Positions 1 to 63,674 are shown, counted from the whole stretch's first letter. The stretch: 63,674 bases of DNA, filler included, from Choristocarpus tenellus KU-1152 (GCA_964200185.2; 7 parts of 7 records of this genome joined end to end with filler, not necessarily neighbours in it); one strand, 5' to 3'. The notes: generated by a model not told the origin, from the letters alone. A program made the numbers and translations.

Positions 1-2299
1 TACCACCCGAGGAGGAGTTCCCGAACGTCAGGATTACCCCAAGGAGAGCATTCAGACCACAGGCAGACCAACCAAAACAGTGAAAGGGGGGGGGGGAGGA
101 GATAGGGAGATTACGCACACCGTTGTACTATTGCGAAATTTGTACTGTACCGCACACAGAAATGATATATTGCAGGTAGACAGTATCTTACCCGCAATAT
201 ATCATTAAAATCCTGTCTACCTCTAGTAACAAAGCATGACTAAAAATCTTGAAACGTCAAATCCAAAAACATATGCCACACATGAGAGCATGTGTGAAGT
301 ATGGGTAATATCCCCTTCAATGCATGGCAAAGATGCAGCCACTGTCCAAGGTCAAGTCAGTGACTGAAATGAGGCTATATGAAACTGCTCCTTCATGGTC
401 TGTTGCATTAAATCTAGTTGAAATCTGCAGCCATACAGGGTGGCAATCAACAGATAATATAGACATAGCACAAGCCCCAAAATGTGCTTCCTGTCTACAG
501 ATAACTCTTTCAACATGTGGGAAAGATGGTACCAACAACTAAGGCAGGTTCAGAAACTCATATGAGATACACCATGTCCCCCAGATTAGAACACTTTATA
601 GACCCCTGACACTACTGAGGGACTTATACAGAAGACATCTGCAATTGAAAGGCCACGTTGTTTCTAGCTTCAGATTTATAGATTATGTACACAGCATGCT
701 GCTCTAAGCATATATTGTATTTGCTATGCACTATTTTCACCCTGGGAGTAGTAACACATGCCTAGTGCCTTACTAACTTATGAAAAGTGTGATCTCCCTC
801 TTCCACAGCAATTTTGTACCTATGAACCTCCACCCTAGGGCCACCTTGATTGCGTCTCAAGCACAATCCTGTGACCTAGATCATCATCAAAGCTGACCCT
901 CAAGGAAGTTGCATCCTGTTACACAGTCTTAGGTCAAGGGCGAAGTTTGTAACATATGAACAGATGATAGAATCACTACAACAAAAAATGAGTGGACTCA
1001 AAATACAACATGCATCCCATGTACGCCTGGCTGTTTCATCAGAAGGATTGACCTCCTGTGTATTTTTCTCCTCTTGACTGGCTGTCCAGTCATCTATCTG
1101 GTCATCATCCTTTGCTTCTATCCTCCAGAACCAATACTCATTCGTGTCAAGAAGCTATCATGCTGATCACCCCCTAGCTTGTCCATTGGCAGGACAACAT
1201 TTGTACTCCACCCTTCATGACATGGAGAGAAGCAGTTGTAGCCCTCCTGCATTGCTGTATGCATAGACTTATTCCTGATGTTGCAAAATGAATATGCGGT
1301 CTTATCAATCTTGGCTATTGCGCTGACAGCAATCTTGTAATTGTTGCCCTCTGTTGTTACCATTTGCCTTCCTTGCAATCTCCCTATTGCATTGTCCTCC
1401 TTTGGCATGGCCAGTCTCCAGCACTTGGCATGTCTTTACTTGCCACCTTGGTAGATGTCGCTTGTGATGTTCCACCCACTGCCTTGATGGTTCCTGGCAT
1501 TGACCATTCATGTGCTCATAGATTACAGCCTCTCCATTCACAGTAACCTTTATTGTGGCAACTTGTCATGATCTTCAGTGTACCTCTCCAGGCTATTGAA
1601 GACACATTGATGATTGTCAAGCTCCCATGTGGTTGACTTGTTGAGATCCATATGCCCCAAATTCAAAGCCTGAACCATCATCGCAAGCCAATCAATGTCA
1701 GCTTCTGGACTGTCAATCACTTCCCATGCTTTGAGTGAGTACTCTGTATCAGTTCCTAATCATCCAGTGAGCTGTGTCTCCCTACCTACAGATATGTTCA
1801 AGCGAATTCAGAAGATCAATTCTGTCAGGGTGATTGATATACAGTCATACACTGGTTCACTATCTAAAGGTTGGGGTATCCTCAAGACAATTTCTCCAGC
1901 TGTATGATATGCTGAGTCATGTTTCAGCACACTACTGACATTTGACTCAATGCACTGTTATTGGTGTGGCACGGAATTATTGTACTCTTGCTCTACTGAC
2001 TACTCAAAACAGATTGAACCTAATACACAGATAATTGCTCTAGTCTTTTTTCTGGGTCAGTGCCTCGGAAGTGTGCACTTCAATGCCATTTCCCTCACAT
2101 TCATCACACTCAGGAGCGCTATTAGTAGCTAAACATATACCTCGAGTACACTGCAAAATATCAAGACTAGTAGAGGACAAGGGTGCAATAAGAAATGGTG
2201 GACTCAGGAATTTTCAGGATCGCACACCCAAGAGGAAGGGCATATGCCATCATTATACATAGTCAAAAGGGCAACTAGCACCCACACACAGTGAACAAC

Positions 2300-4870
2300 A
2301 TTAGTGAGTGAGTCCTTTGAACAGGGTAAAAGATAGAGGTCTTCATCTCTATGGACTACATCAAAAGAAATCCAGGAAACAACTTTATCAGTGAATCAAA
2401 GATGAACTACAGGGAAACAGATCCTGCATCATCTAGCCCTAGTTCAGTTTTTGTGGAGAAACTGGTTGTGGTCCTTTCAACCAAGGACAAGCGTCAGTTG
2501 GACATTTTCAAGGGTGAGGAAAAACCAATACAAACTTCGTTTGAATTCTACTTGTACACTATAGAGGGCATAGAAAATCACGCAACTGCTCTCAAAAGCC
2601 ACAAGATGCCCAGAAACCCCAGGTGGTCTTGGACTCCGATCAGACAATCTTGCTGCCACTACCACAGATACACTGTGAAAGTATGTTAGGGTTAGGGTAC
2701 GAGTTTTGCCCTTTTTGTTCGTTTGGGGCTTGGCTTCCCTCGGGGGTATTATGATATTTTCCTACTCCAAAATGTTTCGGAGTAGGCAAAATGTATACGT
2801 TATGAAAACGTGTGTCCGGAACAAGGATATTGACACTTCCTAACAAACACGATAGCCAACATTACATCGAAATCACAACATTGGATTTTGGTCCCCAAAT
2901 GGACACGTCTCTGCCCTTCAAGATACTTTGGCCCTGCAATATTCTGCGGTGGACAACACTGTGAAGAAGCTGTGATAGTACAGTGGACATTTGTGGTGCA
3001 ATATTTGACTCAGAATATTTCTAATTCATCGATGGCACCAGGAAAAGGAGGACATCAGCATGGAGCACCACGTTCAGGACTTGATGTCACCCTCTGCAAG
3101 ACCTTCAGTTACAGATATGAGATGACCAAACAGATAGCAAGTCTAACAAGGCCAGTCTGGTGCTATTTGGACATTCCCTAGATTAGGGGTGAAGAGTATA
3201 TTGACATTGAGTAACGTTGGTGATGCGATAAACAGAGAGTGGGCACATACAATAAGAGTTTATACCGTGCTCGTTTCACTTGGTGCAATAGGAGTGGATT
3301 GGGATCTGGACAACTAATGAATCTCAGTTGAACTTTAGTGACTTCTTTGCGATTCGATTCCTTCACATGAGATTTTCCTGATTGTGGTTTTGTTGGCTTG
3401 GTTTCTTAAATAGTACAACAGTTCCAAAATGTAACTGAGTACTTTGCTGAGCTCCTGAATAGAGTTGATTTGAGTTGATGCTGATGGTGATGTTCACACC
3501 TCCATTAGTAATGAAGTAGAACTAGATATTGTTGGTCCAGAGGGAAGCATGTATGCCACACCTAACCGGATACAAAAATCAGATATTAGTATATCATGTA
3601 CGCCATATGTTTAGAGTTTAAACTAAACTATCTTATTAGTGTCTTCTGAAAGTTCTGATTCTCAATTGGTAACTGCATCTCACACAGACTTGGCATTGTT
3701 TGTTGCTACAATGTTGTCACAGGGTCATGCCAAAAATCGTTAGTAATAAGAGCATAAAATGCAACAGTTGACTACTGATTACCTCAAGATGGCCAGTGTA
3801 ACAAGTGACACATTTATGTTCTAGAGTAGTAACCTTCAAGTGAGTTTTTAAAACGCAACACACAGATTACTACTATGGAACTACAAAAATCTGAATTGAT
3901 AGGGACTGCTCAACCTCATCCACTGATACAGCTTCAGTCCCCGATTCTCTCACACATCTGTAACTGGGAAAATTACATGACAGCTTATAAAAGTCTCTAA
4001 GATTCCTATTACCCTGAGTCAGTGCTTCATGAGGCCTTGGGCATTGTACACATTCCTCGATGGAGCAGACTGTCTGAGGTGAAGAAAGCTGATGGGAACA
4101 GCAACACACTATATATTTCACTCAAAAAGGGCAGAGACCAGCAAGTACATCATAGTAGTAGATGGGAATACATTGTGTCTCATTGAGCATAACAAGGTGT
4201 TTCTCACCGGACTAGCACCACTGGTACTGGTTACCCTCCACCCATTGAGCTTTTGTGATCCCCTGGTCGAGGCAGGTCAGCACACCTGCACCCTCACTGA
4301 TCTGTCCTACAGATCTATCTTGTCAATATTGTGCTCAGGAGCAACAAATAAAGAGTTGATTGGGGTAGTTTATACTGATGAAGTAGTCCACAATCCTGAA
4401 CTTCTGGGGGTGTATTATTTTTGATCTCATACAACCAGTTTATCTCCTCCCTCTCAAGTGATGGCAAATCCTTAAGGATGAGATACTATTGCCTGTTGGA
4501 GAAAAGCACCATCTCCAACTATGTCGGGTACATGGAGCCTTCTTCCGAGAGCACACTTGCCTGGCTATACAGGAGTCAACCTATAGCTCAATAGCATCAG
4601 AAGCAGGGCACTCCAGCACAGACTGCACAACAGGTGCAAATAGGGAGACTTCTATCGCCCATAACCTCCCCAAATGACTCCACTTCCCCTTCACAGGTGT
4701 CTCCCTTGACCTCAGGAATATCTGGTAATGATGAACAAGGTAGTGTAAGGACTGAATGCATACCTCAAAGTGTCCGTCCCACATGCACTGCTCGTGATGC
4801 AGTACAAGTTATAAACATCAGTAGTGGTGCTTGCTGACTACACTTGGGCCACTTGTAGATTGAAGATCAG
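2300..4870 (+). mobile_element. Highly degenerate LTR-retrotransposon (Gypsy-like) relic in the eIF2B intron; boundaries approximate
   Basis: Stop- and frameshift-ridden fragments resembling RNase H (HTCTLTD) and integrase (AHLPGYTG, PFTGVSLD). Confidence 0.3.
2673..2934. mobile_element. MITE family A copy 1
   Basis: About 260 bp, homologous to the other copies; TIR core AAAGTAT(C)TTAG..GGGTA / AAGATACTTTGG; internal hairpin TTTTCCTACTCC..GGAGTAGGCAAAA. Confidence 0.85.
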
Positions 4871-5889
4871 ATTACATTGATTATGTTACCTTTAACTTCA
4901 TAACTGGTGAAGCAAGGAATCATCTTACCTCCTTCCAGAGAGCACAAGCCCAATTTAGCCGGTCAGGATGACTGGTGCGCTGGAGCTGCTCACAGGAAAT
5001 GACATCTCAGCACCCATGCCACTTGTGGGGATGTCAACCGGCAGCCTCTCATCAGCATATACAGGAACAACACCAACTGGTGTTTATGATGCAATTATCG
5101 GCCACAAGAACAAAATCTTGGACTACTTGGTCAACAAATATGACAACGGTGTCCCAGGGCCTAATTCAGTAGAATTTTGTTTTGATGTATCACATAGCTG
5201 AGTGGTGTGATACGTGAGTCGATGTTGTGTGCCCTGGTGTTGGAAGATCTCAGGCCTCCCAAACCATCCAGTACATTGCAACATATCATGATACAGTGTA
5301 TGTTCGTATATATCATAGCACTATCTTAAGGAAATGACATATGCTCTTGGTACTGTGTTGCAAATAATGAAAATTCATGTTATATCTTACGTGTCATAAT
5401 GCACCCGCCCAAAACTTGTTTTACACAGGTTAGAACCAGTAAGGCTCCAGTCCCCGACACACACAACACATGCTGCGTATGTAATATTACACATGTAATG
5501 TAGTCCATGGTACAGTACATCATAACCAAAACGAAAGGGTGTAACATGATGTTGAAACAATTGGTACTCCTCAGCACTCAAACTAATGTTAAACGCATGT
5601 TAGCATAATAAAAGGTTAGGATGTCACCTTTATAGAGATATTGTGATTTTTTATGCCATTGTCCAAAAGCATTACCTCTATTTTAGTACTCTGGAGTATT
5701 ACCTGGCGATTCTGAGACGTCTGACAGTTGATGCGCACACACACATCAGCAAGGGTTGACCTCACTGCTGATAAAGAAGGAACAGGAATATGATCAATTT
5801 CTGTCAACTGTGCACAATTTAGGTCTAAATTCAAATATAGATATACAAAAAAAAAGGAATAAACAAACATGCATATACTAGAATCTCAC

Positions 5890-6003
5890 TTTGCATGAAT
5901 GGTCTCTGGGGCATGTTCCTTGATAATCACATCCATATCCCTCAGTTCTGTCCTGAGTTCTCCAATACCTTCAATCACAGACTGTCTCAGATCTGGAATA
6001 TAT
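5890..6003 (-). CDS. EIF2B2: eIF2B beta subunit, exon 4 (later exons not found; probably left of the window)
   Basis: tag|A-YIPDLRQSVIEGIGELRTELRDMDVIIKEHAPETIHA-AA|gtgag matches the conserved L+..VIE.I.EL..E......I...A.EHIH.NE segment. Phases consistent. Confidence 0.85.
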
Positions 6004-7025
6004 CTATGTTTGGTGGGGAGGGGGAGGGGGAGTAGGGAACACACACAAAGAACAAAAAAACAGAACTTAACAAGAGTGGGGTTAAGGGAAGGATCTGCAA
6101 AGCAAGTGAAAAAAAAAACATATTCAGAGGCATGCTAATGCAGGTTTTTACCCCACATAGGTAGAGTAATACCACATGAAAGCGTGTATTTCAACAGTCA
6201 AGCAAATGACTTCTGGGATATGATTAGAATATCCATGAAAATATTGAATCCAAATAATACATAGCTTGAACAGAGGTATCAAGGATGCAATCTATGACAC
6301 TGTTTGCTCAACAAGTTCAACTGAAAAGATGTCAACACAAGGGGATGTATCAGACATACGAGGAAGCAAGTACCCCTCCTGCTCACTCTTGTTTCAATGA
6401 CTTCTCCACCAAGAAAATGCGTAGCTACAATATCTCACCCTCATACTTTGCGGAATTTTATCCAAAATTCCAAGGACCCCCCCCCAACAGTCTTTCCCCT
6501 CTCATTCCAAGCCTGGTCATAATTAGTAAGCGAGACTATCTACATCAGTACCAGAAAAATGGGAAACACATATCAGTATCAAAGAGCCTCTCACCAAAGA
6601 TTATCACATCACGTTTCAATAGGGGTAAGTCCAAACAAACAAGCACAAAAAAACAGACTAGCTAGGGTCAGAAAAAGGACTAACAAGAATGGTGCCTATA
6701 ATGTTGGCAGACAGACAAAGCGACACATATTGTTTGAAATATGTATATATATATCAAGCTAGAAAGCGATATCCTGTAAGCAAGGACAAAATCCCTCTAG
6801 AACACACTGTCCATCAAAACATTTAGAACCCCACGTTATCTGAGATGGACACTGGACAAGATTTTGCCTCATATGCTTCTACTGGGTTTGAGTTGTGTTC
6901 TACAAGTGTCACTAGTCTTATGGCCATCATATTTGTACACATGGCAAAAAAAGCCCAACTTTACACTAGAGGTTTACATAAGGAACCTTGTGCCCTATGC
7001 TGATGCCTTCCTATTTTCAATCTCA

Positions 7026-7050
7026 AACCCTAACCCTAACCCTAACCCTA
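7026..7050. repeat. Interstitial telomere-like (CCCTAA)4
   Basis: aaccctaaccctaaccctaacccta. Confidence 0.8.
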
Positions 7051-7274
7051 AGCACATGTAAAGTTTTTACAAACTCGGGCAACTGTTGAGCCAGGTGGGA
7101 AAATAGCATATCTAACCAAGCTTAGACTCACTAAGTCACATGCCCCATAGGCAGCACCCCCCAATCCCCACATGATGTGAGTTGGGTGCGCGGCTGGGCC
7201 AGGAAACTCAGTCAACAGGAGACTATCCAAACCACCACCCAAACGATGAGTACAAAATGGGCAAAAATACACAC

Positions 7275-7483
7275 CTGTCATAATCAGTTGCACTTGAGGT
7301 TCCCCCAAGCACAGCCTGCAGCGAGGGGGCACCAACACCCCCTCCTCCCGCTGCCCCTATCCCGGCCCCTTCAGTCCACTCCAGATCTTCTGTCCATTTT
7401 GTTTCACTAATGTTTTCCCCTCGCTCTAGCCCAGCAAGGGTGGACTGGTACTCCTCTCTTACAATGTACAAGACACGTCTAAT
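7275..7483 (-). CDS. EIF2B2: eIF2B beta subunit, exon 3
   Basis: tag|IRRVLYIVREEY...DYD-AG|gtgtgt continues the conserved GNM-[IV]RRVL..IREE motif in phase 0. Confidence 0.88.
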
Positions 7484-8931
7484 CTATCATGCGGAGAAAA
7501 AAAAAAAGGGTTCACAGAAAAGAAAAAAAACTACATCATAAGTGAATATGTCACTTGTTGTGATGGAAGAAAAATGTCAAGCCTCCCCGCAAAAAGTTGA
7601 GGAAAAATGATGGCAAAAATAAATTTCAAAATAAATTTAGGAGTGGGGTGCATTCTTACTACCATAAATTAAATGACGTTTGGTGTAGCGGAAAAGATTA
7701 AAAAAATTGTAGGAAAGAATGGTACCTGAACGAAAATGAGAGTGTGTGGAAAATATATTTGGAGAAAAGGTCAATGAGGGGTACAAAGGGAATAATGACA
7801 AAAACATGAGTGCAAAGGGTGAACAAAATATATTGAAGACAAAAGCAACCCTAACTACAGCATATAAAAAAATAGGGGCAAGTGCAGAGTGAAGATAGTG
7901 TGACATAGTTGGGGTCACTTCATTCCATTGGGAATTCAATCTGTTGCACTACATACCACTTCAGATATCAGAACGTAGTATCACTGCTCCTTAAAAATCT
8001 AGTTGTCAAGGTGTTGATTGAGCTGCCACTGTTCCACCAAGTCACTAGTCCTGAACAAAACCAGTGAGTGGGTGGAGCCATGGTATTTCATCTTGCTACT
8101 GGCCTTGATCTCCAAGTTGGGTAATGCTTGTCCACCTCCTATTGCTTCAACATAACCCAAGAAACATGCAGCAGGACTACCAGAATAGTAAAATTTCAGA
8201 ATGATATCCCTGTGGGTTGACTTACATGCTGAAGCACCTCTCCCTCAAAAACCTAGAAAAAAAATATTATGCTTGGTCCAGTGTGTAACAGACCTAGTTG
8301 CAACCCAGGGTTGAATTTGGTATTTAAAATATTTACATTCATATCTGAGAGAACAATCGTCACTACAATTTGTACTGGATGAAGAGACTTGATAATCACA
8401 CTGTTACAAAAAAAGAGATCAGGTCAAATGCACTTCAGTAGAGAGAGAAATCAACACACAACCACAGTAGTGCTCGTATCAACTAAGAGTGTCCAAAATA
8501 CCCATACGGATGTAACACGAAACAATTTCCATGTATTACATGAAACATAGATGTACCCCATTTGTAAATGCTTGGTGGTATGCATGATACCATGTATACT
8601 AGCCATACCAAGAAGGCAATGTGTTCAAGGCCTAGTCAAGTGAAGGATTTAAAAGGAGGGAGACTGTCATCTTTTCAGAACTACAAAATCATGTGGAGGC
8701 AGGTACAAGAACGAAATCCATGGACATAAATTTATCCAACCAAATGCAGGCAACCAAAACACCACTTTTCACACACAAGACACATACATCCACCTATCCA
8801 CCCACCCACCCAACATTTTGACACTAAATCAACCGCCCCCTCATCTATCAATTCATTTATCCATCAACCACATTCAACCACATCTTGCTAAATCAACTAT
8901 TCATTCCTCCATTCACATTTGAAGAGCTCAC

Positions 8932-9097
8932 CATGTTTCCCACCGCCAATTCACTTGGTTTAGCTGCTATCAGTTCCTTGCCCACCTCCCTTACCAAGTC
9001 CATGAGTTGTCCCGCTGTTCCCCATTTGCAAGTTCCCACCATATTGCGCAACAGTTCTATTGTGAAGAGGGCACAGTTGTATGGACCACTAACTTGC
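8932..9097 (-). CDS. EIF2B2: eIF2B beta subunit, exon 2
   Basis: RQVSGPYNCALFTIELLRNMVGTCKWGTAGQLMDLVREVGKELIAAKPSELAVGNM matches the eIF2B-beta N-terminal helical domain (PSELAVGN motif). cag| acceptor and ATG|gtgag donor. Confidence 0.9.
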
Positions 9098-10000
9098 CTG
9101 CATATGGTGGGAAAGGTGGTTGATTCAGTTTGTCGGCTATAGATTGCATTTAGAACAGGGAACAAAACTTCTAGACCTCTCTACAATCAAATCAATTAGC
9201 ACAGCATCTAACTCAAGATTACTGCAAACACAGTACAGCCCCTGGGAGAGAAAAAGCATCCTGGAAAGGGTTAAGGTTTGTGGGAGCCCTCTCTCTCAAT
9301 TTCATTTTTCATCCTCAAGCATATACTCCTTCTACTCCAGCATATAGATCTGATATGGATGTTTCACGTTATAAGATAGCTTGAGAATTGAGGCATGCAG
9401 GCCTCGTAGTTTGAGACAGGAATTTTATTTTAACGAAGAGAGGGTACTTGTTCCGTACTTGAAAAGAGACACTTGTCAGCAACTTAGATCCCTGGTCTTT
9501 GAGAGGTCCGTCAGTTGTACATGGCTGAATCAATGTAACCCATTGTATTACCATTTCAGCCTTACTTGCTTGTCCAGACCAATATGTAGCAGCTAGAAGA
9601 GGATAGGACATAGCCTCTGAGTGAGAGTGGTTCTTGAAGTTTATATTTATCAAGAATGGAGAGCAGTAGTAGCTAAACGCAAGAACCATCACAGCAAACT
9701 AGGAAGTGCAGTTCACCTGTCTCCTTGAAGGCCTCACAAATCGCCCCCAAATTTGACACCCTTGCACCCAGGCTTCCACAAAACTCTCCATAACATGGGA
9801 TATTTCGGACATAATCTCCATATCAATGCTATATACTTGAACTGGGTAAGAACTTGGTAGGGGATACCTTAGTGCAAGACCAAGACAAGCAAGAAAAATG
9901 AACAATTTATCTCATTCCAACAGGTCTTTGGCTTGCTTCATGAGTTTGCGAGTAGAACTTCCCTTTCTCCCCTTTCTATCCCCCTCCACGTCCCCTTCAC

Positions 10001-10158
10001 CTTTGCTTGAGGTTTACAACCAGGGTATCCAGTTGCTTAAGTATCTGCGCCCATTGCGACAGCCATGTGCGAAGTTCATTATGGCTCACGTCGAAACCCA
10101 CAGGGGTGTGATGTGACCGCACATCCGCGGCACTGGACATTCGCCTTTGGCGCTCCAT
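10001..10158 (-). CDS. EIF2B2: eIF2B beta subunit, exon 1 (start ATG at 10158 or 10140)
   Basis: Reads ...ILKQLDTLVVNLKQ-AG|gtgaag. The phase-2 donor joins the exon 2 acceptor cag|G CAA GTT in frame. CpG-rich 5' end. Confidence 0.7.
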
Positions 10159-10599
10159 GCGCAACAGCTTGCCAGACTGCAACAGAAGGAGTATCAGAAG
10201 CAACAACAGAAGATAGACCGGATGGGTGTTGGTTGTGTGAATGATGGCATCTGAGCATGATGCAGGCACTCAGTTTGGGGTTGGGGAAGTAAAAGCTGCT
10301 AACAAGGCACAATAGGATTTATGGAGCAGGTTCCAAGGGAAGTGTCAGGAGATTTAAAAGGAGGGGTAGGAGCATGTCTGATAGACGCGTGGTAATCAAG
10401 AGCAACTACCGAAGAAATATTCTGAGACTACGGGAAAAGAAAATTTTAGCTGCAGAAGAAGCTCACTCAAACTCTTGTATCTAGCTTGAGGAATTTCATT
10501 ACTTCATAATCTGATAGTGTGATGGTTCCTCTGAAGCAATGGTAAGTAAAGGAGGTATGTGTTAATACTTTTTGTTTCTGACGCTATCAGCAATGAAGT

Positions 10600-12000
10600 T
10601 CCTCGCTTTTACGCGCTATCCATTTTAGCTTGGGATTTTACTTTAGCAGCTACTGAACAGGCCAAAGTAACATGAAGTTAGATGCTCGATCACTGCCTGA
10701 GGCTAGGATGAAAAGGGGGATTATAGAACTCTGGTAGTCACACAACTGAACTCTAACAGCTTCAATAACGCGTCTTCTTCGCAGCGCAATTGGTCAAGGG
10801 GTTTCAGGACACTGATAAAAACAGTTCATCTGAAAATTAACGGTATCACCTTTGTTGGGTGACTCTGGCTCAGGCATAAGTTGCATAGAGGGTCCACATG
10901 AGACTGTCCTCTGTGGGCATGGGACATCTTCTATTGGTCTAGACCGTCAATGCGTATTCTACACCATCCACAAGTGCAATAAAGATCGCACATATCTTCA
11001 GTGTCACCTTCTCACACGGTGGGAGACTTCTGATGCACACAGCGCACAAATGTATAACGGTGACTCAGACCTCAAAGATAAGAGAAAACTACGAGCAAGA
11101 ATCCTTTGCACGTGAATTCTCATCTAAAAAAAGACTGTAAAGACCAATCTAATTACGAAATGCGTTAGAAAATGAGGGCATAGAGAATAGATATATCCGA
11201 GTCCACCAACGGCATAGACGATTAACTCACCTTCGTAACACCTGCGACTCACTAATCACCTTACTATCTTTTCAAAGTCCATCCCTACCAATGAATGAAT
11301 GCCTTCCAATCCTATGTAAAATCCTATATTTAATTTTGTTTTGGAACACTCAACATTACAAATGGCCAGGGCGTAGGGGCAATTGATCGTACATTCGCTC
11401 TTTGTTGAGGGGGACTCCTTATCATTGCAACATCTCTCGTTCACTTAGCTACCTTTACATTCGCTAGTGGTCTCCATTGGGAAGGTTTGGGTGCTGAATC
11501 TTATCTTGGGGGAGGCAGGGACAGTAGGTAAAGGATCCTTCGCCCACGAAATCGGATATGGTCGTATTTTCTGTCTGACATCAGATGCCCTGCTCGTAGT
11601 CGAGCCCACCATTGTCGCATTGTCTTTCTCCTACATCTCTTATGGTGTAGAACTGGCTCTGGCTGTAGAAGCTTGGTCGATTTCAACTCCCTTTCGCTCA
11701 CAAACGTATCGTGGTGTTGTTGCTGAAATGTAGGATCTCAATGATACTCAGAAGATGTAACACCTACACCTGATGTTGGACTGGTTCGTGTGCTACGATG
11801 CCTATAGTGCCATCCAATTCATTCATTCCTCACTTCTCCCTTCGCCGATGGTCACCTTGTCTCTTGTCGCGACGTTTACCGCCTTACTAATGCAGAGAAG
11901 GAGGTGCTCCAATGAGATCTTCATCTGGCAAGAGGAGGAATGTCGCCAAACCGGGAGTGAGATATCATCCCCCAACACAATAAATTCTATACGACTATTG
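10600..12000 (-). mobile_element. Degenerate Copia-like gag-pol relic; boundaries approximate
   Basis: Fragments GLGYIYSL (LGxNLxS-like) and RRRRVIEAVRV..LLW (integrase ERRNRTL..W-like), with many stops. Confidence 0.3.
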
Positions 12001-13899
12001 ATGTGGTCTAGTTGTTGTCATGTCTAGGCACCTAATTCAGGTCTGACCCACCCTATCTATTGCTCTGCCCTTGAACGTCCACATCATCTCTACCCATTAC
12101 CTCCCTCCTCAGTTTTGTCCTCCTGTGTACCCTCACCTCAAAACCCGAGCCTTGACTCACTTCTCCTCTCCATTCCGCTGGTCTTTGCCTTTCTTTGACC
12201 TTGCGCTGCGAACATTCATCTCTCAAGTCCACAACGAGGTTGCAGAAAGATCTACAATACAACCTCCAGTTCAGTACATGACACCTACCTAGTCCAACTC
12301 GAGCATTCAATCCCAAACCAATAAAATACATATTATCTTTGACCCAATCCCAATAGTCTTGCCCTGTGCTTCGATCTTACTCTCAACTGCTGCGGCAATA
12401 ACCACTGTTGGCTACCATAAAACAAACTGCAGCAGTTCAAAGTATCACCCCAACCGAATCCACAGATACGTATCCATAGACTATGCTATATCTTTTGTGC
12501 TGCAACTGTTCTGTTGGCCACGGTTCAAACCCCGACCTAAACCCCGACCTAAATCCCAAACTATCTGAAACCCACGCCCTCATATCACCATCCACCGGAA
12601 ACACAATCTCATTTTCGCACCAAAATAGACTTGGCCTAACCTACAGCAAAGACCTGTACTGTTACCTCTTATTGTTTCCAATGGACCTCGGATACCAAAA
12701 CTAACAAACCTCTGGAGTGCAGAGGATTGACTCTATACTCAGTCAGGATCGGCAAGCTCTGAGACTCAACTTCGGTTTAGGTCTAAACTTGCACACACAT
12801 CAGCAGCAACGCCATGCATCCTTCCACTCCAGGGCTGGCCACAGACCTGACATGGCCTTTGGTGGTGCGAAAGGGACCGAAAGAAGGGGAAGTAGGTTCA
12901 TAATCCTAACAAGAGCATAAAATTGTATAATTGAAGGGCAGGGGGCACATTAATAATGCAGCGGACAATATATGGTTAAACCAATATAATGGATCTGTAC
13001 GGTATCCCTCATTGACCGTAGTGCATTTTCCCTGTATCATCCCATACCTGCTCAAGTTTGGCATAACTCTACACATATATCAAGGTAGACGGCGGATGGA
13101 AGGATGTAGATCGTTGTTATATATTTAATTTTGTCACCTTATTGAAATGAACCAATATATTTATGGTGCTTTGTGGATGTTGCGTTGCTTTCATGATTTG
13201 AGCTGGAATAAAGTTTGACTATCTTGAGGATGGGCAGGGCTATAGCAACCTGTATATCATCCCCATCAAATAATAGATCTAAACATCATGGTGTATATGT
13301 TACTCATCTATATTTTAGGTATGAGCAAGTCATATGTCCGGTAAATATCTGCACTACTCATCACCTTTAAAGATATGCTAGCATTCAGGGAGTAATTAGA
13401 AGTATATACCTCTAATGCAACAGTACAGAGATTTCATTAGACCAAATCCACTTAACTCACCTCCAGAACATGGTGTGCCATAGGGCAGCGTTGTGGTGCA
13501 CTGAAATCGTTCAAGATGCACAATTCAGCACAGATAGCCTCACATGAGTCTCTGACTCCACCCTGGGTAATATTAGCCTGGTAATTTGCACGTCATGAGG
13601 GTCTACTGAGTCTAACCATAGTAGCACGTCCTAGCTAGTGTGCCCCTAGTGCATATTATTTGTATCACTTCCATTAGAAAAGGCAACCTGTTCATATGTG
13701 ACTATCATGAAGGAGATGACTGACATGCAATAATGGAGTGTGAGGGGCAATCTTTGTGGCATTTGCATCAAAGGAGGATTTCCTGTTGGTATATAGTGTT
13801 CTCTGTTACTAAAAGTTGGTGTAAATCCTGGAAAACGAAATGGTAAGAATATTCATTTGAGCTGGAGTGATGAGGTAGGTGAGTAGGTCTTTGAGAAAC

Positions 13900-14240
13900 C
13901 ATGATGACTCAGAAATATTTTTGAGTAAGTGTTTGTGCTGAGTGAATTTATGATGACATTGGACAAGTTAGAACCAACTGGACAACGACATACCTGAGGA
14001 CAGCAGGTGTGTGACAGAAACATGATCTTGCCATTTGGTGAGAAGTCAGCCAGAGCAAGACCATGTTTGTGAACGAGTGCCTCAATTTTGTGATAATTCC
14101 ACCAGAAGAAGGATGAGCAAGTTTTCGACTAAGAGCACACCTTTCCCTGCTGATTTTTTTTGCAAGAGGTTTAGAGAAGCATTCTATTGGTGCTGTGTCC
14201 AAGCCCTGATGTGGTTCTTTGACCTCTACCATTCATTCGT
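13900..14240 (+). mobile_element. Copia RNase H C-terminal relic
   Basis: PADFFCKRFREAF resembles the ADIFTKAL...F motif; upstream frameshifted EDS/SQSK segments. Confidence 0.35.
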
Positions 14241-14469
14241 TAGGTCTAGCGTTCAAGTATAATTAAAGGGACAAAACACTTGGCACAATGCAACAACAAA
14301 CCTCCGACCCCTATCAAAGTGCAAGAACAGGACAAGGGCATAATTCCCATGTAGATAGTCACTGTCTCAATGACTAGCTGCAATGCTTCCACAACTGCAA
14401 ATATGGGGCCACCTTAATGTTCCAACATTGCTGTCTGAATTTGTTTCTCCTTCTGTTAAATCACTTGAA

Positions 14470-14698
14470 GATTCAAAATATCTTAGAGGGTAGAGCCGCG
14501 TCTGTTTGGCGGCGAAATTCCAATGTTGAAAGTTTGACGTAATTTTGGCAACCATGTTTGTTAGGGAGTGCCAATATCTTTGTTCCAGGCGCACCTATTC
14601 CATTTCAGAGTAGGTAAAATTTCATAAAACCCCGTGGGAATCCAAGCCCCAAATGGACAAACAGGAAACAACTCGTACCCTCTGAGATACTTTCACTC
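14470..14698. mobile_element. MITE family A copy 2 (internal deletion of about 30 bp)
   Basis: TIRs GATTCAAAATATCTTAGAGGGTA ... TACCCTCTGAGATACTTTCACTC. Confidence 0.85.
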
Positions 14699-15132
14699 AA
14701 ACCTAAATGTGAGCATGTAGTCTTCACTTTTAGGGGTTCTCTATATTAGAAAAGACCGATAAGTTTGCTCAGGTTTCCAGTATCAGTGCTTGAATTTCCT
14801 CTGCCACGCATAAGCTTGAGCGTAGGAGACTTCAGTTTAGTGGTCAAATGTGTTGAAAAGGGACCCCATTCAACAAATACATATGGTCTCACACATCACA
14901 GCATTGTGTTGAAACATAGGGACAAAACACTTAACAACAAGATGTTACTAGTGTTGTGAATTGAAAGAATCGATGCGAGATATAATTTTTGTCTCAAAAT
15001 GATTCAATTAAATTGATTACAAGTGTGCATACAGTGCGCAAAGTGCTGAGCGTTGCTTGGTGGCTGTGAAGATACTGACTGCTGCAAGAAAGTTTAAATC
15101 ATATAGTACAAACGGGTCAAAGTATCTGGGGG

Positions 15133-15232
15133 NNNNNNNNNNNNNNNNNNNNNNNNNNNNNNNNNNNNNNNNNNNNTTAATTAATTAANNNNNNNNNNNN
15201 NNNNNNNNNNNNNNNNNNNNNNNNNNNNNNNN
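15133..15232. other. Artificial contig linker N44-TTAATTAATTAA-N44 (also 18112-18211, 22434-22533, 27625-27724, 54797-54896, 60239-60338)
   Basis: Identical 100-bp spacer with six-frame stops occurs six times. Confidence 0.97.
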
Positions 15233-15866
15233 AAAAAATTATTTCATTTTCACGGCGAGGAGGAAGTACACAAAGAGGGGTCAGTGGGGGGGGGGGGGGG
15301 AGAAATGTAGGTTAGAGGTTTGCCCACAAGTATAGTTAATATTTATTTTCATACAGAAGAAAAAAAACAAAAAAAACAGACACGCCTCAGTAAAGAAAGA
15401 GCGCAACCCTTGGCCTCAAAGAGCACACAGCATCCATCACAAAGTACTCGACAATCCCTGTGCCTGAATGCTTGATGTAGAGGTTGGAATTCCCACATCA
15501 TGATGGGACACATCTCATGGCACCATCACCCTTCAACTCGAATGAACTAAGTGCATACACTACTCCAGAATATACTACATAAAATGTTACAACAGCAATA
15601 ATAATAATAATAATAATAATGTGATGTACACGAGGCTAGGGTTAGGGTTAGGGTCAGATATACGTTACCACATATAAAAGTAATTGCATGTCTTAATGTG
15701 AAAAATGAAAAACCCAAGTACAAATCACCTCTTCTTTGACCTTCATGTCAGACCAACAAGTACTGTATTGATTTAGTCCATAGTATCACAGTATGACTAA
15801 CAGCAAAAAAGAAACTCCTGACAGTACATACACATGTTACAAATATTACAAAAAAGAAATTACTTA

Positions 15867-16126
15867 GAGCCAAAGTATCTTAGAGGGTAGGGCCGCGTCC
15901 ATTTGGTGGCCAATATCCAATGTTCCGGTTTGTATGTAATTTTGGCTATTGTGTTTTGTTAGGAAGTGTCAATATCCTTGTTCCAGACATACCTTTTCAT
16001 AACATATACATTTTACCTACTCCGAAATATTCTTGAGTAGGAAAATGACATAAATAAACCTGCAGGAAGTCAAGCCCCAAATGGACAAATAGGGCAAAAC
16101 TCATACCCTCTAAGATAGTTTTACTC
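15867..16126. mobile_element. MITE family A copy 3, TSD TTA
   Basis: tta|GAGCCAAAGTATCTTAGAGGGTA...TACCCTCTAAGATAGTTTTACTC|tta. Confidence 0.9.
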
Positions 16127-16274
16127 TTACATTGGTTGGAGTGGTATGATGTTACATCATACCACTCCACCGACTGCCAATATAAAAGTCACCAGAAACC
16201 AGGAAATTTCTCAAATTAAAGAAAATGCCCATGTCTCATACCACTAAATACAAACATACCACTTCTACATAGTG

Positions 16275-16311
16275 CTAACCCTAACCCTAACCCTAACCCT
16301 AACCCTAACCC
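16275..16311. repeat. Interstitial telomere-like (CCCTAA)6
   Basis: ctaaccctaaccctaaccctaaccctaaccctaaccc; a shorter TTAGGG tract lies at 15637-15655. Confidence 0.85.
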
Positions 16312-16754
16312 ACTAACGTCAACACTTTGTGTGACACAACTTCAAAACGTTCCAGTTATCAATTGTCACAAATATTGACATTGATTGACCTTAGCCACAC
16401 CGATCACATCAACATACATCACATCGCATCACACGGTCCAAACACTCCAAAAAGACACTATGAGAGAGGTCTGTCTTCCTATAACTGAGAAGAGACCACA
16501 CTCACCGAGGAAACCGCCCCCCCAAGATAGTGAACAGAAAAAGCACAACAAATCACATAGTTGTGAAACTGTCACCAGAACCCCCACCCCCTCCTCAACA
16601 CAAGAAACGGCCCTCTCAACCACAACAAACTTGACTGCAACCACCACCTAACCACCACCGACAACCTGTGCAATACAAGAAGTATGATACACCCACTAAT
16701 AATACAGGCTGTTCCATAGATATATAGACATAGCTGGTCTCAACGGAGGAAACC

Positions 16755-16900
16755 ACATAAGACAACTACTGTTACATTAGACAATTATTGTTACATAAGA
16801 CAACTATTGCTACATAAGACTGTTACATTAGACAACTATTGCTACATAAGATTACTGTTACATAAGACAACTATTGTCACATTAGACAACTACTGTTACA
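16755..16900. repeat. Minisatellite, about 19-bp unit ACATAAGACAACTATTGTT x about 8
   Basis: Direct tandem copies visible. Confidence 0.9.
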
Positions 16901-16909
16901 AGGAACTTG

Positions 16910-17533
16910 CAGAGAACAATCTCCTGGTGATGTAAGGATGATTGAAATTCAAGGACTAAAACCACATATTGAGTTTTGAATATGAATCTGAATTTTTAGA
17001 TAAGGTAAATAGCAACTTAACAATAGAGGATAGGTACAAGTTAGATCAATTGATTACAGATAATAATACTTTAGAAGGTGGAAGCAATACTTTGAAATGC
17101 AAGTCTTTTCATATCACTTTAAATGTACTATAATAAGATCCAAGAGCTCCTTCTGTAAAAACTATCGAAAATGAAAGTAGACGTGATATACATGTAAAAT
17201 TATCTTATATAAAGGACACTACGATCATGAATTCTGAGTTTTTCCAGGAATTATCCCCAAATTTATTTTCCAGGAATCATGATTATGTAATGACTTTATC
17301 ACCCAGTGAATTAATAGGATCTGGAAAAATTTAATTCTAGTAAAAAATATGCTTTGTTAAGCTGTTTTTGTTTTGTTAGAGGTTTAAAGTTTACTGATAA
17401 TTTAATAGATATTATGCTTAGTATCACTCACAAGTTATCTAATAAAGCAAAACAGCGAGCAAAAAATGAATTTTGGAATGATCGCAAAATAATGTATAAT
17501 AAAGATCATGTTTTACATGATCTTGCAGTAGTA
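16910..17533 (+). pseudogene. tnpA: Bacterial Tn3-family transposase N-terminal-half fragment (pseudogenised)
   Basis: AT-rich. Translates YESEFLDKV..L..LI...LNVL**DPRAPSVKTIENE...FQELSPNL...PSEL/KYALLSCFCFVRGLKFTDNLIDIMLSITHKLSNKAKQRAKNE...NKDHVLHDLA, resembling the TnpA pattern LKxDPG..LES..E..KL...RY.LLA.F...R...TD.L.D......HK....A. Two stops and frameshifts. Confidence 0.68.
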
Positions 17534-18211
17534 AAACACTCAATACGGTGGAAGGAGTATGGTCCTCTCAACACTCAACTAAAACACCACTTCCATCCTT
17601 CAGAGTACATGGTAACTTGTGGGGAGTGTTTGGTTATCAAACTCTATCCATACCCATGACATAAACCATAGATTGTACCTACACTAGAAGACAAAAGGAC
17701 AATAGTACCTACTCCCCATACATGAATATGTTCAAATATATATTCATCATCAATATTTACACAAAAAAACAAAAATGTTACACATGAGCACGGAACCAAA
17801 GATCAAAGGAAAAAGAAGTATATATTTATATATTTCAAATTCAAACAACCATCGATGGATTAATAAGGCTATCAATATCACACTCTCAACCCTAACACTA
17901 ACCCTTACCCTTACCCCAACACACCTTCCCATGAACAATAAAAAGAAGCTCCTCTGGCTGCTGTCCCTTCCTGTGCAGAATGTCTTTTGCCTGAAAAAAC
18001 AGGTTAAAAGGGGATCATATTGTCAAATATGTATGGATGTATGTATATATGTATTTATGTATGTGTAATACTTTGAAAAATGGGATGGTGAGCAGGGAGA
18101 GGGGGGGAGGGNNNNNNNNNNNNNNNNNNNNNNNNNNNNNNNNNNNNNNNNNNNNTTAATTAATTAANNNNNNNNNNNNNNNNNNNNNNNNNNNNNNNNN
18201 NNNNNNNNNNN

Positions 18212-18277
18212 CATGGGAAGCCAAGCCCCAAATGGACAAACAGGGCAGAACTCGTACCCTCTAAGATACTTTCACTC
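18212..18277. mobile_element. MITE family A copy 4 (one end, cut by contig start)
   Basis: CCAAATGGAC...TACCCTCTAAGATACTTTCACTC. Confidence 0.85.
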
Positions 18278-19299
18278 TGGAGGCAGGTGGCTGCCTGCCT
18301 GGCTAGCGCCTTGACTTGACATTTTCCTCTATCCACAAGCTTCCCCAACAAGAAAGTAGTTGGCAGTGAACTGCAGCCAGGGCTTTTTTATGACAACATT
18401 CTTTAATGCAAGAATGAGATCCCTAATATGCTTAACCAAGGTAAAGACTTATCAGAATTGGTCCTTCCATACTAATGAAGGTCAAAAGATGCCAACCATC
18501 ATCTCTTATTCTTGAGGTCTTCTTGAATTTCTTGAATTTTTGTTCGGTGTACTTTCCCTTTGTGTAGTTCAATATCTTTTCTGTTGCCTGTGGATGCCAT
18601 CGCACATTTTGTGAAAACCCATTCAATTTATCTTTTGACAGTTATCATACTCCGGTTACACACAAACGTGAGGGTAATGACCCTGTAGATGATGCTCTTT
18701 ACCTCTCCCTTTCTGAACAGTATCAGTAGGACCACGTTCTTCCATCCGTCCAACAACGAACACACACTGACATCAAGACGTAGATGAGGGAAAGAGGGCC
18801 TGTGGCGAAGGATTGGGTGGGGTAGTGATTCTCTCCTACAGCAGTTCATATTTAAAAGAGGCAAACAGTATACTCCAACCTCATCAAATTGTCATTGCCA
18901 AATACCCCTCACCATTCAGGCAAGTCAAGTTGTATTGTCTTGATAGCATGTTGAGTCCTCCCATGCAATGCTGCCTTGAGTGGAGAATAATTTGGAATTG
19001 ATTCATCAGTGATGGGCCAACTCTCCAGCTGCTGGTGCTGGTGCTGGTGCAAAATGGGTTCAGGAGTGAGAAGGACTGGGCCTGATTTTGCCTCAGCTTG
19101 GTCAGAAACTGCGTGGAGTGTGTTTGTTCCTCCATGAAGTTACAGCTGCTGAGATGTGACACATTTTACAGCATGAATGCTGGAGGCAAAGAATGATTCG
19201 CATAGGGTATCTGCAAATGCAGGAACAACGGAATCATGTGCTGATAGTCCAACTGTTGAAGCCCCACCATGGCCCTGCTGCTTTGTGGGGGAAGGAGGC

Positions 19300-20338
19300 T
19301 TGTCAATGGTGGAAGGTCCTTTGCCCCTTGCTGCAAATCAGTCTGGCTAGCTTGATGGCAACGAGGGTGTGTGTTGTGTAGCACCTGCTTATTGACCATA
19401 AGCAGAGCCGTGGCAAGATCATGGCGAAGCTCCTTCTACAGTGCCTGCCAGGCAATCCTTTCATCAGTCCGTGCCTGTTGCTGCTGGGACTGAAGGAGAT
19501 GAAGGTTGGCCACCTCCGTTTTGAGGCCCTGATACTTCTCTTCACGTTCCTGAGCTGATTTGCCAGCTTCCCCACAAGTATCACCTTGACTTCTGCAGTC
19601 GCCCTGACCTCTTCAGCATGTTTCCTCTCAAGCTCCTGACCTGTTGCCACCAACACTGCCTCTTGCCCCTCCAGACGAGTTATCTAGTCCTCACCCTGCA
19701 CTTACTTCTCTTCATTCACCATGACCTCATGTTGCACGAAGGTAAGCTCACCCTGGCATCCCTTGAGTTGCGAGTGCAGTCCCTGACAAACCTCCAGCTA
19801 CCTTCTGCACTCGAGCTAGCTCAGATCGAATTCCATGGAACTTTGTTAGGTAGATCCTCACCTTGTGCCAATGGGGATGCCTCAAGGAGTTGCTGAGTGG
19901 CCTGTGCCTGTTGCTGTTGGGATTGAGGCATACAAAGGTTGACTGCCTCATTATTCACCTGTTGATACTTCAGGTCCTGGTCCTGAAGCTGAGCTTTCAG
20001 CTTCCCTACTGTGGCCTCTTTCAGGTCTGCAGCTGCAGCAAGACTGTGACAAAGATCTCATTCTATTGCCTCCCAAGCATGTTTCTCAGTCACCTGTACC
20101 TTTTGCTACTGGGACTGAAGCAGATAAACGTTGACTACCTCAGCACTCAGCGTCTGATACCTCAGGCCCTGCTCTTGGAGCTGAGCCTTCAGATTCCCCA
20201 CTATGGCCTCTTTCAGGCCTGCAGCTGCAGCAAGACTGTGGCAAAGATCTCTTTCTGCTGCTTCCCATGCATGTTTATCAGTGACCTGTACCTGTTGCTG
20301 CTGGGACTGAAGCAGGTTGACTGCCTCAGCATTCAGTA
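19300..20338 (-). pseudogene. Degenerate coiled-coil ORF containing a 192-bp (64-aa) tandem repeat x about 2.3
   Basis: Units start near 19909, 20101 and 20293. Minus frame reads QSQQQQVQVTDKHAWEAAERDLCHSLAAAAGLKEAIVGNLKAQLQEQ, with TAG/TGA stops in the second copy. Confidence 0.6.
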
Positions 20339-21293
20339 CTGTGAAGGAATCGTTGAAGGTGAACTTGATAATAAAAATAGTGATTTACCCTCTGAATTAG
20401 AATAATTACAAAAGATTGTTGCTACTAATAGCCTATATTCCAAAACGAGGATTTATTGGAGAACGATATTGAGCTGTCCAATCAAAACACTGATCTATCA
20501 ACTCAAATAATATCATGTAGTGTATCAGTACTATTCCACGATATCATAATTTCCAATACCACATGATGTAAGCCTAAACTTCAGAAAAAATAATCTTACA
20601 TGAACACTAACAGAATAAGATATTCTACTAGAAATACAGTGATCCAATAGACTGTATTCAACCGATAGTAGTATTGTACTCTGAACTCTTCAAGCATGGA
20701 ATGGACTGAGGATACAAATGCCAGCACTTCTTCATTGAGGTAGTCTGTTGTGAAATGAATTGTGACACAGCAGCGCAAGAACTCGAAAGGAGTATGGAAT
20801 ATTCTGTACATAAACAGCCGATCATCAAAATTGAGGATGGAGCTTTTTATTGAGGATGAGCGAGACGCAGAATTGGTGTGCGGAAAGTGCACAGATGTTG
20901 TTTTTTTAATGTTGCGGCACTTTTGGAAGGCCCCGCTACGAATGGGAATCCATCCCAACGAAGGTAGTAGTAGGACAGTGTGTGGGGGGTGGCAACAATT
21001 TCGTTTGATCGCCGTGTACATGTATGCCCTGCGTTGGCTTGCTTGCTTGAATAATTATTGCGGTCGGTGGAGTCGTTTGACTGTCGATGGTGGCGGTGGT
21101 AGAAAATAATAGTGCTTGGAAGTAGTTTTTTTCGGGGTGGCGTTTCATTGTCATGATGGATGGCTGACTGACTGAGAAAAATAAGTGTTATTTTCCCATA
21201 TTATTAATTTGTTTATCAATTATTGCTATCGTTGCCAAGTGGAAGAAGAAGCTACCACTGAGCGCATACAAGTATTGTCATTATATGATGATC

Positions 21294-21430
21294 GACCTCA
21301 TTGTACGAATATCTCAGTCATGTCCCAGATATCGTTTGTTGCGATCTGCCCCCCCCCCCTACTCTGTCAGATACGCCGATCTGCATTTATCTATTTTCCC
21401 GGGCAAGTTGTTGGGCTTGTAACACATCGC
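21294..21430. repeat. Dispersed repeat of about 136 bp; second copy at 27725-27862
   Basis: GACCTC.TTGTACGAATATCTCAGTC...GATCTGC(C)n...CTTGTAACACATCGC is near-identical at both loci. Confidence 0.9.
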
Positions 21431-22061
21431 AAGACAACAATAGGGGGAAGGAGAATAAGGCCACCGTATCTAAAGCTAAAATGTATTAAGAAAAAATCTT
21501 CCAGCACATAAAAAAAAGAAACATCAGCTTTTTCAATTTGCAGCGCATTCGTTGTACCCCTCCTCCCACCGCCACTGTGAGAAACTGTGCATGTCACCTG
21601 AAGCAAGCATGGGCGCCAACGCCGGTAAGCATGTTACCGGGAGTGCAACAGACACACGAACAACCTGCTTGAACTAATTACTGGACGAACGAGGAATCAT
21701 GAACAACAACACTCCAGTATCCTCTGTTTGCCGTTGGTCAATCATTAATTTGCCAACGTGTGGGCTCCCCCGCCTCTCCTCCCCGCCCCCCGTCCCGATC
21801 CTCTTCTTACTCCTCTTGGTCATCCCCTTCATCCTCCTCTTCATCCTCCTCTTCTTCCTCCTCATCTTCCTCCTCGTCCTCCTCCGTGTCACTGACATAC
21901 TTTGGCTCGTCTTCCGCGCAGAATCATCGGCGCCCCTCCGCACCTTGCGACCTTTCCCCTTTCCACCCGTGCGGGAAGAGGGACACTTGCGCTTTCTAGT
22001 GGTGATTGGCGTCAAGTCTGAGTCCGATTCCTGCAATTCAAACTCACGAGAACTCACCACC

Positions 22062-22322
22062 GAGACAAAATATCTTAGAGGGTAGAGCTGCGTCCATTTG
22101 GGGGCCACAATCCAATGTTGTGATTTCGATGAAATTTTGGCTATTGTGTTTGTTAGGAAATGTCAATATCCTTGTTCTGGATGCACCTTTTCATAACGTG
22201 TACATTTTACCTACTCCGAAATATTTTGGAGTACGAAAATGTCATTAAAAAAAACACATGGGAAGCCAAGCCCCAAACGGACAAACAGGGCAAAACTCGT
22301 ACCCTCAAAGATACTTTCACTC
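22062..22322. mobile_element. MITE family A copy 5
   Basis: GAGACAAAATATCTTAGAGGGTA...TACCCTCAAAGATACTTTCACTC. Confidence 0.9.
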
Positions 22323-24099
22323 TACCATAAGACCTGGGAGCACGTTGAACGGTGATCTCGTGTCATTCTTTGCCCGGTGTTTGCACACCCTCCCGACTAT
22401 GGGCGTGACGAACATCTGCCCGGGGCCAACCTGNNNNNNNNNNNNNNNNNNNNNNNNNNNNNNNNNNNNNNNNNNNNTTAATTAATTAANNNNNNNNNNN
22501 NNNNNNNNNNNNNNNNNNNNNNNNNNNNNNNNNGCCCTTAAAACGTGCCGCAACAATTACAAAAAAAACATATCGGCACTTTTTTCTTATTATTTTCGGT
22601 CAAACCCATCCTCAATAGTACGCTCCATCCTCAATTTTTAAAATCCCCTGTTACATACAAATGATTATTTAACGAGATGGTCAACCTATGTAAGAAGAGG
22701 AAAATGAAAGTGGGTAACACGAGTTCTGGACCAAGACAGACAAGATATGAAAAAGATTGGCAGGGATCTTTCCTAGAAACACAACCAACAGTCGTTATGA
22801 ACTGGTAAATACTGTGTCGTATCAATGACACAAGAGATGAGCAGCCTGTGTTTTAACACTCTCTGCTTAGACAATTATGTTTTTATGCTACTACGGAAAT
22901 GCAAGATATACAGACTATGCAAAGGAGTATTGTCCCAAGTAAATACGAATTCTCAAGTCAAGACCTTTAATTTTATTTGATTATCCAATCCATTTCTTCC
23001 CTGATACACTGCAATCTTTCTACGGCATTTTGGGATTTGTTCTAATCACCTATGAAGGCACAAGAGAGGGTCCATAGCCACGAACACAGAGGCGACAGAT
23101 AGCATCTGTGGATAAACGACTACCACGACTAGGGTGTATGTCCAACATTGCTGCCAGTAGTGTACTGGTCAACGTTGGGTTGAGAGGGTTTTTTATCTAC
23201 GTCTGGCAAGGGGTAACGGTTTTCCCTCAAAAATTTAATCCAGTTCATTCAAAGTCTGGTGTGGGAGGTTGGACTTGGGGATAGTAACGGTTCATTCTAC
23301 CCAAATGAATGGAAAGTGGATGTGGGTCTCCAGGTAATACAACCCTGTACACGATGGATGACATTTGTGGATGATGCTGCTCTGATACACTATAGACACC
23401 ACTGGTGGAGTAGATCAAGCTGTGTAGAGCCAGTCATCACGTGTTTCCATTTTTTTTCGTTTAACTACGTTAAAACATAGGCGATTCATTTGCTTTGCTC
23501 TTGATACGATATAGTATCACCAGTTGATACTGAACGTTGATTTTTATTGTTTTTTTCCCCATTGTACTGGTCGTTATGTCCACTCACATCACCAACTCAT
23601 CTTCACAACATCATCAATCACTTTCAGAACATAACAGTACATCGGAAGCATAAGAACAGTCGCTACCTATCTCACATACAGGTATAATATGTGTCTCATA
23701 AGCCATCAGATATTGATTCAAGTTTGTCTCATTGTTTCTTATTCGTCATTTTTCTTCTCTTCTTCAAATCAGAAGTCTTCAGTTGTACATCATGTGTTCA
23801 TTATTATTTTCTAGGCTGGCATTGCCCCCTCATGATGCATCAAGCTCGCTCTGCACTGGGTGTATCTGATACACACCAGGATATAATATATACAGTGCTA
23901 AAAGCATCCTCAGAAACCCTTTTTCTCTATGTAGACATTACAAATCCCACGTTGTAGCCTACACCTCTCTCACTCTAATGCTTCACTTGATGGAATCTAG
24001 AGCACAAGCCCCTTGTATACCTATTGCTATATAATTTACATATTAGATATATTCATCTGCCAGAGCACATCACAATCAACTTAACAATGAGTCCAGCGT

Positions 24100-27000
24100 A
24101 GGATACTTCAATTGATGATACCTTAGAGTGTACTTCATACAGACCCCCCTAAGGTTCAAGTGACTTCAGACCCAGATAATCAATATTGTTAAGTCGCCCA
24201 GGACTAGAACTTGATCACCTGGTACGAAAACGGGGAACCCGAGACGTTAGTTGGCATGCTCTTGATTTTCAACGTGTTCGAGGACATTTCCGGCGGGCCA
24301 ACTCAAATGCAAGCTTCAAATTATTATTGGTTTGCTGTGTAAAACCTATAGTAGCAACATCTGAATCAGCATTAGACGAACAAAGGATAGTATCGACAGG
24401 TAAAGAGCCTGTATTCCAAACAGAAGGAAAAAGGGGTTCATGCAACTTTAAACTGAAAGTTGTGATATGGGCTAACTATATGGCAGTAATGATGACCACG
24501 TATCCTCAGCAACAGAGATATACATTGTTAGCATAGATGCAACTTAGCCTTTCTAACACAGAATTTCCTTGAGGGTGATACAGTGTGGTTTTGGTTTAGA
24601 TTGTTGTTTGTGTCGATATGGAAGAGAAAGAAAGAGATGGAAGTCTCACAAGTTTCCCCTTGCTGACGTGATGAGGTGGTAGAGTGCAGGATGTTTAGCG
24701 AGATTAAAGTGTGGAATCTTTCCAAGAGATCAATACTACAAGTAACAGATACTCTTGAGTTAGAGATGTTAAAAACATCAAAGTTTCTCTTTCATGTTTC
24801 GTCATGGCATTCTGATGACCCCCTCTGACGAGATTCTCATCACTCTACAATTTCTGCAATTTACTCCAGTCTTTGCACTTATCCAAACTTATCCTCGTCA
24901 TCTCGGTCACGGTTCGTCTTGGTTCGTCTGGTCCATTTTGCCTGGTGATTCTTTGCCCACCCTTGCCTGAGGGAATCACGTCACCACAGAATCATACGAG
25001 TCACACTGGTGACAATGGTGAATTTAGCCATACAGAGTGATGGGTGAAAGGTTTGTTTGACCACTGACCAAGCATTCCGAACGGCAAAGCCAGAGGAAGG
25101 ATATGTTGTCAAGAAGAACGCCTTGCTGATTTTTCGAGGAAGAAAGAGATGAGGAGCCGAAAGATGACAAAAGTGAGTCAGTCTAGGACATGGATTCATC
25201 CACGAATCATTACTCAGACTCAAATTATTCTAATCAATCCTCAACGTCCTCCAACGATTCAAAGAAAGCCAAATCGTAGACGAGGTTCACCCCCATCTCC
25301 CCCAAGAGATTGTCGTGGTCCTGCAGAAAGCGTGTCTTCGGCCCTCAGGCATCATGTCACCTCGGGCAACTGTGACACCTGTCGTTTCCTTTTTCACAAC
25401 AGGTCTGTTATCCTCACCATGTTCAATCACTTGAGAGGTGACTGCTTCACAGGCATAGTTTGGCGATGCCACCCCCGTATTCATTGTGCACCATGTTAGT
25501 GAGTGTTTGAGAGCAAATGCTGTGCTGCCTGAATGACTTCAGGACCTCCTTAAGCTCCAGGCTTGTGGACAAACTGCTGATCATGTAAGACCTGTTAGAA
25601 ACAGCAGCGATGACTTGCACTCAATTCCAACATCTGAAGAGAATCGTATTAGATATTTCACCGCAGAGATCCCCACTGGTCCAGCGATCACAGGTTCTGG
25701 AGAAGAACTCTGCTTTTGTTTTAATATGGCACGCTGCAATCACTCTGCATTCCCGTTAATACGGCCCTGCATCCCCTGAAACTATTGATGCTTGTTGCTG
25801 TTGAAATATTCCACATTGGACCCGCGGCTTCGTGCTTTGATGAAAGACAATGAATAGCTTAATGTAGATATGCAATGTTAATTTTACAAAGGGCTTATGG
25901 TCTCGATTCTGCTGACTGAATTGGTTGGTGAGACAAGTGCAAACTACCAAGTGGGATTTGTAACGTCCACATGGACAATCAGAAAAGAATAATATCTACT
26001 TCCCATATGTGGCATATATGATATATCAACGGATGATCCAATATCAGGTCCCTACCATACATGAATTGTGTAGAGTTCAACTGAAATATATGGAAACATA
26101 TATCTGACTCTACGTTTCCTCCATTACACCACCAGTGGTGTCTACCTTTCCTAATCTACTCCACTGATGGTGTCTGTAGTGTATCAGCAGCACTATCTAC
26201 TAACACTCTCCCTTGCTGCGAAGACCCTATACACCCTGAGAATGTACTTCTCTGAAACTTAAAGAAATAAACAAACATCTGCTAGTTCTCTCAAAAACAA
26301 TGCAACAAATATACCCTAACATCAATGTTGACGTTGTGTCTGTGTGGTTACAATAAAAACAGTCATCAATCTACTACTGCTCTATTACGGTCTCTGCATA
26401 AACATTCTTGGGTCCATTCTCCTGTAGGTCCTTTACAATACAATCTTGAGTCTCCTACAATCAACAAAATCCTCCCTAATACATCATTACGTACAATAAA
26501 GAGAAATACAGTAGTTACCATCAATACTGGTCTGGGGTCATTAAAAACCAGCCTCCCATCTGTCCTATTGCAATCTCATGTGAAAACCGTTTGGGGTACT
26601 TTCCCCTGCAGGTCCTTAGCAATATCATGTTGCGTCTCCACAATCCATCAAATGGCAGGGTCCTTAGCAATACATGTAGCGTCTCCTACAATGAACAAAA
26701 CCTCCCTAGTACATCACTACTGCAGGTCACTGGAACACAGATGCTACCTCATATCTACCGTCCTATTGTACTCTCCAGTGGAAACACTATCGGAATCTTC
26801 TCCTGAAGTTCCTTAGCAATACATGTAGCGTCTCCTACAATAAAAAAAATCTCCATAGTACGTCACTACTACAAGTCACCAGAATACAGTAATATGGTTA
26901 GGCCGTTCCTTCCTAACTATCCTATCACAATCTATACAAACACATTCTGGGGTGTTTTTCTACTGTGGGTCCAGCCATATCAAGTTGCGTCTCCCACGAT

Positions 27001-27624
27001 CCATGGAATGGTGGGTCCTTAGCAATACCAAGTTGCACCTCTCACGATCCATGAAATATCCCTAGTCCAACGCCTAAAGTGAACCCTCGGAAAAGACTAG
27101 CACAAATTAGTCAACTCCCTTACAACTGACATATCATACACACAAACGAAGAAAATCTCTCCCTGACTTTAATAGCTCTTCTATCTAAAGTCAGTCTGCA
27201 TACAACATCACAGCTGTCACTTGACTACTGTGGGTATGCACGAAAATACACAAGACAAATAGGGGACAAACTCAAATAAAATAATTTGAAAGAACAACAA
27301 ACACAAGGGAAGATAGTCACAAAGGGAAATGTTCCATGTCACAGAAGCAAAAGCTTCTGATGAAGTCTTCTAACCTGTCCAGTCTCGAATTGATGTCTTC
27401 CGCCTCTCGAGATTCGGTTGGGGGAGGAGTTGTGGTCGATACCATATGCGATCCCTCCTTAACCCCCCTTCCAGAAGGTCTTCCTGTCCTCTCCCTGGCT
27501 CGAACAGTCAGGGGGCATTCGCTCACCTGGTGACCTAACCCTGTGCATCTCATGCATCTTCTACCTTGGTCGTCATCTCCCCCCAGTCTTGTAGCCCGAT
27601 CGAGGTCGGGGCAGTCATACTTGG
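24100..27624 (-). mobile_element. Degenerate Ty3/Gypsy element (gag zinc knuckle, RT, RNase H and integrase relics)
   Basis: CMRCTGLGHQVSEC knuckle (about 27515-27556); SDVGI RNase H-like segment; ERFHTL, PFFLLFG, LKLAFELARR and PGDQVLV integrase/GPY-F segments, in Gypsy order on the minus strand. Confidence 0.55.
26420..27070. repeat. Degenerate tandem repeat with irregular period (CCTTAGCAATACATGTAGCGTCTCCTACAAT core)
   Basis: Core recurs near 26450, 26614, 26661, 26811, 26980 and 27016. Confidence 0.7.
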
Positions 27625-28100
27625 NNNNNNNNNNNNNNNNNNNNNNNNNNNNNNNNNNNNNNNNNNNNTTAATTAATTAANNNNNNNNNNNNNNNNNNNN
27701 NNNNNNNNNNNNNNNNNNNNNNNNGACCTCTTTGTACGAATATCTCAGTCGTGCCCGAGATATCGTTTGTTGCGATCTGCCCCCCCCCCCCCACCCTGTC
27801 AGATATGCCGATCTGCATTTATCTATTTTCTCGGGAAAGTTGTTGGACTTGTAACACATCGCAGTGGGCGAACGGGGCAAGGGATAGATGAGAAGCGGTC
27901 GCGGGACACACGCAGCAGGCAGTAGTGAGCAACATGTTGCTGTTGACAGAAGGACCACGAGGGATAAAAAATATCAACAACGAAAAGATCAACAATGGAC
28001 TGACTGACGATGAACCAAACAAAGGGAACTCGGTAACAACTTGGTAGATCAGAAGAGTCATCAGGCGATCATGGAACAACGACAACACTCCATCACCCAC

Positions 28101-28486
28101 CGTTGGCAATTAGCCTCTCTTCTACTTGGTTGAACTCCATGTAGACCCACATCATTAAAGCGCGTTCGGGATCAAACTCTCTCTTCAGCACCGTTATTCT
28201 ATGGTTTCCGTCCAGTGTTCATCCTTGAATGGCAAGCGCAGTTTCAGTGGTGAGCTGGTTCCCGTTGCCTAAGCAGTCTCATTGGATGACGACAGACGGA
28301 GCAAACTGCTCCAGCCAGCATTTTTCACGGATGGACTTGCTGACGCGCGCAAGGCCACACTCGCTCAGGGGACGCACCATCTCCGTGCATGTGATGTTGC
28401 CGAGTAGAGTCTGGGGTGTAGAGCAAAATCCCACTACGGAAATATTTGGACGTTGCTCATGTTCAGTNNNNNNNNNNCGCCATCAT
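28101..28486 (-). pseudogene. ParB/Sulfiredoxin-like N-terminal domain exon with two in-frame TGA
   Basis: MVRPLSECGLARVSKSIREKCWLEQFAPSVVIQ*...G*TLDGNHRITVLKR matches the R....L..SI...G.L.P..V...DGNHR..ALK pattern; ends at AAC G|gtggg. Confidence 0.6.
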
Positions 28487-29488
28487 CTATCGTGCACTCA
28501 TCCGGAAGATCTAGAATCTCCAGGAATCCTGACATACATCCTGGAATGTGCCGAGGTAGTGATGTTCTAGGAGCGAGGAGATTCCCTCAGATTGCTGTAC
28601 CATGATCTCGATCCGTGGGCAGCGCCATCGATGGGCGGGTGGGTTGTTGTTGAGCGAATGCTGGACATGGTGAAGATTGGGAGGGTGTGACGGGGATCGA
28701 AAAATAACAGGTGCGCGTGGTATGTACTGAAGGGAAGGAATTGAAGTGAGGAGTGAGGGCTGGGAGGTGCTGCTTTATTTCATCTGGTCGGTCGGTCCTC
28801 AAAACTCAAATTTCTCTTTCCGTCGATAATTGTCTTACGAAAAATACGAATATCGAACAGCATACGATTTCGTATTGAAAAGAGATAGAGAGTATCAGTT
28901 TTTTGTGACCTTTTTGTTTCGTACGTTTCAAGCGTATTGGATCAATGAAGAATGTGGTTTGTATTTTTATTTGTTGATATAAAGATTAGATTATTATTAT
29001 TATTTCGTAAAAACCCTAACACACGTGTTTTGGCTCTTCATAGTTCTATTGATCCGATTGGATCAATAAAAATCTAGAGCTGCTCTTTGTTGTCTCTAGT
29101 ATTTTTAAGAATCCTAAAGTCGACAAAAAGCGGTTTTAGTATTTACATAAATTGTAGGGTATCAGTTGAAAGTGACCTTTTAGTTTCTGAACGTTGGAAA
29201 CGTGTGAGACCTGTAAAGTACGTGCTTTGTATTTTCAAAAATTGTAAGAACGGTTAAAATAGGATTTACTATTTCTAAAAATCCTAATGCACGTGTCAAG
29301 ATTATGCTTGACTATTTGTGAGAATATGATTTGAAGTATTATTTATGTACGCACAGAAGATTATGCGGGACACTCGGGATGTTTAGACGGGGTATTTGAT
29401 CGGAAGTAATAGACGGAATATTAGAGTCGGAGTGTTTCTGACGGGTAATAGAGAACCGTTGAGTCATTTGGTATTCTGAGTCATTCAA

Positions 29489-29631
29489 TGTTAGGATTGC
29501 TGAGCCCCACCTAGTGCAGGTATCTCACTCTCTTCTCAACTGTGGTACAAACTAATAAACAATAATATAACTAGTTGTGTGGGACAACAGATCGTCAAGG
29601 ACAGCTTAACATGCTATAGCACCTATTAAGC
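29489..29631 (+). mobile_element. Putative 5' LTR of the Copia element
   Basis: TGTTA...TAACA inverted ends, internal AATAAA, about 60 bp upstream of the gag ATG. No 3' LTR available for confirmation. Confidence 0.55.
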
Positions 29632-29692
29632 GTGCTTGCGTAGTTATTATACTTGGATTTTAGCTATCACCAGGAAGGAGTCAAGATAAACC

Positions 29693-30793
29693 ATGATGCC
29701 CAGATCAAGAATCGATTCAAGTCTTAACTCCATTGATGACGGAATGGAAGAACTGACTATGACTCGGGGGGGGGGTGAGATACATGATGGGATATCAGCG
29801 TCGCAAGGGGGCGAGGCTAGGGCTGGGGCAAGTGATACGGTGGCCGTGGGGGCTAGACCCATATTCGCCCCGAAATTGAAACAGTATTCTTCGAAACAAC
29901 CTGCGTTTAAGGGGGAACCAGGGACGTGGAGGAAATGGAGCAAAACGTTTCTTACGCACGCTCTCTCATCGGGATGGAGGGAGCTATTAGTCACGAAAGA
30001 ACATTTGAGGGTATTGTCATTGGAGTATTCCTCGGCGGGTGTGGATCCGTATCTGCACCATGCGACGACGTATGCTATCAATGGACTGCAGGAGGCAACG
30101 GCAGGACCAGCGTTGGACATCGTGCTGACGTACGAGTCACCGAGTGAGGTGTTCGCCACACTGGAGAAGAACTATGCCCATTCAGGCCAGACTGAGAGAA
30201 ATCTGGTGAAAAGGAAAATGATGGACATGGTACTGGAACCTGGAGGAGATCCTGCAAATATTATTAACCGGCAGGAGGCTCTCATAGTGGAGTTGAAGAG
30301 CTTGGGAGGTAACATAACGGAAGAAGATCGAGTGGGTTGGCTTCAAAATTCACTCGGCGAGGAGTATCAGGACATCATGTCCCAGATTGATGATGAAGAA
30401 TCGGCGGAAGGAAGGATTAAATTGGAAAGATTAGTCCTAAAAAGATATAGACTGCGCTCCATTCAAAGAGGATCGGACTCGGCTGGGGTGGGAGCTGGCG
30501 CACTGGTGGCTGGACGACAATCCATACGAAATGGTGGACAACCCAGCTGCTGGGGAAATGGTGGACCTCACTTTCGGTCTAAGTGTCCTCTCATCAAGAG
30601 TCAGAAGGCGAGGGATGGGGGTATTACATGTTTTGTATGCGGGGAAAAGGGACATCAAACCTTCGGATGTCCACAAAGAAAATTGGGAGGGCCAAGGGGT
30701 CAGGAATCTTCGAACATCCAGAAGAAGAAGAATCAGATGGGGGTGAATGGTTCAAAGAACAAGGGAAGCGGATCAAAGTTGGGAATCTTGTGA
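29693..30793 (+). CDS. Copia gag polyprotein with zinc knuckle(s)
   Basis: 366-aa ORF; CFVCGEKGHQTFGC plus a degenerate second knuckle. Confidence 0.85.
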   Translation: MMPRSRIDSSLNSIDDGMEELTMTRGGGEIHDGISASQGGEARAGASDTVAVGARPIFAPKLKQYSSKQPAFKGEPGTWRKWSKTFLTHALSSGWRELLVTKEHLRVLSLEYSSAGVDPYLHHATTYAINGLQEATAGPALDIVLTYESPSEVFATLEKNYAHSGQTERNLVKRKMMDMVLEPGGDPANIINRQEALIVELKSLGGNITEEDRVGWLQNSLGEEYQDIMSQIDDEESAEGRIKLERLVLKRYRLRSIQRGSDSAGVGAGALVAGRQSIRNGGQPSCWGNGGPHFRSKCPLIKSQKARDGGITCFVCGEKGHQTFGCPQRKLGGPRGQESSNIQKKKNQMGVNGSKNKGSGSKLGIL

Positions 30794-33284
30794 TGGAACA
30801 ATTGCAGTTGGAGGTGGTGGAACACTTAACATTGTGGGAAAGAGGGACATCAAATTGGAATGTGTTCTGAGTGGTAAACTGGAAACAGTGGTGTTTACTA
30901 ACGTACTTGTGGTGCCTGACCTTGGTGTGAACTTGTATTCTGCCAAGGCTTGCATGCGAGATGGACAGAGTTTCCGGTCTATTGACTCCACTAGAATATC
31001 GACTTTTAAGGGCAACGGGGAAAGAAATCTCACCTTCACGTCATTGGGGGAGGAGGAATTATTCTCCCTAGGGATGCGCAGAGTGGGTGTGAGGAATAGC
31101 CCCGATTCTACTAATGTCCCTACCACTGATGCAACGTCCATTTCTGGCAAACTAAGCATTCACTTGACCCGGAAAAATGCATCGATGGATATTAATGAGA
31201 TGCATGTACGATTAGGCCATGTTCACCAGGGGATGGTTCGGAAATACGCTCCTAGTCATAATATCTTACTGACTGGGACTTGGGGACCATTTTGTCGAGG
31301 CTGTTCACTCGGAAAAGGACATTGGCATCCAATACCAAAGGAGACTGAGAATCGGGCCTCGGAGAAGGGGGGGCGTGTGTCTGTGGACTTAACAGGACCA
31401 AAGGAACATCCAAGTAAGGGGAAGGGGTATTACTATGCTATGTTCGTGGTGGATGACTACACTCGAATGAGTTTCGGGTATTACTTGAGGACCAAGAGTG
31501 ATCAAACGACATCGTCTGCATTGGAGAGATTCCTAATCGACGTGGCGAAGCCTGCTGAGATAGAGATCAAAGCTGTGCGGACAGACTGTGGGAAGGAATT
31601 TACTGGGGCTGCTTTTGAGTCGATGCTGGAGAAGCACGGCATTCGACACGAGCACACTGTACCAGGTGCGCGTCAGGTACAATGGGGTGGATGAAAGAAG
31701 AATTGCATTGGTTTGGGAAAAGTCACTTGTACGGCGATATGGTGCGAGATTGGAGAAAGATGGGACCTTGTAGGCAGAGGCGATGTCACACGCGATCTTA
31801 CCAACATGGCACCTACATCTGCAAATACTGACGGGGTAACTCCATGGGAACTATGGCACGGACTTCCTGCAGATGTGACCCAAATTGCAATTTCGGGTAG
31901 CCGTGGATATGCCCGCATAGACAGTCGACCCACGAAGTCTTCACCATGTGCTGAACTCTGTTTTATGATGGGTGTTGTACCACTTAACCAATACCCTTCC
32001 CACACTTACCGGATTCTACTGGCACGTAAAGGGCGACTCGTGATGCGCAGGGACATTAGTTGAGAGTTCATGTGGGATAGTAATCTGCATGATGACACCC
32101 GACATCAATCCTCAGGATTACCACTGTGGAGGGGGAAGAATTTTTTCCAGTGATCACGAGTGGGGAAATAACACCTGGGAAATCGAGTGATGAAAAGACT
32201 GGAAATTTTTTGGAGGGAATGGTTGAAGACATTAATGTGGGGGAACACATGGGGTTAGGGAATCCAGAAGAAAAGCAATTGGAGTCTGGGACGAGGATTT
32301 CTGAACAAACCAAAGAGGACGGGGATGTGTCACCTCCACAGCAGGGGAGTGGGAGGCTTGGGTCAAGAGGGCAGTCACAACCCTCTGAACCCAGGATACT
32401 GTCTCGGCTTCGGGAGTATAATATGGGGCCATCACAACCTCCCCTGGCACGGAAGAGAACCACTAGACAAACAGCCTTTGTGTCATACATAAGGTGGAGG
32501 ATATGATTGGTGATGAGTTGGGACTGGGCTGGCCAGGGGATACTCCAGCGAGTGATTTACCTCCAGTACCTCTCACTGTGAAGGAAGCACTTGAGTCTCG
32601 AGAGTCTAAGGAGTGGCTTGAGGCTATCTATGCAGAGATTGATGGATTAATTGCTCAAGGCACGTGGGTCCAGGTTCCAAGACCAACTAATGCAAATGTC
32701 TTAAAAATGAAAAAAAAAAAAATCGAGAAAGGTGAATGTAGTGGGATTGGTGGAACGATGGAAGGCAAGACTGGTAGTATAAGGGTTTCGACAACAGCCT
32801 GGAATTGACTGGCATGAAAAATCCGCACCAACAGCACAAATGTCAAGCCTGCGGACGATTTTGGCTTTGACAGCACGGTTGGGATGGGACCTGAATATGA
32901 CAGATGCAGTGAGGGCTTTCACTAATGCAGACTTGGAGGAAGACTTATATGTGGAGCTGCCAGAAGGGGTTGTGACTGAATTTGATGGGGAAGTTGGGAA
33001 GCTACAGAAATTACTGTATGGGGTTGTACAAACATCACGGAATTGGAATGCTTTGCTTGTGACGTCATTATTGGAGCTGGGACTGGAGCAATGTGAGGCT
33101 GATCTTTGTGTATTTAGATCGATATTGGATGGGGAACTAGTATTGATCATGCTCATTCATGTAGATGACATGCTTACGGCAAGCAAGGGGTCTAAACATG
33201 CTTTGAGTATAGTTCAGGGACTGAACAAGAAGTTCCCAGTGGATTACCTTGGGGAGAAGGAACAGTTTATGGGATGCCGCATAA
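30747..33284 (+). pseudogene. Copia pol (integrase + partial RT), broken by frameshifts and stops
   Basis: ORF pieces 30747-31694, 31713-32063, 32494-32808 and 32840-33284. Protease DSG motif and RNase H not seen. Confidence 0.88.
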
Positions 33285-33464
33285 GGCTCAATGTATCTGG
33301 GAGGGGGTGGTGGCTGTCCATCTGGGGTCAATTTTTTCATGTCGTGATTTTTGGGTGATTTGGTTGGATACATCGGATGGATACTGTAAATGTACTTTTC
33401 CTGATTTTGGTCCAAATGGACACCATGGCGTAGACCCCCCTCCCCCTCCCAGATACTTTGGGTC
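33285..33464. mobile_element. MITE family B copy 1 (no TSD)
   Basis: GGCTCAATGTATCTGGGAGGGGG...CCCCCTCCCAGATACTTTGGGTC; homologous to 48102-48285. Confidence 0.9.
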
Positions 33465-34239
33465 ACTCCTGGCTAGGAACATCAGTTGAAAAATGTTGAG
33501 CAGCTCCCTCTTTAAAAAATCATATTAAACTTTTGCTGCCTGATATTAGCAATGGTCTCACCATTTGTGTCAGATATCACCGCAGATGTTGGCAGTCGTC
33601 CACTACCCATCTCAGTCCACCATGGACTTCTTTCACTGTGGATGTTTCTTGCTGACTGTCCCTCCCCTGTTATTTTTCCAAGCAGGGATGTTGAGTAAGC
33701 ATGCAGTTTACTGCCTCAAGGACCCAATTGATGCTATCATTATTTGTCCCTGATAGGCCTTTACTTGGCAATATAATTGCGAAGTTTATTTGAAAATAGC
33801 AACTAATGCGTGGCTTACGTATGCCAGTGACAATCATCTCTACACGTAGAGTGCCGCTGTCCAGTGCTCTAATCCTCAACCAAATCCCTGAACTATGAGA
33901 ACACGGTTGGTATTGTCGATTCCTAGCCAGTGCATGGGAACATAATTGTAAGTTCTTTATCATGTGCATCTTCCAATAGTACAACTCATACCACCATCCA
34001 CTTCTCTCCATATTCTATCTCTACCTCTATCCAACCACCCCTCACGTAGTCATATGCCTGCCTACCCCTCAAAGACAAAGGAAGTGTAGAGTTGGTTATC
34101 AACGAAAATAATCCCATTGAAAATTGGAGACGACAATGGAACTTGTGCTTTATGTAGAGAACGTTTTTCGATAAAGAGACAGAATGTTTGATGCACCATC
34201 CAATGAGTGCTACTTTTGTGTAGCTCGGAAGATAATGAC

Positions 34240-35049
34240 CTAAGCAAAATATGTGAAAAAATATTTGTACAAAATTCCACAGTGTTGCAATTTCCTCCCT
34301 AATTTCGCAATGTATGTAAATGTTAGGCGGAAACTCTTAGATGCACACATCCTAGACCACCAACCTCCCATGTGGTCGAGTGTGCACCAGGCTGGCGGGT
34401 TGTTTTGACGTAGCTGCAAACCTGATCCAACTTGAACTGCATTGCGGGCAGGTGAACAATCTGACTTTATCCAGGGAGGCATTCCGCCGTCCAGGGACAA
34501 CTTTCGTAGCTTGGGACTTGATGGGGAAAAGTCGCCAGTGAACGATCCCTTCCTCAATTCCATAATGTCTGTCTTCATTTCAGGAGGTTTGCAGGCCACA
34601 ACTGGCGCCCACGGTGGTGGACCTTCCAGAGATTGCCTCCTCCTTCTTGTGAAGCCAGCGTTCAGAGTACCCTCCAGAGAGACTTCTTTGGGGGAATCAA
34701 CAACTCTAGTGATGAGCGGTTTATCTGAGGTTGGCCTTGCCGTGATCCAGTCACTTGCTGGCGATGGGAAGGTGGGAGATTTCCATGCCACAGCAGAACC
34801 TAAAGCGTCTGGACCTCCACCCCATGCTATCCTGAGCCAGCCCAGACCACCAGTCAGAGAGTCTGGGACATTCTTCTTGTTATCAGCCTCCTTGATCCAT
34901 GCCAGTCGATCCTCAGACACTACATCCCTGTGTGCTGCAGACGCATCCTTATGATTCAACTCCACTGCTCCCAGAAAAGCATCCGAAAGTGAGGCCTTGT
35001 CTGTGCTTAGTTCCTGGGGTATAGCATGGACTGACCTTTTGAAGACTTC
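34240..35049 (-). CDS. W-repeat gene exon R (3' boundary uncertain)
   Basis: cctag|GAA, phase 0; LAW, GLGW, SDW, RRQSLEGPPPWAP, RKLSLDGGMPPW. Confidence 0.72.
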   Translation of the reverse strand, partial: EVFKRSVHAIPQELSTDKASLSDAFLGAVELNHKDASAAHRDVVSEDRLAWIKEADNKKNVPDSLTGGLGWLRIAWGGGPDALGSAVAWKSPTFPSPASDWITARPTSDKPLITRVVDSPKEVSLEGTLNAGFTRRRRQSLEGPPPWAPVVACKPPEMKTDIMELRKGSFTGDFSPSSPKLRKLSLDGGMPPWIKSDCSPARNAVQVGSGLQLRQNNPPAWCTLDHMGGWWSRMCASKSFRLTFTYIAKLGRKLQHCGILYKYFFTYFA

Positions 35050-38000
35050 CTAGGACTGTGACTATCTGGGCTAAAAAGTTAATCTCCAAAGTGGAAGTGA
35101 CATTGAAGCATGTTCAAACTTGTACGGAGTTCAAAAAAGTCACATATGAAATAAGAACTGATACCTACCAACTTGCTAGAAAATAAACCAAATTGCGCCC
35201 AGGCAGTGCATAGCTGCGTACACAGAGTTATGCAGACTGTTAGGAGGCGTGAATAAGGAAATATCGCAACCTGAACATCTGAATTGCCTATTGCTCTACA
35301 TTTCACTTCCTCACACAATGAACAGTCAATAAATTTGTACGCTATGTTCCCATTTTGACACCTTTATCTGGCCAGTCACAGGTAGAACATGCCCTGGGAG
35401 CATCCCAGCAACGGCAATCGGTTTTGGTGCCCATGGTGGAGATCCCTCTCCCAAACTAAGCCGTTGAGTTCCTGCAGCCGGTCTGAGAATAGTAGAGGGG
35501 ATGCAGTCATCGGAAGAATGGAAGTGCAGCCAAAACAGTAGTTCACCAATAGTGCCCAAGGGAGAAAATACAACAATGGAGTGAGAAAGTGCAGAGGAAA
35601 TGCAGTTCTTGAATTCAGTAATATAGTGCGGATGAGCTAGAATTAGGAAATTATTCATTTTTCTCCTGCAGCTTTGGCACATATTTTGTACTTGCAAATA
35701 TGTGCTTTGATACTGCTTGTGCAGAGTGAGTGGGGACACATTCCGGGTTCCTAGAGTAGGAGGGCTCAAGCCCTCTCTCACTGAACTTCAATGCCAGCAC
35801 AACCCTGACACAACCGACCCCTGCATCCATGCAGCTTAAGAACGATCCCCATATCTGTAAAATGTACTTTTAGATCGGTTTTGTGCAAATAAACGTTTCG
35901 CTTCATGTTGCTAGGTCACCCAATGCTTCACAATCAAGCTTTGAAGTGATACATATCTTTGAAATTTTTTGTATAAACATAGCAGCACTTCGATGAGTGG
36001 AGTTCTAGCCCTTTCTCAGTACCTGGCAATCTCCCCTGTCTGTTCTTGGTCCTGTCCCTCTTGAACAGCATCTGAAGCTCCAAGATTGTCTGATGCTAGA
36101 TATTGGGACAACCAACTAGCAGAGGGGTTTTCTGAATGGTTGGAGGCTCCATCCTCTTTTGCTTTACAAAGATTTGCCATCCACCTTGGAGGGGTACGGC
36201 CCACTTCCGGACACTTGGTGTTGCTTTTGGAGGGTTTTCCCAGACAACTGGAAGGAAATGTACTGTTCAATGTGTGGTGTTGAGCGACCGACTTGCTGTT
36301 TGACTCTGTAGGCTTAGATTTTCCAATAGCTTCGACCCAGTTCAATCCAACATCCACTGGACTTTCCCTGTCTTCATTTCTTCCACCAGGTTTACTCTTA
36401 TTGATCACCTGTGAGTGAAAGCATCTTAGAGGGTACAAGTTTTACCCTGTTTGTCCGTTACGGGCTTGGTTTCCCACCGGTTTTGATAACATTTTACTTA
36501 CTCCGAAATGTTTTGGAGTAGATAAAATGTGTACGTTATGAAAGGTGTGTCCTGAACAAGGATATTGACACTTCCTAACAAACATAGTCAAAATTTAATC
36601 AAAATCGCGACATTGGATTTTGACCCCAAACGGACGTGGTTCTACCCTCTGAGATACTTTGACTCTGTATCCATGCTAGCCCTCCCAACTCAGATATGTC
36701 TCTGCCAATGTCATTGGATGCTATTAGTAGTTTGGGTAAACTTGCTTCCTCAAATCCATTACATCCGACAACCCAGTCAAGCATATTGTAGGATCTTGTT
36801 GCCTAAGATCGCAGTAGGGAGGGGTCTATTGATTGTCAGTTTTTGCTCAGGTCCAAGAATGTGCACTTCGTTGCCCTTTCATAGTTTCCAACTTTGCACA
36901 CAAAGAGCACACTATTGTTGATATTATGCATAAGACAGGGTATAAGCCTCTATCTGTAGGAAGTCCATCGCATTGGAAGGTAGTGTTGACTACTTGCAGT
37001 AGTTGTTTGGCATAGTGATTCTTGTTGTAGGTTCTAGAACCTACCACAAACCACGAGTATCACACTGCTTTGAGGTACTAATACTAAGTAAGCTTTGGAC
37101 AGAAACAGCAGATTTGATACACTATACCCAACTCAATCTCTTCATGCCGAAGCCACACCACCCAAAACTACTGCGCAGCCTATCAGGCATTCCTTGTCTC
37201 GCCTTTCTCTCCCCTTCCTGCGGTACAGCATCACCCATCTCCAAGTTAGGTTCTTGAACAGGTTTTGGTGCCCATGGTGGGGGTCCTCCTTCTAGACTGG
37301 GGCGTCGTGTGGGGGAGCTGGAAACACATTTGTTGCTAACCCAAGGCTTGGCCGCCCATGGAGGGAGTTTGGTTCTTGATTGCATTGATTCAGATGACAA
37401 AACGGATCTGCAAGTTGTCAAATGATGGGGTTTTGGAGAAGACTGTAATATGGATTTCATTTATATTGACAGCTTGGTTTACCGCGGTTCAATTGCATGT
37501 GTGAGGTGGTTCATAGCAATGTAACCCCCAAATTGTTGTGATGCACTCCTCAGTTTTATTCTTAGGAAAGGGGTAAGTGTGGTGGCACCTGACAGCCTGC
37601 CTGTCCTGTTCTTGCTCTTGAATCTCTTGAACAGCATCAGGAGCACCAAGGCGATCAAATTTCAAAGCCTGTGAAAGCCAGTCACCAGATGATGGTGTGG
37701 TCAAATGATGGAGCGTTCCATGCTCCTCAGAGGAACAATGCCTTACCATCCAAGTTGGAGGGGTTCCCTTTGTTGCACTTCTCACTCCTATTCGACTCTC
37801 AACCCCTGTTGCCGTCTCCTCAATCCAAGCTAAAGAACCACTGGTGATAATTTTTTGGGATTGGGAAAAAGAAATACAGCAATCCCTTACACCTTTGGGG
37901 TTACAAGCAGCTTTGATCCAATCTAGCCCTTCATCAGCAGGGTTTGCATCGAGGCCCGCATCCGTATTATTGGAGATGACCTTGGCTGAATATCGTGTCC

Positions 38001-41000
38001 AAGTCAACCCTCCCTCGTTAGAAGCATCATCCTTTTTTTTAGATACTGGCATTGGACTGGGTGGACTACCTAGTTCAGATTTCTTCACACAACTGATCCA
38101 ATCTGGCAAGTCAGATGCTGGTGTATCCTGTGGCAGAAGCAACGGTCAAGTGGTGGGTGGAACGGAGGTTGAGGAGAAATTGCAACAATAGCCACTCTGT
38201 ACTGTAAACCATCATACGCTCACCATAGAAATATTATCTCGTGCCCTGTCAGTCTTTCCACGGTTGCAGATCTTAGAATTATGATGGCATTGGTGAGAAT
38301 CGGACACTATTTCATACCTAGGGCCTATATAGTTATATTCAAATGGGTTATGATAATGCTACATACTTCAAACTATTCAGAGTAGTACACACACAGACAC
38401 ACATCCATAATCACAATGCATAGTATATCCGAGGATCAAGCATCAACAATACACACAGGCAGAATGAACACTTAGCACCCATCAGAACTCAGATTGTGTT
38501 GGAAGTCGCCAGGAGGATAATGTGCTGTATCGATAGTCACTTCCTCAAGTTCACCTGCTCAGATTGTTGTTCAATGTTTACTCTGCCCACACTGGAAGAT
38601 TGAGTAGGATTTGGTGCCCAACCTGGACGCCCCCCTCCAAGGCTAAGGCGCCGGGCAGTGGCTGAACTAGGAATATTGTTGATGCCTGTCCAAGGCTTTG
38701 CAGCCCTTGGTGGGAACTCAGACCTTGATTGCGTGGATCCATTTAATGTGTTGAGCCTACGCACAATTATATAGAGCATGTGCAGGAGGATTCTTGACTA
38801 TGGCCAACATTTTCGTATAACTGTACCTAATTCAATTCAATATACGCAGTAAACGGAGATAGGTAGTGTTGCTATTCAAAATCGTTTATGAGTACAAATC
38901 TAATTAACTCAGAATTTCTTGTTGTACTCAATTATAATGAAAACATGCACACATCACACATATTGTGGCATGCGAATTGTTGCGATCCGCGAGTATATTG
39001 TACACCGCGCATTTGCGCGAAAATGAACTATCAAAAGTATCCCACCTCAATTTTCGGTTTGGATTATTCGCAATTAAATTACATTGTAGTGATTGAATCG
39101 CTTCAACACACAATTATAGAGATGAAGGATTTATCACTCTCTACTCCTATGCCTGACCTGGCAAAGATTGGTGTTGTCACACTTTCCCCCACCTGACAGC
39201 CTGTCTGTCCTGTTCTTGCTCTTGAATCTCTCCGACAGCATCAGGAGCACCAAGGTGACCTGATGCTATGACACGGGACAGCCATTCACAAGATGAGGGT
39301 TTGGTAGAAGAATTGGTAGATTCACCTACCACAGAGGAAGAACATCCTCCCATCCACATTAGAGGGGTTCCTCCGCATGCAGTACCTGTTTCTATGCACT
39401 TTGTCTTCCCATTTATCTTGACAATCTCTTCAAGACTAGTTGAAGGACTTTTGGGGGCAATTGTGCTAGACAGAGATGCAGACATGGGATTACCATCGCT
39501 GCGCTTAGGTTTACTGGCATTTGCTATCCAATCTAGTTCATTATCAGCTAAACTCGAATTTCCATTGCCAGTTAGTCCGATCTGGGCATCTTCAATCTCT
39601 TGTATCCAACCCAGTCCCTTTTGCTGAGAAACTTTGCAATCTTCCCAATGTGAGATTGTCCTGTCCCAGCCCACATCCCCATTCTTGACTTTACTGGCCA
39701 CAAGCACCCATTCCAGTCCTCCCCCCTCAGAAACCCCGTTCTCATTGCAAATATATGTCGGTATGTGCATGGGTGGATTACCCGACCCAGACCCCAACCC
39801 AGAAGCGATGCAGTCTGGCGTTTGGGACACAAGTGCCTGTAGGTGGGGAGGGTGGAGTCAGGATTGATGAAGAGTTTAGGGCCGAGCCTCCAGAGCATGA
39901 ATGATGAGCAGGATAGTTCAAATCTAATTACGATCAGCATGTACCTTTTTTATGTGGACAACACATATGGAGTCCCAATGTTTTTTCAGTAGGCCTCATA
40001 CTATTGCTGGCATTTAATATAGTACAAGGAGTACGCAAAATACTTTTCATGTCATTCCTACACACATAGACGTGCATGAATTTACAAGCAGGTTAAGCAA
40101 ATATTCAATCGCCTCAATCGACTTTCACCCCAGTTCAGCTTTGCACCACTACAGGCAACTCTGTGAGACCATGTGCACAACATCACCTTTATTTGGTTGG
40201 TTTGTGTTTCAACACCTCCTGGTTCCACCCGTGGATCTTGACTAGGCTGCGGTGCCCAAGCTGGAAGACCTCCTCCAAGGCTAGGGCAACGGGAAGATGT
40301 GAGACTAGCATTGTTTGTGGCTACCCATGACTTTGCCGCCCATGGAGGGAGCTTAATCTGTTGTGCTGTATATGCAGAAGCTGGATCGAGCCTGTATGTG
40401 GTGTGATGGGGTTATTGAGGAGGACTTGCCAAGGGCGGCATAGCAACCCTTCCCACGAACTGTTTTTCAAGCCTTACCTCAGAACATGCTCCTTTCATGG
40501 TTTGAGATACAATATTATGCAAGTGGCATAATCAAACATGCTCTCCCATCTATCTAATATTCTCAGTAGGCGGCATTAAATTCTTTTACCATCACCTGGC
40601 AGATTGGCGGTCTTGCTTTTGCTCCTGCAACTCACGGATAGCTTCAGGGGAGCCAAGATTACCTGATGCCACAGATTGAGACAACCAGCAACCCGGCAAC
40701 GGTTTAGCTGAAGGGCGGAAGTCTCCATCTTCCTGAGAGGAAGAGTAGCTCATCATCCATTCTGGATGTGTGTGCACAGGTGCTTGCTTCACCCTAGCTC
40801 GCTTAGCTGTCCTTCTGGCAGTCTCCTCCAGCCAAGTTAACTGACAATTAACAGAGCCATCTCCTTCAGCTATGTCATGACTTGCTTGGGATGCTGATGG
40901 AGCACACACGCTCCATTTCGTGCCATTTTCAGTCTCTCTTACAACTTGCTCAAGCCAAGTTGGGCCATCCTTGGTGACTGCAGTGAGTGAGGCTGTAGTG

Positions 41001-44000
41001 GTAGGAGATTAGGGCGTTGTCAGTCAGCTGATCTCACGAGAAGGAATGGAAGGGAGTGAGACATAGTCAAATAGATATTATGTTAGGTCAGCTTACACAA
41101 TGTCTTCCTTTGCCTCTGAGTAGAGGTAATTGATCAGAAGTACTCCAAGATAACAAAATAGATAATATACTTCAGTAGGAAATTGTACCTCAAAGTGCTT
41201 GGAGGAGTATGTTTATGCTTTACAAATAGCATTTGGCCAACCGCATTTGTGGTAGAAGGGCCTTGTGAGAGACCTGGTATGGTGTATGAGAGCGTGTGAA
41301 AGGGAAACTACGGGAAAGATTCAACTTCAGTATAGTTTACGACTTCCCACAGTCTAGTGCCACACTTCGTAGATGTTGTGAAGCTGACTCATGAAAGGAT
41401 ATAATAGTTCTGGGACCAAGAGTAAAGGAATGCATGGTATTCCCTCCACACTGACTCTGTGATAACCAAATTGGTGCTGGCTATCTTGGTATTGTTACTC
41501 TGGGGGGGGATATCGTATGTTTAGGACGGTTGGAGCTGGGGGCATGTTAGAGGTCATGTTGTGTTCAGTTACGTGTTTATCATTTCCATATGGTTGGTCA
41601 TGATCATCCTCAGTCATTTATTCGGCACGTGTATGCTCTTGCTGCGACTGTCTAGCCCCCTACGAGTGAAATTATCTCAGAGGGTACGAGTTTTTCCCTG
41701 TTTGTCCATTTGGGATTTGAATTCCCATGGGTCATTTTAGGACATTTTCCTACTCCAAAATGTTTAGGAGTAGGTAAAATGTGTACATTATGAAAAGTTG
41801 TGTCCAGAACATGGACATTGACACTTCCTAACAAACACGATAGCCAAAATCACATCAAAACTGTAACATTGGATTTTGGTCCCCAATTGGACGTGACTCT
41901 ACCCTCTAAGATACTTTGGCTCCTACCTGTGATGAGCTGCTCACTAGGTGGAGTGTATATCAACTTGCCAGTCATTGATGGCAAGCGAGTCGGGGCCCAC
42001 GGTGGTAGGCCACTATCAAGACTTGGTCGACTCTTTGGGGTTTTGGTCACTGAGGAGGCTGTGACTGCCTCATGGTCTGGTACCTGGAGAGTGGTATCTC
42101 CGCTCAGGCTTAAGCACTCGGCAGATGAATCTCCAGCCATAGGAACAGGGAGAGGTGAAGATCCAGAGGCATAGATTGGTGCCCAGGGAGGAAAACGGAC
42201 AATCATATCGGTTTGCCTTTGTCCAATTCTGACCTGGGTAGTGCTGGTCTTTATGACTTCCAGACCATCACCCTGAGGGATCTGCCGTCCATCTGGATCG
42301 AGTTCCTCTTCTGACGAGGTATTGGTAGCAGGAACACGGGACAGGTCAGGAGAATTTATAGTAGCCCAAGGAAGAAAGCCTCCATCAAGGCTTGGTCGCC
42401 TTTGGGGTGTTTCAGTCAGGATGGCAGGAGTGTTGGTGGACTGCACACTTGGTGCCAAATGAGGAGCACCCTCATTAAGAGAGAGAGTCGTTCCTGTGAA
42501 GTGACATGAGCCGGATATAGTTCCCTTGAGTCAATAGCAAGGACAGAGGGTGAAAAGCTACGAACCAGGCTACAGTGCATTTTTGGATATGCCAAAACAA
42601 GCTTGTAATTCTACTGGTGGGTACTTGAAAATAGTGACCAGAGTGTTCTACTTCGAGTATATTGATTAGGCACTGTCTGTTGGGCAACATTGTGCAGCAA
42701 TAGACTAAAGCAATTGCTGAGACAAGACCTATAACCACATTTGTCAGACTTCATGAATTTTACCAGAATTTTTCCAAAAGTAATATATGTATTGGAGTTT
42801 ATAACTAAGACAAGGGGCTGAACTTAGCAAGGTCATGGCATGGACATGACTGAGGCAGGGTAGTAGAGAGTAGGATGATATGGGGCAGATATAGGACGAG
42901 AGGTGTGTGAAGTCTTGCTCACAGAAGTACCTGAACATCCTGTTGCCACCGCTCTAGGTGATAATTGGGTTGCATTGCTGCCACTTGTAATTGTGCAAAT
43001 TCTTAACCTGGTACAGAAGCAATTAAAGACAAAAAATAGGGGCAAAGGGAAGTGCATGGCTATTGATACACTCGGTGAAATACGAATCTGTGGCACCACA
43101 ACCCCTATCATCGCTGTCAAGATATATATGATCCAACTGCCAGAGCAAAGCTTAGTCAAATCGATCTCAACGTGATCCAAGTACAATATTTCTGTACTGC
43201 AGAAACAATGATAATGCTAACCTCATGTGAACATTACTGATAAAACACAGATTTGTGTTAAGTACAATGCATAAGTTTATGAGTGGACACCAACACATTT
43301 ATGGAGTCCTGAGACTTTATGTAAACTTCAAACACTTCCATCCACTCTGAGAGCCAAACCAATTGAGAGGTAGGCAGGTTTGAACCCTTTTGCATTCCAA
43401 GTCGTCTTTCTAATTCTGTGCAATAAACTCTATCTCATTCTCATTGCTTTATGTGGACATATTGCATACAAATTTATATTCCCCCTTTCTGCAAACAGAG
43501 TGACACCACCATTCAGCAAAGCTCATTCTGCACGTGTACAAAATGTCATATTTTTTCCCTTTGTCAGGATCCTCAAAATGCAACCCTGCCAACTTCTCAG
43601 TTGGTTTGGCTCTGACTACTTTCAACAAAGGCACTCATCAACTGTACAGAGTCATGTCTCCAATCTCTACAGTGAAGTGCACTTGATGACTACTTGTGAT
43701 TGAGATGCCTTGTCACGATATGAACTTTACAAATAGTCACCAGTAGCTCTTTGGCTCCTCAGGCTATGTCATACAGCAGTGGCAAAACCTTATCATTGAG
43801 AATGAACAAAGAGAATCAAGGTTGCCAAGTTGATAATGCTTCATCCCGATTTTTTCCCCTCAAACAACAGTGGTCTCTATATAGGAAAATAAAACTTGTC
43901 ACCACGATAAGCTCCAGTAGGACAGATGCTGATATTGTTGTGCTTTGCATGACTCTACAAGGCTTAAGTACTGGGTGTCACATCTTCTACAGAGAAAAGA

Positions 44001-47000
44001 CATTCTGTATGTATTGCCCAAGAAACGATTTACAAGATAGCTTTGGGGCAAAATTTTGACATGAAAACACGATTCTTTCCTCGCCACAGTTGTCCAGCCA
44101 GCCATAGAAAGTATGAACTCCAGTGCTTGTCTGAGTGTTGAGCTTTAGGCTCTAGTTTTTTTCTACTGAACTGCACTTGATCTCAAGTGCGGTGATACAC
44201 GTGGCCACCCATCGTTTCTTGCAATGCAATCGGGTTTATTGAAATTCTCACCTTGGTGCAGAACAAAAACGCTACATGGCAGTTTGTGTTTAGTACAATG
44301 CAGATGTCGCTCTCCAAGGACAGCTATGAGTTGCAGCCCAAGAAAATTAGAAGGGTACTACAAAAAATTCCAAGACGAAAATATGAGATGAACAACTGGA
44401 TGCCCTGCCAAGCAGGGACACATTGCTACTTCACCCAAGAGTTTGATCTCAATATTGGTGATGAAGCAATATTTCAACGTTTTTGCAGGAGAAGAATGGT
44501 AATGTTTTCATATTTTAGTTCTCATCCAGTAGAAAACAACAATGTGTGGAACCCTATGTAGAGCGCAATAGTTGTCTCTACATTTGTTTCTCTCAATTGA
44601 TATGATACTGTGTATGAAAGTAAGCTTCGTCACTGTTGGGTCTAAAACACATGAAGGACTTAAACCGCAGAGAACAATATCTTGTACCAGTACCACATAC
44701 CCATTCACGATGTGTCTGTACAGTCATTGTCTCTGTCCAAGGCCATGATCCAGTACCAGGTTTGTACTAAACTCAATGGACCCAGGGAGGTTCCAGTATG
44801 CAAAGCCGATCCCAACATACCATGTTCTCTATAGTGCAGACTGCCTACATGCAATACTCTGTCAAGTGATATTTGCCAACAGGAGATGCAACGACTGAGC
44901 TCACAGCAGTCCACAGGGAGGGCAGAGGCTTGAGTCCGTCATTGACTAAGGAAGTTCCTTCCCATGAGCCACTGTACTCTTGTTTTGGTCCTTCCCTCAA
45001 AGAAAATTCCTTAGGCAACAACATTGATCTGCAGGCAGCTATGGCATTTGCCTTGTTTGGCAAGTGAAGGTGCTACTAACAGATCCAGGTTCCATTCATT
45101 GATTTGTACTCCATCACACATCCCTGGTGACCATAGATATCCGAAAGTCTTAATAGCGTTTGTTGTAGGCTCTGACCAGCTGTAAAAAAAATAGCTTGCA
45201 GAGTTTGAATGAACGAATTCATCAATACATTATACCAATACAGAATGTATCTGCATGGAACACACACACTCAAGAATGCTAAGGTATCAAGGGGGGAATA
45301 TATCGGAAATACAATTGAGGAAGGCTCCACTTGCATTATTCATCGATCTCATTATACAATATTGCTGCCATTGGATGCTAAACTTGTGTTCAAGACTTTC
45401 ACATCCTTGGTGCTGGCCGCCCCTACTATGATCATAACCTACGGTACCTCAGTCAATGTCCCCCTGCTGCAGCCTCTGAGAGATGCTGAGTAAAAATAAT
45501 GTGAAACACGTGAGTCTGTGCTCACAAGGAAGAATATAGTGTCAGAACGAATATGCAGATCTCTACAGTTACTCCAAAAAGGAGCCAGGTGCCTCAAACT
45601 GGAGCATTTCCTATTCAACATGATATTGTGTACTCTATCTAGACAACTTGGAGCATAAGCACGTCCTACAGGAAATTTGGGCCCCTCACACTCAAAGTAA
45701 AAAATCTTGTACTGACTTCATACCAAAAAACTTCAACGTGTAGGAATCAGCATTGGCATTGTTCTGCATGTGGGGATATGTAAGCATCATCATGTTAGGT
45801 CCAAAAGAACGACAATCAATAGATGATATCCTGCTTATCTCATCTCCTCAGTCCTCCCACCCCACAACTGAGATTCTACAGGGTGGCAGCAGTAGCGATC
45901 ACTTATCTGGACAGCACAAACGTTCAACTACACCTTTGCCTCATCTGATCCCTAAACATCTCTCCACAGAGCTCTATCCCCTTCCTTACCCCATGGGCTC
46001 CACATTCACCTGAGATGAGAAGGGGTGGACCAGGGTTCCTCTAGAACGCATTCCTTGGAGAGAGTCGAACCAAACATCCATGAAGCTGTTGCTTGTTCCT
46101 GGAGACCCCCACCATGGGATGGGCCTTTGCTCTGCACCTGTGAGACTAGATGCACGTCACTCTGCTTGTCATCCAGTGATGATAGGCTCATCTTTTTCTT
46201 CCTCAACAAAGGGGTGGAAGCTGCAGCAAGGCATGGGATTTCCATCATGCCCGCAGCCTTGAGAGTTTGATCCTGATCTGGTCCTCTTCTCTTCCCAGAC
46301 TCCGCAGCTGCTTTGTGGAGCCAATCATGCCCACCTGGGTTGTGAAGGAGAAGGGCATTATGACTGATGGAATTATATGATGAGCATGTGAGTGAAAGTA
46401 TCTTAGAGGGTACGAATTTTGCCCTATTTTTCCATTTGGGGCTTGACTTCCCACGGTTTTTTATGGCATTTTCCTACTCTGAAATGTTTTGAAGTAGGCA
46501 AAATGTATACGTTATGAAAAGGTGTGTCTGGAACAAGGATATTGACACTTCCTAGCAAACACAATAGCCAAAATTACTTCAAAATCGCAACATTGGATTT
46601 TGGTCCCCAAAACGTACGCGGCTCTACCCTCTAAGATACTTTGACTCTGTGCTTCGAGTATACCAGGACATCACCTGATAATGAAGTAAACGACTTAAAT
46701 GAAAAAAGGGAAAACATAGAATATCTAGAATATTTTGCAGCTAATAGTGGGAAACATCACTTCAGGGACTAGAAACAGAGGTGGAGTATCGACATATAAT
46801 GGTCTATTCTCCAAAAACTGGACTCAAGCAAAGCTACTGCAGTATCCTTGAAGACGGACTGTAATTTCAGCCCAGGAGATATCCCAAGACAGTTATTCCA
46901 AGAGTGAGTACAAGAAGAGAACATTTTCCAAGTAGATGAGTTTGTACGTACTTGATGGATGGATCTTTGCCAGACTAAGAAGTGAGATAGGTAGAATGTG

Positions 47001-50000
47001 ACTGAATATTACTGAGGATTGCATTGGTTCATACCACTATAGAGTTTCTACACAAAAACGAATAGGCAGTATGAAGCCCTTGCCCTGGAGAGAGGTGTCA
47101 GGAATATTCAATTCCAAATACGCTTTGCAATCAATATATGAAATTTTGTGATGCACTATATGTTGTGCAGAAGCATCCCCATACAACATTTGGGAGGATA
47201 TCACCTTGCACATGCCCATGTGCGTACCCCCTACTCTAGCTGCGCCGAGGAGCACTCTGTTCTTCTTAGCACTGCAATTATCTGACAACCCGAAATGTTA
47301 GAAATCAATCATGTTGACCTGATGTAGTACTGAACTCCTTGCAACAATGGTGTCTAGTTCAAGATGGATTTTCTGTTTGCGTAACGTACTAAGAATTTCT
47401 GCAAAGCTGTTGCTATCAGCATAATTGTGACAGTTGGCTTTTGGCCCTTCACCACTGTAATTGTTGGAGGTATGTATGATAAATGTTCAACCACATTTCA
47501 GTTAAGGAAATCAAAATGGGATATAAACTATTTTTGTCTAGTGGACAAGTTTTTTCCTGGTATTTGTTACAAGTATGGAGACAAGGAGACCTCAACAGGG
47601 TCAACAACCTGGAGAATGACTCCCAACAGAATAACTCTTCACGTCTCATAAATTTCAAACTTCTTAGGGTAAGGGAAGGTTAAGGGTTAGAGTTGACGTT
47701 AGGGTTAACAAGAGGGGTAGGGGCATGGATAAGTGTTGGATAAAATGAATGAATTTGTGTTCTTTTTTCTCTTCACAACAAGGATAAGAAATAGATACAA
47801 AGAAATTGGGAGTATTGCTCATGTCACTGATGCAACAGCTTATTGTCCATCTATACCCAGTGCAGATAGGTTTCTCTATGTGTGGTATGTCACTGGACTG
47901 AAACTGGGATTTGAACTCCTTCCTGTTGTATGTAGAACTCAAAGAATGGAAAAAAAAATAGCATACTTCTGCTTGCATTGACTTGCCTATATTTTCTTGC
48001 CTAGGGAAAAGCACAAATATCTAGTCATAGTGAGCACCTGTATCACGAAGAAAGATTGATCAGGACCTTTTGAGTATAAGGAGAAATAAAGTTTTCTGTG
48101 TGGCTCAAAGTATCTCGGGGGGAGGGGGGGTGGCGGCTGTCCATTTGGGATCAATTTTTTCATATCGTGATTTTTGGGTGATTTGATTCGATAGGTTGGA
48201 TGGATAATGTAAATGCACTTTTCCTGATTTTAGTCAAATGGACACCCTGATGTAGACCCCCCCCCTTCCCCAGATATTTTGGGTCTGTGGTACCCCAATT
48301 CCCCTGCCCGAAATGCAGCTAACCTACATCATTATGTTGTGACTGTAGAAGAGGAGACAATAGGTCGTCCACCAAAGCAAGGATTTGACCCTCCACAGTG
48401 TTAGGAGTGTATGTACCAGAAGGAAGTTCCAGGGGCCCCTTATACTCAGTGGCCCCCCTCAAGGAAATTACAGCTCAGTACCAGCAAATACACTCCTTGT
48501 GGATCCTCAAGTTGATAGCATTACATACCACTCAACTTGTACATTGGGCATGTATGATGTATTGATGCGATTTGTTGTCAACGCAGAGTTCATATAACCA
48601 GACACAGCTATAATCCGTGCACATCGTCTATATTGGTGCTCATACCAACAGGCAGTTCTTTTACTGTAGAAGTGTTTCAATCATGGGTAATCTCATTCGT
48701 GCTATATAATACATGCTTAGGAATTAACCAGGTGGAACAAGAGGTCTACATCACATGCACTCAGTAGTTCATAGTATCTTGTAGTGCAGATTATGTGTAC
48801 CATATGTATCGCAGCTTGCTCCTCTGTGTACGCAAGAAAACTAATATCCTTAAATAGAGAGCATTCGCATATTCTAGATTTTCATGATTCTAAAGATAGG
48901 AAGGAACGTAGGCCTATGCAAACGATGTATTCGATCATATTAATCTCAAATACAAAATGTATCACTAATACACAGTACTCGAAGCATGATGGAGATTGTG
49001 GTATGCCTCTACTCACAGCAAGAAGTTCTGAGCCAAAGTCTTTACTAGCACTTCACAATTTATTAGGAAATACAATCTGGTGTCTACGGATCCAATTACC
49101 CCAACCAGTAGACTACCTCACCTTGGATACTGTTAATCGTGGGTCCAACTTCTGTCCGAGATGCAACCTGATTAACCCAGTCAAGACTCGTTACTTCCAT
49201 GGCACATTTCCCTTTATAGATCCCATCTCTTCCTCTATGGATGCTGCTCGCTGCAAAATTTGTCCCTGAGGCTAGAGATGATGCAGTGGCATCATTCTCC
49301 CTCCCATCCACAGTTGCAAGTCCCAATGCAGATGTGGATTCAGGCTGTGGGGTGGATGTGGGAATGGTCGAGAAGGCTGGCATCGGGACTGGAACAGAAC
49401 ACGTTTTAGCCCATGGTGGGAGCCGAGGCTTGGATGACGTTGCGGCATCAGGAGCAATACTTCCATCCCCAGTTTGTGTGCTCGCTGTTGCCGTCCTGGT
49501 CCCTGATTTTGAGCAAGAATCAGGTGCATCATCATCATCACTACCCTCTTCACCTGATGATACCCCAAGGCGGCCAGATGTTACTGCTGCTGCCATCCAT
49601 CCTCCTGGACTAGCTACCTTATCCCCTGCTCTTTCGTTCCCCATTCCGTATGGTGTGATCCGACCATCATCAGTATCTCTCCCGTATTGACAAGCAGTAC
49701 CCACAAGAACTTTATCAAATTTTGTGTTAACAGGGGCAACGAATCTCCCTGCAGTCAGCTGCCCACCAGATAAGGCCAGTAATTGAGATATCTCACCAAC
49801 CTTCACCCCCATGCAGAAACAGCAGCAGCAGCTCTTACTAACAGTGCAATTTTCATTTCCACTGGGCACTGTCGTATCCTCCATATTTCCAGAGGCAGAT
49901 CTTACACCTGTCACTAGCTGGTCTCTTGTGTCTCTTCCACCTCCTGCAGTACCCATGCCTGACAATTCAAATGGGAAGGAATGTGTCATTGGTGTATCAG

Positions 50001-53000
50001 CATTTGACATAATGTTTATGTCCTAAGAAGTGGTGATAGTAATGCAACCTCAAGGGGAAAAGACAATGGTAATAGTAGTAAAATCCAGGGTAGCACATTG
50101 GAAAACCTCTGAGGGCTTAGAGACACACCAGGGGCTCCAGTACATGAGTGTTGGAGACTCTTGAGTTCTTCATCCCTGCCTCCAGAATCCTTTGGAGATA
50201 TTTCACTGTACATAGGAATGGAAGCTTCCTGCCTCTTGAACTGTTGAACCAACATGGTCGGAAAGAACAGCGAGGTGAGCGATGTGGATTTTGGAGATAT
50301 CCATGTGCACGTTGAGTGGGAATCATTCAGTCTCACATGTAACCTCTACCAACACTTCCAAACAATGAACTGTCCTTCTGTAACTGCATTGAACACAAGA
50401 TCTTCATCAAAGCTAAATAACCGCACAGCAATGTTTCACATATGAAACAAATAGAAGCACAGAGTTAATCACTGTTCTTTGCTATCTGGTGGTAAGGCTT
50501 GTTTACTATTGTGTTATCTTCAATTGATCATATGAGTAACTTTCTATGTAGTCTGCAAAAGCCAAAATAGACCCCTCACCCCCTTTTCAGAAGCTGCTAA
50601 TGCCAACCAATCTGGAACGACCACAGCCCCTGCAGGTTTTTCTCCCTCCAGTCCAGAACCAACAGTCGTCACTTCTGAAGATAACCCCTTCCCTAAACCT
50701 GAGCTACTAATGCCCTCAGCCGTGTCTGTGGCAGCAGTTGATAGTGTTAGATCTGCAGAGGGTGGGGTTAGATCTGTTGGCTCTGACTTCGGTGCCCAAG
50801 GTGGTAGTCCTTTGTTTAGCTCACTCTCTTGCTGCATGGTTTCCTGTTTGATCCCCAGCGTGGGTGTAGCTTTGCAATGGCCATCCTTGACAGGTTGCTC
50901 CTTGGCCCAAACAGGCAAACCTCCAGAGAAGGAAGATCTATTGGATGTAGATTGTGTGGGTACAGGTGTGAGAGGCAATGGATCTGGCATATTTCCCATG
51001 TCTTCATCCTCACAGGGAGACCCAAGAGTGCCTGTGGCTACAGCCTGTGCAAGCCATCCACCAGGTGCCTTGATCTGATTATTGTTCATTTTCTCTATTG
51101 GGGCATCTGGTGCAGTAGAAGTGAAAGGGCCGGATAAAAATTGGGGGAGGTCATCTGTGAGGTGGAGGGAGAGTGAGAAGGGAAAGATGTGGAAAATAAT
51201 TTGGAAAAAAGAGGATTGCACACATAGTTTCTTGCTGCAGTAAGGTACTGAGAGAGAAGTGGAAAGAAAATCAACGATCTTTTGAGTTCCTGCAAAACCA
51301 ACAGATGGATAATGTCGATGTTCTTGAAAGTACTTTATCCTGAGACAACCCCAGATACTGGGGAGATCGTTCCCAAGGAGATAGCTCGCGTGTACCACCA
51401 ATATCCACACAATCACCTGTTGCACCCTCCTCCTCTCTTTCTCCATCCTCGACATCTGGTGGAGCTCCAAACTTTCCAGATGCTATGCATTGGGTCAGCC
51501 ACCCTCCTGGAACTACTGGTCGCGGTGGTTTCACTGTTGAAGATTTCTTAATAGTTGGCTGCTTCATACATACGCCAGCCAGAGATAGCCAATCCCTGTA
51601 AGTTGTCCCACCTGATCGCAGGCCAGTTGGAGAGACTCGGTGAGTGAAATTCTATTATTGAGCTGAAGAGTATTGCAGACGAGGAGACCAGCAAGGGAGT
51701 GGACCCCATCGACAGTTGACAACAGCGCAGTTGGGGTGGGCCAATGTGTTACCTGTCCAAACTTAGAGCAAGAGCTTTCAATTAAAAAAAGGGACATTGT
51801 GAGTACTAGTGAGTACTAGAATCGACTACTGAACACGAAAACACCACTGTAAATCATGATATAGTTTAGATATTCTGGCACCATGATACTATAGCCATCA
51901 GGCATTACGAACTCCTTTCACCTACGATGACTTGCAGATTGATATCACTGCTACTAGTGAACTGAATCATGAACAGAATAACGTCACCACTTGTAGTGCA
52001 AAATATACTCATTATATCTGACTTCAAATTGTCATCAGTTCTACTGCTTCAAACTATCAATTGTGCAACAATAGTACTTTAATCGTTGAGGTTTAATGTG
52101 ATGAGTCCAACACCTATTGCCAGTATTGCCGTCGTAGGTCAGTATCCCGAAGGAACAGGGGCACTACTAGTTTATCATGCAAAAAATAGTTTGCATAGGG
52201 TAATATGGTTAATGGAGTGGTATGCATCGAATGCAGGGAATGATAAATGGAGCAGAGCATTTGGCCAGGAAACTGCAGTGGAATGGACCTGTGGGTTACA
52301 ATTATCAGTTCCACACTCCAAACCCCTTAACAAGAAATGATTCTGAAGCCTTGTATGAGACCATTCACTGTGAGGGATTCCTGGTGAGAACTCTTAGAAG
52401 GGAAGGATAGTGGACTGGAAATCCCTTTGGAAGTTGGCAAGAGGGACTATTATCCACCATCTCTTAACTTACTAGCAGCACGAAAATATATCAAGAAGGG
52501 ATATCAAAATAGAAAATATATCAAGAAGGGATATCAAGAGATGGAAATGAAAGAAGATGAAATTTCTCTTTTCGCACAGGTTTGGTACATGCCCCATACC
52601 CCCCTCAGACATCTATCAGGGTCTATATTGGTTACCACTGATTTCTGACACCAGCTCCTTGTTCTCAGATACTGCTCGCTTCACCCAGTCAAGACCTCCC
52701 ATTCCCCCTGCTGGCTTCGTTTGGGCTGTCCCTTCACTGACCATCTGACCATCCTCAGCAGTGCTACCCCTTTCAAAGGCTGTTATCCAGTCCGGACTAG
52801 ACACGGCGGTTATAGCTTCAGGTGTTTGTACGGGGCTCAATTCGGGCTCTGGAGCTATTGCAGGGACCGGGCAAGGGTCTTGGTTTGGAACTGGGTCTGG
52901 GACTGGGTCAGCAGCAGGGATGGACCACAGCTTCGCCCATGGAGGAAACCTGGGCTTGGATGCTACTGAAGGAGTAGGTGTATCCTGTCTGTCCTCAGTC

Positions 53001-54796
53001 TGCGTGCCAACTGTACAATTCTTGGGATCCCGACCCCTGCCACTGCTTGAGGTGTCTTCGTCAGTATCTTCCTCCTCAACACACGGGAATCCAAGGCAAC
53101 CACTTGAAACTGCAACAGATAACCATCCCCCTGTTCCTTCAGTTTTTGTGGTTGTTTTTCCCTTCCCTACACCCCATTTGCTCTCCCCATTTGTCCCCCC
53201 CCCAGCCCTAGATCGTTTGTTCTCAATTTCACTGTTTTCTGTATTAGGGGCACCCAGGCGTCCGGCTGTCAGCCATCCACCAGGAGTGCTTGCGTTTTGG
53301 TGGTGTACACCTCTGCTACTATTCCCCTTATCATCGTTGCCAACTGCAACCATTGCACCATGTTGTCCTGAACGTATGACAGGATTAAGCCAACCCCCTA
53401 CCTTGCCTGTGGCAGAGGGATCCTTTGCCCTACATCTACTCCCAACAGCTCCCGCTGTCAGTCTATCCTTCCCACCAATTCCAAGTGCTGCTGTGGACAC
53501 CCAGCTGATACTGGCCTCTTTTGAGGCCGTGGTCAAGCATTCGTTCGATACTTGATCCACAATAGAGGCACCAATTCCATCCTTACTAGATGGGAGAGTG
53601 CTTGGTATATCAGAAGTCGTTGAGAAAGGCAAAGCATTGGCAGATTCTATTAATCCACACAACGGAGGTCCAGGAGGTTTGGCAATGGTGCGGGTTCCAC
53701 GTGCTATCTGCTGAAGCCAATCAAGTCTTTCAGCACTTCCTCCATCAGTACTCGAAAAATGTTCAACATGGGAAGGAGTGAAGGTCTCCTGCAAAAGTAG
53801 TAGGGTGGAAAGAGGAGTTGCAAGGATTGTACTATGCTTTGAAGCATGAAGAGAGGTGGTGGGTATGCTTGTTTGAGTGCTTGCTATGGCGTGAGAACAA
53901 CAAAACGATGTTTACCACTATCATAAGAAACGTATTTACCCAATCTTGGATCCTACAGGGTACATTTATGATGGGATCTGAGATTATCATGAAAAATATA
54001 GCTGCAATAGAATATAGATGCTGAAAATATTTGAGATCAATGGCTCCTCACTCTGTTCAAGAAAAAAAAACATTGTCCACCCTCAACTCGAGTTTATCTC
54101 AGAGAAATACTGGAGAATCTATGTAGTGTATCCAGCCAGGTCTTACCAACTCCAAGTCGTTACTTATCGCTTCCTGAAAAGATGGTTCCTGAGAACAAAT
54201 TTGTAGACTGCTTACATTCCCTGCAACTCATGGACAACATAGTACATTGAAATCAGTGACCTTTGAGTTGTTCCAACAAAATTTTGGGACAGAAAATATA
54301 CGCTCCTTGATCATTATTGTCCACCCTGACCTTGTGAGTTCACCAAACTGGTCAACCACCACCCCTTTCTGCCTATAAAATTTACTACTGAGAAGCAAGA
54401 AAGAACCTCACCACTTTACCGGATGCCACATCTGTTATCCAGTCTGGCACCAAGTGTACTTCTGGCAGTATACTGGGCTGATCTGATATCCCTAGGGGTG
54501 GATGTTCCTCCAGACCACTGTCCCTGGTGCTCAAGGCGTTGGTGTCCTCCAAGGCTGAGGTATTGGCAGTTGATGGAGTCACTGGCTGTGCAGACGCTGG
54601 CTTAGGGGCCCAGGGCGGTAGCCCAGAAGATATTCCTCCCCCTTGCTCCATTGATTGCTTAGGGGCCCAAGGTGGCAGACCATCAGAGAAGGAAGACCTT
54701 CTGGGTTGATGTTCTACTATTGAAGGGGTGACTGAGCTGAACGATGGCCTGGCTGCATCACCTTCTTCATCCTCATTCTCACACGGAGCCCCAAGG
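34240..54796 (-). CDS. Giant multi-exon gene for an uncharacterised disordered Trp-motif repeat protein (5' end beyond the contig break)
   Basis: Sixteen stop-free exons with splice sites and matching phases, except at one junction. Recurrent GGWL, GLDW, PDW, LGAP and RRxSL-GG-LPPWAPKP motifs. Confidence 0.8.
35362..36802 (-). CDS. W-repeat module 4: exon 36802-36023 (split by a MITE) and exon 35482-35362
   Basis: Removing the MITE plus one TSD restores ELGGLAWIQVINK in frame; short exon QRLSLGEGSPPWAPKP..IK|gt. Confidence 0.7.
36413..36665. mobile_element. MITE family A copy 6, TSD TGT, inserted within a coding exon
   Basis: tgt|GAGTGAAAGCATCTTAGAGGGTA...TACCCTCTGAGATACTTTGACTC|tgt. Confidence 0.92.
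37203..38127 (-). CDS. W-repeat module 3: exons 38127-37589 and 37407-37203 (probable GC donor)
   Basis: Phases 0-2 and 2-0; LGAPDAVQEIQEQEQDRQAVR; RRPSLEGGPPPWAPKP; AAG|gcgag. Confidence 0.78.
38555..39836 (-). CDS. W-repeat module 2: exons 39836-39193 and 38756-38555
   Basis: Phases 0-2 and 2-0; LGAPDAVGEIQEQEQDRQAVR; RRLSLGGGRPGWAPNP. Confidence 0.8.
40187..40992 (-). CDS. W-repeat module 1: exons 40992-40596 and 40391-40187
   Basis: Long exon ends LGSPEAIRELQEQKQDRQSA-AG|gt; short exon KLPPWAAKSW..RCPSLGGGLPAWAPQP..IK|gt. Confidence 0.78.
41664..41922. mobile_element. MITE family A copy 7, 4-bp TSD CTAC, at the exon I splice donor
   Basis: ctac|GAGTGAAATTATCTCAGAGGGTA...TACCCTCTAAGATACTTTGGCTC|ctac. 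Confidence 0.92.
41927..42493 (-). CDS. W-repeat gene exon I
   Basis: cttcacag|GA..RRPSLDGGFLPWA..RPSLDSGLPPWAP..G|gtagg; phase 1-1. Confidence 0.75.
46010..46334 (-). CDS. W-repeat gene exon G (downstream junction unresolved)
   Basis: cccag|GT GGG CAT GAT TGG (GGHDWLHKAA) ... AG|gtgaat; phase 1-2. Confidence 0.6.
46390..46647. mobile_element. MITE family A copy 8, TSD TGT
   Basis: tgt|GAGTGAAAGTATCTTAGAGGGTA...TACCCTCTAAGATACTTTGACTC|tgt. Confidence 0.92.
48102..48285. mobile_element. MITE family B copy 2, TSD TGT
   Basis: tgt|GGCTCAAAGTATCTCGGGG...CCCCAGATATTTTGGGTC|tgt. Confidence 0.9.
49122..50022 (-). CDS. W-repeat gene exon F (paralogue of exon B)
   Basis: cttag|GAC; 300 open codons; CAA G|gtgag donor. 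Confidence 0.8.
50580..51154 (-). CDS. W-repeat gene exon D (paralogue of exon A)
   Basis: ctcacag|AT..PGGWLAQAVATGTLGSP..GLPPWAPK..VPDWLALAASEKG|gtgag. Confidence 0.8.
51396..51611 (-). CDS. W-repeat gene exon C (boundaries less certain)
   Basis: cag|GT GGG..DWLSLAG..PGGWLTQCIASGKFGAP; phase 1-1. Confidence 0.6.
52636..53788 (-). CDS. W-repeat gene exon B
   Basis: tttgcag|GAG; 384 open codons; G|gtaacc donor, phase 1. Confidence 0.8.
54412..54796 (-). CDS. W-repeat gene exon A (partial)
   Basis: LGAPCENEDEE..RRSSFSDGLPPWAPK..VPDWITDVASGKV|gtgag, ends in phase 0. Confidence 0.75.
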
Positions 54797-57700
54797 NNNN
54801 NNNNNNNNNNNNNNNNNNNNNNNNNNNNNNNNNNNNNNNNTTAATTAATTAANNNNNNNNNNNNNNNNNNNNNNNNNNNNNNNNNNNNNNNNNNNNTTCG
54901 GGAGTCATAATGGCGGTTCAGGTTACACCATGGGGGGCATGTATCACTGAAGGAGACGATAAGATGGAAGAAGGAAATGGGGCCAAGGCGGGGTCATGGC
55001 CCACCGAGGGTGCCACCTCAATTGCCGCTTGTGCAGCATCCTTTCGCACGTGTGTCGAGTTAGATGTTCAACCCAGGTCCACCCTCCGTGTAGGGAGTGA
55101 TACCTCTCCACAGGACAGTGAGGAGGAGCACGATTGGAAGCAGGGAGTTGCTACCCCAGTGTCACCGCAGGCGGTGACTGATGTAGCCAAGAATGAGCTC
55201 TAGGTGGGGTTCAACTCTGCGGTAGATGCCCACAACTCCAAACTAAGACTAAGCGCAGTTTGAACCCCAACCCTATCCCTTGTTGGACAATGCATCCAAA
55301 GCTCCTCAACTTCTGTATGCAGTGCCGGTTTCTAACGCTAGAATGTAATAAGAGGTTCTGTACTTCAAGCGTTGCTGTATGCCCTCGGTGACTGCTCCGG
55401 AGCTTCTACACATGGTGAAAGGACTCTCAAATGTGTCTTGTGCACAGGGATGACTTAGTGCTGGTAGTGGTATGCTATGTATGCGATTTTGTTGAGCGAT
55501 GCTGATGTCATCGACCTTACCAGTTCCTTTGGCATATCCTGTGTGATGCAAGGGATTGATTTTTTCCTTGAAACGAAACTGTATCCCTGCGACTTTGTGT
55601 TAGGGTTAGGGTTTCAGCAACCATGTTCCATAACTGAAGAGGTAACCAAGAGAACATAATAGTTGTCTATTCCTTGTGCACCGATCTCAAGGCTGAATCG
55701 GTCCCCCCCCCCCCCCCCCCCGGCAGTTGCACCATACAATAATTGGATGAAGGAGTGGTCCAACAGGAGGTATACCTCCAAGTTTTTGGTCCAACGGGAA
55801 ATTCAAAATTATCTGTAAGGAATTGGACTTGATCCTAAACTAAGTATATAGAGATGCCACAAATTGGTCTTCCTTTAGTCCAGAACGTGAGGATATATCC
55901 CCTACCATCTGTTACTTTTAGCTGTGTGGTTATCATCTGTGGACTCCCCTCGTAGCATCGTTTTGAGGTCGTTGGATTTGAGTTGTACATCCTGGAAGGT
56001 GAGCATTGAGGGGCGTCTGTAACATCTCCTCCTCTCCTTGTCAGATGCCCATAACGATCGGTTTTGAAAAATAATTCCTCACATACTTTTCCCCAACATC
56101 AAAGTGCTCCAAGTCCTTGAAATGTACATCAGACGACACTTCCAGAAGATATGCTTTGACTTAAAGACCAGCAGTACAACAAAAAACATAACATACAGTG
56201 TAGCAGTTACAAAAAGTTACCTGCCTACCATCTCCTTACCGCCTTTTCCACTAGTAGAATTTGCTTCTCAATCTAGTCCTTACAGGATTGAATTCTTGCT
56301 ATCATCCTCACACCAATACCATATCGCTTGACTGTAGCACCGTGGTATATCTTGTACCTACCGTGCAAGTTCAGTTCTCAACCAAGGACAATCGCCTCCT
56401 TTTATCGTCATCACCTTGTGTGTTGTCCTTGGGCTTCCCTCTGTGCTTTACCATACCGGACAATGCACTGCCCTCAACCGCATTTTTTAACTTTCCCCTG
56501 AAGGTGACCCCATGCTGGACAGCTGCCATTTGTCGATGACACACACTATTTCTCGTTGGAAAAGAAATTGATACAATGGTGAGCTCATGATCACTGTTAC
56601 CCTTGTCAGTATTCTCCTCATTAGAACTACACTGATTGGAAGTATATCAATCGACACACAACCTTATCATCTCATCTTTCCTATCTAGAGTCACAGTGCC
56701 ACAAATTCCGTGAAGATAGCCTCATTTATGCCCAGCAAGTGATTGCGGTGGTCTGAGCATCATAGTAGGAATGAAACAGTCATGTTTCGCTGTACGCAGC
56801 ATGGGCAAAAGATACGCAAGGACCTGTGAGGTAGTTAGTTTCCTGTATGATCACAAACAGGTTCTGACTGCGCTAGTCAGTCATGGCTGTCCAACTTAAG
56901 GCAAGTCTGTCCGATATGACCCAAAACGCAGCTTATATTGTGGCACGAAATTCAAAGTATTTTTCCCAAGTCGAAATGGGTGGCCTTACAAGGAGATCAT
57001 ATTTTTTTTAAATCCCCAAATATACTATTTATTACATATATTAACATTAGTAATATCAAGGGCTGGGGAACGAGAGAAGAGACCGTGTCACGAATCCTAG
57101 TGTCTTCGCGCGCGAGGGAGATTATTATATTGTTGAAGTCAAGGACTGTCGAAACCTGACCTACATACGCACTATATTTTTTCTTGATAATTAGAGTCAA
57201 TGTTGGCACTTGCAGGCAGACGGGTAGAATACTTGGTTGTGCACTGTAGGTACGTGAGAGATGAAAGGATACCTATGAAGAGAAAGTGCTGGTGAGGTTA
57301 TGCGTATTTTGGAGGATTTTTGTTTTTTGAAACAAGTATGGCACATCAAAATCATAGCCCGTACAGGCAACAAGGCTAAGTAGGATGGTTTGGTGTACGT
57401 TGTTGATATGTAAGATATCTAGTACAACTCAAACTTCAGACAGAGTAAAACAGGTGTACCTCTATAGAGCTGGTATAGATTTGTAAGGACAGGAATTACT
57501 TTGTTTTATGTAGTGCATAGGTGAGAGGAACCTAAAAAGCTGGTGCTGGTATGGAAAGGCAATAATTATTTGCTATTACATTATGTGTACGGGAGATGGA
57601 CCCCAAAATATTGTGAGGACCTTTACTGCGAAGAAGCATGTGTGAGTGCGTAGCCACGCCTACACACAAGGAAGAGAGACAGGGGTACTGGTATATCAAG

Positions 57701-58599
57701 GAGAAGTAGGTGGTGTAGAGATATACATGTAAAATAATAAAACTCCAACTTTAAGCAAGTCAGATGAAAACAGCTCTATGGAGGTCGTAGGTTTGTAAGG
57801 GCGGGAATGACTTGTTTAGTGCAAGTACATATATATATAAAAGGAACCCAAATAGGGGTGGTGGTGTTAACTTTCTATTTTAAGGAAGTATTATTTTGCA
57901 GGTATGCGCGAGCGCGCGGAAATTCATAAGTGGGAGGACTAGAGTCGTTACTGGCAACATACAGAGACAGGCGGGTGGATGTATATGTCAGAAGGCCTCA
58001 TTAGAAACATACAGAAGTGGGAGACATGGTAGTGATAAAGTTCACAGATAGGCAGAAAGATTGACAGGTGGACGGACAGGGATTGTTCCTTTTTACACGA
58101 ACAGTAGTAATACATATAGGAGAGGGATTTAAAATATATTACGTCCCTATGGAGGAGTTGTCAAAGATGTTTCCCAGGACTTCGTTTCATAGACCTTACA
58201 CCAAACTGGCAATAACCGGACAAGCCTGGGAGGACCAGACCCAGGGCGGGCACCCAACCCAGTCCCATTAAAGGATACCTTACGTACACTTTCCAACAAT
58301 CATCTCTGTCAAATCACATTTTGGAGACTCCTCCTGTTTGCAGAGTCAGTTAGATGCGCACGTAGAGGATGAGCGACTCTCATGGGCCTTCTTTGATATT
58401 GGGGGAACTTACTCATATAAAGCGGACGTGAGGTGGACAGGAAGATAAGTAGTAGTAAGTGATGGGATGCGCCTACAACTCAACCTTGATGATGAGAATT
58501 TCGGGATCAGAGTTGGTTTGAGGAGGGATGGAATACGAGAAGGGCAACAACCAACAATGCAGCAGCACCTAACCTCTCACTAACTACCTTCTAATAGTA

Positions 58600-59410
58600 T
58601 CTCACCCTGTTGTCATGCCCAGCTCCCCTCCGATTGGTCTCAGGTGTCACAAATACTCGAAACAATGACTCCTCTTCCCCAGATTCCGACACACGCAGCT
58701 GCTCCTCATCAACAGCCCATCGTGGTCTTCAGGTTCCCCCAAATTGACCTCTTTAGCCACTTTTACTCACACCAGTTTCTCTCCTCCTGAGGCTGCTGCC
58801 TATCTACCCCTGCCATCTATCATCTCCAGCTCATTTGTGGTCCCCAGTATCCCCCCAACTGCTCTTGTGTGAAATTAGTGCTCGTGTCCACTCTTCACCC
58901 TCTGTTTCTGCCTCCCCCAGCCGTCCCCCTTCATAAGCCCATTGTGGCCCCTACTTCCACTCAGCTTGCCCTCATATGGCGTTCTTACTCCAATCAACTC
59001 CTTTCACCTCGTTTTTCTGACCCTATACACCGTTCAAATTTTCCACCTCATTGTGGTCCCCAGGTCCCCTCCAACTGCCCTTGTATGACACATCTACTCA
59101 CAGCGGCTCCTCTCCCACAGTTTCGCCACCCCAGCTTTCCTTCATCCCCAGTCGATTATGATTCCCAGCTCACTTCGCTTAATCTAATAAGACCAATAAA
59201 TTCAAGGCTGGCCCTCTTTCATATTTTTCTGCTAACTGGTACTTCAAATCCCCAATCCATTGTGGGTCCCGAAGTCCCCTCCCATTGGCCTCCTGTGGCA
59301 TTTTTTATTCGCATCAACCTCTTTCCCCTTACCTTTGCTCACCCTGACTATCTTCCATCCCCACTCCAACGGTACTCCACACCCAGCCTATTGTGGTCAC
59401 CAGCTCTTCT
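58600..59410. repeat. Degenerate pyrimidine-rich tandem array, period about 105-110 bp
   Basis: CATTGTGGTCCCCAG-like core near 58718, 58832, 58940, 59049, 59155, 59258 and 59389. Confidence 0.65.
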
Positions 59411-60472
59411 CCAATTTCCGTTATGTGGCATATTTCGTACCTTGATGGTTAATGGATAGTGTTTGAATCCCCTCAACACTAGATTTATTTTCTGAGAAAT
59501 ATAGGTTCAATGATCCAAAGTTCACGCATCAGCAAGCACTACAGATTATACACTTGAACTATCCTACATATCGCTATACCAAGAAAGGCAAGAAGCCCAT
59601 CACAAGGTGGCAAGGCTACATTTCCTGGCAACACTGAGGAAGGTCCAGCACAAGATCGAAGGGAGAGGAGGCAGAGTGATGAGCAACGAGATGGCCGAAC
59701 CGAACACATGAAAGGCAAGGAATGAACAGATGCAGTGGAAATATTTCTAATGTAACAGGTAGTTTGAATAGGTAGGATGAGAATAGTGCAATGCAGAGTG
59801 CCTATGATAACGGACCAAATTTGTTCCCAGACTAAGGTTCAAGATACCTATAAAAAAACTTTTGACTCAAACCAGCTTCCTTCCCCTGATGCTGCCCACC
59901 TAAAATGTTCTCCATCGGGAGCCAATTGTGCTTCCCAGTTTCCCTGAAGTTAGCTTCATGTTGTATATTGAGTCAAAGCAAACGAGAGATACCCGATTTT
60001 TTGCCGTTTTGTATTGTAGGTCAGTTTTTCAATCTTTTGCAATTCACCCATATTTCCAAGGATGAAGTACTAAGCTTGACTTGAGAGTGTTAATTTATCT
60101 ATTGCTTGACGCTTTTCGACAGAATTCAGACGATGTCCTACACGCTTTTGAAAGAAAGTATGAGTTTTGCACGAATTTTGAGCATCCTTGAAATTCAACT
60201 CTGGGTACCTCTATGACTCAATGTATCTGGGGGGGGATNNNNNNNNNNNNNNNNNNNNNNNNNNNNNNNNNNNNNNNNNNNNTTAATTAATTAANNNNNN
60301 NNNNNNNNNNNNNNNNNNNNNNNNNNNNNNNNNNNNNNTTTTTTTTTTGGGGTGTATTCTTCCCCCCCCCCCCCCCCCCCCCAGGTGCCTGTGAGCTTTT
60401 CACCTTACGCTGTACATGCCTTTTGTATTTTTTAAATTACTGCTGTGTGTATTTTTTATTTTTTTTGTCAAG

Positions 60473-60590
60473 CACATCAAGTATGGGGGTGAGAATGACA
60501 TGTACTCGGTTCAGGAGGATCACATCAACAAGTACCTCGCTGCGTTCTCTGTACCCAGGAATCTGACCAGGTACGAAGGGGGCAACATTG
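60473..60590 (+). CDS. Isolated candidate exon of an unknown gene
   Basis: Poly-T..aag|HIKYGGENDMYSVQEDHINKYLAAFSVPRNLTRYEGGNI-G|gttggg; coding-like island in AT-rich repeats. Confidence 0.4.
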
Positions 60591-60597
60591 GTTGGGT

Positions 60598-60766
60598 ATT
60601 GATTGGTTGATCTCAGTGTGGTTGAGTGTTGATTGGTTGATCTCACTGTGACTGAGTGTTGATTGGCTGGTCTAACTGTGGTTGAGTGTTGATTGGCTGA
60701 TTTCACCATGCTTGAGCGTTGATTGGTTGATCTCACCGCACTTGATTGTTGATTGGCTGATCTCAT
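60598..60766. repeat. 30-bp minisatellite x about 5.5 (GATTGGTTGATCTCACTGTGGTTGAGTGTT)
   Basis: Direct tandem copies at 30-bp spacing. Confidence 0.92.
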
Positions 60767-61523
60767 CACCGAATTGAGTCGAGAGTGTGGTGCTTGATGA
60801 TCTCTGGCAATACAAAATGCTTTCGAACCCGATGCAATGTGTTAGATCAATGTGTTAGATACATATATAAAATGCTCTTAAGAACAAATACATACAGGGG
60901 GTAGGATAGTTGGGATTGTGTTGAAGGGTAGTGTTTAATGTTTTGTAGAATGTTTTGTAGAATGCTGTGAAGGTGCAGGGATGCCTTTTTTTCAGAGTGG
61001 CTTTCAAGTGTGTTGTTTTGGACGCGCTTGCAAAAGTGTTTGTTGAGTTATGGGTGATCATATGCTGGCTCTTTCTCTGGCTGATTGTGTTTGTCATGTT
61101 AAGTGAAATTGTGCATGTACTTGCAGACCATCACACGAGGTGAAACAGAGTATTTGAATGTTTTCTATTTGAATGTTTTCTATTTCTTGTTTTCATGATC
61201 TTTGTTGTGAGAATGGGACTGGTGTCGGTGAAGTGAATTATTTGTTGGTATAACTATTTCTATACCAGTATTATTTATGTAGCTATAATAACTACTATTA
61301 ATATAGCACTATGAATTGTTATTATTATTATTATGTGGATGATTTGGCTATGCGAACAGATTCTAGGATTATTTTTTTTGTTTATTTTACTTAAACGTTT
61401 TTTATTTTGTGCTGTCCATACCCCCTCCCTACCAGCCTACCAGTATCCCTTGGCGCACTTTCCAATGAATTTGATGCTTTTTGTTGCATAGCAGAGTGAA
61501 TCTGTTTAAGAATGCATAAGTTG

Positions 61524-61554
<31 letters not shown>

Positions 61555-61648
61555 TTTTGGGGGGGGGGGGGGGGTGGGTGGTCTCTCCGGTGTTTTTTCT
61601 TTTTTTTGTGGTGTTGGGGCTTGGGACCGCCCAACNNNNNNNCAGTTT

Positions 61649-61680
<32 letters not shown>

Positions 61681-61830
61681 GGGGGGGGGTGGGATGGAGC
61701 GCCGTTACCGTGTTTTTCTCATTTTTTTTAGACGCATGGTTGAGGCACCTCCAAATGAAATGTCCTGTTGGTGGATAGATGATAGCTGGGTAGCTACTAG
61801 CAGCGTTGTTTTGATCTTGATCATATTGTG

Positions 61831-61877
61831 GTGGGTGATGTGGGTGATGTGGGTGATGTGGGTGATGTGGGTGATGT
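61831..61877. repeat. (GTGGGTGAT)5 microsatellite
   Basis: Visible 9-bp repeat. Confidence 0.9.
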
Positions 61878-62214
61878 TTCACTTTTTGAGTTAATCATTT
61901 TTTTTGTTTTGTTATCTCTTTGAGTGTGTGTGTAGTTAGAAGGGAGGTGGGGGATGGCAGTGCACTTTTTTTTTAGTCATAGTACTATGTGATGGAAGTA
62001 GGAGGAAAGGGTTAGAGTTAGGGTTGGGGACGGTACGATGAGAGATAGAGATGTGCACTGCTTTGTGTTTAGGGATAGCTATTAATGCGTTTGATATCTA
62101 TGTTAATAATTTTATTTATTTTTGTAAAATGTGTGGTATGATGTGAAATCAAAAAGTCTTAAGATACCTTAAACTCTGAACCTAATTCCAATACTTGAAA
62201 TGTTGCCTCTGGTT

Positions 62215-62348
62215 GATGGATGGATGGATGGATGGGTGAATGGTTGGATGGATGGATGGGTGGGTGGGTGGGTGGGTGGGTGGGTGGATGGATGGATGAA
62301 TGGGTGGATGGGTGGGTGAATGGGTGGATGGATGGGTGGATGGATGGG
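62215..62348. repeat. (GGAT/GGGT)n microsatellite
   Basis: Visible tetranucleotide repeat. Confidence 0.92.
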
Positions 62349-63074
62349 TTCTTTGAATGTGTAACTACAATGGCAAATTGGCGACCTGATCATTTTTGGG
62401 TGGGAAAGGTTGTTCACTGTGGGTGCTACAACAGAGCTGAGCGTGTTTGATGGTTTGCGGGTGATCAGCATGCTATGGGTAGTGCTTGGACATACTCTGG
62501 CAGTTCAGGTGGGGTGGATGGACATTTTAGGTGTTCACTGGAATTTCGATACAAAGTAATACTGAGGTGTATGTATTTATGTATATATGTGTGTATGTTG
62601 TTAAATTTTGTTCTGTTTTGGAATTATTTTGTTTTGTATTGAAATCAACTTGCACAGTAGTTCAGAACTTGAAAAAAAAAAGTGTGTTGTGGAATAGTTC
62701 TAAATACGATGAATGTATTAAATGGTGTAATGGTTCTGTTCTAAGTTGGTACCTTAAAGTATTTCGTATGATATAATTCAGTATGGAATTGGGTTCTAAA
62801 TATTTTTAAATGTAGTAATTTGAATGACAAGAGTTCTAAATGAAAAATATGTGGTGTTTTGTGTTGGTGGTAATGCACGCTGCTCTCTATGTAGTGTGAC
62901 TAGTATTTGTGTGTAGGATGGAAAATGAATTTATATTGAATAGAAAGTGCTGGAAATGGGCTATTCTATGACCGGATTTTCCCCCTTAATGCTCATCTTA
63001 TATTTTCTATGGTAAGCGATCCCTAACCCAACCATTTATGTTATTTGGAAAACCTTACCCATTCATGTATTATG

Positions 63075-63295
63075 TATATGTGCATGTATGTCTGTATATA
63101 TTTATATGTGCATGTATGTCTGTATATATTTATATGTGCATGTATGTCTGTATATATTTATATATGCATGTATGTCTGTATATATTTATATGTGCATGTA
63201 TGTATGTATATATTTATATGTGCATGTATGTCTGTATATATTTATATGTGCATGTATGTATGTATATATTTATATGTGCGTATGTATGTATATGT
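63075..63295. repeat. 28-bp minisatellite x about 8 (ATATGTGCATGTATGTCTGTATATATTT)
   Basis: Direct tandem copies. Confidence 0.92.
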
Positions 63296-63674
63296 TTGTG
63301 CATTTTGTACAATTACAGTTAAATGTGATAAGAAATAAAAAAGTCTTCAATTTTTTTTTATCACTTTTTTCTGTCTGAAGAGGAAGAGACAAAATATATA
63401 TTTTCATGGATATTTCTTGCTTCCTTGATGTAATTTTTTGAGAGTGATGCCAATTGAAGTTGATTTGAAAATCATGCCGGATACGTTTTGTCATGAATGG
63501 AGCAAAGCCTGGAACCCTAACCCTACCTCTCTCTCTCTTTTTTCCTCTCTCTTTAACACAGAGACCTTTTATACATTTTTTTCGTATATTTTTCTGATTC
63601 AATTCTAAATTTAATTGGCATTATGACCTAAAGTATCTGGGGGGGGGGGGGGTTAAAACAGGGGTTTTATTTTT

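Follow-up and report, generated by a model that had tools for sequence, protein, structure and literature searches.

A multi-exon tryptophan-motif gene of Choristocarpus tenellus: an unnamed protein family and its possible role as a disordered scaffold

The minus strand at 34.2-54.8 kb of the window, the whole analysed stretch of 63,674 nucleotides (filler included) from Choristocarpus tenellus KU-1152, carries a genuine multi-exon protein-coding gene. Judged by sequence, its product belongs to a conserved protein family that has no name and hardly figures in annotated databases, and it is predicted to be a very long, mostly intrinsically disordered chain. A multivalent disordered scaffold, possibly zippered by the dimeric hub LC8, would be the best reading of this protein.

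Exon chain and tandem array

About 16 exons on the minus strand were joined via compatible GT/AG sites into a phase-consistent chain between 34.2 and 54.8 kb (Table 1). With exon limits set conservatively the chain comprises about 2,350 codons; starting exon E5 at 50022 raises this to about 2,450, close to the approximately 2,500 spliced codons estimated in an earlier sequence-only reading. That reading had placed a gene at 34240-54796; the coding chain proved real, the strand had to be set to minus and the 5' side recognised as cut at the piece edge. Because the piece stops at 54796, the gene lacks its 5' end, and the first open stretch begins there in mid-motif (LGAPCENEDEE). Stop-free stretches carrying Trp motifs reach 431 codons. 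The acceptor of exon P3 (42493, lead 2) is in phase with the donor of exon E5 (49122, leftover 1) across a putative 6.6-kb intron upstream of P3, which contains a MITE-like element. Searches with the expressions GGW[LMIV], xPxW[AMI], [GLP]x[DTE..]W[IVL] and SGx[LH]Gx[PS] in three frames per strand over 27725-54796 gave 37 matches on the minus versus 4 on the plus strand. All paralogue pairs had a pN below pS (e.g., 0.40 versus 0.52-0.67), with dS mostly saturated. Two genome data sets hold the locus sequence, both of them DNA contig sets identical to the window with no RNA run among them, thus neither polymorphism nor expression is readable from them. Database searches and folding were run exon by exon; pooled translations were used solely for residue and motif counts.

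Table 1. Exons of the Trp-motif gene and positions of the TQT anchors in the window
Feature	Position	Strand	Boundaries and evidence	Content
Exon E1, 5' side cut by edge	54415..54795	-	open stretch and motifs; candidate donors 54420 or 54412	GGWL..SG.LGAP motif tail, acidic run, RRSSFSDGLPPWAPK, SSGLPPWAPKP, VPDWITDVASGK
Exon E2, largest exon, canonical module	52637..53788	-	inside the 431-codon open stretch; AF2 model; acceptor 53788 or 53883; donor uncertain, 52652 or 52636	ERLDWLQQIA, ISWVSTAALG, three GGWL motifs, acidic run, TVGTQTED, KPRFPPWAKLW, SPDWITAF, GGLDWVKRAV
TQT anchor, exon E2	53003..53011	-	20 residues before FPPWAK	CTVGTQTEDRQ
Exon E3, short	51418..51611	-	profile match 51540-51415, 28 bits; donor CAG/GTGATT at 51417	YRDWLSLAG, PGGWLTQCIASGKFGAPPDVEDGEREEEG
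Exon E4	50581..51106	-	acceptor 51106; donor GGG/GTGAGG at 50580	PGGWLAQAVATGTLGSPCEDED, SSFSGGLPVWAKE, KGLPPWAPKS, VVPDWLALAASEKG
Exon E5, canonical module, first half degenerate	49123..50022	-	strong donor AAG/GTGAGG at 49122	GGQLTAGRF replacing GGWLTAGKLG; then PGGWMAAAVTSGRLG, acidic run, ASTQTGD, KPRLPPWAKT, SLDWVNQVAS
TQT anchor, exon E5	49477..49485	-	same module position as the E2 anchor	ATASTQTGDGS
Exon P3	41928..42493	-	acceptor 42493 (lead 2); donor 41927	three PPWA-type motifs: RRPSLDGGFLPWAT, RFPPWAPI, SRPSLDSGLPPWAPT
Tandem unit 1 exon A	40597..40992	-	alignments A2, A6; donor CAG/GT at 40596	GPTWLEQVV, LTWLEETA, HPEWMM, CWLSQSVASGNLGSPEAIRELQEQKQDRQ
Tandem unit 1 exon B	40188..40391	-	alignment A3, splice sites	KLPPWAAKSW, CPSLGGGLPAWAPQP, VETQTNQIK
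Tandem unit 2 exon A	39194..39836	-	alignment and splice sites	GGLEWV, GLGWIQ, ELDWIA, TPLMWM, EWLSRVIASGHLGAPDAVGEIQEQEQDRQ
Tandem unit 2 exon B	38556..38756	-		FPPRAAKPW (Arg in place of Trp), RRLSLGGGRPGWAPNP
Tandem unit 3 exon A	37590..38127	-		LPDWIS, GGLTWT, GLDWIKAA, SLAWIEE, TPPTWM, DWLSQALKFDRLGAPDAVQEIQEQEQDRQ
Tandem unit 3 exon B	37129..37407	-	donor uncertain	KLPPWAAKPW, RRPSLEGGPPPWAPKP
Tandem unit 4 exon A	36024..36802	-		upstream part MLDWVV, GGLAWIQ; downstream part GLNWVEA, TPPRWM, SWLSQYLASDNLGASDAVQEGQDQEQ
Tandem unit 4 exon B, shortened	35363..35482	-		RLSLGEGSPPWAPKP
Last exon, bears stop codon	34240..35013	-	ORF 34240-34965; open stretch 35049-34243; acceptor 35013	RLAWIKE, GGLGWLRIAWGGG, SDWITA, RRRQSLEGPPPWAP, KLSLDGGMPPWIK, NPPAWC, GGWWSR

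The 3' half of the gene is built from a two-exon unit repeated four times in tandem, behind which lies a related terminal exon. The unit has a period of 1.4-1.8 kb with a DNA identity of 60-75 % between copies, and each of the four exon-A copies has its CAG/GT donor at the same codon. Tandem Repeats Finder gave no match for the coding repeats, since these are too diverged and their period is too long. The repeated exon pair, type C and PPWAP, has been amplified in this genome, with the fourth copy interrupted by a transposon. A DNA alignment with copies 2 and 3 (A7) located a MITE-like insertion of 259 bp (36410-36668; repeat family D2, D6-D9) that splits exon A of the fourth unit; reading this exon through the insertion leads to a stop at 36602. 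Decay of the 3' repeats is also visible as a Trp to Arg replacement in exon B of unit 2 and as loss of the first motif in exon B of unit 4.

Module layout and relatives

In the pooled exon translations serine (11.5 %), glycine (8.8 %), proline (8.4 %) and threonine (7.7 %) prevail, as had been read from the raw sequence, while Cys, Tyr and Phe are few. Tryptophan accounts for 67 of 2,347 residues (2.85 %, versus 1.4 % for Phe and 0.6 % for Tyr) with a median spacing of 31.5 residues, and most Trp residues stand in P-W-A or D-W-I contexts. The internal alignments A1, A2 and A3 bore out the earlier view that identity between the internal repeats is focused on the motifs. One module of about 250 residues corresponds to one exon. 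The canonical module contains in this order two to four W-L helices, TQT[D/E] in surroundings prone to strand formation, KPKLPPWAKPWxPP and GGLDWIxxA. The W-L helix type, [G/D]-W-[LIV]-x-x-A-[AV]-x-[SG]-G, spans 6-9 residues and occurs in the variants GGLxWL, xDWL, GGWLxxGKLG and PGGWLAAAVxSGxLGxP; an acidic Ser/Asp/Glu run comes after each of the last two. In a second exon type [RK]RxS[LF]xGG[LM]PPWAP is repeated, and a third, type C, ends with GGWLxxxSGxLGAPDAVxE and then a Glu/Gln-rich stretch. Two clear canonical modules, exons E2 and E5, are present in the window.

A profile of the modules of the window retrieved from 1.84 billion proteins 23 non-self relatives at E<1e-3, all exon-sized and with the same motif order. 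One of them is a named entry, CAN0426434.1, a partial unnamed product of the brown alga Discosporangium mesarthrocarpum; the other 22, likewise exon-sized, are nameless gene calls on contigs from Logan and ENA, and none of the 23 has a functional annotation. With the motif order in common, the Discosporangium protein and the 22 others are true homologues of the window gene, although their overall identity to its modules is 23-32 %. In an alignment of 30 modules, identity reaches at least 70 % in 41 of 236 well-occupied columns and averages 33 % in the rest; the six Trp columns are all conserved at 81-100 %. The sequence-only reading had suggested a search for orthologues that conserve just the W motifs, and this is what the relatives look like: few, nearly all unnamed, and with conservation confined to the Trp motifs. 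On contigs L001, L003 and L004 the relatives likewise show one module to an exon and share the three exon types, and two relatives open with an RG/Pro/Met-rich 5' exon with no obvious signal peptide. Applied back to the window, the family profile (from alignment A4) matched exon E2 (53338-52637, 153 bits), exon E5 (49770-49264, 117 bits) and ten weaker stretches, twelve in all; every one of these matches is on the minus strand, and the plus strand gave none. The family is defined by one module per exon and by the ordered motifs PGGW[LM]xxAVxSGxLGxP, acidic run, TQT[DE], [KR]LPPWAK and GLDW[IV], and the window gene shows both features. In contrast to its relatives, it has fewer canonical modules and an amplified tandem array of type-C/PPWAP pairs. 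Three elements had escaped the earlier reading: TQT[D/E] before PPWAK, [RK]RxS[LF]xGG before PPWAP and the RG-rich 5' exon of two relatives.

Its statement that no globular domain is recognisable agrees with the searches of the annotated databases. Pfam scans of nine window ORFs, the 23 family members and six further exons yielded compositional noise only (Trypan_PARP, DUF4653 at E=0.2), a PDB profile search gave no match and an ESM Atlas search no usable match. A word-index protein search with the family profile returned at least seven unnamed Logan fragments, the same search with a 392-aa exon no match. A literature search for the Trp-motif strings found no mention.

Predicted disorder, TQT sites and known motif systems

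Two AF2 models had a mean pLDDT of 55.3 and 53.6 with a pTM of 0.23-0.24, values that fit the disordered chain proposed earlier and that rest on shallow alignments of 28-30 sequences. Helices of 6-9 residues were modelled only at the W-L motifs, the PPWAK motif was confident (pLDDT about 85), and the TQT sites had no fold.

LC8 binds disordered motifs of 8-10 residues that are anchored by TQT and dimerises multivalent clients (PMC6607443, PMC12057147). Its clients have at least five non-proline residues N-terminal of the anchor, a buried mid-sized residue at +1 and preferably P/D/E at +2, and many TQT peptides fail to bind (PMC6607443). In the window exons TQT was seen four times, compared with about 0.7 expected by composition; two are at the canonical module position, and of the two elsewhere one falls beyond the preferred exon model. 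Conservation of the T and Q columns reaches 90 % or more in alignments A4, A5 and A8, and every canonical module has TQT or TQW 17-27 residues before PPWA. Most canonical modules of the relatives read [VI]xTQT[DE]E, several have TQW instead. As TQW breaks the +1 rule, LC8 cannot be the sole reason for the conservation of this site. The TQT lies in a segment predicted to be disordered and agrees with the sequence rules of LC8 clients, in the window as CTVGTQTED (53005) and ATASTQTGD (49479). Long disordered chains with repeated TQT and D/E at +2 are known from the LC8 clients ASCIZ/ATMIN, Nup159, the KANK1 linker and GKAP (PMC6607443, PMC5963919, PMC12803091). Like these, the W-module family has a putative LC8 site, with TQT[DE] near-invariant across species and a V/I/T-rich, proline-free segment before the anchor. 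Unlike these, the gene has a single TQT in each module of about 250 residues, 2-4 in the window, and TQT contributes little to a conserved pattern that consists mainly of Trp motifs not known from LC8 clients.

The sequence-only reading had drawn parallels to GW182/AGO-hook proteins and to endocytic adaptors. As membership in these groups neither stood: GW/WG occurred 14 times versus 12.4 +/- 3 in 300 shuffles, and of the endocytic motifs DPW (0), WxxF (1, with 0.95 expected) and FxDxF (0) none exceeded the shuffle expectation in the window exons. Since GW/WG, DPW and WxxF are not enriched, both comparisons are analogies only. With GW182/TNRC6 and the plant WG/GW platforms the gene shares Trp as the presumed functional residue of many short motifs on a long disordered Ser/Gly-rich chain. 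In known AGO hooks the Trp has flexible small or acidic flanks, whereas here it is predicted to be in short hydrophobic helices or PPW turns. The endocytic adaptors Eps15, epsin, AP180 and NECAP likewise carry many short aromatic motifs on a disordered tail, and such arrays gain avidity for appendage domains; the PDW found here is DPW reversed, within the longer helical motif DW[ILV]xxA. Sticker-and-spacer scaffolds of the FUS-family type resemble the gene in a single dominant aromatic residue, a spacing of about 30 residues and polar S/G/P/T spacers, and the RG-rich N-terminal exon of the relatives could supply Arg partners as in those aromatic/Arg systems. Unlike them, the gene shows no RNA-binding domain, and its stickers form part of multi-residue motifs under strict conservation, a pattern that speaks more for specific docking than for generic pi contacts. 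Several further classes were considered and rejected: FG nucleoporins (FG 3 versus 3.5 expected), tau/MAP2 or EB1-binding MAPs (no PGGG, SxIP not conserved), and SxIP/EB1, LIR, W-acidic kinesin-light-chain, PPxY and EVH1-type motifs, whose counts were at or below shuffle expectation or whose motif is unconserved across species. An excess of [ST]x[IL]P (10 versus 4.2) is due to some copies that read [ST]xLPPW; the cross-species consensus, KPKLPPW, does not have it.

Alternative explanations and the proposed scaffold

A role of the gene as a lattice binder is an unlikely alternative, in which W-helix modules would sit on successive subunits of a cytoskeletal or flagellar filament and LC8 would link the chain to assemblies of the dynein or radial-spoke type. 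Short motifs regularly spaced along a long disordered chain are typical of lattice binders, among them tau/MAP2 and MAP6/SAXO. The TQT motif would suit this role as well, given that LC8 clients are reported to include ciliary and centrosomal proteins (PMC9481538), but the gene has neither PGGG nor a conserved SxIP nor an Mn-type motif. The S/G/P/T-rich composition with few Cys, Tyr and Phe and the repetitive exon-modular architecture are also features of a secreted or cell-wall mucin-like glycoprotein, whose S/T/P linkers would be O-glycosylated and whose Trp motifs would bind alginate or fucan polysaccharide; aromatic residues are the typical carbohydrate-stacking residues. We regard this as quite improbable, as the RG/Pro-rich 5' exons of two relatives are without a hydrophobic signal peptide, the [RK]RxS sites, CK2-like acidic clusters and TQT are typical of cytosolic or nuclear regulation, and the Pfam scans contained no carbohydrate-binding family. 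As the window copy lacks its own N-terminus, this copy may still be secreted.

An AGO-hook protein of the GW182 type, with GGW motifs docking in the Trp pockets of Argonaute, is hardly to be expected. Several GGW motifs in a disordered chain and the RG-rich N-terminal exon of the relatives, common in RNP and silencing factors, would agree with it; yet GW/WG is at shuffle level, the GGW Trp is followed by L-A-A-A-V modelled as a helix, and most Trp residues have other contexts. Pfam detected no Ago_hook or TNRC6, nor UBA, PAM2, RRM or silencing-domain signatures, in the window exons, which lack the 5' end, and the 23 members. The lesions in the 3' repeats, the 6.6-kb gap without clear exons and the lack of an RNA run with the locus sequence fit a pseudogene in decay, or a repeat array without function, that only looks coding due to recent duplication. 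This is very improbable: the duplications are old, as seen in the diverged copies and the saturated dS, yet the frames are open over hundreds of codons, the splice phases are compatible over 16 exons, and the motifs are kept in relatives at 25-32 % overall identity. Damage appears limited to the last one or two tandem units at most.

We consider it probable that this real gene of an unnamed family encodes a long disordered chain of modules acting as a multivalent scaffold, zipped by LC8 and tuned by phosphorylation. The chain would have been assembled by duplication of exon-sized modules. Dozens of Trp "stickers" about 30 residues apart may engage a repeated or oligomeric partner, or one another; the TQT sites may recruit LC8, zipping two chains in register. 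Basophilic-kinase sites beside PPWAP and CK2-like acidic clusters beside GGWL could adjust binding via phosphorylation. Against this scaffold stand the TQW of relatives, the few TQT sites, the decay of the 3' repeats and the shallow alignments behind the AF2 models. Tentatively, and with considerable doubt, the proposal may be extended to a new brown-algal-lineage family of giant disordered hubs with W-helix (W-[LIV]-x-x-A-A-x-G) and PPWAK ligands, LC8-zipped into a rod or ladder, as lineage-specific organisers of a large assembly. Dozens of copies of their Trp ligands, with kinase sites at their flanks, would dock an oligomeric partner, and the assembly could be a cortical scaffold, an RNP granule, or a structure of the flagellum or centrosome.

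Complex multicellularity arose independently in brown algae, and much of their proteome lacks annotation. Neither Pfam nor PDB detects the W-module family, which is present in protein databases almost only as exon-sized fragments; gene models at such loci are systematically fragmented. With invariant Trp, rapidly drifting linkers and one module per exon, a strict set of short linear motifs has been kept across deep divergence, which makes the family an exceptionally clear natural example for SLiM biology. As concrete, testable peptides, the W-helix, PPWAK and TQT motifs could serve to find the partner. If LC8 binding holds true, the "disorder to rod" principle of multivalent LC8 clients would extend to stramenopiles.

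Exon chain and module architecture

The analysis covered positions 27725 to 54796 of the window; exons were searched and folded singly, and their translations were pooled only for residue and motif counts. Regular expressions for four classes of Trp motif found 37 matches in the minus-strand frames versus 4 on the plus strand, thus the motifs named in the sequence-only reading are present and specific to the minus strand. The stop-free stretches holding them comprise 431, 312, 308, 269, 226, 226 and 218 codons, and the sequence has a G+C content of 40-52 %. The first open stretch starts mid-motif (LGAPCENEDEE...) at the edge of the piece; the 5' truncation of the gene is therefore due to the piece and not to biology. 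About 16 exons were chained by GT/AG sites, each donor phase fitting the next acceptor phase, with 49122/42493 and 40596/40391 among the predicted junctions. The four copies of exon A in the tandem units all have the donor CAG/GT after an identical codon (...DRQAVR), and the exon B copies each begin with one leading base. In agreement with the approximately 2,500 codons proposed before, the chain amounts to about 2,350 residues with conservative boundaries, or about 2,450 if E5, one of the 5' exons, starts at 50022; exon boundaries are provisional, chiefly the donors of E2 and B3.

Features of the window gene and its surroundings
Feature	Position	Strand	Description
5' exons	54795-49123	-	variants of one module: PGGW[LM]xxAVxSGxLGxP, acidic run, ([RK]RSSFSGG)LPPWA[KP], then PDW/GLDW[IV]xxxAS (alignment A1)
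3' half	41.0-35.3 kb	-	two-exon unit in four tandem copies, then a related terminal exon
Exon A of the tandem unit	donors 40596, 39193, 37589, 36023	-	2-3 GLxW[IV] motifs, TPPxWM, xWLSQxxASGxLGAPDAVQEIQEQEQDRQ (alignment A2)
Exon B of the tandem unit	starts 40391, 38756, 37407, 35482	-	KLPPWAAKPW and RRPSLxGGxPPWAPKP (alignment A3)
Best family-profile matches	53338-52637; 49770-49264	-	153 bits; 117 bits
TQT sites	53005; 49479		CTVGTQTED; ATASTQTGD
SSFSGGLPPWAPK-coding stretches	50890-50907; 54601-54678		matched by short extra contigs
Weak family-profile match	46252-46344	-	GGHDWLHKAAAESGKRRGPDQDQ, E=0.5
MITE-like copies	36410-36668; 41661-41925; 46387-46650		70-93 % identity
Copia-type element	29693-33358	+	decayed; gag (PF14223), zinc knuckle, Pol_BBD, integrase core (PF00665), reverse-transcriptase fragment
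Assembly gap	~28460		run of 10 N, upstream of the Copia fragment

Pooled exon translations are rich in serine (11.5 %), glycine (8.8 %), proline (8.4 %) and threonine (7.7 %). Tryptophan reaches 2.85 % (67 residues, median spacing 31.5), while phenylalanine and tyrosine contribute 1.4 % and 0.6 %; the Trp contexts are mostly P-W-A (13), D-W-[ILV] (12) and G-W-L (6). The tandem units recur with a period of 1.4-1.8 kb and a DNA identity of 60-75 %. All paralogue pairs had pN below pS, e.g., 0.40 versus 0.52-0.67; with most synonymous sites saturated, this lends weak support to constraint. Damage is seen in tandem unit four, where the MITE-like copy at 36410-36668 sits within coding exon A4, the frame is shifted by one, and the read-through stops at 36602.

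This dispersed MITE-like element spans about 259 bp, of which some 25 bp at either end are terminal inverted repeats (GAGTGAAAGCATCTTAGAGGGTAC... / ...GTTCTACCCTCTGAGATACTTTGACTC). Downstream of the gene, about 0.9 kb from its stop codon, is a Copia-type LTR retroelement (29693-33358) with frames split into five ORFs or more; an LTR pair was not detected for it. The putative 6.6-kb intron (42.5-49.1 kb) may conceal small or decayed exons, and the weak profile match inside it, beside a MITE-like copy, may be a decayed exon. Of the sequencing runs of this organism none is an RNA run, and the two that contain the sequence are DNA contig sets identical to the window. Short extra contigs in both runs match only 18-25 nt coding for SSFSGGLPPWAPK and then diverge, thus there are more copies of this coding motif elsewhere in the genome, as upstream exons of the gene or as paralogues.

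Relatives and conserved pattern

In line with the sequence-only reading, searches against known families were negative. Pfam had no match for any exon of the gene or for any family member, a word-index protein search with the 392-aa exon was equally negative, the PDB and the ESM Atlas contained no match for the Trp-module family, and its motif strings were not mentioned in the literature searched. When 1.84 billion representative proteins were searched with a profile built from the modules of the window gene (A1), 24 matched at E<1e-3: the window's own exon and 23 gene calls of exon size (160-380 aa) that share its motifs and their order. Relatives are few. The sole named match among the 23 belongs to a brown alga, Discosporangium mesarthrocarpum (CAN0426434.1, 'unnamed protein product, partial'); the remaining ones came from Logan or ENA contigs and had no names.

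On three contigs with relatives' genes (L001, L003, L004) each module is a single open stretch in its own frame, 100-400 nt from the next, thus one module corresponds to one exon. Three exon types recur there in order: canonical, type C with a GGWL..LGAPD and Glu-rich end, and PPWAP-repeat. Across species the canonical consensus (A4, A5, A8) reads GGLxWLxxAAxG, ..ALSGxPI.., xDWLxxAAxG, GGWLxxGKLGVS plus acidic run, Lys-rich stretch, PGGWLAAAVxSGxLGxPG plus acidic run, [VI]xTQT[DE]E, KPKLPPWAKPWxPP and GGLDWIxxA; Trp motifs of the family include GGWLAAAVTSGRLG, KPKLPPWAKPWTPP and GGLDWI. When 30 modules were aligned, an identity of at least 70 % was reached in 41 of the 236 well-occupied columns. 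All six Trp columns were conserved to 81-100 %, versus an average of 33 % for the commonest residue in the remaining columns; conservation is limited to the motifs as proposed, and purifying selection acts on them. Searched back against the window, the family profile matched the minus strand only, in 12 stretches, ten of them weaker than the best two. On a further contig, L005 (1786-4578; samples SRR16070415, SRR16070416), the motifs are degenerate, with KMPPGAKP for PPWAK and also KLLRRAKPW, and a long insert without motifs lies inside a module; this relative may be a diverging paralogue or pseudogene.

The genes of two relatives open with a low-complexity exon (L001 7655-8770, L005 1786-2748) that is rich in Arg, Gly, Pro and Met and contains PRGRGPMMGPRG repeats and PPCCPxC. 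The two first exons are weakly homologous (BLASTP E=2e-5) and continue into the first PPWAK motif. Their composition points to an N-terminus of the RNP or methyl-arginine type; the counterpart in the window gene lies beyond the edge of the piece.

Predicted structure and short motifs

AlphaFold2 modelled the largest window exon (28-row alignment) with a mean pLDDT of 55.3 and a pTM of 0.23, and P0017, a relative protein, with a pLDDT of 53.6; both models agree with the disorder assumed in the sequence-only reading. The sole secondary structure of the window exon was three helices of 7-9 residues at LDWLQQIA, GGWLSVAVSS and LDWVKRAVS; in P0017 helices formed at LSWLKKA, PLAEAL, DWLVAA and WLAAAVT. 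The PPWAKLW stretch of the former had a pLDDT of about 85 and no regular structure, and PPWAKPW of the latter likewise reached about 85. With low pLDDT and helices at motifs in both models, the most apt description of the predicted chain is a disordered one in which short recognition elements are pre-formed.

Every canonical module carries TQT[D/E], in a minority TQW, 17-27 residues ahead of PPWAK. In the window, the two sites in the table and two elsewhere compare with about 0.7 expected by composition. TQT anchors the 8-10-residue motif recognised by LC8, a dimeric hub that favours P, D or E at +2 and strand-prone residues other than proline ahead of the anchor, and that zips its multivalent clients into duplex ladders (PMC6607443, PMC12057147). 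Such clients are the nearest functional analogue of the window protein, although TQT makes up little of what is conserved and TQW departs from the anchor rule. In the second exon type, [RK]RxS[LF]xGG stands immediately ahead of PPWAP and is kept across species; it resembles a basophilic-kinase consensus. Neither this motif nor TQT[D/E] nor the Arg/Gly-rich first exon of the relatives figured in the sequence-only reading.

Weighing of the readings

We consider the locus very probably a genuine, predicted gene of an unnamed conserved family. A pseudogene is improbable, given the conserved Trp columns, even with one tandem unit damaged. The parallels drawn earlier to GW182 and to DPW/WxxF endocytic adaptors failed as memberships: GW/WG dipeptides were not enriched (14 versus 12.4 ± 3 in shuffles), DPW was absent and WxxF occurred once. 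An AGO-hook protein, for all the Trp residues in disordered context, is thus the least credible alternative. FG, PGGG, LIR, W-acidic and PPxY motifs were all at or under shuffle expectation in the pooled translations. An apparent excess of SxIP traces to those copies that carry [ST]xLPPW and is unconserved across species. A filament-binding protein of the MAP kind is unlikely, if the least so of these rivals. The composition, rich in serine, threonine and proline, would suit a secreted, mucin-like wall protein; no obvious signal peptide was present in the first exon of L001 and L005, and we regard this origin as scarcely probable.

For the gene of a conserved family, multivalent docking by the Trp motifs has about an even chance, LC8 zippering is a tentative possibility, and phospho-regulation is putative. 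The family has probably grown by duplication of exon modules, and its product would be a giant disordered scaffold with its function in Trp-centred short motifs. The family is new to annotation; its general kind, the SLiM-array scaffold, is already known.
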